A stretch of DNA of 64,000 nucleotides. It comes from Salpingoeca rosetta (lineage: Eukaryota > Protista > Choanoflagellata). Both the position numbers and the translations under genes were made by a program. Below the pieces are notes generated by a model. The model had not been told where the DNA came from. It did no database searches and saw only the letters and a list, made by a program, of their open reading frames with translations. Positions 1 to 64,000 of this stretch are shown here, in pieces; position 1 is the stretch's first letter; every line of letters begins with the position of its first letter. The stretch covers positions 420,444 to 484,443 of the forward strand of contig JAWQFM010000002.1 of assembly GCA_033442325.1 (NCBI GenBank), written 5' to 3'.

Positions 1-2229
<2,229 letters not shown>

Positions 2230-2246
2230 CGTGCCGATCCGCGTGC

Positions 2247-2291
<45 letters not shown>

Positions 2292-2295
2292 GCTG

Positions 2296-2334
<39 letters not shown>

Positions 2335-2999
2335 CCCTCTGTCTCACACACAAACACACACGCACACACACACCCTCTCTTTCTGTCTCTCAATCTGCAT
2401 TCCCTTTCTCCCCTCCTCTCACTCTGCCTGTTAACTGTTCCCTATTCGTTGTGCATATTTGGTGAAGGTGCATGACGAGAAGATGGCTGCTGTATGTTTG
2501 TAGTTGGTGTTCATGCAAGCTTGCAACGTCACTGTCACGGCACCCAGTTGTAGTAAAACCGCACCTTCAAGTCGCCGTTGTGTGTGAATGGGGAGACGAA
2601 GACAAGACACAAGCAAGACAGATGAATGGACATGTAGGAGAAAGGGGGACAGGCAACGCGAGAACAACCATATATCAACGGGAACAGAGAGAACGAACAC
2701 GAAGAGGATATGAAAGCGAGCGGAGGGACTGGGGGGGGGGTGGAACATGAAGGAAGGAAGGCTGATTAACGATGGAGTTGGAAAACGGTTGTTTAGGGGA
2801 GATGCAATCGAGTGTGAATGAGAAAACGAAGACGCAGACAAGACAAGGGACGCAGACAGCAGCAAGGGATGAAAGCAACGCGCAAAACCCCATAAAAGGA
2901 AAAACACCAACAAAGGCAACAAAGGGGGAAAACCCCCGAAAGAGGGAGAATGGAACATCCCTTTCTCTCCCCCCTCTCTGTCTTGTGTGGCGGCTCAAG

Positions 3000-3936
3000 T
3001 TACGAGTAGATGTCGTTCATGAGGTTCTTGAGGAAGTCTGTGACGAGACCCTTGTCCGGCATCTTTTCCACCATGCCGTACATCGCAGCAACGCCCTCAG
3101 CGGACAGCTCGTGGTTCTTCACAGCCGTCACAGCCTGTGTGTGTGTGTGTGCGTTGACCGGTGGAAGGGGGGGTTGTGACGGTGAGCATTCATGCATGAA
3201 GTGATGAATGTACGCACGAGAGACGTGCGACTTGCTGCAGCATGACATGGTTGTTCTCGGAAGGAGCAGCAACAGTAGTCACAGAGACAAACACGTCCAT
3301 CGTACTTACACACATACACAAACACACAAACACACACACACACACAGCATGCAGACGCACTCACGCCCACATGCCAACCCCAAATCCCCGCTCCCTCCCA
3401 ACTCACGTCCTTGAGGGCCTGGACGAGGTCGTCGGCGGCGTTGGCGTGGTGCGGCATAATGCTGAAGTGCAGGCACGTCGGGTTCTGCTGCCGCTCAACC
3501 TTCCAGTTCTTGCTCTCCATCACATCTGCCACTGCCTGGATGTCGACGCTCGGGTTGGTGGAGATGACGGCGAAGGCGGTCATGTTGGGTTCGCCAACAA
3601 TGTCGAGGTCGTCCAAGGCGCGGATGGCGGTGATGAGCTTGGTGGTCGTGGTCATCGTGTCGCGGGCAATGCGCATGAAGCCGTCCTTGCCCTGCGCTTT
3701 AAGGGCCGCCCACGAGGCAGCAATTGTGCCACCTGCAGCACGTCATGGTGATGGTGTTGGTGGTCGTTGTTGTAATCGTGGTTACCTTACATGGGCCCCA
3801 ATAACGAACAGTTGACATTCACGCACACGCTTGCTCAACGAGAACACAACCACACACACAACCTGTTTCATTGTCACTCACACATGTGCATACATGCACA
3901 CAACACAAGCACACAAGCACACACAGAGGCACACGT

Positions 3937-3995
<59 letters not shown>

Positions 3996-5803
3996 TACAC
4001 ATCCACGCATAAAAACACGCACCTGGGCGAGTTCCGGCCATGCTTGGGGAGACAAAGAGGCCACCGGGCCACTTGGAGTAGGCGAAGATCATGTGCTTAC
4101 GGATGGACTTGTTGCGGAACAGCACGCACGACGCGCCCTTGGCGCCCCAGCCGTACTTGTGGATGTCGGCAGACATGGAGGTGACGGCTTTCACGCGGAA
4201 GTCAAACACGGGCACCTTATAGCCGAGCTTCTCCACCCACGGCAGCATGAAGCCGCCAAAGCACGCATCGACGTGCAGGGGCAGGCCGCGTGCCTCCGCC
4301 AGCGCACCAGCAGCCTCAACAGGGTCAACAATGCCTGGAAGAGAGGGGGGTTGTAGGGAATGAGGAGGGCATAGTGGTGGGTGGAGGGGAAAGGGACGTG
4401 TGAGCGTGAGAGGGACGCCATGCGTGAGCACGTGAGCAGGGAGTGTGATGCAGATGCGCAAATGCTGTTCACGTTGCGCACAGCTCGCACACACACACAC
4501 ACATGCACACAGCTCGCACACGCACACACATGCACACAAACACACATACACTTGCACGCAGCATAGTGTAGGCTTGGCAGTACCGTGCGGGTACTGCGGG
4601 GCGGAGACGGCAAGGGCGATGGTGTTGTGGGTGATGGCTTTGGCCATGGCGCTGACATCTGCGCGCATGTTCTTGTCCACGGGCACTGTCACGATGCGCA
4701 CGTTGAAGTACGCGCCGGCCTTCTGAAACGCAGGGTGGATCGTGATGGGGCACACCTGCCAATGATTGTAATCGTGTGGCATGCACTGGTTAGGATGTTG
4801 GCCAACAGGATGAAGTCGCATACCCAGCAGCACGCACATGCACGCAAGCATACACATACATGCATGCATGCATGCATGCTGCATGCACACGCACACTGAG
4901 ACACACACAAGCACAGACATACAATGCACGCAAATACAACACACAAACACACACACACACACACACACAAGCACAGACACACACACACACACACACACAA
5001 GCACAGACACACACGTGCACGCACGCAAATAAAACACACAAACACAGACACGTGCACGCAGGTCACACGCCACAGCGCAGCACACAGAGCAGTGAACACA
5101 CAATCTCCGGGTCGGTGATGCTTGGGCGTAGGGTGCGAGCCATATCGCGGTACGTCTTGACGGCCATGAGGATGCTCTCCGTGCCGCCGGAGGTGAGGTT
5201 GCCAACGACGTTTTCGTCACCGTTCAACATGTCCGCAATCATGCTGCACGTCTCCGTCTCAAAGAGGCGAAGGCTTGGGAAGGCGGCCGGGTTGAGCCCG
5301 TTCTCGTGGGAGAAGATGTTGTAAGCCTGGGTCACAAACGCGTCCATGGACTCATCCGTAAGGCCATACTTGTCCTTGAACATGGACTGTGCCTTGCGAA
5401 CGGCCTGCATGTGCTTGTCCTTCTCCGTGGTGTACACAAGGGCAAAGAGGCGCCCATGGTCTGCGTCGGCGTCCTTGTTCTTCAGCTCCCGCATGCGCTC
5501 GAGCAGTTCCTCCACGGGAACGCCCTTCTCCGGCAGGGTGACGCGCTCCGAGATGGCCTTCTTTTCCGCGCCGTCGTCGCCGTCGCCGGACTTTGGCATG
5601 AGCTTGCCCACGGCGTCATGTGCTTCACGCGCGATGACAAAGGCCAGGATGGCGTTCAGGCCGGGGATGGCTGCTCGCAGGGCGGCGATGAACTGCGCCG
5701 TCGCCGCCTGCGCACCGGCCTTGACATACGTGCGCACCAGCGCCGTCACAAACAGCGCAGTGACCACGTAAGCCACGCAGCTGACAATCCCACACAGTCC
5801 CAT
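3000..5803 (-). CDS. SGPL1: Sphingosine-1-phosphate lyase (PLP-dependent), multi-exon
   Basis: N-terminal hydrophobic anchor; NGLNPAAFPSLRLFETE, GNLTSGGTESILMAVKTYRD, SAPQYPHG, LHVDACFGGF, SADIHKYG (PLP lysine), SPSMAGTRPG, ERQQNPTCLH, AAMYGM. ATG at 5803, TAA at 3000-3002. Confidence 0.95.
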
Positions 5804-6013
5804 CGTTGTTGTTGCTGTGTGAGTGGTGATGTGATCGGATCGACGATGAGATGGAGAACGACGAACAACCTTGGTTTGGTGGTTGTTGTTGGTCAGTGCC
5901 TTGTTTGTGTGTGAATTGAGGACGATTGTATGAAGATGTTCACAAAACTTCTCAAATTGCGCTCCAGCCGACAACAAGCAACATTGCAACACACACACAC
6001 ACACACACACACA

Positions 6014-6049
<36 letters not shown>

Positions 6050-6104
6050 ATACACATACACACATACACACACTCGCACACATACATACACACATACACA
6101 CAGC
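5804..6104. promoter_or_regulatory. Putative bidirectional promoter SGPL1/PNPO with (CA)n(CT)n tract
   Basis: 301 bp between divergent ATGs; function inferred from geometry only. Confidence 0.5.
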
Positions 6105-6780
6105 ATGGATGTTGAAGTGGCTGGCAGTGGTGAGGATGAGAAGGCACGTGTCACGACGGGTTTGGATGTGGGGAAACATGTGACGGGGATGCGACGCGTG
6201 TACAAGGGAGAGCCCGTGAGCGCAGCTAGCCTGCATGAGGACCCGCTGAAGCAGTTCAAGCTGTGGTTGCAAGACGCCGTGGAGGCGGAGGAGAATGAGC
6301 CAAACGCCATGACGCTGGCCACGGCAGACGAGGACGGCGTGCCTAACGCACGCATGGTGCTGCTCAAGGGCGTGGACAAGCGCGGCTTCCGCTTCTTCAC
6401 CAACTACGACTCGCAGAAGGGGAGGGAGCTCACGGGAAACCCGCGCGCAACCCTGGTGTTCTGGTGGCAGTCGCTCAGCCGCTCCGTGCGTGTGCACGGC
6501 CAGGTGGAACGGGTCCCCGACGCTGAATCTGACGAGTACTTTGAAAGCCGGCCCATTGGCAGTCAGATTGGCGCCATCATCTCCACTCAGAGCAAGGTGC
6601 AGGGACTGTGTGTGTGTGTGTGTGTTGTGTGTGTGTGTGTGTGTTCTGTCCTACCGTCTCTCTGCTGCTCTTCTTTGTCGCTCTGCTTTTGTTGCCTTGG
6701 CTGACACGTGCACCTCTGTAGCTCTCTTGAAGCCCAGAGTCACACGCACACCCACACACGCACACATGTTGCACAAACGG

Positions 6781-6832
<52 letters not shown>

Positions 6833-7160
6833 ACAAATACACACACTCACTCACTCACACCCCGCGCACGGCATGCGCTGGCTTCTGCAGCCGCTGCACA
6901 GTAGGAGGGAGCTGAACGAGGAGTATCAGCGACTGATGGCCGAGTGCGCAGAAGGCCGCTATGTTCCTCGCCGTCCCGCGCACTGGGGCGGTTTCATCGT
7001 GCGGCCTCTCTGGATCGAGTTCTGGCAGGGCCAGCCGAGCCGTCTGCACGACCGCATCCGCTACACGCGTTGCACCACCACTGACGCGCCCCCTTCGACC
7101 GACGGCGACACTGAAGACGTGGCCTCCCCTGCTTTCACCAAGGAGGCTCTCTACCCTTGA
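6105..7160 (+). CDS. PNPO: Pyridoxine/pyridoxamine 5'-phosphate oxidase; intron 6597-6890; start may extend upstream
   Basis: [61 protein letters not shown]. Confidence 0.95.
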
Positions 7161-8203
7161 TCCAGTGCAAATTGCTTGCTCGCATGCGCAACAAAAGGGG
7201 CCAAAAAGAAAGGAGGAAGGAAGAGGAGGGAGATAGTGGATTCGCCCGTTTGTTGTGTTGTGTGTGCGCGCATTGTTGCGCTGCTTTCGAGGCTGCTTTG
7301 AGGTGCTTGCCTTATGTTTGTACAGCGTGCCCCTCTGCCCTTTGCCGAATAATTGACCTGTCGGATAGAATTGTGTGATGCGACATTCATATGTAAAATG
7401 TAATCTGACCATTTTAAACGCCTTGGACGTGATGCTGCGTACACTTCGACACGTCTGCGGATAACTGGATAAGGTTGTGATGTTGTCCTGTTGTCGTACT
7501 TCTGGCGCCTTGAGAGCTGGGTGACTGCGCTCGCGCGAGAGCATGATGGCCCCCGACAGCTTGTCCAGAAAACCCTGCAGCAACCCGAAACAAGGAAACA
7601 AGAACAAACCAACACCCTAACACCACTTGATCTCTGGAGTCACTGGATCACATCGCAAGAAGGAAGGAAGAACAACTGAATCACCATCTTCCCCTTCGTT
7701 CCCCCCAATCTACACCTAAGCTCTACTGCCATCCCGCATGTCACACGTGCATCCTCACACCCAACACACCGCATCATAGGACAGGAGAAGGAAGGGAGGC
7801 AGGGAGGCAGCCAAGAGCTACAGGACAGACAGACTTCTTCTTTCTCTCTTTCTCTGTATTCGCTTGCTTGGGGTGCAGCGCTGAGGTGCTTGGGCAATTT
7901 TCACTTTCAAATTTGCGGTTGGGTGTGCACACAAACAAACAAGAGGAAGCAAGACAAGCAAGAAGAAAAACCAAACTGGAAACAGCAGACTGCGACAACA
8001 GCGCACCCAGCCCACCCACCTGCACCAGGAAGCCGCGTTCATCGTCGCGTTCATCCTCCCTTCCTTCCCTCCTCGCTCCTTCGTAGGCACCAACCGCCAG
8101 AGACACAACAGAGCACGCCACACACCACACAACTCAGCAGATACACACGCACATATCCAACACAACATCACAGCACAGCACAGCACGCAGCCACGTCGGC
8201 AAG

Positions 8204-8929
8204 ATGCAGATGGACTCGCGTGCAGACGAGTCAGACCTTCCGTCACGGCTCAATGCCAAGGATAGATCTCTCTTGCTGGAGGTTGGTGCTGTTTTCTCGC
8301 ACACCTGTGTTCCTTGACAAGCACACACACACACACATGCACACACACACATGCACACATGCACATGCACACACATGCACACACATGCACACACACATGC
8401 ACACACACATGCACACACACATGCACCCATACATGCACACAGAGGCATCCACACTCGAGCGCGACCACGCACCTTTGCGCGCGTCCTCACTCCACAACCC
8501 TCCCGCCCTTTCTCCTCACACCTGTCGCAGGTATCCCTGAAGTACCGCGTCAAGTATGTGGGATCGCCGTCCGCGGAGGGCGACGAGGCGACCGTCAGGT
8601 AACGCATGGAGCCATGCGCTCGCACAAAGCGCTCGCATGAACTCATGCTAGCCAGCTCGCTGGTCAGGTGTGAGTGACACGTGTGCGCCGTGTCCTCACG
8701 CCACCAACCACCATGCGCACGCAACAACTGGCAACTGCAACTGCAGGGCGGACAAGCCCATCCCCGTGGAGAGCTCGGTGTATTATTTCGAGGCCACGGT
8801 CCACACGCGCGGCGAGCCAGGGTGAGCGTTGTATGCAGAGGCGTGCTGACTGTTCTGTCCAGCTCTGAGAGCACACGATGCAGGCGACCTCACAACTGTC
8901 ACACACATACACAAATACACATACAAACA

Positions 8930-8972
<43 letters not shown>

Positions 8973-9983
8973 CACACACACAATGTTGCAGACGCATGTG
9001 CGTGGGGTTTGTACCTGCGGGCAGTTCATTGGGCAAGCTGCCGGGCTCCGATCAGGGCTCAATCGGGTACTCGGACGACGGGCGCGTCGGCGACGGCACC
9101 GGGTTTGAGCGGTATGGCCCTTCCTATTCGGTGAAGGACGTCGTTGGGTGCTGCATCAACTTCTCCAAGAAGACCATCTTCTTCACCAAGAACGGCGAGC
9201 AGCTCGGTAAGCACACACATGCACACGCGCACGTGCACACGCGCGCACACGCACACACGCACACGCTCAAGCAGCAGACAGCGCGCGCAGGCATACTCTC
9301 GTTGTCAATCCACCTACAGATCCATCTTACAGGCTCGAAACGGGAGACACACGCACACACACGCACACGCGCACACATGTTGCATGTTCTCATCATTGAC
9401 GCGTTTCTCGCTCCCCCCCTTTTCCCCACCGCAGGAGAGGTGCTGCTGCCTGCGTCGGTGTCCAAAGGCGTCGCATTCTACCCCGCAATCGGCCTCACAA
9501 ACGCTCGCAGGGAAGTACACGTCAACTTTGGTCAGGACCCGTTTGTCTTCAACATCGACCACTACAAGGCGGTGCGTGTGCCGCGCGTGCACGGTGTTGT
9601 TTGGTGCCGGCGGTGGGGCTCGTGCATGTGTGTGTGTGTGCGCATGTGTGTGTGCGCATGTGTGTGTGCGCATGTGTGTGTGCATGTGTGTGTGTGCATG
9701 TGTGTGTGTGTGTGCGCATGTGTGTGTGTGTGTGTGTGTGTGCGTGCTTCGAATGCGCAGGGCACCGAGAGAGAGCACAGCGTGCCATGCAGCGCCACAC
9801 CACCTCACGTGTCTGTTGTGCACATGTTCAGGAGTTGCGATCGGCAACACACGAAGAGATTATGCAGACAGAGCTGCCGGAGCAGACACATGCGCGGTTA
9901 CACGAGGTGGGCAAGGAGGAGGACGCGCTGTGGCATATGTGCATGCACTTATTTTGACTTAAGACGAGCGAAGTGCACGTGCG

Positions 9984-10026
<43 letters not shown>

Positions 10027-10713
10027 CAGACGCACACACAATCACACAGACACAGACGCAGACACAGACACTCACAATCACTCACTCACATTCTTCTCTG
10101 TGTCCTTCACTCACACATTGCTCTTCACACACACGTAGATGGTGCTGGAGTATTTGGAGCACATGGGATATCTGGAAACAGCGAAACAGCTGGCACACAG
10201 CTCACACACCACCATGGCTTGCAAGGAAGAAGACATTCGAAACAGACAAGGTTTGCTCTAAGATGCTGGTGTTGCTGTTGGCGATGGTGGGGATGTTGGG
10301 GGATGGGCTTGATAAATCGGCTGATGGTCGCTCGAGCGTACCAATCTTCTCACGCAAGCACACACACACACACACATCAACGCACGCGTACCCTTGGTTG
10401 TTGGTTCATTGTGTGGTGAACAGTGGTGCGGCAACACATCCTGGGCGGAAATCTGACGGAAGCAATTGCAAGCATCGAAGCGCTCTTTCCGTCACTGCTG
10501 GAGCGAAACACAGACCTCACATTCAAGCTGAGATGCCGGCAGTTTGTGGAGATGATCCTCACGACACAAGGTACGCGCGCACGTGTGTGCTGGTGTGTTT
10601 GTCACAACAATGACATGAAGAAGGTGCTTATATCAGCCTTTAATGACATGAAGAAGGTGCTTATATCAGCCTTTACTCACGCAGTCACACACCCACATAC
10701 ATACACACACAAC

Positions 10714-10751
<38 letters not shown>

Positions 10752-11678
10752 CACACAACCACACACACACACACACAACCACACACACACACACACATAC
10801 ACACATCACAACCACCACCACCACGCCAATATCCATGACTGACTGCTGGACTGCAGATCAATCGGACGAGTCGCTGTCTGCAATTCTTGCTGTCGGGCAG
10901 GGCCTGTATGAGCTGAGCAGACGCGAGGACACGCACAGCGACGAGAACGATACGCTCTTTGAGGTGTGAGTCTGTATGCATGTGTGTGCGTGTGGGGGGG
11001 GGGGGATTGCGTGCATGTTGTGTGCATGGGTCCTTGTGAACGACGTGGAAAAGACTTGCAGTTAAGAAGCGACAACAGTCAACACAGCGACAAGTACGCC
11101 TTCGCACTCGCTCACCGCCCTTTCTTTGTCGTGCGCATGTGTGTGTGCGTGTGTGTGTGTGCGCGCTGCAGGATGCATCGTCACTGCTTGCGTTTTCGGA
11201 CACATCCAACGAGACGTACGCGCGACTGTCGAGTCAGGACCGCCGCGTCGAACTCGCAGATATCGTCAACACAGAGCTCCTCCGTACGTCCTGTTGGGCC
11301 ATGTCTTGCGATCTTCACGTGGCGTGCTTTGCGATGTTGTTTCAATTTCAAGTGCACCGAGGCACACACACACACACACACACACATACATGCTTGTGTC
11401 GATTGCCACAGGTGCACAGTCGTGTAATCCGGAGCCGATGCTGCTTCGAATCTTTGGCAACATCGAGGTGCGATGAAAATTGACGCCACCACTGTGACGC
11501 ACGTTCATGCATCACAATTCACGCTCATTTCTCCAACCGCACCTCACTCCCGCACCACGCTTTATGACACATCTCTCCCACCACTTTTGTTTGTTTGCAG
11601 ACGTTTATGCAACGCATGCGCGAGCACCGAATGGGCCTGACGGCGCTCCTGGACATCCCACGCTTGCTCGAGTCCTGA
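8204..11678 (+). CDS. RanBP9/RanBP10 (RanBPM)-like SPRY-LisH-CTLH-CRA protein, CTLH/GID complex subunit; ~12 exons
   Basis: Spliced pieces: LPSRLNAKD; [16 protein letters not shown]; [36 protein letters not shown]; [12 protein letters not shown] (SPRY); [15 protein letters not shown] (LisH); [14 protein letters not shown] (CTLH); [24 protein letters not shown] (CRA). Last exon 11601-11678 ends in TGA. Confidence 0.88.
10609..10674. repeat. Perfect 33-bp tandem duplication in an intron
   Basis: AATGACATGAAGAAGGTGCTTATATCAGCCTTT x2. Confidence 0.95.
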
Positions 11679-12125
11679 CGGGATGTGCTACTTCATCCAC
11701 TCACGCACGCGCACATACGTCGCTGTCGTTGTTTGTGTTGTTGTGCATGCGTGTGCACGTGCAAGTTTATGTATGCGTCATGCTTTGCTTGATCGTGGAG
11801 ATGGCCATTGCATTCGTGTGTGTGTGTGTATGTATGTGTGTGTGTGTGCGTGCGTGTGTGTTTGTCCTTAACAAACAATCGTTACACCCTTTTCATTACA
11901 AAACAAATACACTGTATTGTGTCAGCAGCTGTTACCACGCCGCATCTCACACACACACCCGCGTGCCAGCGCGCTTTCATCATGGAAGATAATCAAATAC
12001 GTGTGCACACAAAGCACAGGAGGTGAGCGACATGTGCACACACACATCGCAGCAAAATAAACAACAAAAGCAGCCCTGCACCACCCGAGTCCAAAAGGCC
12101 GGTACATCACACCACAGCCAATTCG

Positions 12126-20071
<7,946 letters not shown>

Positions 20072-20471
20072 CTTGGTGCTGCTGTTGTGTGGGTGGTGTG
20101 GGTTGTCGTTGTCCTTTTTGCTTGGCAACAACGGAAAATTGCACAAAGATGCCCACAAATCTTCACAACTGGTGGTGTGTGAGTTTGTGTGTGTGTGTGT
20201 GTTTGCATGTGAGTGTGTACGTGTGTGTGCGTGCGTGTGTGAGTTTGTGTGTGTGTGTGTGTGCACGTGTGTGTGTGTGTGTGTGCATGTGTGTGTGTGT
20301 GCGACACAAGTGGCTTGCTGGGCTTGCTTGGTTTTGGTTGTTTTCATTGGTGACACAGTTGTTCTCAGGCTAGTCATGTAACGAAAGCGAACACGGAGCA
20401 AAAGCAACAAGGGTCGGTCAGTCAGTCAGTCAGCCAGTCGGTCAGTCCGCCAGGCTGGTCGCTGCAAGCTT

Positions 20472-20874
20472 CTACTGCACGTGCTGATGGTTTGATTCGT
20501 TGACCACGACGGCATAGGTGCAGCATAGCTTGTGCTCGCCCCAGTGCTGGCGCTGGCAGGCGGGGCTGCAGTAGTATGCCTGATAGCATCCAGTGCAGCA
20601 AAACTCGGCGTGTTGGCCACAAAGCACACACGCCGGCACGCGAACCTGCGGCACGCCGTCGTCGCCAACGCCCGCATAGGCTTGGTGCTGTGTTGTGGGG
20701 ACATACGGCTGCTGTGGAGGCAGGGACGGAGGCAGGGGTGGAGGCAGAGTTGTTGGTAGATAACGGGGCTGGATGGATGAAACATCCGCCCGCACAGGAT
20801 AGTACCCAACAGGGAAAGGTTGCTGCTGCTGCTGCTGCTGCTGCTGGTGGTGGTGGTGGTCGTATTGATATTCG

Positions 20875-20962
<88 letters not shown>

Positions 20963-22577
20963 GCCGCTGCCTGAACGTTGTTGTGGGTGCTTGCGGACAC
21001 TTTCTGCGCGTGTGTCCCTGGCACCGGCAGATGCTGCACGTTGGCGGGCGTCGCTTCTTCTTGACCCGCAGCTGCGCTCCAGGGCTCTCCGCCACGTTGG
21101 TCGCTGACAACGGCACCGTGTGCCCCTCTCGTGCTGCTGGAGGCAGCTGTNNNNNNNNNNNNNNNNNNNNNNNNNNNNNNNNNNNNNNNNNNNNNNNNNN
21201 NNNNNNNNNNNNNNNNNNNNNNNNNNNNNNNNNNNNNNNNNNNNNNNNNNNNNNNNNNNNNNNNNNNNNNNNNNNNNNNNNNNNNNNNNNNNNNNNNNNN
21301 NNNNNNNNNNNNNNNNNNNNNNNNNNNNNNNNNNNNNNNNNNNNNNNNNNNNNNNNNNNNNNNNNNNNNNNNNNNNNNNNNNNNNNNNNNNNNNNNNNNN
21401 NNNNNNNNNNNNNNNNNNNNNNNNNNNNNNNNNNNNNNNNNNNNNNNNNNNNNNNNNNNNNNNNNNNNNNNNNNNNNNNNNNNNNNNNNNNNNNNNNNNN
21501 NNNNNNNNNNNNNNNNNNNNNNGTTGCATTGGTTGTTGTTGCATTGGTTGTTGTTGTTGTTGCATTGGTTGTTGTTGCATTGGTTGTTGTTGTTGTTGCA
21601 TTGGTTGTTGTTGCATTGGTTGTTGTTGTTGCATTGGTTGTTGTTGCATTGGTTGTTGTTGTTGCATTGGTGGTTGCTGCTGCATTGGTTGTTGTTGCTG
21701 CTGCTGCTGCTGTAACTGCCATTGCTGTTGCTGTTGCTGTGGATGCTGGAGGTGCACAGCATCATTGCCTGTTTGCCCCTCCCCTTGCTGCAACTGCCAT
21801 TGTTGCTGCAGCTGCTGCTGTGGTGCATCGCTTGTTCCCGGTCCGTCAGTGACTACCGGTGACGCTGTGTGTTCGCCCGCCTTCGCCGCCACGACTTCAC
21901 GTACATGCGCGTCGATTCTGCTCAAAGCCGTCATATCATCAGCAGCAGCAACAGCTCCACCAGTGCCAACGCCCCGCTGTGCACCTGTCATCTGCACCAC
22001 AGCTTCTTCGCTCAGCCCACCACCACCGCCATCAGCGGTGGTTCCGGCAACCCGTGCATCAACACTGCCGTCACGCTCGGCACGCGCGTGCGCGCCGGTG
22101 GTTGTTTGCTCGTTGCCATCGGGTAAATCCCCCTCGTCGTCGTCGCCGTCGCTGCACGCCTCCATCGGCACGGGAAGCAATTGGTCTGGCCGTTGCTGGC
22201 TGCCAGCACCATCGTGTACAGTGCCGCTTTCAGGTTGACCGGGGTTTGAGCGAGCGTTCACACGATCATCTTCGCCATCACCACGTTCACCCCGCAGACG
22301 GCCAGCGCCATCGCTGGCATCGTCGCCATCACAGCCATTGTCTTCTGCCTCGTCTTCATCTCCACCACCGCCACCACCAACATTATCACCGCTTGCACTC
22401 ACTTCATCATGGCCACCATCATCGCCATCATCGCGGAGGTGCGTGTGCTGCAGCACTGCCACGACCTCGACCTCATACTGACGCCTCCACGCCGCTCGGG
22501 GCGCCGCCGCACACATCCACTCCTCACAGCTCAGCACACGCACCCAGCCTGAAGGGGATGGCAGGCAGCCAGGCACA

Positions 22578-22609
<32 letters not shown>

Positions 22610-24032
22610 ATCATGTTGAGGCCGCTGCTGTTCGTGCTGTTGTTGGTGTTCGTGCTGTCGGTGTTCGTGCTGTGGATGGTGTTCGTGCTGTTGGTGTTCG
22701 TGCTGCCGCTGTCCGACGTCAGCCACGTTGCCATGGTTGTCCGAGTCTCTATTCCCGCCAGTGCGCTCTTGCAACCCTCCTCCTTCGAATTGCTGCTTCG
22801 ATGACGCAAGTGTCCTCACCAACGTTACAGCGCCATCATCACCGCGAACAACAGCCGCCCCACTACCCCTTCCACAACCAGCGTCATCATCATCATCATC
22901 ATCATCATCATCGTGGTCGTCGTCATCATATTTACCAGCAACATCATCATATTCACCACCATCATCATCATCGCCATCGGTCAGCAATGCAGCCCTGCCA
23001 TCTCCACTGCCAGGACGACTCTGCCACACGCGACGCGGATGGCGACGACGACGACGATGATGATAATGATGATGATGACGACGGTGGTGGTGCGTGACTG
23101 CGGACAGGAGCATGGTGAGCTCCTCGGCAGGGGTGATGGCGCTGTCAAACAGCACCGCATCTGAAGTCGCAGGGAGCGAGGCAGTCACATCATGCCCATC
23201 GCCACCATCGCCACCATCATCGACGCTGCGGTCCTGTCTGGCGTGGCTGGCCTGTGTCGACGCATGCTCTGCTGCGCGTGCACCGTCACGGCTGTCCGGT
23301 TGTATGGCTGATGTCTGAACATCACGCGCCATCATGCTCGCCTGTCTCCTCGCATCTTTTCCCACAGTCACTTGGTGTTGCTCCGCTATCGAATACCCTA
23401 CCACCTCATCACCATCACCGCCGCTCTTGCTGCTGGCGCGTGGCGCTGGTCCAGTTGTGGATGGCATCGACGATAAAAGTGAAGCAGCATGTTTCCCGCC
23501 AACTTGCTCTCTATCTGTTGCTGATACGCTTGCTGCTTCTGACTCCCCAGCAGGTTTCTGTCGAGAGCTAATACGCACGTGCGAACGGATCCGGTGAGAT
23601 CGTTCCCAAGATGACGTGTGTGTGTGTGTGTGTGGGGGGGGGGAATGGGAGGAAGAGAGCAGCTCAAAGCAAAAACAAAGCACAGACACACACACACACA
23701 CAGACACACACAGACACACACACACACAGACGCAGACACACACACACACACACATACACACAAACAGACGCAGACAGACATACACACACAGACACACACA
23801 ACCGTGCTTACTCTGGATAGTGGTGCTGCATGGTGCATTTGCTGGAGCAGAGCAACCCGCCGCCATCGTGCGCGGCCCATCCAAACTCTATGCACCACAT
23901 CACAGCCAACAGCAATACCAGCACCCAAGCAGTCGCAAACACACGGCCAGAGCAGCAGCATCAGCGGCACACACGCACAGACATACAGGAACAGGCAAAG
24001 GAGTGAGTGTGCTGCAAGTGCGTTGCTGTTGC

Positions 24033-24093
<61 letters not shown>

Positions 24094-24814
24094 GCTGCTT
24101 CTGCCTCGAAGCAATGATGAGCATGACTGCATGCGTGCTTACCGCCTGAGCGAAAGCCTGGCGAAACTATCTGCCCTGCTTTGTTGAGGTCGAGCCGAGT
24201 GATCTCCGTTTGCATGTGGCGCTGACAAAAACAAGAAGTTTGGGCAGGGGTGAGTGTGAAGTTCAAACAGCAAGGGGAAAGGCAGCTCGGAGAGCTGTCG
24301 TCTTTTTGATTCTTCTTTGAACATGATTACACGCACTCATAAGCACATGCATCCACAAACGCACACCCACACGCATACGCAGATGCACGCACGCATACGC
24401 ATACGCACGCACGCACACATCTGACCATGACTGAGAGGTTGGAGGACAAGACGCGCTGGCAGTAGTAACATTGCGCTGGCGTGCCAAGCTGAAGGCGAAA
24501 CCGTGTCGATCTGGTGCAGTGTCAGCAGAAGAAGCAATATGCACGAGGAGGTGAATGCAATTGAGGGTGGAAGCAACAATGATTGGAGGAATCCACTTGA
24601 GTTGAATGTGAACGTGAGTGGATCGAGGAAAAGAGACCCAGGGGTCAAACATGGGCTCCGTCCATGCACACACAAGTGAATCAAATGCTGGATGGAAAAC
24701 TTCACACACACACACACAATGCGTGCCATCCATACAGTGTCTCGCCAGTGTCTCGCCAGTGTCTCGCATTGTTCGTGCTTGATCACTTGCCTGTGCATGT
24801 GCATGTGCATCGAT

Positions 24815-24903
<89 letters not shown>

Positions 24904-25093
24904 CGCACGTACGTATATAGGCATACCTGAGATAGGGCGTTTTGTTGACGTGCTTGCGGCACCAGAACCCCTTTTTCGAACATCCTTTGCAGCTGGCCAC
25001 GCTTTGCATCAGCTTGGTCAACATGGCCTCGCGCTCACCAAACTCCATGGCCGTTGTTGTTGTTGTCGTGCGCTCCTGGCTGGTGGTGGTCAT
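20472..25093 (-). CDS. Low-complexity (polyQ/D/G/H) protein with inferred N-terminal Cys/His motifs, a zinc knuckle and a C-terminal MYND finger; interrupted by an N-gap
   Basis: MYND CVLC..CCTGCYQAYYCSPACQRQHWGEHKLC (20523-20630); CSICRCQGHTRRKC knuckle (20997-21038). Phase-consistent upstream exons (25093-24927, 24510-24426, ~24220-24142, ~23888-23812) join the long exon below ~23570. Confidence 0.7.
20820..21740 (-). repeat. Coding (CAA/CAG)n polyQ and QQQPM repeats flanking an assembly gap
   Basis: (TTG)n and GTTGTTGCATTG-type repeats on the + strand. Confidence 0.9.
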
Positions 25094-25258
25094 ATCCGCT
25101 ACAGATTATGGTGTCGGATGTCATTTCCTTGCGAACAGCAGCCAGTCAAACAGCGAGCGACCACCCTTCCGCCCCATCCACCCCACCCATTCTCCTCCTG
25201 ACCGTGTGTCAGCTTGGAGTGAGGCTCTCCGACTACCGCCCCCACCAACACCAACACC

Positions 25259-26413
25259 ATGGGTGAGCGCAAGGTGCTGAACAAGTACTACCCGCCGGAC
25301 TTTGATCCGGCGAAGCTGCCGCGCATGCGGTTGGGCAAGGACCGGCAGTTCAAGGTGCGGCTGATGGCGCCCTTCAACATGCGCTGCAAGACGTGCGGCC
25401 ACTACATCTACAAGAGCACCAAGTTCCTGGCCATGAAGGAAACAGTGCAGGACGAAACATACCTGGGGCTGTACATCTTCCGCTTCTACATCAAGTGCCC
25501 AACATGTTGCGCAGAGATCACGTTCAAGACCGACCCAAAGAACTCCGACTACGTGTGCGAGCACGGCGCGACGCGAAACTTCGAAGCGTGGCGCATGGCT
25601 GACAAGCTCGGCACCATCGACGACGAGCTGGAGGAGGAAGAGGAGGAGAACAACCCCATGCGCGCGTTGGAGGAGCGCACAAAGGAGTCGCGGCGAGAGA
25701 TGGACATCCTCGACGCGCTGGAGGACATCCGCGACCTGAATGCGCGGGCGGCGCAGGTGGACATTGACACGCTCGTCGCCTCGCGGCAGAAGGAGGATGC
25801 GCATGAGCAGCTGACGACTGAGGAGCAGTTGCGGAAAGAGGAGGACGAGGCCATCGCCGCCGCGTTTTCCCGCGACAGGATCGTGCGGCGCCTGGAAGAT
25901 GAGCCATCTGAGGAGCCCTCATTCTCTTCTTCGGCTACAAAGAACGCAAAGGCGAAGGCAAAGAAGAGCAAGAAGAACAAGGCGAGGACAACAGCAGCAT
26001 CGCCATCGTCATCGTCGTCATCATCATTATTATCATCATCATCATCAGCGAAGCGGCGAGCAGCCGGAACGGCGTCGTTTGCAGAGACAGACACGGACCC
26101 AACGACCAGTAGCACAGCCACGACAACAGATGGGGCCACCTCGACTGCCAGGAGCGGGCCATCCTCATCTGCATCGAGCAAGCGGCCCAAGATGGTGCGT
26201 GCGCAGGACAAGAAGATTGGCACGCTAGGTGGCGGGCCACTGGCGGGGCTGGTGCGTGCAAACAAGAAGCAGCCAGACACAAAACAGCCAGATGCACAGC
26301 AGCAGCGGGCGTCACAGCAGGGCAGTGTGGGAAGGAAGAATGGCGGCGGTGGCCTGGGGTTGGTCGGTTACGGCTCCGATGACTCGGATGATTCAAGCGA
26401 CGACAGTGACTGA
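25259..26413 (+). CDS. YJU2: Splicing factor YJU2/CCDC94, single exon, 384 aa
   Basis: [68 protein letters not shown]; CACC-ATG context. Confidence 0.96.
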
Positions 26414-26495
<82 letters not shown>

Positions 26496-26747
26496 TGTGT
26501 TTGTGTTGGGAGAGAAGTTGAGTGAATGAGTTTTGCGTGTGTGTGCCCTGCTTTGTTGGACGCACGCTGTGCTGTTCCGTGTTGCCTGTGTGTCACACAT
26601 AAGTCATGCTTATTCATTGGTTTGATAAANNNNNNNNNNNNNNNNNNNNNNNNNNNNNNNNNNNNNNNNNNNNNNNNNNNNNNNNNNNNNNNNNNNNNNN
26701 NNNNNNNNNNNNNNNNNNNNNNNNNNNNNACACACACACACACACAC

Positions 26748-28334
26748 CTGTTTTGTGCCATTTCGAGGCCACTGACTGCGACGCCTCCTGCGTTCGCCGC
26801 CTTTGCGGGCCCAAACGCCACGCCGGCACTGTCACCAACACGCAATGTGATGAAAACGCAGCTTTAGCAGCGAAATATCCAACACACGTGCCTGCAAGCA
26901 ACACGACACGACGAACACACACACACACACACACACACATGCACACACACATACAAATATATGCATGACTGTCGTACCTTTCAATACGCTTGACAGCTTG
27001 GCTTGTACACGGCATGTTTGCGCCTTCGACCAACGCAACGAGTCCGTTCTGCGCAGAGGTGGTGAAGCGACGCGTGAGACAAAGTCGTTGTGTACACACG
27101 ATTGTGACACAAGGCAGACAAGGTGGGCAAGATGGACAGAGAGAGCAGGCGAGATCGGCAAGATAGGCAAGCCTCGATTGATCACACCCGGCAGCCAAGC
27201 AACGCGATGCAATGCGTGCCATGTCTTGGCTCACCTTCACGAGTGTCTGCGCATCTTCCTCTGTAACCTCGTTCTGCGTCGCACACGGCAATGCCACGTC
27301 CGCCGCCACCTCCCACGGCTTCTTTCCCTTGAAAAACTTAATCTGGTAGACGCGGGCAAGCGAACTCGTAAGTGATGCAAGCATGGTGAATGACATCAAC
27401 GAGCAAAGGGCCTTGGTAGCCGTTGGTGGCATCACACTGGAAACAGGACACTCATGCACCAAAGCACTTGAGCGTTGCAATAAAGACGAGAAACAACAGC
27501 GTACAAGATCACCCCCCCACCCCTCCCCCCCCCCCACACACACACACACCACGACCTGGTCAAACTTGTCGGCCATCTCTGAAATACGGCCCCGTCGTCG
27601 CTGCTTGAGGTCGAAGAGCTGCAGTTGCGAGGGAAAGTCATGTCAAGAGAGTTTGGTCGCATGAGGTGAACAAGTAACACCGGAAGATCACGCCTGGGAA
27701 TTGCAAACGTATCGCAAGCACGAGCACATGTGCATGTACACGCGTTTACGCACCTCCTGAAGCATCTCCTTTGTCATTCCCGATGGGACGTGAATGTACC
27801 CCGAGCTGTCTGACATGGTGACAACTTTTGCGCCGCCTTGCAGCAGCTGATATGATGTGACATCAATGAAAAATTGCGTGACTTGCGTGAGTTGGTGAGT
27901 GTCAACGAGTCAAGGGGTAGGAGAGGGAAAGGACGAAAAGGCACGCGTGTGCATTCATGTGGCAGGATTTGCTCAGCGCAACCCAGAATACGCTGTTCCA
28001 CCACATCGTTACACAAACACACACACACACAACCACAGCATACACAGGATTCACACCTTTTCGCAGCAATACTGCGCGACGTTACCGGAGCCGGAGATGA
28101 GGCACGTTTTTCCCTCCAGCGACGTGTCGAGGTCAGCCATGACGTGGTCGGTGAAGTACACAACGCCATAGCCAGTGGCCTCTGATGTCATCCAAGCAAC
28201 AAGCAAGGACAACCAGCGGACATGTCTCTGTTAGATCGAACGAACGCTTCTACAAGCAGGCAAGCAAGCAAGCATGCATGCAAGCACGCACGCAAGCAAG
28301 CAAGTGGGCGCATGTTGCCAAATCCACCCATCCA

Positions 28335-28381
<47 letters not shown>

Positions 28382-28654
28382 CACACACAACACACACTCA
28401 CCTGTGCGCAGGTAGCTGCCTCCCCATTTTGTGTTCTTCCCCGTCATTGTGCCCTCGAATTGGCGCTGCAAGTGGCGCAAGCACAAATGCACGAGCACGA
28501 AAAGCGTGAACGGTGGGACGTCAGACAATGACACATGACTGCTTGTTTGTCCAACACCAGTGGGTAAGTGTACAGCTATGGCCAAACACCCACGCACACC
28601 CACGCACACCCACGCACACCCACACACCCACACACCCACACCCACACACACACA

Positions 28655-28713
<59 letters not shown>

Positions 28714-29513
28714 GTGTGACATACCGTGAGACGCTTGTACATGCCATACATGTATCCAATCTCGCGAGAGCCCACGCCAATGTCACCCTGCAAGCATCAA
28801 CGGCAGAAGCAAGCTTTAGAGGTGCGGCAATAAAACGCTGTAAACTTGTCGTGTAGGAAGACGCACATTGACGGGAAAGATGGCATCAAGGCATATGCGT
28901 AGACCCATCCACGTATTGACCCAAACACCCACGCATCCCCCTACAGCAGGAATGTCCTGGCTTGGTCCGATGTGGTGAAAGAGGGAGGTGATGAAGCTCT
29001 GGCAGAACCGAAGCACCTCGCCATCGCTCTTGTTCTTTGGGTCGAAATCCGAGCCGCCCTTACCGCCACCGAGCGGCAGCCCCGTCAAGGAGTTCTTGAA
29101 GATCTGAAGGCGGAGCACACAGGAATTGAGTGTGTGCGTGTGCGGTGTGAGAATGGGGTGTGTGTGTGTGCTCATACAAGAGGCACAAAGCCCATGAACG
29201 CGACACGAACGCCTGCAAGATCCTATCACACAACACACACACACACACACACACACCTGCTCGAAACCAAGGAACTTGACAACGCTCAGGTTCACTGATG
29301 GGTGGAAGCGAAGGCCACCTTTGAACGGGCCGAGCGCACTGGCCGCATGAGCAGTTGCATTGCCCATTGCACACACGCGCGCAACGTGAGAACACGAGAG
29401 AGGATGTCGCTCACAGCTCGAGGATTGCGGATGTACAGGGACAAATACACAGACACAGACCCATACACACAGACACAGACACACAGACACAGACACACAC
29501 ACAGACACACACA

Positions 29514-29550
<37 letters not shown>

Positions 29551-29749
29551 CACCCTGTACCTGGAATACTGCACACGGAACCCGCGGTTGACTTGCTGGC
29601 GGCCGTTGTCGTCAATCCATGGCACGCGGAAGTAGTGCACCTGTTCCGGCTCGGCCAGCGTTTCCAGCACCTGATGAGGGCAGGGCACAAACACAAAACT
29701 ATCAGATGTGGTCTGCAACACCTCAGCATACCTGCATGTATGCAAGCAC

Positions 29750-29780
<31 letters not shown>

Positions 29781-30459
29781 CAGGGCGAAAGCTACTAGGC
29801 AACGCACGTCAATGTAGTATGGATGCTGGGTGAGGACGGGCTTGAGGCTCACGATGACTTCCTCGAGGGCTTGCAGGAACTCTTTCTCATGCGGATCTCG
29901 CGCTTTGACCCTAGTTGCATGAAGCAGCGCGTGTGCGTGAATGAGTGAGGTGGGTCGATGAGGGAGGTGGGTCGATGAGGGAGGTGGGTCGATGAGGGAG
30001 GTGGGTGGAACAACCCCAAGCGACCGAGATGGACACCACACAGCACAAACACACAACACAACCACACAACACACACACACACACACACAACACAGACACA
30101 ACCACACAATACAACCACACACACACACACACACACAGACACACACACACAGACACACACACACACACACACACACACGCAACACGAACACACACACACG
30201 CACACACATACACACATGCACACACACACACACACACACACCTCTTGAGGAGGTCCTGGATGGCTTCGTCAATGTTGACCGACTTGGAGACACAGAACCT
30301 GAGAAGGGACCAGCGGTTCGCACAAGCGGGCGTCAGCCAACATCAGGTCATCACACAGAGGTGCAAGACTGCACACCCTCGCTCGCACGCAAACACAACA
30401 GCGGACCTGTGCGAAGGGTCGCACACCAGGTCGTCTGCGCTTGGTCCGTGCGAGCTCAT
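26748..30459 (-). CDS. gdhA: NADP-specific glutamate dehydrogenase (gdhA/GDH1 type), ~14 exons; C-terminus lost in gap 26630-26729
   Basis: EKEFLQA; [22 protein letters not shown]; [50 protein letters not shown]; [16 protein letters not shown]; EATGYG; [10 protein letters not shown]; ALPCATQNE; VEGANMP; [20 protein letters not shown]. First exon MSSHGPS... starts at 30459. Confidence 0.95.
29947..30006. repeat. 17-bp G-rich minisatellite x3.5 in a gdhA intron
   Basis: GAGGTGGGTCGATGAGG repeated. Confidence 0.9.
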
Positions 30460-30967
30460 ATCCGGCAGCAACAGGGAAGCAGGACCAACGGAAGGAAGAA
30501 GGAACAGCAAGCAGAGCTACTGTGCTGGGTTGCGGTCAAGCGTGAGTGCTGCAATGGATGTCGTGGTGAACGCATGCATGAATGCCTGAATGAATGCATG
30601 CACGAACGCTGCGTGGGTAAAGTGGTTTGTCATCATTTCATTTCATCCGCAACTGTCACCGCCTTTTGTTTTGATTTTGTGGGCAAGAAGAATTGCGTCA
30701 TGTTGGTGGTGGTGGTGATGGTTGGCTTTGGTGCTATTCGTGATCGTTCACAATCATCATCTCGTCCTTTCTTCCCTCGCCCCCTTCCCTTGTTGCGTTC
30801 TTCTTCGATTGGTCGGTTGTTCATGTCAGTTAGGCAGACAGACTATCAGCATGCATGCCATCATGTGACGCATGCTGATAAGCCCGACAGCCTCACATGC
30901 ATCACACACACACACACATCACACATGCATCACGCACACACACGGAGCATCAACCAGCATCGGGCTA

Positions 30968-33136
30968 TCATCTTGCACGCAAGACAAGGAGGGCGTCTCG
31001 CTTGTTGATGCGAATGAACGGCCACGAGGACGTCGTGGACACACGATCAAGGCCCTGCCAGCAGTAGTAGCAGCAGCAACGCAAATGCAGCGCAGAGCAC
31101 ACATGCACACGTGAGGATGGGTGTTCATGTGTCTGGTCAATACAACCCGCGACGCAGGCTTCACACCACCACAAAGCACCGCACCTGAATGGCGGCAACG
31201 CGCTTGTGTGAAGCGGCGTATTGTGGCTCATCTGTCGCAGTCAACGACAAGCAGGCGTGTTGTGATGAGCAAGGAAGGACTTTTCATGGCAGAAGATGAC
31301 GACAGCAGAAAGCGACGCACTGGACACAGACACACACAGACGCAGACACAGACGCAGACACAGACACAGACACACAGACACACACACACACACACACACA
31401 CACACATCACGCACCTTTTGGTTCTGCAATGAGCCAAGTAAAGTTGCGCCACGACAGGTCATCTGTCCATTCCTCTGCTTTGGAGTACCTGAAAGACACA
31501 GCCAGTCACATGCAACAATTACGTGCTGTCCACCCAGCGACAACACAACAAACGTGCTCGAAACGTGCATGCACTAGGTCAAGCCTACAATTGCGCGTGT
31601 GTATGCATTCACGTGTGCGTGCGTGCTTGGTACCTGAAGTGGGGGTTGGTTTCACCAAAGCGCGACACGCCCGTCTGCGCAGCCAAATTGCACACATGCA
31701 CGGACACGGGCGCCGTCGCGGATCCGCACGCATCATCGCAGTTGGCATGCAGCCACCGGAAGGCATGGCCTCCTGGCACGTGCGCGGGTGTGAGTGTGAG
31801 TGCGTGAAAGGGTGAAGGCGTGAAAGCGTGCGATTGAAGCGAGCATTCGAGGCGTTGATGCAAGTACATTGCAATCACAGAGCGTTAGATCAATGTCACA
31901 CGCCCAGACAGACAAACGGACACACTCGCAGACAGGCAGACAAATACACACACATGCACGCACCTGGGTAGTTCTCCCTGCTGACGGCTGTGAAAAGGGC
32001 TGTGCTGAGGATGCAGCCGACAAACACGCCGACAACAACAGCGCGAGCAGCAGCGCTGATTGCCCGCTGCACAGCACCGTGGCCACTCCTCACACGCCAC
32101 CTTTGTCATGGTTAGATGAACACGAGCAAGGAAGCCAGGGCGGCGTGCAGGATGAACGGTTAGATGGATACACTCACAGACACAGGCACATGCACATGGA
32201 CGCACGCACATACACAGACACAGGCACATGTACGCACGTGTATGCACAGACAGACAAACGTGGGTAGAAACACGGACATGTACGGACAGCGGGCGTACAA
32301 GTAGTCTGCGCCGGCGGCTGCGGCGATGGTCAGCATCGGAACTGCATAGAGGACAAATCGAAGCTCCTGCACACCAGCGAGCACGGACAGCAAGTGGTGA
32401 CGTGTTCAGCGTGGATGCAACACTTGCCAATGTAACAACAACGGGGCAGCCGAAGAGCAAGCAACAACAAGCAACAACAGGCAACAACAACAATTAGAAG
32501 AAGAAGAACAGCCAACCAACAAACAAACACCACCACCACCAACAACAGCAACGACAGCAGCACCTTGTGTGGGAGGAAGGAGTACAGGAAGACAAACGCG
32601 AGAACGGGAAGAAGATACCGTCTGTTCACATCATTCCATCGCAGTTATCATGTCACCACAAGGGAAATCGCATGAGCGAGCAACCATGACACGCCAAACC
32701 CCACAGGGCAACTCCCGTGTCTTGCGTGGCATCAACTCCTACAAGCACCGCGATGCTGGCCAGAGCCGTTAAGTGTGTGCGTGTGTGAACTCACAGCAAC
32801 TTGCGCTTGGCAAAGATACCCACAGGGACCAGCAGCAAACTGACACGAACAGTAGTACATACGCAGGTTGGAATTGCAAACGTGGTGAGCGAATACCAAG
32901 CTCGGCTTCATGCGCGCGCGCGTGTGTGTGTGTGTGCGTTTGGACTGATGGTAGACGTTCTTACAAGCAGGAAACACACACACACATACACACACACACA
33001 CACACACTCTCTCTCTCTCTCTCTCTCTTTCTTTCTGTGCTGTACCTGGCGCTGAGACAGCGGGGGAGTGCGGAGTAGAAATACCACAGGAACGGCTCCG
33101 TCTACCACAGGACAACCATCAGATGAATAGGGAGAG

Positions 33137-33168
<32 letters not shown>

Positions 33169-33484
33169 TGTATGAATCGGTGGGTCGACACAAGCATGCG
33201 TGTGCAATCATCAAAGCATCCGCGGTCTCGATCGGTACGCACGCCGTAGTTGCTGCTCTTGTTAAGGATGGTGTTGAACCAGAGCACCTCGCCCTCTGGC
33301 CACAGCAGCCGCTGCCAGAAGAATGAGTCCACGCCAACAGAGACGGCTGGGGTGTGGCGGATACAGGACGGGGGAGTTGCAGTTGCAGTTGGTGTGCAAA
33401 CAGTTGCATAGGGAAGACGAGGACAATTGCGATGGAGGCAAGGGAGGTGGTGGGGTGGAGAACAAAGCGTGTACGGTGCCGCAT

Positions 33485-33565
<81 letters not shown>

Positions 33566-34030
33566 CCCACCTATGCTGAGCAAGCCAGCAGGAATGCCGG
33601 TGAGAAGGAGGCGAGAGAGCGAGATGTTGCGCTGTAGCATCTCCGACAGCAGCACCGGGCCAGCCAGGACAACAAGCTCTGTACCCATTGCGGCACATAT
33701 GGTGGTGGTGCCGGTGGTGGTCATTGTTGTTGTTGTGCATGCATGCGCATGTACGGCGGTGAGCGGGTCAAGTGCTTGCCATGCGTTGACGAATGCAAGG
33801 TGCGTAGATGCGTGGATGTACCTGCTCGAAAAACGGGGGCGGCGATGGCAAACATAACAACGGTTCGCTGCAGCTTTGACTCCAGCCAGTACGAAAACGC
33901 CAGCAACACTGGGCAGGCACGGTTGTGTGGGGAGGGTGAGCGAGATGCAAAGCGCAAACGCAGCGGCAGGCAGAGGGGCAGGCAGAAGGAAAGGCAGAGG
34001 GACAGGCAGAGGGACAGGCAGAGAAAGACC

Positions 34031-34105
<75 letters not shown>

Positions 34106-35306
34106 ACACAGACACACACAGACACACACAGACACACACACACACACACGCAAACACGCAAACACACACACACACACAGACACAGAAACACACAGCCGTC
34201 GGACCTAGGGCCAAAGCAAAGGTGTTGGGGAGGGTGCGTGACATGTAGAAGACAAGGTGGAACTGCACAGCGGTCAGAGCTGCCATGAATGTCGCAATCT
34301 GGGGCGAGAAGCGGGTCTGAACAGCACGATACAGCCGCCACAGCGCCAGGCAGTTGAATGCCGCCAAGCTAGCTCTTGCTGATCCGTGCGTGCGTGTGTG
34401 TATGCCATGTGTGAGTACAAGCATTCGGTTAGTGAGACATGGGCTCAGCGTGAAGTGGAAGAGAGCGGCAGTGCTCCGCCATGGGCGGTGTGGGACAGAC
34501 AGTTGCGACAAGTATGTGATGGCTGTGAAACCAGCAGACATACCGATGACAAGCCCTAGCTCCTTGGAGGCGTGCGGCGACAGGGCTTCGTGCGCCATTG
34601 TCAGCAGGCTGGTGGGCAGCGCGACCATCAAGCTGCCAAGGAACGTTCGCGGCACGACGCCAGGAAAGTCCAGATGGTCATACTGACAATCGTTGGACGC
34701 AGAGGAAGAGGGGGGGGGGGGACAGAACGGTGTGTGCATGTGCATGAATGTACGTGTGTGAGCCAGTGAGTCCGTAAGTGTGTGCATGAGTGCGTGCGTG
34801 CTTAAGGAAGGCGAGGAGCGCAGGGGGGGGGGAAGAAGTCGTATTGCATGGCGATGCGTACGTGGCTGATGTTCTCTCTGTGGTGGACGAGATCATGGAT
34901 GGCTTGCAAGTTGAAGCTCTCCTCCACCTGCGCGTGTTGGAGCGGACAGCGCACGCGTGAGTGTGAGGGGTGCGTGCGTGCGTTTGTGGGTGGGTCGGTG
35001 TCTTGGTGTAGGGGGGTCTCTTGGTGTCTCACTCACTCACTTTCATAGGCGCACAGACACACACAGACACACACAGACACAGACACAGACACACACAGAC
35101 ACAGACTCAGACACACACAGACACACACGCACACACACAGACACACGCAGACACACAGACACACAGACACACACACACACACACAGACACACACACACAC
35201 ACAGAGCCTTGCCTTGCCATACCTTGGTAAAGGGAACTAGAACGACCGAGACAAGGCAGGCAGCCCACACCAGCCACATTGCCAGTGAACCACTCATCAT
35301 CGTCAT
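30968..35306 (-). CDS. ALG12: Dol-P-Man:Man7GlcNAc2-PP-Dol alpha-1,6-mannosyltransferase, multi-exon
   Basis: [16 protein letters not shown]; [16 protein letters not shown]; [17 protein letters not shown]; [30 protein letters not shown]; [17 protein letters not shown]; NYPG; AAQTGVSRF. Last exon ends at the TGA at 30968. Confidence 0.94.
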
Positions 35307-35360
35307 TCTCTCGCGCGCAAGAAGAAGAGAAGAAGAAGAAGAAGAATCAGCAACGAAGAG
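35307..35360. promoter_or_regulatory. Very short divergent spacer ALG12/OSGEPL1 with (GAA)n tract
   Basis: 54 bp between the first candidate ATGs. Confidence 0.5.
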
Positions 35361-35617
35361 ATGGCGATGAGGGGTGGGTGGCGTGTGGCTGCGCGGCGTT
35401 GGCGTGAGGTGACGGCTGCAACAGGGGTGGCGCGACAGAACAGGGTTCCTCAGTGCCGTGGCCACGCACGTGTCTGCAGTCGTGAGTACAGCAAGCAAGC
35501 CCGGCCGCTGGTGCTAGGCATCGAGAGCACCTTTGATGACACGGGCGTGTGCATTCTGGACAGCACTGGCCACGTGCTTGGAGAGTCGCTGCTCTCCCAA
35601 CGCGAGCACCACGTCAA
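35361..35617 (+). CDS. OSGEPL1: First exon of mitochondrial tRNA N6-threonylcarbamoyltransferase (OSGEPL1/Qri7/TsaD family); remainder presumably in gap 35708-35807
   Basis: Arg-rich presequence, then [36 protein letters not shown] (cf. VLGIETSCDDT); GTGAGC donor. Confidence 0.8.
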
Positions 35618-35624
35618 GTGAGCG

Positions 35625-35707
<83 letters not shown>

Positions 35708-35815
35708 NNNNNNNNNNNNNNNNNNNNNNNNNNNNNNNNNNNNNNNNNNNNNNNNNNNNNNNNNNNNNNNNNNNNNNNNNNNNNNNNNNNNNNNNNNNNN
35801 NNNNNNNCAAACACC

Positions 35816-35876
<61 letters not shown>

Positions 35877-35943
35877 GCACGCACACGCACACACACACAC
35901 ACGCACGCACGCACACGCACACACACACACGCACACGGCATAC

Positions 35944-36826
35944 CATTTCGTTGAGGCAGACGACCATTGAGCCGAGGACGGAGAGTTCGCAGAGGTAGAG
36001 TTTCGGCTCGCGGCTCGCCCAAGTCAGCGCAGCCTGTGAATGGCATGAGAGACAGAGGGAGCAACGAGGGGAACCGTCACTGGTGTGCAGGGCGGAGCAA
36101 AGGAGGAAACCGATGCAAGAATGCCAGAACTCTACACAATACAGCACGCGAACACACATACACACACAAGCACACACATACACACAAAACACACGTGCAT
36201 ACACACACACAGGGCACCTGGAAGCACTGCCCAAGAACGGCCATTGCGCCAGAGTCGTGGCCCTTTGCAAGCTGCTGCATGAGCTGGTCGTGTGCTGGCG
36301 GGGCGCTCGCCTCCCAGATGCGGCCCATTGCATCCCACGCCTCAAGCACCTCCGCGTGCGACTCAAGCTCCCCGTTTGAATTTCGCGGCGCACTCTCCAG
36401 CGCGGCGGGCGTGTTGTCCACCAGATTGCTCAGGTTTGTTGCAAGCAGGTTCACCATCTGCCCAGTGGCAAAAAAGGGGCGGGGTAGGGGAGGGACGAAC
36501 GATGTGGGATGGAATCGTGTGCATGCGTGCGTGTGGTTGTGTGAACGTGCTTGTGTGTTTGAACATGCGAAGAGAGCAGACGAACGTTTATCACAACAAC
36601 CACGACCACAATCAGAATCGCAAGGCAGAACAACGCAACGTACGGCTGTGGGAAAGTGTGTGCTGATGAGGCTGAGGATGGTGAGGGCCTGGCTGCGGTA
36701 CACGGAGAAGAAGCTGTTCCACTCCTCCAAATCGCTGAAGTCCTGCTCGCTGAACACAGCTGCAAAAGGTGTGTCGCGTCGTGGGTGAGAGTGCAAGAGA
36801 GGAACACGCGGCAAGCTGTGTGTGCG

Positions 36827-36857
<31 letters not shown>

Positions 36858-38520
36858 ATACAACACACGAAGACAAGGAGCACCACCACACGGCCACTGC
36901 TCGTCTGGGTTGCTTGTGATGCTTGTGATGGTTGTGGTCATGATGATGATGATGATGACGACGATGACGTACCGGACTCGCCGAAGAAGCCGACCTCGGG
37001 ATTGCCGCGCCGCACCATCCTGAATCGAAGGGAGAGGAGCGGCGATGCAGGGGGCGATGATGAAGGGGGGATGAATGCACAAGCAATATTGCACCGCACA
37101 CCACAATTGAAGCACAGACACGCGCGCAGAGACAACCACACAGAACCACCACCACCACCAGCAGCAGCATTATGCCGCTGGTACGCACTTGTCGCAGAGG
37201 ACTTCGGCGAGCGGGAGCTGGAGGCGCTTCATGACGTCGGTCTGCTTGAGTACGTCGTTCCGTAGCATGGTTGCCCAGCACACGAACGTCAGCGACGACA
37301 CCACCGCGCTGCCGACGGGACAGTGGAACGAGGAAGAAGGGATGAAGGAGGGAGAAGGGAGGAGGTGCAGGAAGGAGGGAGAGATAAAGGAGGAAGGAGA
37401 TGCATGTGGCGTAAAGGGGGGGGGTATGAGCACACGTACAGAAAGCGGAAGCAGCCATAATACATACACGCACAGCACAACGCAGCACACGACAGCACGA
37501 GGCAACCCAAACATAACATTCATGCGTGAGACCTTGGGTGGAGGGTGAATTCGTAAAGGACGCGGACGTAGTCGTCAAAGTTCTTTGGGGGTTCGCGCTT
37601 GATGGACCCGGGCCCGCACAGACTGCACAGCTGGTTTGTCCCCAGCACCGTGATCACCTGAACGTGCGTGAGTGCGGGGTGTGGGTGTGTAATTGAGTGG
37701 GCACTTTGCAAGTGACTTTGTGTGTATGTGCGTGTGTGTATGTATGTGCGTGTGCGTGTGTGCGATTCCCGCCAAACGGGAGTCAGTCAAGGGCGCGCTC
37801 AACAGACCTGTGCTAGGCGCTTGACGAACGTGTACACGTCCTCGTTGTCCATGCTCGACTGCGTCAGCGCCTCCACTGCAAATCCAACAACACATCCCCG
37901 CACGTGAGGTGCACACCGCCAAAGGCGCATGGTCTCAGACACACATAAGCAAACCAAGCGGAGCAACACACCAAACGACACAACACCAAAAGACACAACA
38001 CCAAGCGACATGTGCGTGTGCGTGTGGGCGACCTGAGGCGACAATGGGCCCGAGGTGCTGGAGAATATCAAGCAGCGGGGCGCGCTCGTCACGGGGGCCC
38101 TTCCGCTCGACAATGAGGAGGAGGCAGTCTGCTGCAGCCTGGCGGTGGGGCTCCACGCTCAGCAGCTCGCACAGCATCAGCAGGAGGTTGTTCTTGTACA
38201 GCGCCTTGAGCGGCACCCAGTCCACAAACGCAGCGAGCGTCTTCAGCAGCATGCGCACCACCATATCTGGTGCATTGGCGCAGCGGGAGGGGGGTGTTAG
38301 GCTGGGGGGGGGGACGATGTGCAAGAAGGAACATATTCACAAGTGGAACGCATGCAAACACGGGCACGCATGTGCACAACCTGCACGCCAACGCAGCTCA
38401 AGTGCAAGAATACAAACACAACACAACGCAACATACAACAACGCGCGTGCAGACACACACAAATACGCGCACACGCACACACGCACACACGCACACGCGC
38501 ACGCACACACACACACGCAC

Positions 38521-38595
<75 letters not shown>

Positions 38596-38720
38596 GAGCA
38601 CGCACAGTATTCCTGGCGCTGTGCTTCGTCGGCGTTGTCTGTTTCCTGGGGGATGCAGGTGACGAGCAGGTTGGAGAAGAAGGGCAGCAGCGACGGCAGG
38701 CACGCGCTCAGGCCTTGCAC
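35944..38720 (-). CDS. XPO5: Exportin-5, internal fragment (both ends in gaps)
   Basis: LKTLAAFVDWV..LLLMLCELL..AAADCLLLIVERKG..ERAPLL; YTFVKRLAQVITVLGTNQLC; PKNFDDY..FTLHP; QDFSDLEEWNSFFSVYRSQ. These are collinear with my recollection of human XPO5. Confidence 0.88.
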
Positions 38721-38817
38721 CTGGTTGTTGGAGGGAGGCGGGAAGAACGCAGAAGATGGGGAGGAGGGGAATGCGAGGGAGTGAGAGGGTGAGCTGAACG
38801 AGACAGGCACGTGAAGC

Positions 38818-38921
<104 letters not shown>

Positions 38922-39021
38922 NNNNNNNNNNNNNNNNNNNNNNNNNNNNNNNNNNNNNNNNNNNNNNNNNNNNNNNNNNNNNNNNNNNNNNNNNNNNNNN
39001 NNNNNNNNNNNNNNNNNNNNN

Positions 39022-42000
39022 ATGCGTCGCCGCCAGTGCCGTCCCCGCGCACCAGGGAGAGGCGGTGGCGGTTGCGGATGGAGACGGCCGCGATGACCTG
39101 GCCCGCATTGCGCGTTGTGAAGATGGACCAGCGCTGTTCCACGCTGCGCGCAAGCACGAAGCTGCACGCACCGGGAAAATCGGCATTGAGCCCGTCCACG
39201 GTGAGGAGGTAGCGCGAGTTGAGCAGCCTGCACGTNNNNNNNNNNNNNNNNNNNNNNNNNNNNNNNNNNNNNNNNNNNNNNNNNNNNNNNNNNNNNNNNN
39301 NNNNNNNNNNNNNNNNNNNNNNNNNNNNNNNNNNNNNNNNNNNNNNNNNNNNNNNNNNNNNNNNNNNNNNNNNNNNNNGGCAGAGCTCAATGTACGGCGC
39401 AACGTCGACGACTGCATGGCACGCGGAATACTCGCGACCACGCAACGTCTTGGAGCACACGCGGTCGGCCCAGTCGGCGAGGGTGGCGTTGAAGGAGCAT
39501 GGATCGGCCGGGGGAACGTCATCAATGGTGCAGAACGGGTCTGGGTCGACAAACAGGCTCGCAGCCTCCGTGTCCACGAGCCAGCTCTTGGCGTGCTGCC
39601 ACAGGCTGGCGGCCACAACGCCATTGGACGTGATCAGGCCACTCGCGGGATCGTCGTTGTTTGTGGCGTCGGCGCTCAGCGGCTGTCCACACAGGCCACA
39701 CACGCGGTTGGCAAAGGTGACAGCTGGCGCACGCACCTGAAGCTGGCCAGACGCTGGTGCCCACGTGACTGTGACGCTGTTGGGCAGGCGCACAGTGAAA
39801 ACACCAGCGCCCTTCTGCACAACGACACCCTCCACGGTGGTGAGTGGCAGCGCGGAGGTCTCCTGGCCGTTGATGGTGACAAAGGAGCCCGCAATCTCCA
39901 CGACGAGGTTGAAGCCGAAGCGCACCGCGACGACCGAGTTGCACGAGCTCAGGCCACACGCCGTCTTGCGCGCTTGCACCTCAAACTCAGACATGGCCGA
40001 ACAGTCCTTGGCAACCACGTAGTCGCAGATGCCGGAAAACGCATTTTCGTAGCCAGAGAACGTGCGAACAAGGCCAACGTCGCGCATGAAGCACGTCATA
40101 AAAGAGCCCGAGCACGTGCTGCCGTCACCAAAGCACACCCCACACTCATCGACGATGGCCGGGATGGACGTCACACCGCTCCGCACACACTGGTCACGGT
40201 AAGCCTGCACAACCTCACATGTTGAAGGCGGTATGGGTGTTGCAACTGTTGATGTAGAACCAGACACAAAGGTAAGCGTGGAGCTCACTTCGGTGTCAAC
40301 AACAACAAGTGCCTCTTCACATGCAACAACATACGGTCGAGGATCAACGTGTTCGTGACAAAAAGAAAAATCACCAAGACGGTCAGCAAGTGCATAGCAC
40401 TGATGTGGAGCAGGAGGTGGTGAAACAGAAGAGTCGATAAAGGGAGTTGCAGTCGTGGTTGTTGTGCCGTTGCCGTCTGTGCGGTCGCGCAGGCGGTCCT
40501 CGGCCTCCTGGCGCGACCTCCACGCCTCAATCATGAGCCACGCCGCGTCCAGGTCACCCGTGGCACACACGTCCTTGATGCACTCCTGCGCCATGTCGCC
40601 GGCAGCGGCACACACCGTCACTGCCTGCGCCTCAAGCTCCGCAGACTGGCACTCGTCCGAGGGCTGGTAGCCGTCCGGGCGCTTGTTGTACGTCTCCCAC
40701 GTGTTGGGCGCGTCGTACCACAGCAGCGAGGACGCGCGCGACACGCGGTCGTAGTCGACGGTGGCGCTGTCGTCTGCAGCGATGCCGTTGTACAGGGCGC
40801 ACAGGCCGCCGGTTGCGTTGTTGAAGAGCGGCGACACCGCAACGTGGATGTTGAGGTAGCGCGAGCCCTGTGCCGTGAGCTCAAAGCCCAGTGCCTCGGA
40901 GTAGAGCGTGCACGAGCGGCTGTACTCGCAGCGCACGTTCACGCCGTCCAGCGAGGCCTGGAAGGTGGGGTTGCTGCTGCTCAGCTCCGCAGCGAGGCTG
41001 TTGTACGTGCGCACGATGAGGCGGCCCGTGCTCGGGTACATGCCCACGCGCAGGCCAGACTCGCGGAACAGCGCCTCAAAGGCCGTGTTGCCCGAAGCGC
41101 TGCCGAGCGGCTCGTGCCGCACCTGCACCTCCACCAGCGGCGAGCGCAGCAGGTAGAACTCGCCCACGCCGTAGAAGTCGAAGCGCGCGCCATCGAAGGT
41201 GGTGAAGTGCGGGTCGCCCGCGCTTGTGCACAGGCCGCCACGTGAGGAGTCGACTGGCGGCTGCACGGGCGGGCGAGGATCGATCACCGGTGGCTCGGGC
41301 TCCAACGGCAACGTGGTGGTGTAGGGCGCAGCGGTCGTCGTGGTCGTGGTTGTTGTGCCGTTGCCGTCTGTGCGGTCGCGCAGGCGGTCCTCGGCCTCCT
41401 GGCGCGACCTCCACGCCTCAATCATGAGCCACGCCGCGTCCAGGTCACCCGTGGCACACACGTCCTTGATGCACTCCTGCGCCATGTCGCCGGCAGCGGC
41501 ACACACCGTCACTGCCTGCGCCTCAAGCTCCGCAGACTGGCACTCGTCCGAGGGCTGGTAGCCGTCCGGGCGCTTGTTGTACGTCTCCCACGTGTTGGGC
41601 GCGTCGTACCACAGCAGCGAGGACGCGCGCGACACGCGGTCGTAGTCGACGGTGGCGCTGTCGTCTGCAGCGATGCCGTTGTACAGGGCGCACAGGCCGC
41701 CGGTTGCGTTGTTGAAGAGCGGCGACACCGCAACGTGGATGTTGGAGGTAGCGCCGAGCCCTGTGCCGTGAAGCGGCACACACACAAACCGGGCGTGCAC
41801 CTCAAAGACGCCATGTGGGTCCTTAGCCAGCACAAAGTCACATTCGGCAAGCGGTTTCACAATCGCGCCTGGCACGGACAGGACTTGCCCGCTGGAGAGC
41901 ACGGTGCAAGTCGGGAACTGCTCTGCGCACGAAGTGCCGTCGCCGCCACACACGCCACAGCGGTCCCATGCCAGGAAACGCACATACTCGTTGTTTGCGT

Positions 42001-45000
42001 CACAGTACTCCAAGAATGACGCTGCGCCCTCGCACTGTGAATACGCGCGGCCGGACGTGAGGGCTTGGCACGCGTCACGCAAGCAGGCGTCGTACAGAGA
42101 TGAGACGAGTGAGTCAGAGCATGTGGCCGAATCAGCGACTGCGCCTGGGCTGAGGACACACAGGCGCTTTGCTTCTGTCAAGGCAGACGAATCGAGGTTG
42201 CACGGGTTTGGTGGAGGCTGTACGGGGCCAATGCATTCGCTGTTATGAGAATCAATGAGCGCGGTGCCTTCAGGAACCTGCCAGCTGTTGGCAAACACGT
42301 ACGTTCTTGCCGTGTTGATACTAGTGTATACATATCCATCCGCCGTCTTGAAGTCGTCGATCGCAGAGCCAGTAAAATCGCCGCATAGGCCGCACATGCG
42401 GCCCTTGAATGAGCTTGTGGCAGAGACTGTGATCCTGGAGAGCGCGTTGGAGATGCGAATCTCAATGCCACTGTGAAGCTCAATGCTCAGGGTTCCGTCA
42501 AGCTCGTGCGAGATTTGTGTGCTGTCCCTAGCAAGCAGCATGGGCAGGAGTGCGGTACTAGTCACTCTCCCGTTGACCATCAGTGTGCCGCTGTGGACCT
42601 CGATGTGATGCTGACCCAGCGTGCGCACGCCAACGGCAAAGGTTCCGGCAGTCGGGTGTGGAATGATTTGCACCTCAAATGAGCTTTCCTCGCAATCCTT
42701 TGCTAGAACGTACGAGCACGTTCCCGCGAAGTCGTACGCACTCAAATCGAATGTGGTGAAGTGAACGCCGCCAAATGCAGAGCAGGTTGCGAGTTCTTGC
42801 GCGCAGGAGGAGCCATCGCCAAACGCAACCCCGCAGCGGTCAATGATGGGCGGCTGCGGCGCCCACCCGCGGTCTTTGCAGAGCATGTCGTACTGGCGAA
42901 TCGCCGACGTGGCGTGCAGTGGGTAGCACATGTCAGCAAGACATGCCTCATAAAACGGCTCAGGGCTGAGCACTCGGTGGCAGGAAGCAAATGGGCCGTC
43001 TGTGTCCACAATGATGGTGCAGCGGCGGCGGCCTTCCTCGATGACCTGCGCATCTGCGTCAGCGCATGGGTCAACGGGCGTTGGCGGCACGGGCTCATGG
43101 TAGCACACGCCCTCCCTCGAAGCAAACAGCGTCGACGGCGCGGACGTGACGTTGACCACGGCCCAGCTCAGCCCAAACTTGTACGCGTTTGTGGTGAGCA
43201 CACCGGCGCTGGTGACGAGGTCGTTGGAGGTGACGTTGTCGTACTTGCCGACAAGACCACAGACGCGGTCGGAGAAGCGGTCCGGGACCCACACGGAGAG
43301 GATAGCGTCCTCAGTGTACTCAATCTCAACACCGTTGCCCATGGTCACAACCAGGGTGCCCTGCAGGGTGCGGGACACGGTGGTGCCGCCCCTGAGCAGC
43401 AGCGGAAGCTTGGTCTGCAGCTGGCCGTCCACAAGCACATCACCAGTGAACTGCAGCTCCACGACCGGTGATCCGTGTGACGTGATGCCAACGCCAAAAG
43501 TGGAAATGCCGGCGTTGGTCACGTTGCGGTTGCGCACGTGGATCTCAAACTCGTTGTACAGGCAGTCCTTGGCAAACACGTAGTCACACGTGCCGGAGAA
43601 GCTAAACACGGTTTTGTCCAGGGTCACGTAGTGGGGGTCACCAAACACGGTGGACACGCTGTACGTCTCCAGGCACGACTCGCCGTTGCCAAAGCACAAG
43701 CCACAGCGGTCAATGACGCTGCTTGCCTCCACGGGGTCTGGGCTGCTCTTGAGGCAGCGATCCTCGTAGGCAGCGTACACGCCGCACGCCTTCTCGGCGC
43801 CGCCGGTGCAGTAGTCGCTGATGCACGCATCAACGTACGCGGACGGGCTGGCCCAGGCGTGGCAGGCAGCATACGGGCCGACGTCGCTGGCAAGTGCGGC
43901 GCAGTAGTCCTCGGCCAGCGCCTGTAGCGTGGCGTTGTTGAGACAGGGACTGTCGCGCTCCAACACACGCGGCGAGCACATGGCGCCGGAAGGGCCAAGG
44001 AAGAGCGCGTCGGTCTCGGGCGAGTGCCAGGTAAGGCCGGCCTGCTCGAAGGTACACGTACCGTTGACGGCGCACCCGGGCACGTTGCTGCCGTACGTGC
44101 TGACGTCGTCCAGGGCGGTGTTGCACAGGCCGCACAGGACGCTGGAGAGACGCACGTGCGCGCTGATGGCGGTCTGGCCCGAGAACGGGTTCCACGAAAC
44201 AACCAAGCCCTCGCGCTGGGCGGTGACAATGAGGTCGAAGCCGTCGCTGCGCACGACAATGCCGCCATCCAGCACGCTCGGCACCTCGGTGACCTCAATG
44301 CCGTCGAGGAACACGCGCGGGCCGTCCAGCTCCAGCGCCTGCTCGCCAATGCGCACAAGCAGGCGCGTAAACGCGTCCGAGCCCTCGGGCTTGTAGCCGT
44401 GGATGGCAAACGAGCCGTGGGCGCAGTCCTCGGCCAGCACGTACGAGCACTGGCCGTGGAACGTCTGCAGGTCGTTGGAGACGGTGGCCACGTGGGAGCC
44501 GAGCACGGCGCACTGGAGGTTGGAGGAGGCGCATGTGGAGCCGTCACCGAAGCACACGCCGCACTCATCCAGCACCGTCTCGATGGCAGTGAAGCCAGAC
44601 TCAATGCACAGGTCCTCCAGCGCAACAATGTCTGTGCATGCGGCCTTGGCAGCCGGTGTTCCAATCAACAAGGTTAAGCTGAGATCGATTATGGCGGACG
44701 TGTCGGTTGAAATGCTCGTGGTGTCCGTGGCAGACTCCGCCTCAGCTGCAAGGGTGATGCAAAAGTCGTACACGCATTGCTCAAACAGCCTGCTGGTTCT
44801 GCCGACGCCAGCGGCAAGACATGTTGCGTACGGGCCAGCGGTATCGCGCAGCACGTGGCAGTAGTCCTGTGCCACTTGCAGAAGCTCTTCAGATTGCTCG
44901 CAAGGGTTGCGGGGTGGGGTGTTTGGATCAACAACAACGGTACCGTTGGCACCAGTGCCACACTGTTCTGGTTTGGCCCACTGGATACCAAACGCCCACG

Positions 45001-48000
45001 CGGCAGCCACGCTGTCACTCAAGTGCGCTGCGCCCATGCAGAGCCCGCAGCCACGTGCCAGCAACCGCTTCCGCACCTGCGTGGTGACGACGTCCTCGCC
45101 GTCAAACGCAAGCACAAGCTGAGGCGTACGCACAGTCAAACCCGCGGCCGCTGTCTCAAGCACGGTGCCGCTGTTTGTCGTGAAGGGGAACTCAAACACG
45201 TACCCGCCATCAACCGTGGCCAGACCAAAGACAAACTGCAGCTCGTCGCCGGTGGAGACGCGTGTGCGCGCCCTCTGCCTGACGCCGTTGAGTAAGATGC
45301 CGCCAGCACCAAACACGGGCCAAAACTTTCTGCGGCGGATACCCAAGAGCGTCGCCAGGGTGAAGTCAGAGCGCATACCGTCTTGCTCTGCAGTCACGTG
45401 CACAACGCTGGGAAGCAAGCGAATGACCTCTGTGGTGGCGTTTTGTGGCCGGTCAAGCTCAACCACGACAGAAGTCCCGCTTTGCGTGTACGAGCAGCGC
45501 TCGAGCGTAACAGAGAGGGAAGACAATCGACAATCCTCCAAAACCGTGTACGCCGACGTGCCCGCAAATGTAAACGTGCTGTTCGTCTCAAAGGGACGTA
45601 CGGCAGATGCTCCACGCAGCGTGCATTTGGTCCACTCATCTGCGCATGCCGAGCCGTTTCCGAAACAGACACCGCAGATGTCAACGACATCCTCAATGAC
45701 GACAAGCGACCGCTTGCACGTGCGCTGGTAGTCAGAGATGGCGGTGCAACTGCCTTGCATCGCAAGTTTCTGGGTGGAAGCAGAACAGTACGAGGCCAAG
45801 CACGCCTCGAGGTATGCAGATGGGTCGTGGACGGAGAAGCAGGGCGATAGTTCGCTGTTGGCACGGGCAAGCACGTTACAGTACTCCGTTGCTTGTGCCT
45901 GGACGTCTCCGCTTGCATCTGCACACGGCCCGCTTGCAGCAGTGGTAGTGTCCTTGGGTGGCGGGACGCACACCTTTGGTGCAAACATGGCTGTTTCTGC
46001 AGATATGGCCAGTGTTTTCGCGTCATTTATAACGCTTGCTACACCGTTTGGAACGCGAGAGAATGACGTGCACCAGCCAAACATTGCGGGAACCCGGTCT
46101 GCCTGAATGGCCAGCTTGACTGAGACGGGCGACACCGTGATGGCAATGCCGTATGCCGGGATGGCGACGGTGACAGTTGCGCTGCTGGACAGCTGCGAGA
46201 CACGCGTGTCGTCCGAGGGGAAGAGCAAAGATACACCAGCACCCGCATCATATGCCACTGTACCCGCATCGCCACTGTGCTGCACCTGAAGCGATCCGCT
46301 GCTGGCGATGGTTAGCTGCCAGCTATTGTGGCGAGAAACGCCGACTGCAAACGTGTCAGTCGTCTGGCGTGAAAGCGTCACCAACAGGCTTTGCGCATCA
46401 ACTTTGTCTGCAAGCAGCAGCACCTCACACTCAGTTGGCACGGTACCCAGTGCAGCATCGTCGAGCGTCACCACAGAATTCACGCCAGAGAGGCTGCACT
46501 GTTCGCTAGTCTGCGCACATGATGTGCCATCACCGTAGCAGATGCCGCACACATCCCGAACGGAGTCAATCTCAAGCAGCCCACCGGTACGCGTGGCGCA
46601 CGCGCGCTCGTACATGCCGAGCAAGTGGCACGCTTCCTGGCGGGCAATTGCCGCTGAGCTGGCAGCACACACACGCAGTACACACAGGCTGAAATACGTT
46701 TTGGTGGGCTCCACGGAGCGGCACTGCTCGTACTGAGCCGTTGGCTGCTCATCGTTGAGGTCGGCGCACAGTGTCTTTGCGAGATCGCACAGCCCATCAT
46801 CAGTCGCTGTCGGAGGATCCACAACTGTGCCGTTGTCGTTGGGTTGAACGTTGCAGGTTGATGCTGACGCGGCTGCAAGGACGTTGCTCGGTGTCTCAGA
46901 CACAGACGCGAGGCACGCACTCCTCGTTTCCCCGCTGATGGAGGCAGCGGTGATGATATTGCTTCCAACTTGCACGTGCGTTCTGGAATCAGCTCCGTCT
47001 GTGACGCGAACCTGAACCAGCAGCGGCTGCGGTGTTGTCGTGCCGCTCGCCACTGCTGTGCCGTTGTACATGTGCACAGTCATCTCCGAACCGTCGTGCG
47101 TGAGCAAGAGGGACGGCAGGTAGTATGGGAAGCCCGTCAGAATGCGATCTTTACCTAGCAGCACACGGCCAGACTGCCGCGGATCAATCAGCAGGGATTG
47201 GACGACACCCTCTTGCTGTGAGCCAGACGCAACAGCTGTTGTGTCATTTACGGTGATGGTCACAGCGCCGGTGTGCACGTTGCGCATTACCTGCAAGTGC
47301 TCCGTCTCCAGAAGCAACACGCTGCATGTTGTTTCGTTGCTGACGTCGCCCAACGTCATGAGAACGCTGGAGCTTGTCGTGTAGCGGGGATCGGGTGAGA
47401 ACGTGATCACGGAGGTGTCCAAGGCCATACAGCCATTGGCGAGGTTGCACGTTGAGCCATCTCCGTCACACACGCCACACACATCGAAACTTGAGACGAT
47501 GCCCTGTACATTGTTGGCAAAGCAATGCTGCTCAAGGGCTGCTAGCCGGCTGCAGCGCTCATTCGTCATCTCCGCATCGGCCGTCGAGCTCGGTAGAGAG
47601 CAGAGGGCGCGAACACATCCCTCGTACACGGCGGTGAGGTTGATTGCTTCTCTACACGGAGCATAGTCGCTTCCAAGCACAATGCTGCACATGCTCTGCA
47701 CACGCTCGCTTGCACCTGCGCTGTCGCACACAGCGTCCTCTGGCTCCGGCGCGTTGCACGTCGGTGATACAAACAGAACGTCGTCGCCAAGGCGCTGGAG
47801 TGACCCAACGCTGCCACCAGCGCAAACGCCGCCGCTGACACGCACGTCTGTCATCGCGGATGTGATATCTGCGCCAGCTCCAGCGCCAGGCAGAAGTGAG
47901 GCATGCACGGCAATGGACCACCCCGTTTGCGATGAGGTGAGGCTCACCTTGACCAGGCCACCAAACAGCGTTACGGCACCCGTTGAACTCACGAGCCCAA

Positions 48001-50990
48001 TGTCGCTACTGCCCAGCATGGCGGGCAGAGTCACATCAGAGCCATCAACAAGAACAGTACTGCCGCCGTCTCTGACCTCAACTGTGATTGTCGTCGTCGC
48101 ATTGCTCCGACTGGTGTTGATGTCGTTCGCACCATTGTCAGCTGGTACGGAGACAGCAATGGCCAGGTCGGCCCCGCCGTTTTGCGTCTGGATGGACAGC
48201 ACATGCGCGCGAGAATCTTCGATGCCAACGGTAGCAGAACTCGCTGAAGAAGAAGAAGAAGACAAGGTCAGCACCTCATACGCGCATTTCTTCTCAAAGA
48301 CTGTGGTTGTAGCGTCAAATTCGGTAAGCAAGCCAAGCCTGCCATCAAGACTGCAGAAAGAGCCGCGGAAGGCGCTCACGTATGGCAGGATGCATGACGA
48401 GCTGTCACCACCACATACCCCACACACATCGCGGGTGGCTGTGGGCAGTCGCAGACCACACTCCTTCTCTGCTCGGGCAATGGCGTCGCACGCCGCAGCC
48501 TCTGATGCGCTGCAGAAGGATTCGATGCATGTACGTACAAGATCGTCCATGCGCGCAGCCAGCGTGGGGCACGTGGCCTCAAAGGCCAGTTTACTTGCAT
48601 TGCTAGAGAGCGCTGAGCAAAACTCCATTGCAGCAGCAAGTGTCTCTGCTGTAGCCGCTGCACACGGCTGCTGCTCTGTCACAGTCACAGACGTGGGGCA
48701 AACCGCGTCGGTGACTGCGTGCTTCTGCACATCTTCAGGTGCTGGTGCCTGGGTGTTTGGCAAAGCACAGAGGCCACATGCCTGATCCTGATGGCCGATG
48801 CCTTGCTCGGGAGCAATGATTTGAACGTTCGTGCTGCTGAACACAATACGCACACCCGCATCTGGGATGGCGGCTGTGACAACACCTTCATCGCTGATAC
48901 CTGCGATGTGCATGTGTGACCCGAACACATGACCAGCAGCAAGCCGCTGTGGTTCAGAGTTGAAGGTGGCGACGGGGACGTCTGATGCACTGCTGACAAA
49001 CAGCGACAGCTTGTCCTCGCCGGCGGAAATGGTGATGGACTCCACGCTGTTGTCGGCGCTCGAAAAGTTGGCGACAATTCCAAGAGGAACGGTGCCGCTG
49101 CTATCGCCACCGCACATCGAGAGAAGGTGATACGTGCACGACGGATACATGGGAACACTGACATCCTGGTAGAAAGACTTGAAGATGCCCCGGAATGCAT
49201 AGTCACATGTAACCTCCCCAGCACAGGGCAGCTCGCTGCTGCAGGGCGTGCACACATCGGTAGCGCTCGGCTCAAGCGTGATAGGTGCCCCGGCCTCCAA
49301 GCAGGCGTTGGCATATGCGTCGCGTGTAGCACAGATTGATGCATGGGCATTTTCGCATGGGGCAGATTCACACGCGTCAATGTACGGCTGTGGATCAACG
49401 ACAGCCTGGCAGGCAGCGAATGCACCGTACCGATCTCTGAGCGCAAGGCAAGCATCCGAGTTGCAAGCAGCAGGCGGCTCCTCTTCGTCTGAGCACGTGC
49501 GGTTGGCAAACTTGAGCAGGTGGCTCGTGAAGCCAACAACTTGTTGAGACCCGTAAAGGTACGGGGAATTGTCCTCCATCAACCCAACAATTGTGTCGTC
49601 GCTGGCAACGCCGTTGAAGTTGCCGCAGAGACCGCACATGCGCTTGCCCAGGAACGCAGCACTTCCTTGAACGGCGATCTTGCCTGTCACAACGGACCAG
49701 GTGACCGTCAGGGTGAGGTCTGGGACAGCCACCTCAAAGCCAGACGACAGACGTGACACCACACTGCTGCCGCCCAGCGCAAACCGAATACCTTCGAATG
49801 GCTCCGTGCCAACGAAAGCTTCCCACACGCCGTCGTTCACGTAGAATGAGACGGTGTCATAGTCAAAGACTTGTACCGCAACGCCAACGACACACCGCTG
49901 AGAGCCGTCACCACAGGCCGCAAGCGTCGCCTGCACCTCAAACGCGTCGGACTCGCAGTCCTTGGCGACGACGTAGGTGCACATGCCGGGGAACTGCCAC
50001 ACGTGCTCATCAAAGGTTTCAATGAGCATGCCGTCGCGCACGGTGCAGGTCGCATCTGCCGCGCACGTGGAACCGTCACCGTCGCACACGCCACAGCGAT
50101 CCACCACAGCGGCGTCGCGCGTGTGGCCCTCGGCGATGCACAGCTCGCTCACCGTCTGCACAAACGTGCACCCAGCCTGCTTGTACGTGCTCTCGCTTGT
50201 TTCCTCAGCTGTCTGGCACACCTCATCAATGCACGCATCAAAGAGGGCGCCAAAGTCCAGCGTAGAACTGCTGCCGCTGCTGCTGCGGCACGACTCGAAG
50301 AAGCCGCTTCCAGGTAGCAGCTGCGAGCATGCTTCCTGTGCAAGCGTCTCGTCCGCACCAGGGATGCTGGCGCACGCCTCCCCGGCATCCGGCGGTGTGG
50401 GCCGCGTGGGCTCGGTGCAGGCTGGGTTGGTGCCCAGCGCGTCGCTGGCGTCAGCAGTCTGCCAGCTGCTGAAGAAGCCCGCCTGTGTTCCTGCCACGGT
50501 GCCGTCGCTCTTGGTAAAAGGGTCGACCCCAGGGAAGCCGCCACACACGCCCTCAACGGCCCCAGCGTACACATCCTCCGCCACCTTCACCACGGCCTCG
50601 TAGCCGTCCCATGCCACCAACACCTTGCTGGCATGAAGTTTGGCCAGGACCGTCGCGCCCTCGCGCACGATTTCGTGGTTGTTGATGAGCTCGGCGGGGA
50701 AGGAGGACACGGCGCTGCGGCCAACGCGCACGCTCGTGTCGGATGCAAGCACGATGGTGGGGATGCCGGGGACCTCAATGGCCAGGCCGCCGACGCACTG
50801 CGTTGCCCCGCACGCCACGTGCTTCACGTAGACGGCAAACGCATCCGAGGAAGCAGTGTCGTTGGCCGTGACGCTCATGGTCTGGTTCTGCGTGCGCAGC
50901 ATGACGTAGTCACAGCTGCGCGGCTCCGAAAACACGGCGTCGCCAATCGTGCGCCAGTGGCTCGCACCGGACACGCGGCACGTCTCATAC
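39022..50990 (-). repeat. Tandem array of ~14 VWD(-C8) modules; two further VWD-like domains at ~51040-51480 and ~53050-53540
   Basis: Repeated CxxxG/GDPH..TFD..F.G.C.YVLAKDC, xCGLCGNF.G...D and C8-like CxxL..GPFAAC...P.PY..AC..D.C motifs. Confidence 0.85.
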
Positions 50991-53900
50991 GCACCGTCGT
51001 ACGGCTGCAGCTTGCGCCGCACAATGCCGCCGTCCGTGCACGTGCCCATGATGCCGAGCGACGCGCTGCAGTAGTCGCGGGACACACGCCCGTCAACGTT
51101 GAAGAACTTGCCGGAGAGCGTCACCGTGACCTTGAGGAAGTCTGGGCCGGTGACGACGTACGAGCGCTGCGACTCGCGAACAAGCTTGTACCCGTACCCG
51201 AGCTGGAGCGAGCCACTCAGGTCGAGCAGGGAGCCGCCCACGCGCAGCGCAACGGCCGCCGTCTCAAAGTCCGCGTCCAATACAACGGTCACGTCGTCCT
51301 CAATCACAATGCGCACTTGGTTCGTGCACGAGGCCGAGGAGTACAGGCACTTGACCTGGCGCGCGTACACCTCAAACGCCTCAGTGGGGGACGCGCTCAT
51401 GAGGAACGTGCCCTGCAGATCAAACGTGAAGGAGCGGCCAATCAGGTTGGTGAAGTAACCCTCGCCAAAGATGGACCACAGCGGCAGCTGCACCACAGGC
51501 AGGTCTACGTCAGACACGGAGCAGTCTGCGCCAGACTTGCCAGCCGTGCACGAGGAGCACTGGTCGTCGCCCTGCCAGTCGGGCTCGCACAAGCAGGTGC
51601 CCGAGGTGACCCGGCACGTCCCGTGGTCGGAGCAGGGGTGCACCGCACCGCCCGGACACACACCCGCACACGAGTCGCCCCAATAGCCTGAAAGGCACGC
51701 GCAGCTTGGAGAGCTGGAGGCCGCGTCAAAGGTGCCGAAGAAGCACGTCTGGCTGCAGGCAGCACCGAAGAAGTCTGGGAAGCGGATCACGCCCTGCGGG
51801 AAAGACTGGCAGTACGAGGCGCCGGGCCACGTCGTGACGACGTCCAAGGACGCCTGGCACATGTCCGCAAAGCCAACGATGGGCACAATGCCGAGCGCCA
51901 GGGCCTCGCCTCGCGAAATGTCGGCCGTGCACGAGTCCTCAAAGTACTGGCGGATGGCCGGCCCCAGCTGGCGGCACGTGACCCCAAAGGCGGAGGTGGC
52001 GTTGAAGGCGGCCTGACACCGGCGCTGGGCCTCGATACGAAGCGTGACGCTCGTCCACGACGTCTTGTACAGCGCGTCAATGCCCGTCGACATGCTGTCA
52101 ATGGCAATGTTGGCGTCCGAGAAGCGCCAGGTCGGTGCGCGGTACACGCTGCGCGGTGGCAGGTAGAGGCAAGGGGCGTCAAACTCCGCCGACGCGCAGT
52201 CAATGCTGGACGCGCTGTCGCGCACGCTCTCGCCCTGGCCCTCGTTAAACTTCCACAGGGAGGCGAGCCCGCTGGCGTCTGGCTGCACACTGGTGCCCCA
52301 GGTGCGGGAGATCTCGCGCGCGGTCAGGCGCTTGTTCCAGATGCGCAGCTCGTCAATGGAGCCGACAAAGACAGATGCCGGCGCAGAGTCGCCGCCAATG
52401 GTGGAGAGGCCAAACTGGCCCAGCGTCAGCGTCCCACCGGGGCGGAACGGGTTGCCGGCCAGCACAAACGTAAACGATTTGGGCTGTGGCAGGCCGTCCG
52501 AGCCGATGGTGGGGTGCGACACAAAGTAGTGCAGCTCCAGCAGGTTGTTGAGGCCGTTGAGGACGGGCGCCACACCAGCGAAATCTGGTTCCAGCTGTCG
52601 AGCTCAAGCGCAATGTCCGTTTCGTATACGCGGCCATTCCAGATGATGACGAGCTGCCCCGAGACAAACTCGGGCGGGCACGGCGTGACGCTGTCCAGGC
52701 ACACCAGCCGGTTCACCACGGCGAACGTGTGGCTTGTGGCAAAGGACAGCAGCGTGCCCCCGTGCGCCTCGGCAAACACGAGAAACTCGAGCGTGATGGC
52801 GGCGTCGGAGAACGTGTACAGCGGCTTGCTGGAGCAACCCGTGTCGTTGAAGTGCAGCGCAAACCCTGCCACGGAATCCTCGCGCCGCTCGTTGTAGCCG
52901 GCGTACCCGTACACCACGCCAAAGGGCGAGTTGGCGCGGGTCACCGCCCAGAAGGGCCCAACCAGCTCGTGGATGTTGGTCTGCGTCAGGTTGGTGGAGA
53001 CAATGGTGCCCTGGCCAACGTCCGCGAGGAACTCACCGTCGGCGTTGAACACAAAGTCATTGGTGGGCGTGTCGTCGCAGTGACCGAGCATGCCGCCAGC
53101 AAAGTTACAGATGCCCACGGGTGCGTACATGCGCGCGCTGAGGGCGCGTCCAAACACGCGCACGACAATGCGAATCTGCTTGTCCTCGCTGACAATTGTG
53201 TACGCGTGCGCCCCGGAGCGACGCAGCACGTAGTCTTCGGCAATGGTGAAATCAACAACCTGGCCTCCCAGGCCAACCTCGACCGGCCTGCCGCCAGACC
53301 ACATCAGCACCGCCTGGCCGTCCTCGTACGGCGCGCGAAGCACAAACACCGTCGAGCCCACAGTCACGGCAACCGCCGTCACGCAGAACGCCTTTCCACC
53401 GCGGCACGTCGTCTGTCGCACGTGCAGCTTCAGCTCGGGCTGCTCAGAGTCAAACACAAGCAGCTCGCCAGAGGCGTAGTAGTTGAACGCAGCGCCGTCC
53501 ATGCTCACAAAGTGGCCAAAGCCATCCACAGCAAGGTAGGGCTCTCGCCCGGGCGTCAGCTCGGTCGAAGCCACGGAGCAATCATAGCCAATCCAGCCGT
53601 CTGCACACCGCGAGCAGCTGGTGCGATACGGTGCCTTGGTCGACGGATGCTGCTCTGGTACGTGGTGGTTGGGATACGTGTAGTCAAACTCACGGCGCAC
53701 GCGCCTGCGCGCTGCTTGTGTCGATAATGCGTCGCTGTCGGCGCTGCTGCTCTCGTTGTCCTCGTCACTGTCCAGGTCGCGGCGCGGGCGGTACTCTTGG
53801 TAGTCAATGCCACTCCACCGCAGCTCACACTGGCACTCGCCCGTGGTCGCGCTGCAGGTGCCGTGGCCGTTGCACGGGTTGCTGCCGCCGCCCGGGCACT

Positions 53901-56900
53901 CAAAGTCGCACGTGTCGCCCCAGTAGCCGTGGCGGCAGCGGCACACGGGCTCGTCGAGGCCGTTTGCGGGCGTCGGCGCAACAGTGTCTGGTTGCGTCGT
54001 GGTGCTGCCACCGGTGTCAGAGCCGCCGTCGCCGTCGCCGTCGCCGTCGCCGGGAATGGTGCCCGTGCACGCCGGTGCATCTGCCACGCGGAGGATCAGG
54101 TACTTGTCGTGGAAGTTGGCCTTGGTGTTGGTCAGGACCCACGTCAAGCTGTCGGTTGCCGTGGCCAGCACAATCTTGAACACGTAGTGCACGCGGCCGG
54201 AGCGGAAGCGGGTTGGCTGGCCCAGGTTTTCGTTGGTGCGCGTTGCCGTGGACGCTGCGGTTGATGTGCCCTCCTCAGCAAAGAAGGGTGGCAGGTCTGT
54301 TGCCGCGGGCGTCACAATAAACTTGTTGTCCGGCCCGATGGGGACATTGAGGGGAACCGAGTTGAAGTTCTCGTAGCCGAGCCACACCTCATAAACGCCG
54401 TTGTCCGTCTGAGAGACGCACTCCAGCTTGGGAACAAGCGGGCGCGCATCCGAGGCCAACAGCGATACGTCGCCCGAAGCACTGTCATCCTGCGACCCAG
54501 ACCCGGTGTCCTCAGCCACCACCTCGGAGCGGTCAACGACGTCACCGTGCCCGGCCTTGCAGCGAAGGCCGCAGCCCTCGGCGCCGTAGTCCTCGTGACA
54601 GCGCGTGCAGGCAGGGTACTCCCATCCTTCCTGGCAGTAGGTGCAGCTGGCACCTGTCCAGTGTCCGTTGTCATCATCATCGTAGCACTGACAGATGTCC
54701 TCATCCTCGCCAACGCCGCGGCCGTTCACGCAGTACACGCTGCAGCCCCTCGTTGACCAGCCAATGTAGTTGTCCTCGCAGCGCTCGCAGCCCAGGCCCG
54801 TGTAGCGGTCGGCGCAGCGCTCGCACGCGTCGCCGTCAAAGCTGTTGTCGCACACGCACTCGGGCACGTCCTTTCCGGGCGGCACGACACACTGGCCGCG
54901 GCCGTAGCAGGCAGGGATGCCGGGGCACACCAAACGCTCGCACGCGTCGCCCTCAAATCCGTCGTTGCACAGACAGAACGTGTTGTTGCCCTTCACCAGG
55001 CACAGCCCACGGCTGTTGCAGTCCGGCTCCCCAGGGCAGTCGATAAACTCGCAATACTCGCCCTTGCGCCCGGGCTTACAGTGGCACTGGAGGTTGTCCA
55101 GGGAAATGCCGAGCGCTGGGTCCGGCGACACAAAGCTGCGCCGGCTTCGCTCAGCCACGGCCTCCTGCGAGGCGTGGCCGCGCCCAATCACAGCGCGACG
55201 CCGCCGGTTGGGCGCCGTGCTGTTGCTGTTGTTGTTGCCGCTGCTGCCGTCCATCAGCGTCGAGGTGCCATTGTTGCTGCCGCTGCTCGTGGTGTTGGCA
55301 CTGTCCATGCCGGGAACAGGTGTGCAGAGCAACGTGGTGTTGACAGGCTGGTCAGCGGTGTCAACGTACGTGCGACTTGCTTCGTCAAGGGTCACGTTGA
55401 CACCGTGCACTTCCAGGAACTGCTTGCCGCTGATCTGGTACGTCGCTGTTGCCAGCTGCGTGAGGTTGCAACCAAGCGGCAGAGGCCCATCCCACACCGT
55501 GCAGTTGGGGCCGGCCCAGTCCTGGATGCACTGGTTGCAGCGTGAGCCAAGGATCTTCTCGTTGAAGCACTCGCATTCCGGAACCACGCTATCGAAGTAG
55601 AGGACACACTCTCCCTGCCCAGAGCACATGGGTTCGCCGGGGCACACGTACTGGGCACAGTCCTCGCCGCCAAAGCCCGTGTCACAGTCGCAGGAGGGCA
55701 GCGCGTCCCCGTCCGGCCACACGCACTCGCCGTGGCCAGAGCAGCCGTTGGGACAGTCAAAGTCGTTGCAGTATGTCCCGGTAAAGCCGGGTTTGCACCC
55801 GCACGTGCCGAGGCCGCCGCACTCAATGTCGCAGGCAACACCGGTGTAGCATGGGTCGCACTCGCAGTTGCCGCTGTTCATCGGCACCTGGTTACCGTGT
55901 TCGCACGGCAGCTCGCATGCCGGGCCCATCCAGCCCTTGGTACAGTTGAGGCAAATGGGCGGGTCAACGCCGGCGTAGCACGTGCCGCGGCCGTTGCAGT
56001 CTGGGGTGCCAGGGCAGTCTGGGATGTCGCACCCAGGGCCGCGCCAGCCGGGGTTGCAGAAGCACAGCTGTTCCTCCGAGTTGCACACGCCGTGGCCAGT
56101 GCAGCTCTCGCCCGTGCCGGGGCAGCCCTTGATGTTGCACTTGGGCCCCCACCACGCCTCGTCGCACTCGCATGCGCCATTCACGCACACGCCGTGGTCG
56201 CTGCACTCGCGGTCGCAGTTAGGGCCGTCAAAGCAGACGGCGGGCTCGCACACGCAAATGCCAGAGTCCATGGGGATCTGCGTGCCGTTCACGCAGGGGA
56301 TGTCGCAGGCTGGACCCATCCAGCCGTGGTGACAGCCGGTGCACACTGGCGGATCTTGCAGGCCGGTGCAGTCGCCGCGACCAAAGCAATCTGGCTCGCC
56401 AGGGCAGTCTGGGATGTGGCAGCCCGTGCCAATCCAGCCGGCGTCACAGGCACACTCTTGCGTGGCCACGTTGCAGAGCCCGTGATCGGTGCATGGCGAA
56501 CCCACACCCGGGCACGCGCGCACCTCGCACAGGGGGCCCCACCAGCCAACGCCAGGCACACCGCAGTCGCAGAACGCGTTGCCGTCGTCGTCTTCAGCAC
56601 ACGTGCCGTGGTTTGAGCACTCCAGGTCGCAGCTGAAGCCGGAAAAGCAGTCGTCGCACTTGCAGTTGCCAGAGTCCATGGGCTCCTGGTGGCCGTGCAC
56701 ACAGGGGATCTCGCAGGCCGGGCCCATCCAGCCTTGCGTGCAGTTGCGGCAAACGGGCTCGCCAAGGACCTCATCAAACACACAGTCGCCGCGGTCATTG
56801 CAGTCATCGGGGCAGTCGAGCTCCTCGCAGCCTTCGCCGCGGAAGCCATCGTCGCAGGTGCAGACCTGGGTCACCTCGTTGCAGTCGCCATGCCCGGAGC

Positions 56901-59900
56901 AACTCTCGCCGTTCATGCCGGGGCAGCCGCGCACGCTGCAGTCATCGCCGTACCAGCCAAGCCACAGGCCGTCCGCTCGTCGCTCGCACTCGCACATGCC
57001 GTTGTTGCACGTGCCGTGACCAGAGCACATGATGTCGCAGCCAGCACCGGAGAAGCACTCATCGCAGACGCAGACGCCGGAGTTCTTGGGTGTCTCCGTG
57101 CCGTTGATGCAGGGCTCGTTGCAGTCAATGCCCATCCAGCCATCGTCGCAGTTTATGCAGCGCGGCTGCTCGCGGGGAAGGCCCTCGCACGTGCCGCGCC
57201 CATAGCAGTCGGGGTCACCGATGCAGTCCGGCTGGTCGCAGCCCTCGCCCAGCCAGCCAGCGTGGCATAGGCACTGCTGGGTGCTCGGCTGGCAGTCGCC
57301 GCGCCCAGAGCAGTCAATCCAACGCCAGGGCAGCCTCGGCGCTGGCAGAACTCGCCCCAGAAACCCTCACCGTTGAACGTGCCGCAATCGCAGGTGCCGT
57401 TCACGCAGGTGCCGTAGTCGTTGCACAGCAGCTCGCAGCCGTCGCCGTGATAGCACGGCTCGCACACGCAAATGCCCGAGTCCATGGGCTCCTGGCGGCC
57501 GTGAATGCAGGGCTCATCGCAGGCCTCGCCCATCCAGCCAACCGCACAGCCGGTGCAGCGCACATCGACAGTGCCATCCTCTAATACGACTGGGCGACAC
57601 GTGCCACGGTCATTACAGTCCTCGGGACAGTCTGGCGTGTCGCAGCCAATGCCCTTCCACCCGGGCTCACAGGTACACTCAAACAGGGCTTCGTTGCACT
57701 CGCCGTGGCCACTGCAGTCCAGCGGCACGCCTCGCTGCAGGACCGTGCGCGTGCCGTTGATGACCTGCACAGTGCTGCTGGAGCCGGGGCAGCCGGGAAT
57801 CTCACAGCCGGGCCCGCTGTAGCCGAGGTCAAAGTCGCACTGGCACACGCCATTGACACAGTCGCCGTGGTCACCACACACGGTGTCACAACTGATGCCC
57901 GTGTAGCAGTCCTCGCACACGCAGCCCGCCGTCTGGTTGGCAAAGGCGCCGTGCACGCACGGCAGCGAGCAATCTGGGCCCGTGAAGTTGCTGTTGCACT
58001 GGCACTGCTGCGTCAGCGGGTCGCAAGTGCCTTGGTTGTTACAGGGCGGGTTGCCGGGGCACACGGGCTCCTCACAGGCGATGCCGCGCCATGCACCGTC
58101 GCAGACACACTCTCCGGTGGCGCCGTTGCATTCGCCGTGGCCGTTGCAGTTGCCGTTCTCGCCAGGGCAGCCGGGGCGATCGCACAGCTCGCCCCGCCAC
58201 GAGTTGCCAACCTCTGTTGTGTAGCAGTCGCACTTGCCGTCGACGATGACGCCGTGGCCAGAGCACATGGCATCGCACCCGCGGCCGCTCCAGCCAGGGT
58301 CGCACTTGCAGTAGCCAGAGTCCATGGGCTCCTGGTGTCCGTGCACACAGGGCTGCTCGCAGGCCGGGCCCATCCAGCCGTCCTCGCAAGACTGGCACGT
58401 GGGCTGTCCAGGGGCAGTGGCATTGCAGAAGCCGCGGCCGTTGCAGTCTGGCGTGCCGGGGCAGTCTGGGATGTGGCAGCCAATACCGGCCCAGCCCGGG
58501 CTGCACACGCACTCCGTGGTGGCAGCGTTGCACTCGCCGTGTCCAGAGCAATCCAAGCCGTACAGACCGGGGCAGCCAGGCACCTCGCACAGGGAGCCCT
58601 TGTAACCGAGCTCAAACGTGCACTGGCACTTGCCGTTGACAATGCGGCCGTGGTTGGAGCACTCTGCGTCGCAGCCACGACCTGCCCAGCCGGGCTCGCA
58701 CACGCAGATGCCCGAGTTTGGGGGATCTTGGACGCCGTGGACGCACGGGTCGTTGCAGGCAGGGCCCATCCAGGGGCCACGGCAGTCCTGGCACAACGGT
58801 GTTGGCAGCGTGTAGTTGCAGAACCCGCGACCAAAGCAGTTTGGTGAGCCGGGGCAGTCTGGCGTCTCACAGCCGGGTCCCGTCCAGCCGGGTTCACAGT
58901 CGCACCTCGCTTCAGCGGCGTTGCACTCGCCGTTGCCAGAGCACGACTGGCCAATGCGCATGCGCTCCACGCCGCTCAGGCCACACACGCCGTCTGCCGT
59001 CTCGCCTCCGATGCAGGGCCCATTGCCCGGGCAACCGCGGATGTCACAGCGCTCGCCCCAGTAGCCGGAGAGGTAGTGGCATACGCAGGTCTTGGTGGCG
59101 GAATCAATGGTGCCGTGGCCGTTGCATTCGAGGTTGCAGCTCTCGCCTGTCCAGCCAGGGTCGCACACGCAGATGCCCGAGTTGGGAGGGTCTTGAACGC
59201 CGTGGACGCAGGGCGTGTTGCAGTCCGGGCCCATCCAGCCCTGCTCGCAGTTCTGGCACACGGGATTGGGCAGCGTGAAGTTGCAGTAGCCGCGACCAAA
59301 GCAGTCGGGCTCACCAGGGCAGTCTGGCGTCTCGCAGCCGGGGCCGCGCCAGCCAGGGTTGCACTCACACACGGCGTCGGCGGTGTTACACTCGCCGTTG
59401 CCCGAGCAGGACTTGCCAACACGCATGCGCTCGGCGTCGCTCAAGCCGCACACGCCTTCTGCCTCACTGCCTGGGAGACAGGGGCCGTTGCCTGGGCAGC
59501 CAGGTACGTCACAAAGGTCACCCCAAAACCCTTTCTCGTAGGTGCAGATGCAGAGCTTCAGGTCGGTGTTGTACTTGCCGTTGTCACTGCACTCTGCATC
59601 GCACCCGACGCCGGCCCAGCCGGGATCGCACACGCAGATGCCCGAGTTTGGCGGGGTTTCCGTGCCGGCAACGCACGGCTCGTCACAGCCGTACCCCATC
59701 CAGGGACCCACGCAGTCCACGCAGCGCACAATGTCGTAGTTGGTGGAGTCGCACGTGCCTCTGTCATGGCAGTCGGGCTCACCGGGGCAGTCTGGGATGT
59801 GGCAGCCGACGCCGCGCCAGCCGGGGTAGCAGGTACACGTGTGGTCTGCGTTATTGCACTCGCCGTTGCCCGTGCAGTCGACGCCGTAGCCAGGGCAGCC

Positions 59901-61148
59901 CGGGATGTCGCACAGGGGCCCACGCCAGCCCGTGAGGAAGTCGCACACGCACTCGCCAGTGGTGGCGTTGATCTTGCCGTGGCCGGAGCACTCGCGGTTG
60001 CAGCCCTCGCCGGCCCAGCCAGGCTCACAGACGCAGGTGCCAGAGTTTTTGGGCGTCTCTGTTCCATGCAGGCAGGGCTCGTTGCAGCCGATGCCCATCC
60101 AGCCCTCGTCGCAGTCGATGCAGCGCGGCGTGTCGGCAAAGTCTGGGCTGCAGGTGCCGCGGCCGAGGCAGTCGGGCTCGCCAGGACAGTCTGGGATGGA
60201 GCAGTCGATGCCCGCCCAGCCGACGGCACACACGCACTGGTGCAGGTAGGCGTTGCATGCGCCGTTGCCGTTGCAGTTGCGGTCGGGGCCGGGGCAGCCC
60301 GGTAGCTCGCACAGCTCACCGTACCACACGCTGTCGCAGTCGCAAACACCGCTTGAGCACGTGCCATGCTCGCTGCACTCAATCTCGCAGAACTGGCCGT
60401 GGAAGCATGCGTTGCAGCGGCACAGGTCAGCGATGCACTGGCCCTGGCCACTGCACTCCTGTTCACAAAACTGGCCACCATAGCACGGGTCACACACGCA
60501 CTGGCCCAGCGGGCTGCACTCGCCGTGGCCGTTGCATGTCGAGTCACGATCGCACTGGTACTCGCAGCGGTAGCCGGACCAGCCGGCATTGCACACGCAC
60601 TCGCCCGCAGCGTTGAGGGCGCCGTTGCTGGCCTCGCAAAAGTCTTGAAAGGAGCATGTCAGACCAGCCCAGCCTGCGTTGCATTGGCATTGGCCGGCAA
60701 CAAGGCTACCGTGGCCGCTGCAGGCGGTATTCACGCATTGCGAGCCGTCGTCGCCGTCGTCATAGGTTGGGCTGCCAGCGACAGAATAGCCCTGTTGGAT
60801 GTCAATGTTTGCTTCATGGAACGCGGAGGTGAAGACTCGTCCACCGCCACCACCGCCGCCGTAAGTTGGTGTGCAAAGGTAGCAGCTGTGGTAGCCGCCA
60901 TTGCCGCCGCGAGCCTGTGTGGTGCCGTGGCCCTCGAGGTAGTCTGCTTCCAACCAGACGCTTCCACCAGCACCGCCACCGCTGCCGCTATGGCCGGAGC
61001 CTCCGTTTGAGGAGGCGCTTCCATCATACTCAAGGCGCGTGGAAGCAATGATTTGCACCGCACCGCCGCCCTCGCTGTATCCTGCCGCAGTGCCGATCAC
61101 ACTCAGGATCAGGCAGATGAGCAGGCAAGCAGCTCGGGCCGTGCACAT
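39022..61148 (-). CDS. Giant secreted Cys-rich protein (>=~7,370 aa, no introns seen): signal peptide, partial Gly-rich repeat, EGF array, VWD, LamG, VWD-C8 array. Two 1-nt frameshifts (~57318, ~52566); C-terminus in gap
   Basis: GCCACC-ATG at 61148 and signal peptide MCTARAACLLICLILSVIGTAAG. Three long ORFs (61454-57153, 57135-52426, 52573-38708) join into one when a single base is restored inside an EGF repeat and inside the LamG domain. Confidence 0.85.
40452..41744. repeat. Identical ~402-nt direct repeat (40452-40853 = 41343-41744, offset 891 nt) inside the giant ORF
   Basis: The nucleotide sequence and its translation NIHVAVSPLFNNATGGLC...DGNGTTTTT occur twice. Confidence 0.92.
52230..52870 (-). 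other. LamG/pentraxin-like domain in the giant protein (spans the ~52566 frameshift)
   Basis: FALHFN..ITLEFLV..GGTLLSF..WNQISLVW / GGTLTLGQ..FVGSIDELRIWNKRLT..LWKFNEGQG. Confidence 0.8.
54560..60740 (-). repeat. Tenascin/teneurin-like EGF array organised as ~11 four-EGF super-repeats
   Basis: Recurring GCPG..CSGHGECN..CxCxxGWxGxxC / xPDCPGxPDCxGRGxC..GWMGxxC / PCxHGxxxPxxSGxCxC / ECSxHG, with a period of about 135-160 aa. Confidence 0.9.
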
Positions 61149-61736
61149 GGTGGCGCACGTCACTGCTGCTGTGTCGCCCGTCGTGCGGGCTTGTTTCTTT
61201 TGTCTCTGTTCTGTATGTGTTTGTGTCTCTGGGATGGATGCTGAGGATGTCGGTGGTGTTGTTGCGTTGTGGCTCGTTGTAGTTCTTGGAACAAGGGAAA
61301 TATGTTGCGGTGTTTCGTGTGTGATGCTGGCCATTCTGCAATGATGTACACAAATCATCGCGAATGAGATCTCAGAGTGTTTTCGGGTGTCGTGTCGCGA
61401 CGCTACAACGAGAGACAAATAGGACAGCACAAGCAAGGAATAGGACAGCACCATTGGGTTGTCTGACTCTTGAGGGAGACATGAATGATCATGTCACCGT
61501 TGTGACATCGCTGCACTTCAAAGTCTTCACTTGTTTATCAAGCCAGCTTGTATCGAGAAAAGCAGAGAAAATCAGAGGCAATCAGACAAATACATGCACA
61601 CACAGTAACGAAAGCACAATGCCATTTCACGACAAAACAATCGAACAACAACGACAAACTTGAGACACACACACTCATACACATGCACGCACACACGCAT
61701 GTTCACAGCCGATGCGCACGCCGCATCAACGTTTCT

Positions 61737-64000
61737 TCACTTTGCCCCTGCACCACCACCTGCATGGTAAGGGTAACATGCGTGGCCATAAGGATCACCA
61801 GCCTCGACACCGCAATACGAATTGCCGTGCTTTCCGCGTCCACCGCGCCCGCCATATGAACCAGCGACGCTGCTGGCGCAGTATTCTCCGTAAGTCGGTG
61901 CTGTCGGTGTTGTTGGACCAGTTTTCGCTGTGTACCCACGGGCGTTTGTGGACAGGCTCGCTCGCTGGTCAACCTTGGCCTGACGTGTCCAGATGGCAAT
62001 CGTGGACGCCGTCACGGAGGAAGAATACTGCATGTGCAGCCTGTCTGCATGCAGGACAGTGATGTCCTTCACGCGTTCGAGCGACTTGGTGTTGCCGTTG
62101 CTGTTTGAGTCAACAATCGAAGCGCCCTTGTACAGAACCAGGTCCTTGAACATGTAGTTGTTGTCCATCCAGCTCCGCTCCGCGGCCGAGCACGTGCCTT
62201 CCAAGCACGTCGTGCGCCCGCCGTTGATGTTCATGCGGGTGCCAGGCAGCAGGTAGAGCGACTGCACGCCAGAGAGCATGCCATGCACGTTGAACGTGTC
62301 TCGCACGAAGAACCGCAGCGTACCCTCCAGCTGGCCGTCAGTATCAACTGTCATGTCCACGGCTGGGTACGACGCCTCAAGCTCGCGCCCGCCAATGTGC
62401 ACCTCGCGGCCAGACTGCACATACAAGAGCCCAGTCAGGTCACCAGTCACAGACTTGAAGAACGCGGGGGCAGAGGGCGTCGTCTTGGTGCTGAACTGCA
62501 AGCGCGCATTGTTCACCATGTGCAGGTGGTCAAAGGTCACCTGGCCTTCATCCAGCACGAACGGATACGTGTTGCGGTTGCGCCCGCGGTTGTCCAGAAT
62601 CAGCGTGTGGAACGCTGCGCCGTCGTCAGGGTGCGAGCGCACATACACGGACCCAACACCGCCGTGCTCCGTGTCAGTGTGGCAGCCGCCGTTGTCAGTC
62701 GACGCGCCGCCGCACCGTCCACCAAACGCCGTCACAGCGCCATCCCATCTGAACTCGTGCGCCGTGATGTGCACCACCACGCGGCCACCAGAGCCGCCAC
62801 CGGAGTATGCGCCACCGTTTCCGCCGTTGGCCTGGATCACGCCGTGGCCAGTCAGCCGCTCCGTATTGACGTAGATGCCACCACCAGAACCGCCACCGCT
62901 GTAGCTGCCGCCGTTGCCGCCGCTGGAGGAAATCATCCCGTCCACTTGCAGTCGTCCGCCAACCAGGAGGTTGATCAGGCCGCCACCAGCGCCTGCGTTG
63001 GACCCGCCGCCGCCAGATCCAGGCATGCGGCCCGAGTTCATAAACACAGAGCCATACACGGAACCAAGGCTGGAGCAGTAGTCACCGCGACCGCCAACGT
63101 TGGCATACGCACCACCGCAGCCGCGGTCACCCGTGTCGGAGCTGGCACCCGGGCCCGTGTTGGCGCCGTAGCCGCTGCCATCAGCAACCAGGCGGCCCGT
63201 GTGCTCAAAGAACGACTCGCCAATGTTCAGCGTGAGCACCTGCGTGTTGCTGCGCACGAGGCCGCCAAATCGGATGTCAAAGTCGGCCACCTCCACATCC
63301 GCGTTGGGCACTTTGATGTTGAGCGTCGCCGTGTTCTTGACCTCTACGGTAGAGAACTTCATGCTGTGCGGGTCCTGCAGGCTGCGGTACGCGTCTTCGG
63401 GGTAGAATGACTTGGACGTCTCCACCACCTCGTACTCAATGCCGTGAATCACCACTGTGTCGTTGGATTTCTCCAGGGTCAACAGGGCTGTGTGGCACTG
63501 GCCGTCACACACAAACTCGCCGCCGCTCTCAACGTAGAGGTGCTCCACATTGGTCAGGCGCCCTTCAAGGATCAGGTCCTCACCGCGCAAGATGAGGTTG
63601 GGCGGCATGAGCAGCTCCGCGTCCTCATCCACGTAGTACGTCACGGGCGCATCGTGCACGTTCTCTGCAGCCACCACCACTTCCACAAAGAAGCGCTGGT
63701 TCGACCGCACGCGAATGATGCCAGTGCGATCACCGCGCACCTCGTGGCCCACAATCGTCACATGCTCTTGATCATCGGGGTGGTAGAAGTACAACTTGGC
63801 ATACCCGTCCACAGTCATCTCGTCAAAGTCGATAAAGTCGCCAGTCGTGTCCATGATGAGCGCCGGCTGAGGCACCACGTTGTTCTCTTGGTCAATGCGC
63901 ACGTGTCGGTGTGGCGAAACAGGGGCGATCTTCTTCAGCTCGGGGTTGTACTTGAAGAGCGCGTACTGTGGACCGCGGTTGCTCTCGTAGGCGTACACCG
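61737..64000 (-). CDS. C-terminal >=753 aa of a protein with ~430-aa Gly-rich (GGGSGGxIxI..LxGxGxIxAxGGxG) repeats; start outside window
   Basis: Uninterrupted ORF. Two repeat starts (PALIMD..FDEM..GDRTGII; PFVLDE..FDHL..GDLTGLL). It ends at GGGAGAK-TGA, in the middle of a repeat. Confidence 0.85.
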   Translation of the reverse strand, partial: VYAYESNRGPQYALFKYNPELKKIAPVSPHRHVRIDQENNVVPQPALIMDTTGDFIDFDEMTVDGYAKLYFYHPDDQEHVTIVGHEVRGDRTGIIRVRSNQRFFVEVVVAAENVHDAPVTYYVDEDAELLMPPNLILRGEDLILEGRLTNVEHLYVESGGEFVCDGQCHTALLTLEKSNDTVVIHGIEYEVVETSKSFYPEDAYRSLQDPHSMKFSTVEVKNTATLNIKVPNADVEVADFDIRFGGLVRSNTQVLTLNIGESFFEHTGRLVADGSGYGANTGPGASSDTGDRGCGGAYANVGGRGDYCSSLGSVYGSVFMNSGRMPGSGGGGSNAGAGGGLINLLVGGRLQVDGMISSSGGNGGSYSGGGSGGGIYVNTERLTGHGVIQANGGNGGAYSGGGSGGRVVVHITAHEFRWDGAVTAFGGRCGGASTDNGGCHTDTEHGGVGSVYVRSHPDDGAAFHTLILDNRGRNRNTYPFVLDEGQVTFDHLHMVNNARLQFSTKTTPSAPAFFKSVTGDLTGLLYVQSGREVHIGGRELEASYPAVDMTVDTDGQLEGTLRFFVRDTFNVHGMLSGVQSLYLLPGTRMNINGGRTTCLEGTCSAAERSWMDNNYMFKDLVLYKGASIVDSNSNGNTKSLERVKDITVLHADRLHMQYSSSVTASTIAIWTRQAKVDQRASLSTNARGYTAKTGPTTPTAPTYGEYCASSVAGSYGGRGGRGKHGNSYCGVEAGDPYGHACYPYHAGGGAGAK

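What the first reader, a model, noticed from the sequence alone, without database searches (positions are those of the whole stretch)
39380..50990. VWD-C8 modules closed by a DxCGVCxGDGSxC motif instead of TIL
Seen: ten modules end in DRCGVCDGDGSTC, DVCGVCGGDSSSC, DVCGVCDGDGSTC, DVCGICYGDGTSC, DICGVCFGNGSAC, DECGVCFGDGSTC, DRCGLCFGNGESC, DRCGVAFGDGSSC, DRCGVCGGDGTSC and DECGVCFGDGSTC, each directly before the next VWD. Established: animal D-assemblies are VWD-C8-TIL(-E), and DxCGVCGGDGSSC is the end of the ADAMTS/papilin Cys-rich domain. Inference: an alternative, possibly pre-metazoan, D-assembly.
Basis: partly seen in the sequence, partly recalled or inferred. Interest (0 to 1): 0.7.

Follow-up and report, generated by a model that had tools for sequence, protein, structure and literature searches.

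The report
TIL-less VWD-C8 repeats with ADAMTS-type knot
A giant surface-protein gene of a probable choanoflagellate strings together a dozen mucin/von Willebrand-type building blocks, each closed by a tiny disulfide knot also found at the end of the ADAMTS cysteine-rich domain instead of the usual TIL domain, and a sponge has the same design, so it may be older than animals.

Summary
All ten quoted 13-residue motifs lie in one minus-strand ORF (38708-52573), each after a C8 domain and 6-7 residues before the next VWD. An eleventh, degenerate copy is also there.

Pfam finds VWD and C8 but no TIL. The whole genome has no TIL above cut-off. The motif is not a truncated TIL (hhalign probability 0.05%).

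The motif is the C-terminal half of a 26-residue, four-cysteine mini-module. That module ends the ADAMTS cysteine-rich domain. It also forms tandem arrays in prokaryote-like proteins and in a cadherin of this genome.

Cysteine co-loss indicates the motif rewires the last C8 disulfide: Cys5 pairs with the motif's middle Cys, not with the last C8 Cys as in animals.

The same VWD-C8-knot arrays occur in the sponge Corticium candelabrum and in metagenome proteins. The design is therefore not purely pre-metazoan.

Lang et al. 2016 already reported choanoflagellate VWD/C8 without TIL. I found no description of the knot.

The scan noted this architecture before on other DNA of this genome (s1-438981, probably the C34 paralogue).

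No RNA evidence was obtained. The local assembly has gaps, a frame change and a probable misjoin.

The parts
38708..52573 (-). Open frame of 4621 codons. It holds a LamG tail and EGF at the N end, then at least 12 VWD-C8 units. It is part of a larger gene that probably starts near 61454.
50063..50986 (-). Unit 0: VWD, C8 and knot DRCGVCDGDGSTC (knot at 50063-50101)
49223..50062 (-). Unit 1a: VWD, C8 and the degenerate knot DVCTPCSSELPC (49223-49258)
48392..49222 (-). Unit 1b: VWD, C8 and knot DVCGVCGGDSSSC (48392-48430)
47447..48391 (-). Unit 2: divergent VWD-like part, C8 and knot DVCGVCDGDGSTC (47447-47485)
46517..47446 (-). Unit 3: divergent VWD-like part, C8 and knot DVCGICYGDGTSC (46517-46555)
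45644..46516 (-). Unit 4: divergent VWD-like part, C8 and knot DICGVCFGNGSAC (45644-45682)
44531..45643 (-). Unit 5: VWD, C8 with a long insert, and knot DECGVCFGDGSTC (44531-44569)
43673..44530 (-). Unit 6: VWD, C8 and knot DRCGLCFGNGESC (43673-43711). This is the unit that was modelled.
42803..43672 (-). Unit 7: VWD with a GDPH motif, C8 lacking Cys5, and knot DRCGVAFGDGSSC lacking the middle Cys (42803-42841)
41927..42802 (-). Unit 8: VWD, C8 and knot DRCGVCGGDGTSC (41927-41965)
40112..41926 (-). Composite unit 9: a VWD start, a duplicated segment, a Thr-rich linker, a GDPH/RGM-like VWD, C8 and knot DECGVCFGDGSTC (40112-40150). The part around 41290-41765 is probably misassembled.
39379..40111 (-). 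Unit 10: VWD and the start of C8, cut by the N gap at 39236-39378
39022..39235 (-). Start of a further VWD lying between the two N gaps. The gene's true 3' end is unknown.
52426..61454 (-). Upstream ORFs 57153-61454 and 52426-57135. They carry a signal-peptide-like start and teneurin-type EGF arrays. They are probably the 5' part of the same gene, joined to the VWD ORF across a frame change inside a LamG domain near 52560-52575.

Best explanation
The region encodes the middle of a giant extracellular protein, probably anchored in the cell membrane. It is built from at least 12 head-to-tail units of about 290-300 residues.

Each unit is a genuine VWD beta-sandwich plus a C8 helical bundle, the first two modules of the animal D assembly. 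TIL and E are absent. In their place, ten residues (G-V-C-x-G-D-G-S-x-C) follow the last C8 cysteine.

Together with the C8 tail, these residues make up most of a 26-residue, four-cysteine mini-module (GCDG..S....DxCGVCGGDxSxC). That mini-module ends the ADAMTS cysteine-rich domain. It also exists as a free-standing tandem repeat in prokaryote-like proteins and in a cadherin of this same genome.

The knot is welded into C8:
- Its middle cysteine takes over C8 Cys5. In animal units Cys5 pairs with the last C8 cysteine. This rests on co-loss statistics.
- The last C8 cysteine then pairs with the knot's final cysteine. This step is inferred from invariance and from the ADAMTS13 pattern as I remember it.
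- The result would be two crossing disulfides that lock the chain's exit from C8, six residues before the first cysteine of the next VWD.

The likely consequence is a compact, fairly stiff string of beads rather than a disulfide-polymerising mucin. Every unit has an even cysteine count, and there is no TIL-type intermolecular cysteine. The paralogue on another contig ends in a Thr-rich stalk, a transmembrane helix and a cytoplasmic tail.

The same unit in a homoscleromorph sponge makes this a lineage of D assembly shared by choanoflagellates and early-branching animals.
For: - Motifs and spacing.
- VWD and C8 by Pfam: 453 and 122 bits, with no TIL or ADAMTS_CR even at E<=10 on single units.
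- No TIL above cut-off in the six-frame genome: best 21.1 bits against a cut-off of 24.5.
- Every C8 in the genome and 19 of 20 motif hits lie at the two paralogous loci.
- AF2 model of one unit: pLDDT 87, pTM 0.84. It matches MUC5B, VWF and MUC2 D assemblies at Z 22-25 over about 265 residues, and the alignment stops at the C8/TIL boundary.
- The DxC of the motif aligns with the last C8 cysteine of FCGBP and MUC2.
- Junction profile against ADAMTS13 and ADAMTS5: E 8e-4.
- The 26-aa repeat profile matches ADAMTS5 and ADAMTS13 over its full length, E 1e-8 and 2e-6. It also matches Pfam ADAMTS_CR_3 positions 86-115 at 46 bits.
- hhalign of the junction against the repeat: 98%, E 1.4e-13, 25 columns (repeated).
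- hhalign of the junction against the animal TIL start: 0.05%.
- Free-standing repeats in a cadherin ORF of the same genome.
- Co-loss in 212 knot units: Cys5 and the middle Cys are lost together 11 times and singly 2 and 3 times, Fisher p 4e-14. C60, C75 and C85 are never lost.
- Co-loss in 640 animal units: Cys5 is lost 11 times, and 8 of those also lose the last C8 Cys.
- Two-unit model: pTM 0.74, with the knot at pLDDT about 80 and no disordered linker.
- Even cysteine counts in all units.
- The paralogue has a transmembrane helix and a cytoplasmic tail.
- Sponge and metagenome homologues have the same roughly 300-aa period and no TIL.
Against: - Model coordinates could not be read, so no S-S distance was measured. 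Only one of the two knot disulfides has data behind it, and the ADAMTS13 pairing is from memory.
- The first cysteine of the free 26-aa module lines up with C8 Cys6 (invariant here), not with Cys5. The topology is therefore similar to, not identical with, the free module.
- No RNA evidence: all runs laid were contigs of uncertain kind.
- The gene model is imperfect. It has two N gaps, a frame change at its 5' join and a probable misjoin.
- Membrane anchoring is seen only in the paralogue.
- The organism name (Salpingoeca rosetta) comes from earlier unchecked notes and was not verified here.
Confidence: 0.72

Rival explanations
1. The motif is a truncated or degenerate TIL domain. Under this reading the first cysteines of TIL were kept after the rest was lost.
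For: - Position: it starts where TIL starts. The structural alignments of the model to VWF and MUC2 end within a few residues of the C8/TIL boundary.
- Animal units also have a cysteine 3-4 residues after the last C8 cysteine (consensus).
Against: - No Pfam TIL hit on any unit at E<=10.
- hhalign of the knot tail against a 638-row animal TIL-start profile: probability 0.05%, E 0.7. The same tail scores 91-98% against the 26-aa ADAMTS-type repeat.
- No TIL above cut-off anywhere in the genome.
- The cysteine wiring differs from the animal unit.
Confidence: 0.04
2. The resemblance to the ADAMTS end and the 26-aa repeat is convergence of a short Cys/Gly-rich motif. On this view the knot arose within C8 independently.
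For: - Only 13-25 residues are compared, and such motifs can recur.
- The partner of the middle Cys (C8 Cys5) is not the positional equivalent of the free module's first Cys.
- The animal C8 tail already has a C..GV....D.C outline.
Against: - hhalign gives 98%, E 1.4e-13 over 25 columns, which reaches upstream of the 13-mer.
- The same genome carries the free-standing module in a cadherin, so a donor was at hand.
- Nine positions are near-invariant in both sets.
Confidence: 0.12
3. The knot-type unit is derived rather than ancestral. On this view TIL-E was lost and replaced in choanoflagellates and in one sponge lineage, or the gene moved between them.
For: - The tree is unrooted and its deep branches are weak (SH-aLRT 5).
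- Lang et al. report TIL-type mucin-like proteins in Porifera and Ctenophora (PMC4948705).
- Only one named sponge species was found.
Against: - The genome has no TIL at all above cut-off.
- TIL-type units form one supported group (98) and the sponge knot units another (97). Choanoflagellate-like units lie outside both, as in the species tree. A single knot-to-TIL switch in animals explains this.
Confidence: 0.2
4. The locus is a decaying duplicate or an assembly artefact and not a working gene.
For: - N gaps, a 1-nt frame change inside a LamG domain, an exact 300-nt duplicate, and 456 alternative letters in the contigs of four runs.
- A near-identical paralogue on contig C34.
- No RNA evidence.
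Against: - The frame stays open for 13.8 kb.
- Cysteine counts are even and cysteines are conserved in every unit.
- Units have one-to-one orthologues in metagenome protein P0029, with support 97-99.
- The stretch is held by runs from nine studies.
Confidence: 0.1

Closest known systems
Animal D assembly (VWD-C8-TIL-E) of VWF, gel-forming mucins, FCGBP and zonadhesin
   Same: VWD and C8 are homologous by sequence (Pfam; PDB profile hit to FCGBP at E 8e-29) and by predicted fold (Z 22-25). The units repeat in tandem as in FCGBP. Some units keep the GDPH motif.
   Different: There is no TIL and no E. Ten residues replace about 90-130. Co-loss indicates that the last C8 disulfide is rewired. No odd cysteine is left for intermolecular bonding. 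The unit period is about 300 residues rather than about 400.
C-terminal mini-module of the ADAMTS cysteine-rich domain (Pfam ADAMTS_CR_3 positions about 86-115; ADAMTS13 residues about 532-555 in 3GHM; ADAMTS5 in 9RWM)
   Same: The DxCGVCxGDxSxC string and the GV element upstream are shared. An upstream Cys pairs with the middle Cys, so the disulfides probably cross in the same way.
   Different: Here the motif is fused to a C8 domain, not to the rest of an ADAMTS cysteine-rich domain, and no spacer follows. The upstream partner is a C8 helix cysteine. No junction reaches the Pfam model.
26-residue GCDGVPNSGKxxDxCGVCGGDGSSC tandem repeats. These occur in metagenome proteins P0102 and P0137 (which has a JDVT-CTERM sorting signal), in P0163, and in a cadherin ORF of this genome.
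   Same: The consensus is the same over 25 columns (hhalign 98%).
   Different: Those are self-contained four-cysteine repeats in arrays of 3-11 copies. Here there is a single half-copy per unit, dependent on C8.
Choanoflagellate VWD/C8 proteins noted by Lang et al. 2016 (PMC4948705)
   Same: These are very probably the same genes. The paper states that S. rosetta and M. brevicollis have VWD combined with C8 and lack TIL.
   Different: The paper treats its predictions as likely false positives. I found no mention there of the closing motif, its ADAMTS relationship, the sponge counterparts or the disulfide change.

Membership tests
Animal-type D assembly (VWD-C8-TIL-E) | VWD domain | tested here: met
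   Pfam PF00094 at 453 bits with 7 stretches. The model matches VWF and mucin VWD at Z 22-25. Three units are too divergent for Pfam.
Animal-type D assembly (VWD-C8-TIL-E) | C8 domain after VWD | tested here: met
   Pfam PF08742 at 122 bits. The profile hits the C8 of FCGBP, MUC2 and VWF.
Animal-type D assembly (VWD-C8-TIL-E) | TIL domain after C8 | tested here: not met
   No PF01826 hit at E<=10 on single units. hhalign against the animal TIL start gives 0.05%. The genome-wide best is 21.1 bits, below the 24.5 cut-off.
Animal-type D assembly (VWD-C8-TIL-E) | E module between TIL and the next VWD | tested here: not met
   Only 6-7 residues separate the knot's last Cys from the first Cys of the next VWD.
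Animal-type D assembly (VWD-C8-TIL-E) | C8 Cys5 bonded to the last C8 Cys | tested here: not met
   Animal units: Cys5 is co-lost with the last C8 Cys in 8 of 11 cases. Knot units: Cys5 is co-lost with the knot's middle Cys 11 times and the last C8 Cys is never lost. This is statistical inference, not a structure.
Gel-forming mucin | Three N-terminal VWD-C8-TIL units, long PTS domains and a C-terminal cystine knot | tested here: not met
   No TIL and no CTCK hit. Only a short Thr run lies inside unit 9. The C end of this gene is hidden by gaps.
ADAMTS cysteine-rich domain (Pfam ADAMTS_CR_3) | Terminal DxCGVCGGDxSxC string | tested here: met
   Junction profile against ADAMTS13 and ADAMTS5 chains at E 8e-4 and 4e-3. 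hhalign to the repeat that matches ADAMTS_CR_3 86-115.
ADAMTS cysteine-rich domain (Pfam ADAMTS_CR_3) | The rest of the ~115-residue domain, followed by the spacer | tested here: not met
   No ADAMTS_CR or spacer hit on any unit at E<=10. C8 lies upstream and VWD downstream.
26-residue four-cysteine CGVCGGD repeat | Own first cysteine (GCDG) 13 residues before DxC, pairing with the middle Cys | tested here: inconclusive
   C8 Cys6 lies 15-17 residues before DxC and aligns within 2 columns of it. Co-loss, however, assigns the middle Cys to C8 Cys5. The pairing in the free module is known to me only from memory of ADAMTS13.

The most novel reading that the evidence does not exclude
VWD-C8-knot is the ancestral D assembly of the choanoflagellate-animal lineage. 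On this reading the animal VWD-C8-TIL-E unit arose once, when TIL-E displaced the knot and the last C8 disulfide snapped back onto the C8 terminus. The knot, the end of the ADAMTS cysteine-rich domain and the prokaryote-like 26-residue repeats would be copies of one ancient mobile four-cysteine mini-module.
Probability: 0.35. Interest if true: 0.7.

Novelty: new variant of a known kind. Interest (0 to 1): 0.55.

Why it matters
D assemblies are the polymerising heads of mucins and von Willebrand factor, and how they arose is an open question. The published picture stops at 'choanoflagellates have VWD plus C8, and TIL appears in animals'.

This work adds four things:
- The TIL-less unit is not an incomplete fragment. 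It is a closed, repeated design with its own cap.
- The cap is a recognisable mini-module shared with ADAMTS proteases.
- The cap changes the C8 disulfide wiring.
- A sponge uses the same design, once fused to a thrombospondin C-terminal cassette.

That gives a concrete candidate ancestor that can be tested by structure and disulfide mapping. It also gives a defined switch (knot to TIL-E) to look for in other early-branching animals.

Tried and rejected
- Word search with a stand-alone three-unit query returned nothing at E<=1e-10. This is uninformative, because the candidate list was probably swamped.
- The ESM Atlas search gave only generic VWD/C8 clusters.
- A full-text search for the motif string found no paper. 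Searches for the ADAMTS13 disulfide map and for C8-TIL disulfides in the mucin papers did not yield the pairs I needed.
- Read laying returned contigs only, so expression, strand and transcript ends could not be read.
- Model coordinates are not exposed, so cysteine distances could not be measured. I used cysteine co-loss instead.
- Most cluster look-ups gave no names. Only Corticium candelabrum was named.
- The idea that the neighbouring thrombospondin fragments next to P0001 meant a 'mega-TSP' was dropped. That family is defined without VWD.
- The organism was not verified independently.
The upstream ORFs were scanned separately, by reference.


Full report
WHAT IS THERE

The finding lies inside a single minus-strand open frame, 38708-52573 (4621 codons). 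Two N gaps (38922-39021 and 39236-39378) run through the frame near its 3' end, and a dinucleotide microsatellite follows them.

An eleventh, degenerate copy (DVCTPCSSELPC, aa 1106-1117) closes an extra C8.

Pfam on the whole frame gives VWD (453 bits, 7 stretches) and C8 (122 bits, 7 stretches). A LamG tail and an EGF lie at the N end. There is no TIL.

I also scanned the units one at a time at E<=10. This again gave only VWD and C8, with the VWD model starting 6-8 residues after the previous motif. Three units (aa 1395-2310) keep C8 and the motif but have a VWD part too divergent for Pfam.

The upstream ORFs 52426-57135 and 57153-61454 are teneurin-type EGF arrays behind a signal-peptide-like start. 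They are probably the same gene. The join to the VWD frame is a one-base frame change inside a LamG domain near 52560-52575, not an intron. I scanned these ORFs separately and did not join them.

Downstream of 38.7 kb lie unrelated genes: an Alg9-like transferase, a glutamate dehydrogenase and WD40 proteins.

IS IT MORE THAN CHANCE

The genome (G000) has 55.4 Mb in 68 contigs. Earlier unchecked notes of this scan call it Salpingoeca rosetta; I did not verify the name.

A degenerate DNA pattern for the motif occurs 20 times in the genome, against 0 for the reversed control. Nineteen of the 20 hits lie at two loci: this window and contig C34 at 648-668 kb. Those two loci also hold every C8 domain of the genome.

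No TIL reaches Pfam's cut-off anywhere in the six-frame genome. The best hit is 21.1 bits against a cut-off of 24.5.

WHAT THE MOTIF IS

A 94-position profile of C8 plus motif hits the C8 domains of FCGBP (E 8e-29), MUC2, MUC5B and VWF. The motif's D-x-C aligns with the ordinary last cysteine of C8, as in '..WRtpDxC'. Only G-V-C-x-G-D-G-S-x-C is therefore extra.

A 36-position profile of the tail hits ADAMTS13 and ADAMTS5 chains exactly at the end of their cysteine-rich domains, E 8e-4 and 4e-3.

I searched 1.84 billion representative proteins with a 53-row C8+motif profile and found 1594 hits. Of the best 150, 31 carry the motif.

Three of those 31 (P0102, P0137, P0163) have no C8. They consist of 9-11 tandem 26-residue repeats with consensus xGCDGVPNSGKxxDxCGVCGGDGSSC.
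- The repeats score on Pfam ADAMTS_CR_3 at profile positions 86-115 of 115: 46 and 45 bits for P0102 and P0137 (cut-off 21), but only 13.6 bits, below cut-off, for P0163.
- Their profile matches ADAMTS5 and ADAMTS13 chains over its full length, E 1e-8 and 2e-6.
- P0137 ends in a JDVT-CTERM sorting signal. P0163 lies on a contig with a T4 gp13-like gene. These are prokaryote- or virus-like contexts.

Profile-profile comparison of the C8+motif junction with the 26-residue repeat gives 98% probability, E 1.4e-13, over 25 columns. The same tail against a 638-row profile of the animal TIL start gives 0.05%.

The one motif hit outside the two VWD loci (contig C17) lies in a cadherin ORF. There it is part of at least three free-standing tandem copies of the 26-residue module.

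So the closing motif is the C-terminal half of an independent, widespread four-cysteine mini-module, grafted onto the C8 tail. It is not a truncated TIL.

FOLD

I modelled an AlphaFold2 unit (previous knot + VWD + C8 + knot, 307 residues) on a 52-row alignment of knot-type units. It has pLDDT 87 and pTM 0.84.

It matches MUC5B, VWF and MUC2 D assemblies at Foldseek E 1e-16 and Z 22-25, with about 265 aligned residues. The aligned ranges run from the end of the preceding E module to the first residues after C8. That reading of the ranges uses published VWF domain boundaries as I remember them.

A two-unit model has pTM 0.74. The knot sits at pLDDT about 80, and confidence does not collapse between the units. 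This suggests an ordered connector.

DISULFIDE WIRING, FROM CYSTEINE CO-LOSS

I analysed 212 non-identical knot-type junctions taken from the window, the paralogue, the sponge and the metagenome proteins.
- C8 Cys5 and the knot's middle Cys are missing together 11 times and singly only 2 and 3 times (Fisher p 4e-14).
- Cys6, the last C8 Cys and the knot's last Cys are never missing.
- Unit 7 of the window (DRCGVAFGDGSSC) is one of the 11 co-loss cases.

In 640 animal TIL-type units, Cys5 is missing 11 times, and in 8 of those the last C8 Cys is missing too.

This indicates that the animal Cys5-to-last-Cys bond is replaced here by a Cys5-to-middle-Cys bond. I infer that the last C8 Cys then bonds to the knot's final Cys. 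That would give the crossing pattern I remember for ADAMTS13 (532-548 and 545-555), which I could not confirm from a paper here.

Other co-losses reproduce sensible VWD pairs, which supports the method.

WHO ELSE HAS IT

The word search returned seven proteins with the same roughly 300-residue VWD-C8-knot period, 6-13 units each, and no TIL (P0001-P0007). Every animal hit (FCGBP, zonadhesin) had TIL and no knot.

Cluster look-ups name Corticium candelabrum, a homoscleromorph sponge:
- XP_062520253.1 has seven VWD-C8 units with knots, then EGF_CA, thrombospondin type-3 repeats, TSP_C and LamG. It has no TIL.
- 'Mucin-19-like' XP_062520176.1 and 'CSMD3-like' XP_062519752.1 also carry the unit.
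- The ENA contigs that carry P0001-P0005 share 90% clusters with these proteins, so they are from the same or a closely related sponge.

A maximum-likelihood tree of 87 units, with the knot columns removed, gives three groups:
- the TIL-type animal units, on one side of a branch (SH-aLRT 98);
- the sponge knot units (97);
- the window's units, interleaved one-to-one with metagenome protein P0029 (97-99) and with P0006, P0007 and P0039.

The tree is unrooted, its deep branches are weak, and the animal sample is bilaterian only. It is compatible with a single switch between knot and TIL but does not give the direction.

LIKELY FUNCTION

The C34 paralogue is near-identical over several units. After its VWD-C8-knot array it continues through LamG-EGF-VWD groups, a Thr-rich stalk, a transmembrane helix and a cytoplasmic tail of more than 200 residues with NPxF and NPLY motifs.

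All units in the window have even cysteine counts. No TIL-type intermolecular cysteine exists.

I therefore favour a long, disulfide-stapled ectodomain of a surface adhesion or receptor protein over a polymerising mucin. This is inference. The window gene's own C end is hidden by gaps, and I obtained no expression data: the runs found are coded, of uncertain kind and kept as contigs.

WHAT WAS KNOWN

Lang et al. 2016 (PMC4948705) state that VWD appears with C8 in choanoflagellates and that these proteins lack TIL. They regard their own predictions as probable false positives.

I found no paper containing the motif string. I found no description of the knot, its ADAMTS relationship, the sponge counterparts or the rewired disulfide. 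Shoemark et al. 2019 on the thrombospondin superfamily do not mention VWD.

Another first-stage note of this scan (s1-438981) reports the same mini-module on another piece of this genome, most likely the C34 paralogue.

VERDICT

It is shared with a sponge rather than strictly pre-metazoan, and the bare absence of TIL was already in print. I class it as a new variant of a known kind, of moderate interest.

Noticed in passing
window 40452-40751 and 41343-41642; 41290-41765: There is an exact direct repeat of 300 nt or more, spaced 891 nt apart, inside unit 9. Contigs of four public runs from four studies carry 456 other letters in place of window 41290-41765. The C34 paralogue continues the VWD normally at that point. 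The reference is probably misjoined here.
   Followed up: partly
window about 52560-52575: A LamG domain is split by a one-base frame change between ORF 52426-57135 and ORF 38708-52573. This is either an assembly indel or a real lesion. No intron signal is needed to explain it.
   Followed up: partly
window 57100-57200: The EGF reading frame of ORF 52426-57135 runs on upstream of its ATG at 57135 (C-I-N-C-D-D-G-W-M-G-I-D-C). The last ~40 codons of ORF 57153-61454 look out of frame. A second frame switch or a small intron probably joins them.
   Followed up: no
L010 8650-8950 (G000:C17:1158650-1158950, + strand): A giant cadherin-domain ORF of the same genome carries at least three free-standing tandem copies of the 26-residue GCDG..DxCGVCGGDGSxC module (Pfam ADAMTS_CR_3 positions 80-115).
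   Followed up: partly
P0176 (Corticium candelabrum XP_062520253.1); L001 15700-18100: This sponge protein combines seven VWD-C8-knot units with EGF_CA, thrombospondin type-3 repeats, TSP_C and LamG. None of the classes in the 2019 thrombospondin-superfamily paper includes VWD.
   Followed up: partly
G000:C34:641300-656958 (L005-L007), minus strand: The paralogue continues after its VWD-C8-knot array with three LamG-EGF-VWD groups, a Thr-rich stalk, Gly-Ser repeats, a transmembrane helix and a cytoplasmic tail with NPxF and NPLY motifs. Large parts of this locus read N.
   Followed up: partly
window 38411-38953: Dense 8-14-nt-period simple repeats and a dinucleotide microsatellite flank the two N gaps at the apparent 3' end of the frame. 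The final 100 or so codons of the ORF are probably not coding.
   Followed up: no
window about 43640-43660 (aa 2975-2978) and unit 9 (aa about 3790): GDPH, the autocatalytic Asp-Pro cleavage motif of some VWD domains, survives in only two VWDs of this protein. It is the consensus in nearly all sponge units.
   Followed up: no

Follow-up and report, generated by a model that had tools for sequence, protein, structure and literature searches.

The window analysed here is a 64,000-nt stretch of the genome of the choanoflagellate Salpingoeca rosetta, and its minus strand carries a coding stretch, from 61148 down to 39022, that contains no stop codon, no intron and no microsatellite. The neighbouring genes, for a glutamate dehydrogenase, an Alg9-like transferase and an exportin-5-like protein, are built of short exons with (TG)n-bearing introns between them. 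Tandem Repeats Finder returned ~120 microsatellite rows for positions 1-38921 and no microsatellites for 39022-64000, where it listed just two short GC-rich repeats and a 465-nt EGF repeat. The contrast drawn in a preliminary description of this DNA, between intron-dense, GT/CA-rich neighbours and a stretch lacking both introns and microsatellites, is thus borne out. The single open reading frame of at least 22 kb claimed there stands only in part: ~22 kb of coding sequence are indeed free of introns, but they lie in three frames separated by two 1-nt indels.

The three frames correspond to stop-free stretches on the minus strand, which we call pieces A (61493->57153; 1,447 codons), B (57366->52426; 1,647 codons) and C (52603->38708; 4,632 codons, counting two N gaps). 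Given the local base composition, stops should recur about once in 36 codons; the off-frames indeed contain 62-180 of them, and the chance of 4,394 codons without a stop is ~1e-53, which rules out a chance ORF. Pieces A and B have their GC maximum at the third codon position in every 300-nt interval, and so does piece C except in 12 intervals, which lie mostly in divergent middle modules; comparison with a paralog (see below) gave dN/dS values of 0.34 over 942 codons (dS 0.14) and 0.18 over 746 codons. The minus strand of 39022-61148 is a genuine coding sequence under selection. An exact look-up of three simple ORF products in the protein collection found none of them, and a word search among proteins of 2,424-7,714 aa returned a sea-urchin protein alone and no S. 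rosetta model.

Upstream of the coding stretch, positions 61740-63998 of the same strand hold the end of another ORF, composed of glycine-rich beta-helix-type modules and extending past the window edge. Its last 64 residues correspond to positions 1-54 of a 153-position glycine-rich module HMM, it is 97.6% identical to C34:682733-684980 in the paralogous locus (dN/dS 0.18), and it closes with a TGA at 61739-61737, overlapped by a GT (GTGAAG) at 61740-61739. The non-coding spacer that follows (61176-61739), either intronic or intergenic, shares no homology with its 1,534-nt counterpart in the paralog. An ATG in the context gccaccATG and 23 further codons (61080-61148), 99% conserved in the paralog, show the n-h-c layout of a signal peptide as read from the sequence, with an Arg, a 14-residue hydrophobic core and TAAG; they sit midway in a split module, and on an alternative reading they would be the 3' terminus of an intron, rich in pyrimidines and provided with AG acceptors at 61083-61082 and 61076-61075. 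The protein continues with the second half of one glycine-rich module (60744-61079; HMM positions 62-141, E 5e-19), which leads into an array of tenascin/teneurin-type EGFs (55477-60743) organized in super-repeats of 390-465 nt. There are at least 46 such EGFs in the readable protein, and both Pfam profiles score above cut-off: EGF_TEN with 302 bits (3.5e-90) in piece A and 183 bits (7.2e-54) in piece B, and EGF_Teneurin with 292 bits (7.5e-89) and 151 bits, respectively. Positions 53542-55476 encode a Ser/Asn-rich linker with RRRR and RSRR sites, further EGFs, a segment of ~150 residues (54007-54519) for which neither a family search nor the ESM Atlas gave a match, and one EGF that is interrupted by an acidic insert between RPRR and RRRVRR.

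The next part of the protein opens with a stand-alone VWD domain (53050-53529; E 1.5e-5, 25.8 bits, cut-off 22.9), followed by a LamG/concanavalin-like domain (52304-53049) and by a Cys-rich, helical-looking region with two EGFs (51434-52303), within a unit of ~470 residues that also occurs in animal proteins. The second domain is best termed LamG-like: split by a frame break, it matches Laminin_G_3 at positions 113-151 only, with 26.2 bits (E 1e-5) against a cut-off of 27.6, and the ESM Atlas gave only weak LamG leads for 51404-52603; it aligns, however, with units of the sea-urchin protein P0001 that bear PF13385. Fourteen VWD-C8 modules then occupy 39379-51433, 13 of them nearly complete, with GDPH motifs at 43631-43642 and 41207-41218 and a Thr-rich linker at ~41350-41250. 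The start of a fifteenth VWD module (39022-39235), on a 214-nt contig between two gaps, is the final readable coding part. Pfam VWD matched with E values of 1e-95, 5.5e-41 and 1.5e-5 (eight matches above cut-off in the window), and C8, directly after VWD, with 3e-31 and 3e-14; C8 shows four invariant Cys in the module alignment and is helical in the structural model. A purpose-built module HMM recovered the 15 VWD-C8 modules of piece C, which with the VWD in piece B makes 16 VWD-like domains. The architecture proposed at the outset, a tenascin-like EGF array with LamG and ~16 VWD domains, is therefore confirmed, with LamG in the qualified sense given above.

No Pfam match to TIL was found at E<=0.001 in any piece; in its place stands a motif of 10-12 residues, CGVCxGDGSxC, which closes most of the VWD-C8 modules (10 of the 14). 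The readable protein has no long Pro/Thr/Ser-rich domain, its Thr runs being short (seen near residue 3745 of piece C). Neither this protein nor the paralog, searched over its final ~2,500 readable residues, gave a match to the C-terminal cystine knot (CTCK). A scan for hydrophobic 21-mers found none in the readable protein except at its start, the 3' end of the gene lying in a gap. A profile of the 15 modules retrieved the solved structures of FCGBP (E 5e-255), VWF (8e-116) and MUC2 (6e-110), over profile positions 7-273, the structure alignments ending at positions 273-281 of 291, and an AlphaFold model (pLDDT 81.5) matched VWF D1-D2 and MUC2 D3 with TM scores of 0.69-0.77. Because profile search and fold agree in this way, the VWD-C8 modules are true D-assembly homologs.

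A second locus, G000 C34:655590-684980, is collinear with the window. Identity between the two is a mosaic of segments at 100%, 98%, 92%, 84% and <70%. The middle modules fall below 70% in DNA, and the proteins share 55% identity over 2,960 residues, which rules out an allele or a duplicate-scaffold artefact. Judged from this comparison, the EGF-LamG-VWD gene is one of two paralogs and not a one-off. Opposite the 143-N gap at 39236-39378, the paralog has exactly 143 nt (C34:655804-655946) in an open frame that completes the C8 domain, and the sequence on either side matches the window at 98-100% identity; the gap hence very probably keeps the frame. Beyond the point corresponding to the end of the window gene, the paralog continues for ~4,800 more residues, with ~10 more D modules and EGF/VWD/LamG units (30.1 bits for the C-terminal LamG), until it reaches a membrane helix with a cytoplasmic tail, which implies that the window copy breaks off at the nominal 100-N gap at 38922-39021. 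Since the exportin-5-like gene beside this gap begins at Xpo1 profile position ~98 and has lost its 5' exons there, the gap must conceal far more than 100 nt, comprising the 3' part of the giant gene and the 5' exons of its neighbour. Within the array there is also an exact 402-nt direct repeat (copy 1, 40452-40853; copy 2, 41343-41744; spacing, 891 nt), whose second copy comes after a truncated VWD and is followed by similarity with three 1-nt insertions; at this position the paralog carries a tandem duplication that has diverged. The exactness of the repeat and its indel-ridden flank suggest a local mis-assembly, and the number of modules near 40.4-41.8 kb is unsure.

At the 5' end, the upstream ORF reaches module-HMM position ~54 and the predicted mature protein picks the module up at ~62, nothing being lost or repeated in between. 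A metagenome protein with 60% identity (P0003) carries the glycine-rich module unbroken; residues 35-49 of this protein match the last part of the upstream ORF, and its residues 65-128 match the first part of the EGF-LamG-VWD ORF. These correspondences point to a predicted mature N-terminus made of the second half of a module whose first half is held in the upstream ORF, as would result from an intron or from an old gene split. Because the putative signal peptide at 61148 lies in the middle of this module, with the first half ending the upstream ORF, the true N-terminus of the EGF-LamG-VWD protein is uncertain. We tentatively consider that both ORFs could be spliced into one larger gene, in which the apparent signal peptide would be intron sequence. 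The candidate intron would run in frame from 61740 (donor AAA|GTGAAG) to 61075 (acceptor ACAG|C), for 666 nt, producing a junction that reads ...GAGA-N-EGGGAVQ... in a product of >25,000 residues, and spliced and internally started forms could coexist. Such a gene would account for the fit of the two module halves and for the uninterrupted module of P0003, and it agrees with the GT that overlaps the stop codon, with the in-phase AG after a pyrimidine-rich stretch and with the loss of homology to the paralog exactly at 61741. Further long ORFs reach the window-equivalent of ~115 kb on the same scaffold, where 64001-81998 reads as N. However, the paralogous upstream ORF ends in ...GSN-TAA-(TG)n with no matching donor, the only one shared being a weak G|GTGGTG; the strong ATG context and a textbook n-h-c signal peptide are kept in both copies; and homology restarts 27 nt upstream of the ATG, ~100 nt before the acceptor.

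The junction was assessed by comparing the exons separately. A search for transcript-derived fragments across the 61148 junction gave two environmental proteins and none from S. rosetta, and a metagenome search for relatives of the junction module gave two loci, one of which (L017) is a bacterial-looking ORF of 2,743 aa. The latter is uninformative on gene structure. We consider it less likely than not that the beta-helix ORFs and the EGF-LamG-VWD stretch form, or recently formed, one gene of >25,000 codons. If they do, this would be a gene split in progress, in which a mid-module intron has turned into a spacer that has acquired a stop codon together with an internal promoter and a newly formed signal peptide; an outer, bacterial-looking beta-helix part could then be made together with, or apart from, a membrane-anchored adhesion part of animal type.

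The frame changes at two points. Break 1, at 57319/57318, falls inside one EGF of the array (CPGV..DCSGRGDC), where one C present in the paralog, which keeps its reading frame, is absent from the window (GGCATT in the paralog versus GGATT). Break 2, at ~52565, falls in a C-run (52567-52565) inside the LamG-like domain, the protein reading ...SLVWRP and then VLNGLNNLLELHYF... across it. The first is a 1-nt indel by comparison with the paralog, and the second, opposite which the paralogous sequence reads as N, by inference from the domain alignment. Introns at both points are ruled out, as the domain sequence runs across each of them and the paralog differs by a single base at break 1. The published S. 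rosetta assembly was built from 454 and Sanger data (PMC4054682), and small C34 contigs show 9 one-base indels and 3 substitutions with respect to the window over ~1 kb. Considering this abundance of indels, the sequencing methods and the C-run at break 2, both breaks are more likely assembly errors than mutations. Break 1, on the other hand, is not a homopolymer error.

It is unlikely, although conceivable, that the window copy is instead a young truncated pseudogene, with real frameshifts and its 3' end lost during duplication, and that C34 alone is functional. Besides the two frameshifts themselves, the first of them not of homopolymer type, this would explain why the ORF stops at a gap with unrelated sequence after it, why the copy has no membrane helix of its own, as a truncated duplicate might not, and the odd exact 402-nt duplication after a truncated VWD. 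Nevertheless, just two lesions and no stop codon in 22 kb, together with dN/dS values of 0.18-0.34, are hard to reconcile with decay, and the second lesion falls in a C-run. Moreover, the supposedly functional C34 copy is the richer in 1-nt indels, which lie in low-quality contigs, and has three frame changes at 656.7-659.1 kb, so that indels in this gene pair follow assembly quality; the loss of the exportin 5' exons in the same gap also argues for missing sequence rather than a true junction.

Simple ATG calls occur in frame at 61454, 57135 and elsewhere. That 39-61 kb comprises several short genes, or one gene with many cryptic introns, is barely credible in spite of these ATGs and the three frames, because each frame change sits within a domain (EGF or LamG-like), amounts to one base by the paralog at break 1 and by the domain alignment at break 2, and the modules adjoin directly with no unexplained spacers, in sequence that lacks microsatellites and keeps codon periodicity everywhere in A and B and, except for 12 intervals, in C.

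We therefore favor, with a probability of roughly two-thirds, that the locus holds the gene of a giant choanoflagellate surface protein, one of two paralogs, whose breaks are errors and whose 3' end lies in the gap. The initial proposal of a giant extracellular protein of adhesion or matrix type in a unicellular relative of animals is supported. The proposal of a secreted polymer is not: since a membrane helix followed by a cytoplasmic tail closes the near-identical paralog, the protein is more plausibly anchored in the membrane at the cell surface. In the readable part the order is a signal-peptide-like start, half a glycine-rich beta-helix module, an EGF rod, linkers with furin-type sites, the VWD-LamG-Cys-EGF unit and 15 VWD-C8 modules without TIL. 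If the paralog is a guide, the complete product would go on with more D modules and further EGF-VWD-LamG units before a single membrane helix and a tail in the cytoplasm, making it a type I glycoprotein of the cell surface with well over 10,000 residues. Its EGF rod might keep the protein at a distance from the cell, and its D-assembly array might engage either itself or partners in the matrix through contacts that depend on calcium or on disulfides; the two GDPH modules may self-cleave, as in FCGBP and mucins, and cleavage at the furin-type sites could yield fragments that stay together. A role in cell-substrate, cell-cell or cell-matrix adhesion would be likely by analogy with animal D assemblies, from which the window modules differ in lacking TIL/E and, several of them, the canonical cysteines.

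The EGF DNA repeats of 390-465 nt and the exact 402-nt repeat suggest that the arrays grew by tandem duplication within one exon, probably with gene conversion between the paralogs, and an exon of ~22 kb in an intron-rich genome would be a clear case of such growth. Two partial metagenome proteins (JGI/IMG), P0021 (4,073 aa, on a 17.3-kb contig) and P0022 (3,081 aa), share the unit with 39% identity, followed by 11 and 7 matches, respectively, to the VWD-C8-CGVC HMM, some of them partial; each was called as a single ORF of 9-12 kb, which supports a long intron-free coding stretch. Because the assembly splits and truncates this gene and contains a mosaic twin, any tally of genes or domains drawn from it will be inaccurate. 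Choanoflagellates are the reference for adhesion and matrix parts that predate animals, and D-assembly modules build the mucins, von Willebrand factor and FCGBP of animals. This locus shows that D-assembly arrays of a simpler, TIL-less VWD-C8 kind existed in the choanoflagellate lineage, here probably on a membrane-anchored giant. It provides a candidate for an adhesion or glycocalyx protein of the pre-animal cell surface, one that can be tested in a species amenable to knockouts.

TIL-less VWD with C8 in S. rosetta and Monosiga brevicollis is already published (Lang et al., 2016; PMC4948705), with no data shown for the choanoflagellate proteins and with the authors' own gene predictions deemed probable false positives. 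That work gives no architecture, paralogy, exon structure or membrane anchor. The closest animal relatives are uncharacterised giants from the sea urchin Lytechinus pictus (LOC135154217; 6,375 aa), the hemichordate Ptychodera flava (XP_070533132.1; 6,778 aa) and the mollusc Nucella lapillus (KAL8620494.1; 4,503 aa), which share with the window gene an N-terminal teneurin-type EGF array, although their gene models begin inside it. They also share the LamG-Cys-EGF-VWD unit of ~470 residues (query ~30-510, aligned over its whole length; 28-32% identity; E down to 0), and query residues 14-516 align to 3-13 stretches in each of the proteins P0004-P0020. The animal giants repeat this unit 8-13 times, whereas the window gene has one, placed before its 15-module VWD-C8 array, and the VWD-C8-CGVC module HMM had no match in them. 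The sea-urchin and hemichordate proteins close, like the S. rosetta paralog, with a Cys-rich region followed by a single membrane helix and a tail; of these two, a LamG ahead of this end was found only in the former. Tenascin and teneurin have in common with the window gene just an EGF type, since neither the FN3 and fibrinogen domains of the one nor the YD and NHL domains of the other were found in it.

The D assemblies of FCGBP, VWF and MUC2/5AC/5B share with the window gene a VWD beta-sandwich followed by a helical C8, as well as CGLCG and GDPH motifs, the last present twice in the window gene, and FCGBP also the tandem repetition of modules. Unlike the window modules, most of which close with CGVCxGDGSxC instead (modelled at low confidence), they have TIL/E, and also canonical cysteines that are missing from several of the middle window modules. 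Gel-forming mucins further have a long PTS domain and a CTCK, absent from the readable part of the window gene, whose C-terminus is missing. Zonadhesin is a membrane-anchored D-assembly protein, as the window protein may be. In contrast to these D assemblies, the array of the window gene is joined to an EGF rod and a LamG-like domain.

The giant gene on the minus strand of the window (C2:420444–484443, within a 55.4-Mb assembly; the published S. rosetta assembly, from 454 and Sanger reads, is of 55 Mb; PMC4054682) is real and large, and it encodes a variant of an already known type of protein. The coding sequence runs through three stop-free stretches of the minus strand, pieces A (61493 to 57153), B (57366 to 52426) and C (52603 to 38708, two N gaps included). 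Given the local base composition, one stop per 36 codons would be expected, and 4,394 open codons would arise by chance with a probability of about 1e-53. GC content is highest at the third codon position (GC3) in all 300-nt windows of A and B and, with few exceptions, in those of C, with GC3 values of 0.80, 0.82 and 0.73, respectively. Tandem Repeats Finder returned about 120 microsatellite rows in positions 1–38921, whereas in 39022–64000, apart from the EGF repeat, it detected just two short repeats rich in GC, and no microsatellites. Choanoflagellates are intron-rich (PMC5560861), and the three neighboring genes, which encode an exportin-5-like protein, an Alg9-like transferase and glutamate dehydrogenase, are all split by (TG)n introns into short exons. 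The stop-free pieces, the repeat scan and the neighboring exons thus make real the contrast, drawn in the preliminary description, between a giant CDS free of introns and microsatellites and its intron-dense surroundings. Incidentally, the genes for glutamate dehydrogenase (26614–30323) and the Alg9-like mannosyltransferase (33768–34787) are both on the minus strand, their in-frame (TG)n introns mimic CVCVCV peptides, and the ELFV_dehydrog_N and ELFV_dehydrog domains of the former fall in separate pieces.

The same description had taken the gene as one continuous ORF; instead, it occupies three frames, separated by two 1-nt indels. Introns were rejected as the cause of the frame changes, since both are single-base indels located inside domains. 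At break 1 (57319/57318) the protein reads ...CPGVG and continues one base off frame as ...DCSGRGDC; the near-twin locus in the same assembly (C34:655590–684980, hereafter the C34 paralog) reads GGCATTGAC against GGATTGAC in the window, and keeps the frame. At break 2, in the C-run at 52567–52565, a LamG-like strand (...SLVWRP) resumes in the next frame as VLNGLNNLLELHYF. Two indels and no stop in 22 kb look more like errors than decay, an inference that rests on the poor quality of the assembly here: aligned with the window over about 1 kb, the small gap-bounded contigs of C34 show nine 1-nt indels and three substitutions, the C34 paralog itself changes frame three times at 656.7–659.1 kb, and the window contains an exact 402-nt repeat (40452–40853 and 41343–41744), following a truncated VWD, beyond which the similarity continues with three 1-nt insertions. 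Against sequencing error, break 1 is not of the homopolymer type. The short contigs between gaps at C34:677444–679932, 97–99% identical to window positions 56965–59562 and with many 1-nt indels, are probably low-quality sequence, and frame-based readings there call for caution.

Positions 39022–64000 are collinear with the C34 paralog, and identity between them is a mosaic of tracts at 100%, 98–99%, 92% and 84–91%, dropping below 70% between 44.6 and 49.9 kb; the window gene is one of a pair apparently homogenized by conversion. The dN/dS ratios between both copies were 0.34 (942 codons, dS 0.14) and 0.27 (273 codons), and 0.18 (746 codons) for the glycine-rich ORF located upstream (63998 to 61740). 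Along piece C (39380–52561) GC3 is also patchy: 0.83–0.92 at 52.5–50.8, 44.8–43.6 and 41.8–40.6 kb, 0.56–0.69 at 49.6–44.8 kb, which holds the modules most diverged from the C34 paralog, and 0.56 at 40.6–40.0 kb. This mosaic could be due to GC-biased gene conversion, although it tracks paralog identity only imperfectly.

The 143-N gap at 39236–39378 very probably keeps the frame, because its counterpart in C34 (655804–655946) is exactly 143 nt long, open, and encodes the remainder of a C8 domain. Past the equivalent of position 39022, the C34 ORF extends another 4,800 or so residues, with around 10 more VWD-C8 modules and EGF/VWD/LamG units, and its C-terminal region shows one strongly hydrophobic helix followed by a tail. 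In the window, a nominal 100-N gap (38922–39021) adjoins a (TG)n tract and then the exportin-5-like gene (minus strand, 37935–38715), whose first readable part corresponds to position ~98 of the Xpo1 profile, with one further small exon at ~38600–38715 and the 5′ exons absent. Since the paralog ORF runs on and the exportin-5-like gene lacks its 5′ exons, this gap either conceals the 3′ portion of the giant gene plus these exons or is a mis-join; the giant gene is cut off by the assembly. The protein had been described as secreted; the helix and tail of the paralog suggest that it is probably anchored to the membrane rather than simply secreted. At C34:641150–643300, a tail of ~180 residues follows the membrane helix, and the frame remains open beyond it and resumes with an apparent new Met-initiated segment (MVKNDPW...), which is either a long tail or the next gene in the same frame.

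The start of the giant gene is ambiguous. An HMM of the glycine-rich module (153 positions), trained without the junction, matched with positions 1–54 at the end of the upstream ORF and with positions 62–141 at the start of the mature giant protein. Additionally, the module is uninterrupted in P0003, a metagenome protein of 154 residues with 60% identity, its residues 35–49 aligning with the end of the upstream ORF and 65–128 with the giant ORF. The complementary HMM positions and the uninterrupted module indicate that both ORFs are halves of a single ancestral reading frame. They could possibly still be joined by an in-frame intron, with donor GT at 61740 and acceptor AG at 61076–61075; however, the C34 paralog lacks that donor (...GSN TAA (TG)n), the spacers are unrelated between copies (565 nt in the window versus 1,534 nt in C34), and ATG 61148 and the putative signal peptide are conserved in C34. 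On balance, a separate gene starting at 61148 seems somewhat favored over splicing, and the two may coexist. Farther upstream on the same scaffold, the window equivalent of 84208–115084 (L012–L015) has three more minus-strand stop-free stretches, of 4,594, 2,210 and 3,644 codons; the first consists of glycine-rich module sequence (used in training the HMM) and we assume the same for the other two. If all three count, the upstream ORF set would reach ~17,800 codons. In a metagenome contig whose genes are packed in a compact, bacteria-like arrangement (L017:1598–9829), a 2,743-aa ORF shares 35% identity with the glycine-rich module over its C-terminal part, so this type of module may also exist in bacteria.

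From ATG 61148, still on the minus strand, the gene encodes a signal-peptide layout (23 codons), half of the glycine-rich module, and an array of tenascin/teneurin-type EGFs (at least 44 signatures across pieces A and B, organized as super-repeats of 390–465 nt). These are followed by a linker of the Ser/Asn type that carries RRRR and RSRR sites, more EGFs plus a segment of ~150 residues matching no Pfam family, an EGF interrupted by an acidic insert between RPRR and RRRVRR, and then, in this order, a VWD domain, a LamG-like one, a Cys-rich region and two EGFs, which raise the EGF total to at least 46. The segment (54007–54519, ~150–170 residues, including ...YEVWLGYENFN...) sits between EGFs, with no Pfam match at E ≤ 1e-1 and only weak Atlas neighbors (unnamed bacterial clusters, score 0.82). 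The last readable part comprises fifteen VWD-C8 modules, 13 of them nearly complete, 10 closed by a CGVCxGDGSxC motif and two with GDPH; none of the 15 contains TIL, the module following C8 in animal D assemblies. Domain searches bear out the EGF, LamG-like and VWD content read earlier, as well as the ~16 VWD domains (the fifteen modules plus the VWD in piece B); Pfam alone picks out only eight or nine VWD-like domains because the middle modules are divergent.

A word search retrieved one in-range protein, LOC135154217 from Lytechinus pictus, and HMMER with the 534-residue unit (LamG, Cys-rich region, EGF and VWD block) common to animal giants retrieved representatives of 112 clusters at E ≤ 1e-30, many of which carry 3–13 end-to-end copies of the unit; the named relatives are uncharacterized proteins from the hemichordate Ptychodera flava and the mollusc Nucella lapillus. 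Like the C34 paralog, the sea-urchin and hemichordate giants have a C-terminal membrane helix and tail but, unlike the S. rosetta gene, they do not match the VWD-C8-CGVC module HMM. Conversely, this HMM matched 7–11 times, at times partially, in two metagenome proteins (P0021 and P0022, 39% identical), whose modules lie within single ORFs of 9–12 kb; the long intron-free exon is therefore not confined to the S. rosetta assembly. Choanoflagellates, including S. rosetta, were reported to have VWD with C8 and without TIL, in proteins then left undescribed (Lang et al., 2016; PMC4948705). A VWD-C8 profile built from 15 modules of both paralogs matched FCGBP (E 5e-255) across VWD plus C8, and also VWF, MUC5AC, MUC2 and MUC5B over the same domains. 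Likewise, an AlphaFold model of the module (pLDDT 81.5), in which the closing motif has low confidence and falls outside most alignments, matched the structures of FCGBP, VWF and mucins with TM values of 0.69–0.77.

Follow-up and report, generated by a model that had tools for sequence, protein, structure and literature searches.

A giant extracellular protein of the choanoflagellate Salpingoeca rosetta, probably split by gene fission within a folded module

Proteins that are encoded as one composite chain in some organisms and as split genes in their relatives are known as gene fission (or 'Rosetta stone') pairs and, in most described fissions, the break lies between domains. In the SEA domain of mucins, the GAIN domain of adhesion GPCRs and the Notch S1 heterodimer, by comparison, a single polypeptide is cleaved after folding, and some natural proteins, among them the split DnaE intein and split enzymes of archaea, are encoded in pieces that come together again. 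To our knowledge, gene fission rarely severs secreted proteins within a folded domain.

Here we describe a locus within a 64,000-nucleotide stretch of S. rosetta DNA (that is, the window) at which such an event has very probably taken place, namely a derived fission of the gene for a giant extracellular protein, with the break inside one of its folded modules. As in other fission pairs, relatives have a single chain, and the split leaves two adjacent, co-oriented genes, the first of which has gained a stop codon and a poly(A) site and the second a start codon. Unlike most described cases, the break falls within one predicted beta-solenoid module and is kept in two paralogous copies; an extracellular protein further required the second gene to gain a signal peptide. 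We propose an analogy with SEA, GAIN and Notch S1, in that two extracellular chains would be held together non-covalently with each giving strands to one fold; this is not membership, however, as the cut lies in the genome, evidence for a SEA domain, a GAIN domain or a furin site is absent and assembly would join two separately translocated chains. The locus likewise resembles the split DnaE intein and the split archaeal enzymes in that one fold would arise from two genes through fragment complementation (predicted here), and differs from the intein in having no splicing chemistry, in encoding a eukaryotic secreted protein and in a reassembly that is modelled only. A literature search on choanoflagellates and gene fission returned only general background (including PMC4224340).

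The broken module and its second genomic copy

All features lie on the minus strand. The upstream open reading frame (ORF), which represents the 3' part (753 codons; 61740–63998) of a giant Gly-rich beta-solenoid gene (fold predicted) and runs past the end of the window, terminates in ...YPYHAGGGAGAK followed by a TGA stop codon (61739–61737). Alignments identify its last stretch (residues 687–753 of the piece in the window, RGYTAKTGP...HAGGGAGAK; 61740–61940) as the first, irregular half of a Gly-rich module. The missing half picks up again at 61073, in the same reading frame and 3' of an ATG at 61148 (GCCACC-ATG) and a predicted signal peptide, the downstream ORF beginning MCTARAACLLICLILSVIGTAAG/YSEGGGAVQII. 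Between the two ORFs lie the 3' untranslated region (UTR) of the upstream gene (61526–61736), with the poly(A)-signal-like hexamer GATAAA at 61534–61539, an unconserved spacer (61176–61525) that presumably holds the promoter and 5' UTR of the downstream gene, and a conserved 27-nt leader (61149–61175) that ends in GCCACC. The ATG and predicted signal peptide (residues 1–23; 61080–61148; predicted cleavage AAG/YSE) lead into a mature N terminus (residues 24–125; 60774–61079) composed of YSE and the regular half that completes the broken module, followed by a teneurin-type EGF array (Pfam EGF_Teneurin and EGF_TEN; 57153–60773) that is open up to a 1-nt deletion. The positions and peptides given in a first-pass annotation of this DNA, including its central observation that a stop lies inside a repeat whose remainder follows in the same frame behind the ATG, are all correct. 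GC content drops from approximately 0.60 to 0.41–0.48 within the spacer, in which five in-frame stops are present.

A second genomic copy, on contig C34, shows a matching two-ORF layout, with TAA as the stop codon at the position equivalent to the TGA of the window copy (contig C2). Homology between the copies stops at 61741 and restarts at 61175, that is, 27 nt ahead of the ATG, and the leader, ATG and signal peptide are kept in both, the signal peptide being identical; the spacers differ in length (1533–1534 nt in C34 versus 565 nt in the window copy) and have no homology beyond microsatellite tracts. Neither spacer recurs in a genome-wide search except through microsatellite tracts, and a mobile-element origin was rejected on the grounds that neither is a repeat family in the genome. 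No further DNA copy of the signal-peptide exon was found in the genome either. The upstream frame of C34 is open over 3288 aa, and the upstream ORF is under purifying selection in both copies, with a dN/dS of 0.24 between them for the upstream ORF only (749 codons). The C34 layout also appears in the public S. rosetta annotation, which is based on an independent and older assembly: PTSG_13036 (3257 aa) ends in ...GAGSN, and the next gene model (9217 aa) begins 1557 nt after it with MCTARAACLL, that is, with the signal peptide. PTSG_13036 was mentioned in no paper found by a literature search, and the public gene models of this cluster need revision with long reads, as exemplified by the arbitrary N terminus of this model.

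Homologues, transcripts and competing explanations

The module is continuous in each relative inspected, unlike in S. rosetta. The first half (61740–61940) pairs with the corresponding part of intact modules, with residues 35–54 of P0132 and 222–246 of P0010 and with the sea-anemone protein P0367 up to residue 2470, and alignments of the downstream chain begin exactly at E26, which corresponds to residue 246 of P0010 (residues 246–809 paired with downstream residues 26–604; E = 2e-132) and to residue 61 of P0132 (E = 3e-16). All three homologues, P0367 included, are collinear across the split. The genome also encodes seven paralogous modules whose frame stays open across the break point, in agreement with the earlier view that the upstream and downstream pieces make up a single module. 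Given that both the homologues and these modules are continuous across the split, we take fission to be the derived state. Among the best 150 representatives, the match begins at query residues 13–38 (mostly 19–26), and the half-module is either internal or preceded by first-half residues; a signal peptide followed by the second half was not found as a recurring architecture among them, and short N-terminal matches were rejected as examples of it, these being exon or contig fragments that still bear first-half residues.

The module belongs to a Gly-rich beta-solenoid family for which there is neither a Pfam model nor a solved relative. A Pfam search with the upstream ORF gave no family (DUF6887 appeared below threshold only), an ESM Atlas search gave unnamed clusters only, and a Foldseek search against the PDB gave nothing at E ≤ 0.001, the weak matches all being beta-helix proteins. 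The fold is predicted to be a beta-solenoid, and an AF2 model of P0010 residues 60–370 (pLDDT 67.6, pTM 0.72) is made up of repeated strands. Relatives comprise bacterial 'beta strand repeat-containing proteins' and animal giants (Actinostola QZH41_003345, Mactra ACF0H5_010636 and Mya MAR_011998), with these proteins sharing the motifs GYxxxxGPG ... YG..P..GSGGG and GGGxxxI...DGxIxAxGG...GGGSGGSIW...GxGxIxAxGG...GGGGGRI with the module.

A transcript 3' end behind the stop, which had been suggested as a check, is present: RNA contig X13 (61526–62795) ends 211 nt beyond the stop and just after GATAAA, raw RNA depth is 4 in 61608–61741, 0.7–1.3 in 61474–61607 and zero in 61340–61473 (that is, reads dwindle by approximately 61526), and 0.48 of the query words are present in eight runs from four studies, which equals the share expected for 61526–62300. 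RNA depth is 2–9 over the upstream ORF in two raw runs (this ORF is also covered by 2011 transcript contigs) and 0–2.5, severalfold lower, over the downstream gene, with reads from the coding part not assignable to one of the two near-identical copies. The presumed downstream 5' UTR is represented by one sense read alone (X22; approximately 61167–61267).

These data bear on whether the two ORFs might instead be parts of a single gene. The first-pass annotation had pointed to a possible 666-nt intron (61075–61740), a phase-2 interval bounded by GT at 61740–61739 and AG at 61076–61075 whose joined product would read GAGAN-EGGGAV. Under such a scenario, alternative splicing or an intronic polyadenylation switch would yield mostly the truncated solenoid and rarely a fused mega-protein (61741 to 61074), and the ATG and signal peptide would be served by a separate internal promoter or remain unused. 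The splice sites of the window copy are indeed in phase and would give a seamless module if joined, the low downstream depth is what read-through splicing would be expected to produce, and joints with fewer than three reads are unlisted, with 2 and 4 reads aligned only partly. However, no joint across 61740–61075 is listed among the RNA reads (threshold three reads, at low depth), coverage runs through the proposed donor (7.8 to 4.1 in X21; 5.2 to 3.9 in X22) and depth immediately 3' of the proposed acceptor (60938–61071) is 0 and 0.4. Moreover, C34 has AAC/TAATTT at the site of AA/GTGAAG in C2, that is, no GT, and its sole in-phase GT lies 6 nt upstream in a poor GTCAAA; conservation between the copies does not begin near the proposed acceptor but restarts 100 nt 5' of it, thereby covering the leader, ATG and signal peptide; and the public annotation calls two genes. 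On these grounds, we regard the intron, and with it a switch between fused and split products, as unlikely, although a rare spliced isoform might fall below the three-read threshold at this depth.

Another conceivable history is that a disruptive insertion broke the gene, with a truncated upstream protein surviving, the downstream part decaying as a remnant and the ATG and hydrophobic stretch being fortuitous. The low downstream RNA depth would fit this, and the window copy of the second gene may be truncated or decaying, given that it lacks 1 nt between 57319 and 57318 compared with the sister copy and shows another apparent frameshift near 52560. However, the sister copy stays in frame at the first of these sites, and both frameshifts may be long-read assembly errors. 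An old pseudogene would not be expected to keep frames of 1331, 1569 and 4621 codons free of in-frame stops, two copies retain the split despite spacers that have diverged beyond alignment, and merely 12 of the 2110 ATGs in the window (0.6%) start a comparably signal-peptide-like peptide under a simple n/h/c-region rule. We consider such decay improbable. An assembly artefact, with the spacer or stop mis-assembled within a repetitive giant gene, would be in keeping with a long-read assembly that shows apparent 1-nt indels elsewhere in the chain but is effectively refuted by RNA, as both contigs and raw reads contain the stop and 3' UTR, by DNA contigs of another run that span 60000–63883 and by the same architecture of the sister copy in the independent older public assembly. 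Gene fission, one of the two explanations originally put forward, is the reading that agrees with the RNA 3' end, the second copy, the public two-gene annotation and the continuous homologues.

The downstream chain and a predicted two-chain solenoid

The N terminus of the downstream chain is predicted to be a secretory signal peptide, with MCTAR as the charged n-region, AACLLICLILSVIG as the uncharged hydrophobic core (10–15 residues expected) and TAAG/Y as the cleavage site, where positions -3 and -1 are small. It fits the n/h/c rule, has a Kyte–Doolittle value of 2.18 and is the sole strongly hydrophobic segment in the chain, which agrees with its initial description as typical, cleavage being predicted only; P0010 has no counterpart of it. 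Pfam matches above the gathering score in the downstream chain include EGF_Teneurin (73.6 bits) and EGF_TEN (68.2 bits) and, in a separate search, EGF_TEN (180.8 bits), VWD (442.7 bits) and C8 (153.6 bits), and seven VWD stretches are present together with C8 domains. The chain thus has EGF_TEN, EGF_Teneurin, VWD and C8 domains in common with teneurin-type EGF and VWD–C8 matrix proteins without being an orthologue of these families, and neither a teneurin YD-shell nor a transmembrane segment was seen in its readable part.

We envision an ancestral gene that encoded Gly-rich beta-solenoid super-modules, a teneurin-type EGF array and VWD/C8 domains without interruption, and in which non-coding DNA came to lie within a Gly-rich loop of one module. 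Gene 1 now stops right behind the irregular half-module, with its own 3' UTR of approximately 211 nt and poly(A) site, and gene 2 would start from a new ATG and signal peptide, presenting after cleavage YSE and, behind it, the first of the regular beta-rungs of that module. Gene 2 would be transcribed from its own promoter and both chains would enter the secretory pathway, after which the free N-terminal rung of chain 2 could stack on the rung that ends chain 1, re-forming the solenoid from two non-covalently joined chains.

Prediction of the complex between chains 1 and 2 gave an ipSAE of 0.83 (best control, 0.00), with at least 92% of contacts agreeing between runs, a partner pLDDT of at least 74 and the tightest predicted contacts between residues 667–685 of chain 1 and 30–48 of chain 2; among solved complexes, 51 of 78 attain the mark for this score, versus 2 of 108 mismatched pairs (for eukaryotes, 39 of 65 versus 2 of 126). 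The model supports binding of the two chains, but it may merely be recognising one fold cut in two. The first-pass suggestion that the chains reassemble one solenoid has thus gained a structural prediction, with binding itself being modelled and secretion of the upstream chain presumed. Tentatively, we propose that the solenoid chain and the EGF/VWD chain might be exported separately and dock rung on rung through strand complementation. Given that there are two paralogous pairs with near-identical break points, combinatorial mixing of upstream and downstream chains is also conceivable.

Fission of this kind demands that the second half acquire a promoter, a start codon and a signal for export simultaneously, and here both halves remain open in two paralogous copies and are predicted to re-form the fold. 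If the docking is real, a choanoflagellate protein of the extracellular matrix or of adhesion would contain a non-covalent joint that is encoded in the genome. As S. rosetta can be manipulated genetically and serves as a model for how cell adhesion and matrix arose in animals, the locus provides a natural case in which the breaking of giant extracellular proteins into interacting subunits, and the de novo origin of signal peptides, can be tested.

Two open reading frames and one repeat module

On the minus strand of the window, an ORF encoding a giant Gly-rich beta-solenoid (61740-63998, continuing past the window end; C-terminal end ...YPYHAGGGAGAK) closes at a TGA stop codon (61739-61737), and a second ORF in the same frame opens 588 nt further on at a GCCACC-ATG (61148) and runs to 57153 (N-terminus MCTARAACLLICLILSVIGTAAGYSEGGGAVQII...). 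The spacer contains five in-frame stops and has a GC content of 0.41-0.48 compared with approximately 0.60 outside. All of the sequence elements described in the first-pass annotation (the ORF end, the stop, the GCCACC-ATG, and the GT at 61740-61739 and AG at 61076-61075 that bound 666 nt) were located. An in-frame ATG at 61454 (MVLSYSLLVLSYLSLVVAS..., also hydrophobic) is the start of the longest ORF that holds the downstream gene; its use is unlikely because RNA coverage is zero there and the sister copy has no homology to it. Elsewhere in the window, a single-exon gene on the plus strand (25259-26410) encodes a Yju2/Saf4 spliceosomal protein (Pfam E 4e-87), the nearest relatives of which are choanoflagellate transcriptome proteins and Monosiga brevicollis, with animals next.

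That annotation took the two pieces to be parts of one repeat, which is upheld by paralogous modules and by continuous homologues. Seven distinct modules in the same genome are open through the equivalent point (...GS.GG....G/GGGxxxI..., with the slash at that point). Residues 246-809 of P0010 (a eukaryotic protein of 902 aa encoded on a Logan contig) align with downstream residues 26-604 (43% identity, E 2e-132), starting exactly at E26. Residues 222-246 of P0010 match the C-terminal 23 residues of the upstream chain; this match is collinear, although weak by itself. P0132, from a Tara Oceans scaffold, is a single unbroken 154-aa ORF matching both sides of the split (upstream end, E 2e-4; downstream mature N-terminus, 61% identity, E 3e-16), and for P0367, from a sea anemone, alignment with the upstream end extends to residue 2470 and downstream G27 falls at residue 2476. 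No counterpart of the signal peptide was found in P0010, P0132 or P0367. In the 150 best representatives of an exhaustive search, the half-module lies within the protein; a few matches are N-terminal, but these come from fragments that still bear first-half residues. Given that the homologues and paralogous modules are continuous, these alignments indicate that the unsplit state is ancestral and that the split is derived from a continuous module.

Transcripts, the proposed intron and the sister copy

The GT and AG could define a 666-nt intron, so that splicing would switch between a fused mega-protein and two separate proteins. This alternative is not supported by the RNA (two raw stranded runs, X21 and X22, plus contigs of two other studies), which runs across the donor into a 3' stretch. 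Sense depth in the two raw runs is 7.8 and 5.2 at 61742-61875, 4.1 and 3.9 at 61608-61741 (beyond the stop and across the proposed donor), 0.7 and 1.3 at 61474-61607, and zero at 61340-61473. A drop by half at the stop would be predicted, since coding reads can originate from either of the near-identical gene copies and the untranslated region is copy-specific. A 2011 transcript contig (X13; 61526-62795) is unspliced; its end lies 211 nt past the stop and a few bases beyond a GATAAA (61534-61539). The fraction of query words found in eight runs from four studies (0.48) is the exact share of 61526-62300 in the query. At the low depth of these runs and contigs, no splice joint (listed from at least three reads) was recorded, including the proposed junction of 61741 to 61074. 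Immediately 3' of the proposed acceptor, depth is 0 and 0.4; expression of the downstream gene is low (depth 0-2.5), and one sense read at approximately 61167-61267 is compatible with a 5' untranslated region. X21 also contains one antisense read pair in the spacer (61140-61339, just upstream of the ATG), for which antisense transcription or noise in the library could account.

The sister copy on contig C34 of the same genome also argues against the splice switch, as it reads CTAATT in place of the window's GTGAAG. Its upstream ORF stops at the corresponding codon (...GAGSN-TAA), after which come a (GT)n tract and a spacer of 1533-1534 nt compared with 565 nt in the window. BLAST homology between the copies stops at 61741. 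It restarts at 61175, a point that precedes the ATG by 27 nt and the proposed acceptor by 100 nt, and identity is 98.9% thereafter; the leader, ATG and signal peptide are therefore part of the conserved block. The spacers, neither of which is a repeat family, resemble each other only in tracts at equivalent positions, GT-rich ones behind the stop and AC-rich ones ahead of the ATG, and this pattern would fit one ancestral split followed by spacer turnover. Across 749 codons of the upstream ORF, dN/dS between the copies is 0.24 and dS forms a mosaic (0.006 to 0.25), which suggests that gene conversion between the paralogous giant genes may be ongoing. A hypervariable patch (61873-61929) carries a 12-nt (4-codon) indel between the copies (YTAKTGPTTPTAPTYGEYCASS versus YTIRTGPTTPSGSSCRDS). 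In a contig from DNA run X1, this patch has many substitutions and small deletions within C2-type (window-contig) surroundings; the contig may reflect strain variation or gene conversion, or it may be chimeric.

Public gene models and apparent frameshifts

The public 'hypothetical protein PTSG_13036 [Salpingoeca rosetta]' (GCA_000188695.1, scaffold GL832990.1) matches the C34 upstream ORF at 100% identity, which, with the affinities of the Yju2/Saf4 protein, places the genome in S. rosetta. It corresponds exactly to M32-N3288 of the open frame on C34 and has ...HAGGGAGSN as its C-terminus. The next gene called on that scaffold starts 1557 nt later, has 9217 residues and begins MCTARAACLLICLILSVIGTAAGYSEGGGAVQII. 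As the older assembly calls two genes, the layout is neither an artefact of the new assembly nor our reading alone. PTSG_13036 is named in no paper, and the division of one module between the two genes seems to have gone unnoticed. The N-terminus of PTSG_13036 is arbitrary, being merely the first Met of the open frame (L033, the public scaffold, 10001-19774); solenoid coding continues upstream in an overlapping ORF in another frame (8100-10055), so the real gene is larger and the public model is broken by a frameshift or gap. Long N runs on either side of the locus (64001-81998, past the window end; 1-510 of the C34 locus, L006; and several in L033) make open-frame lengths across them too high.

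In the window, the downstream gene lacks 1 nt between 57319 and 57318 (minus strand) relative to the in-frame sister copy (GGCGTTGG-ATTGAC versus GGCGTTGGCATTGAC), which shifts the frame to the stop at 57153; the correct frame runs on in ORF 52426-57135. This is either a real, recent truncation of the window copy or a long-read assembly error. At approximately 52560 (minus strand), within a LamG/pentraxin-like region, the frame appears to shift by 1 nt a second time (...QISLVWRP, continued in the next frame by LNGLNNLLELHYF), and this shift links that ORF to ORF 38708-52573; no intron signals are present there, and either assembly error or recent damage to the window copy would account for it.

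Fold and predicted reassembly

The upstream chain consists of super-modules of approximately 450 aa, each with regular beta-rungs followed by a Gly-rich module, and their relatives are many bacterial 'beta strand repeat-containing' proteins and giant animal proteins; the solenoid family has no Pfam model, named Atlas cluster or solved relative. The downstream chain comprises a signal peptide (its sole strongly hydrophobic segment), the half-module, teneurin-type EGF arrays, and then seven VWD stretches with C8 domains. Export of the upstream chain is suggested by domain type only. An AF2 model of P0010 residues 60-370 is a beta-solenoid (pLDDT 67.6, pTM 0.72) in which the break immediately precedes a long strand modelled with confidence (model residues 191-202); the first half of the module has an irregular structure and lower confidence.

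Upstream residues 520-753 and downstream residues 24-140, co-folded with controls, gave an ipSAE of 0.83 (runs 0.85, 0.80 and 0.83; best control 0.00), a mark reached by 51 of 78 solved complexes and 2 of 108 mismatched pairs (39 of 65 and 2 of 126 for eukaryotes). The predicted complex has 328-335 contacts, at least 92% of which agree between runs, and partner pLDDT is at least 74. The tightest contacts join residues 667-685 of chain 1 (upstream) with 30-48 of chain 2 (downstream), so that in the model chain 2 stacks its first rung onto the final regular rung of chain 1. The prediction supports, but does not show, binding between the chains, because the model may simply recognize one fold cut in two.

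Of the fission into two chains that may reassemble, as proposed in the first-pass annotation, the fission stands and reassembly of the halves is plausible from the predicted complex. The gene fission at this locus is genuine, derived and situated inside a module; it came with a new start codon and a new signal peptide and is kept in two copies. Such a fission is a variant of an already known kind of event.
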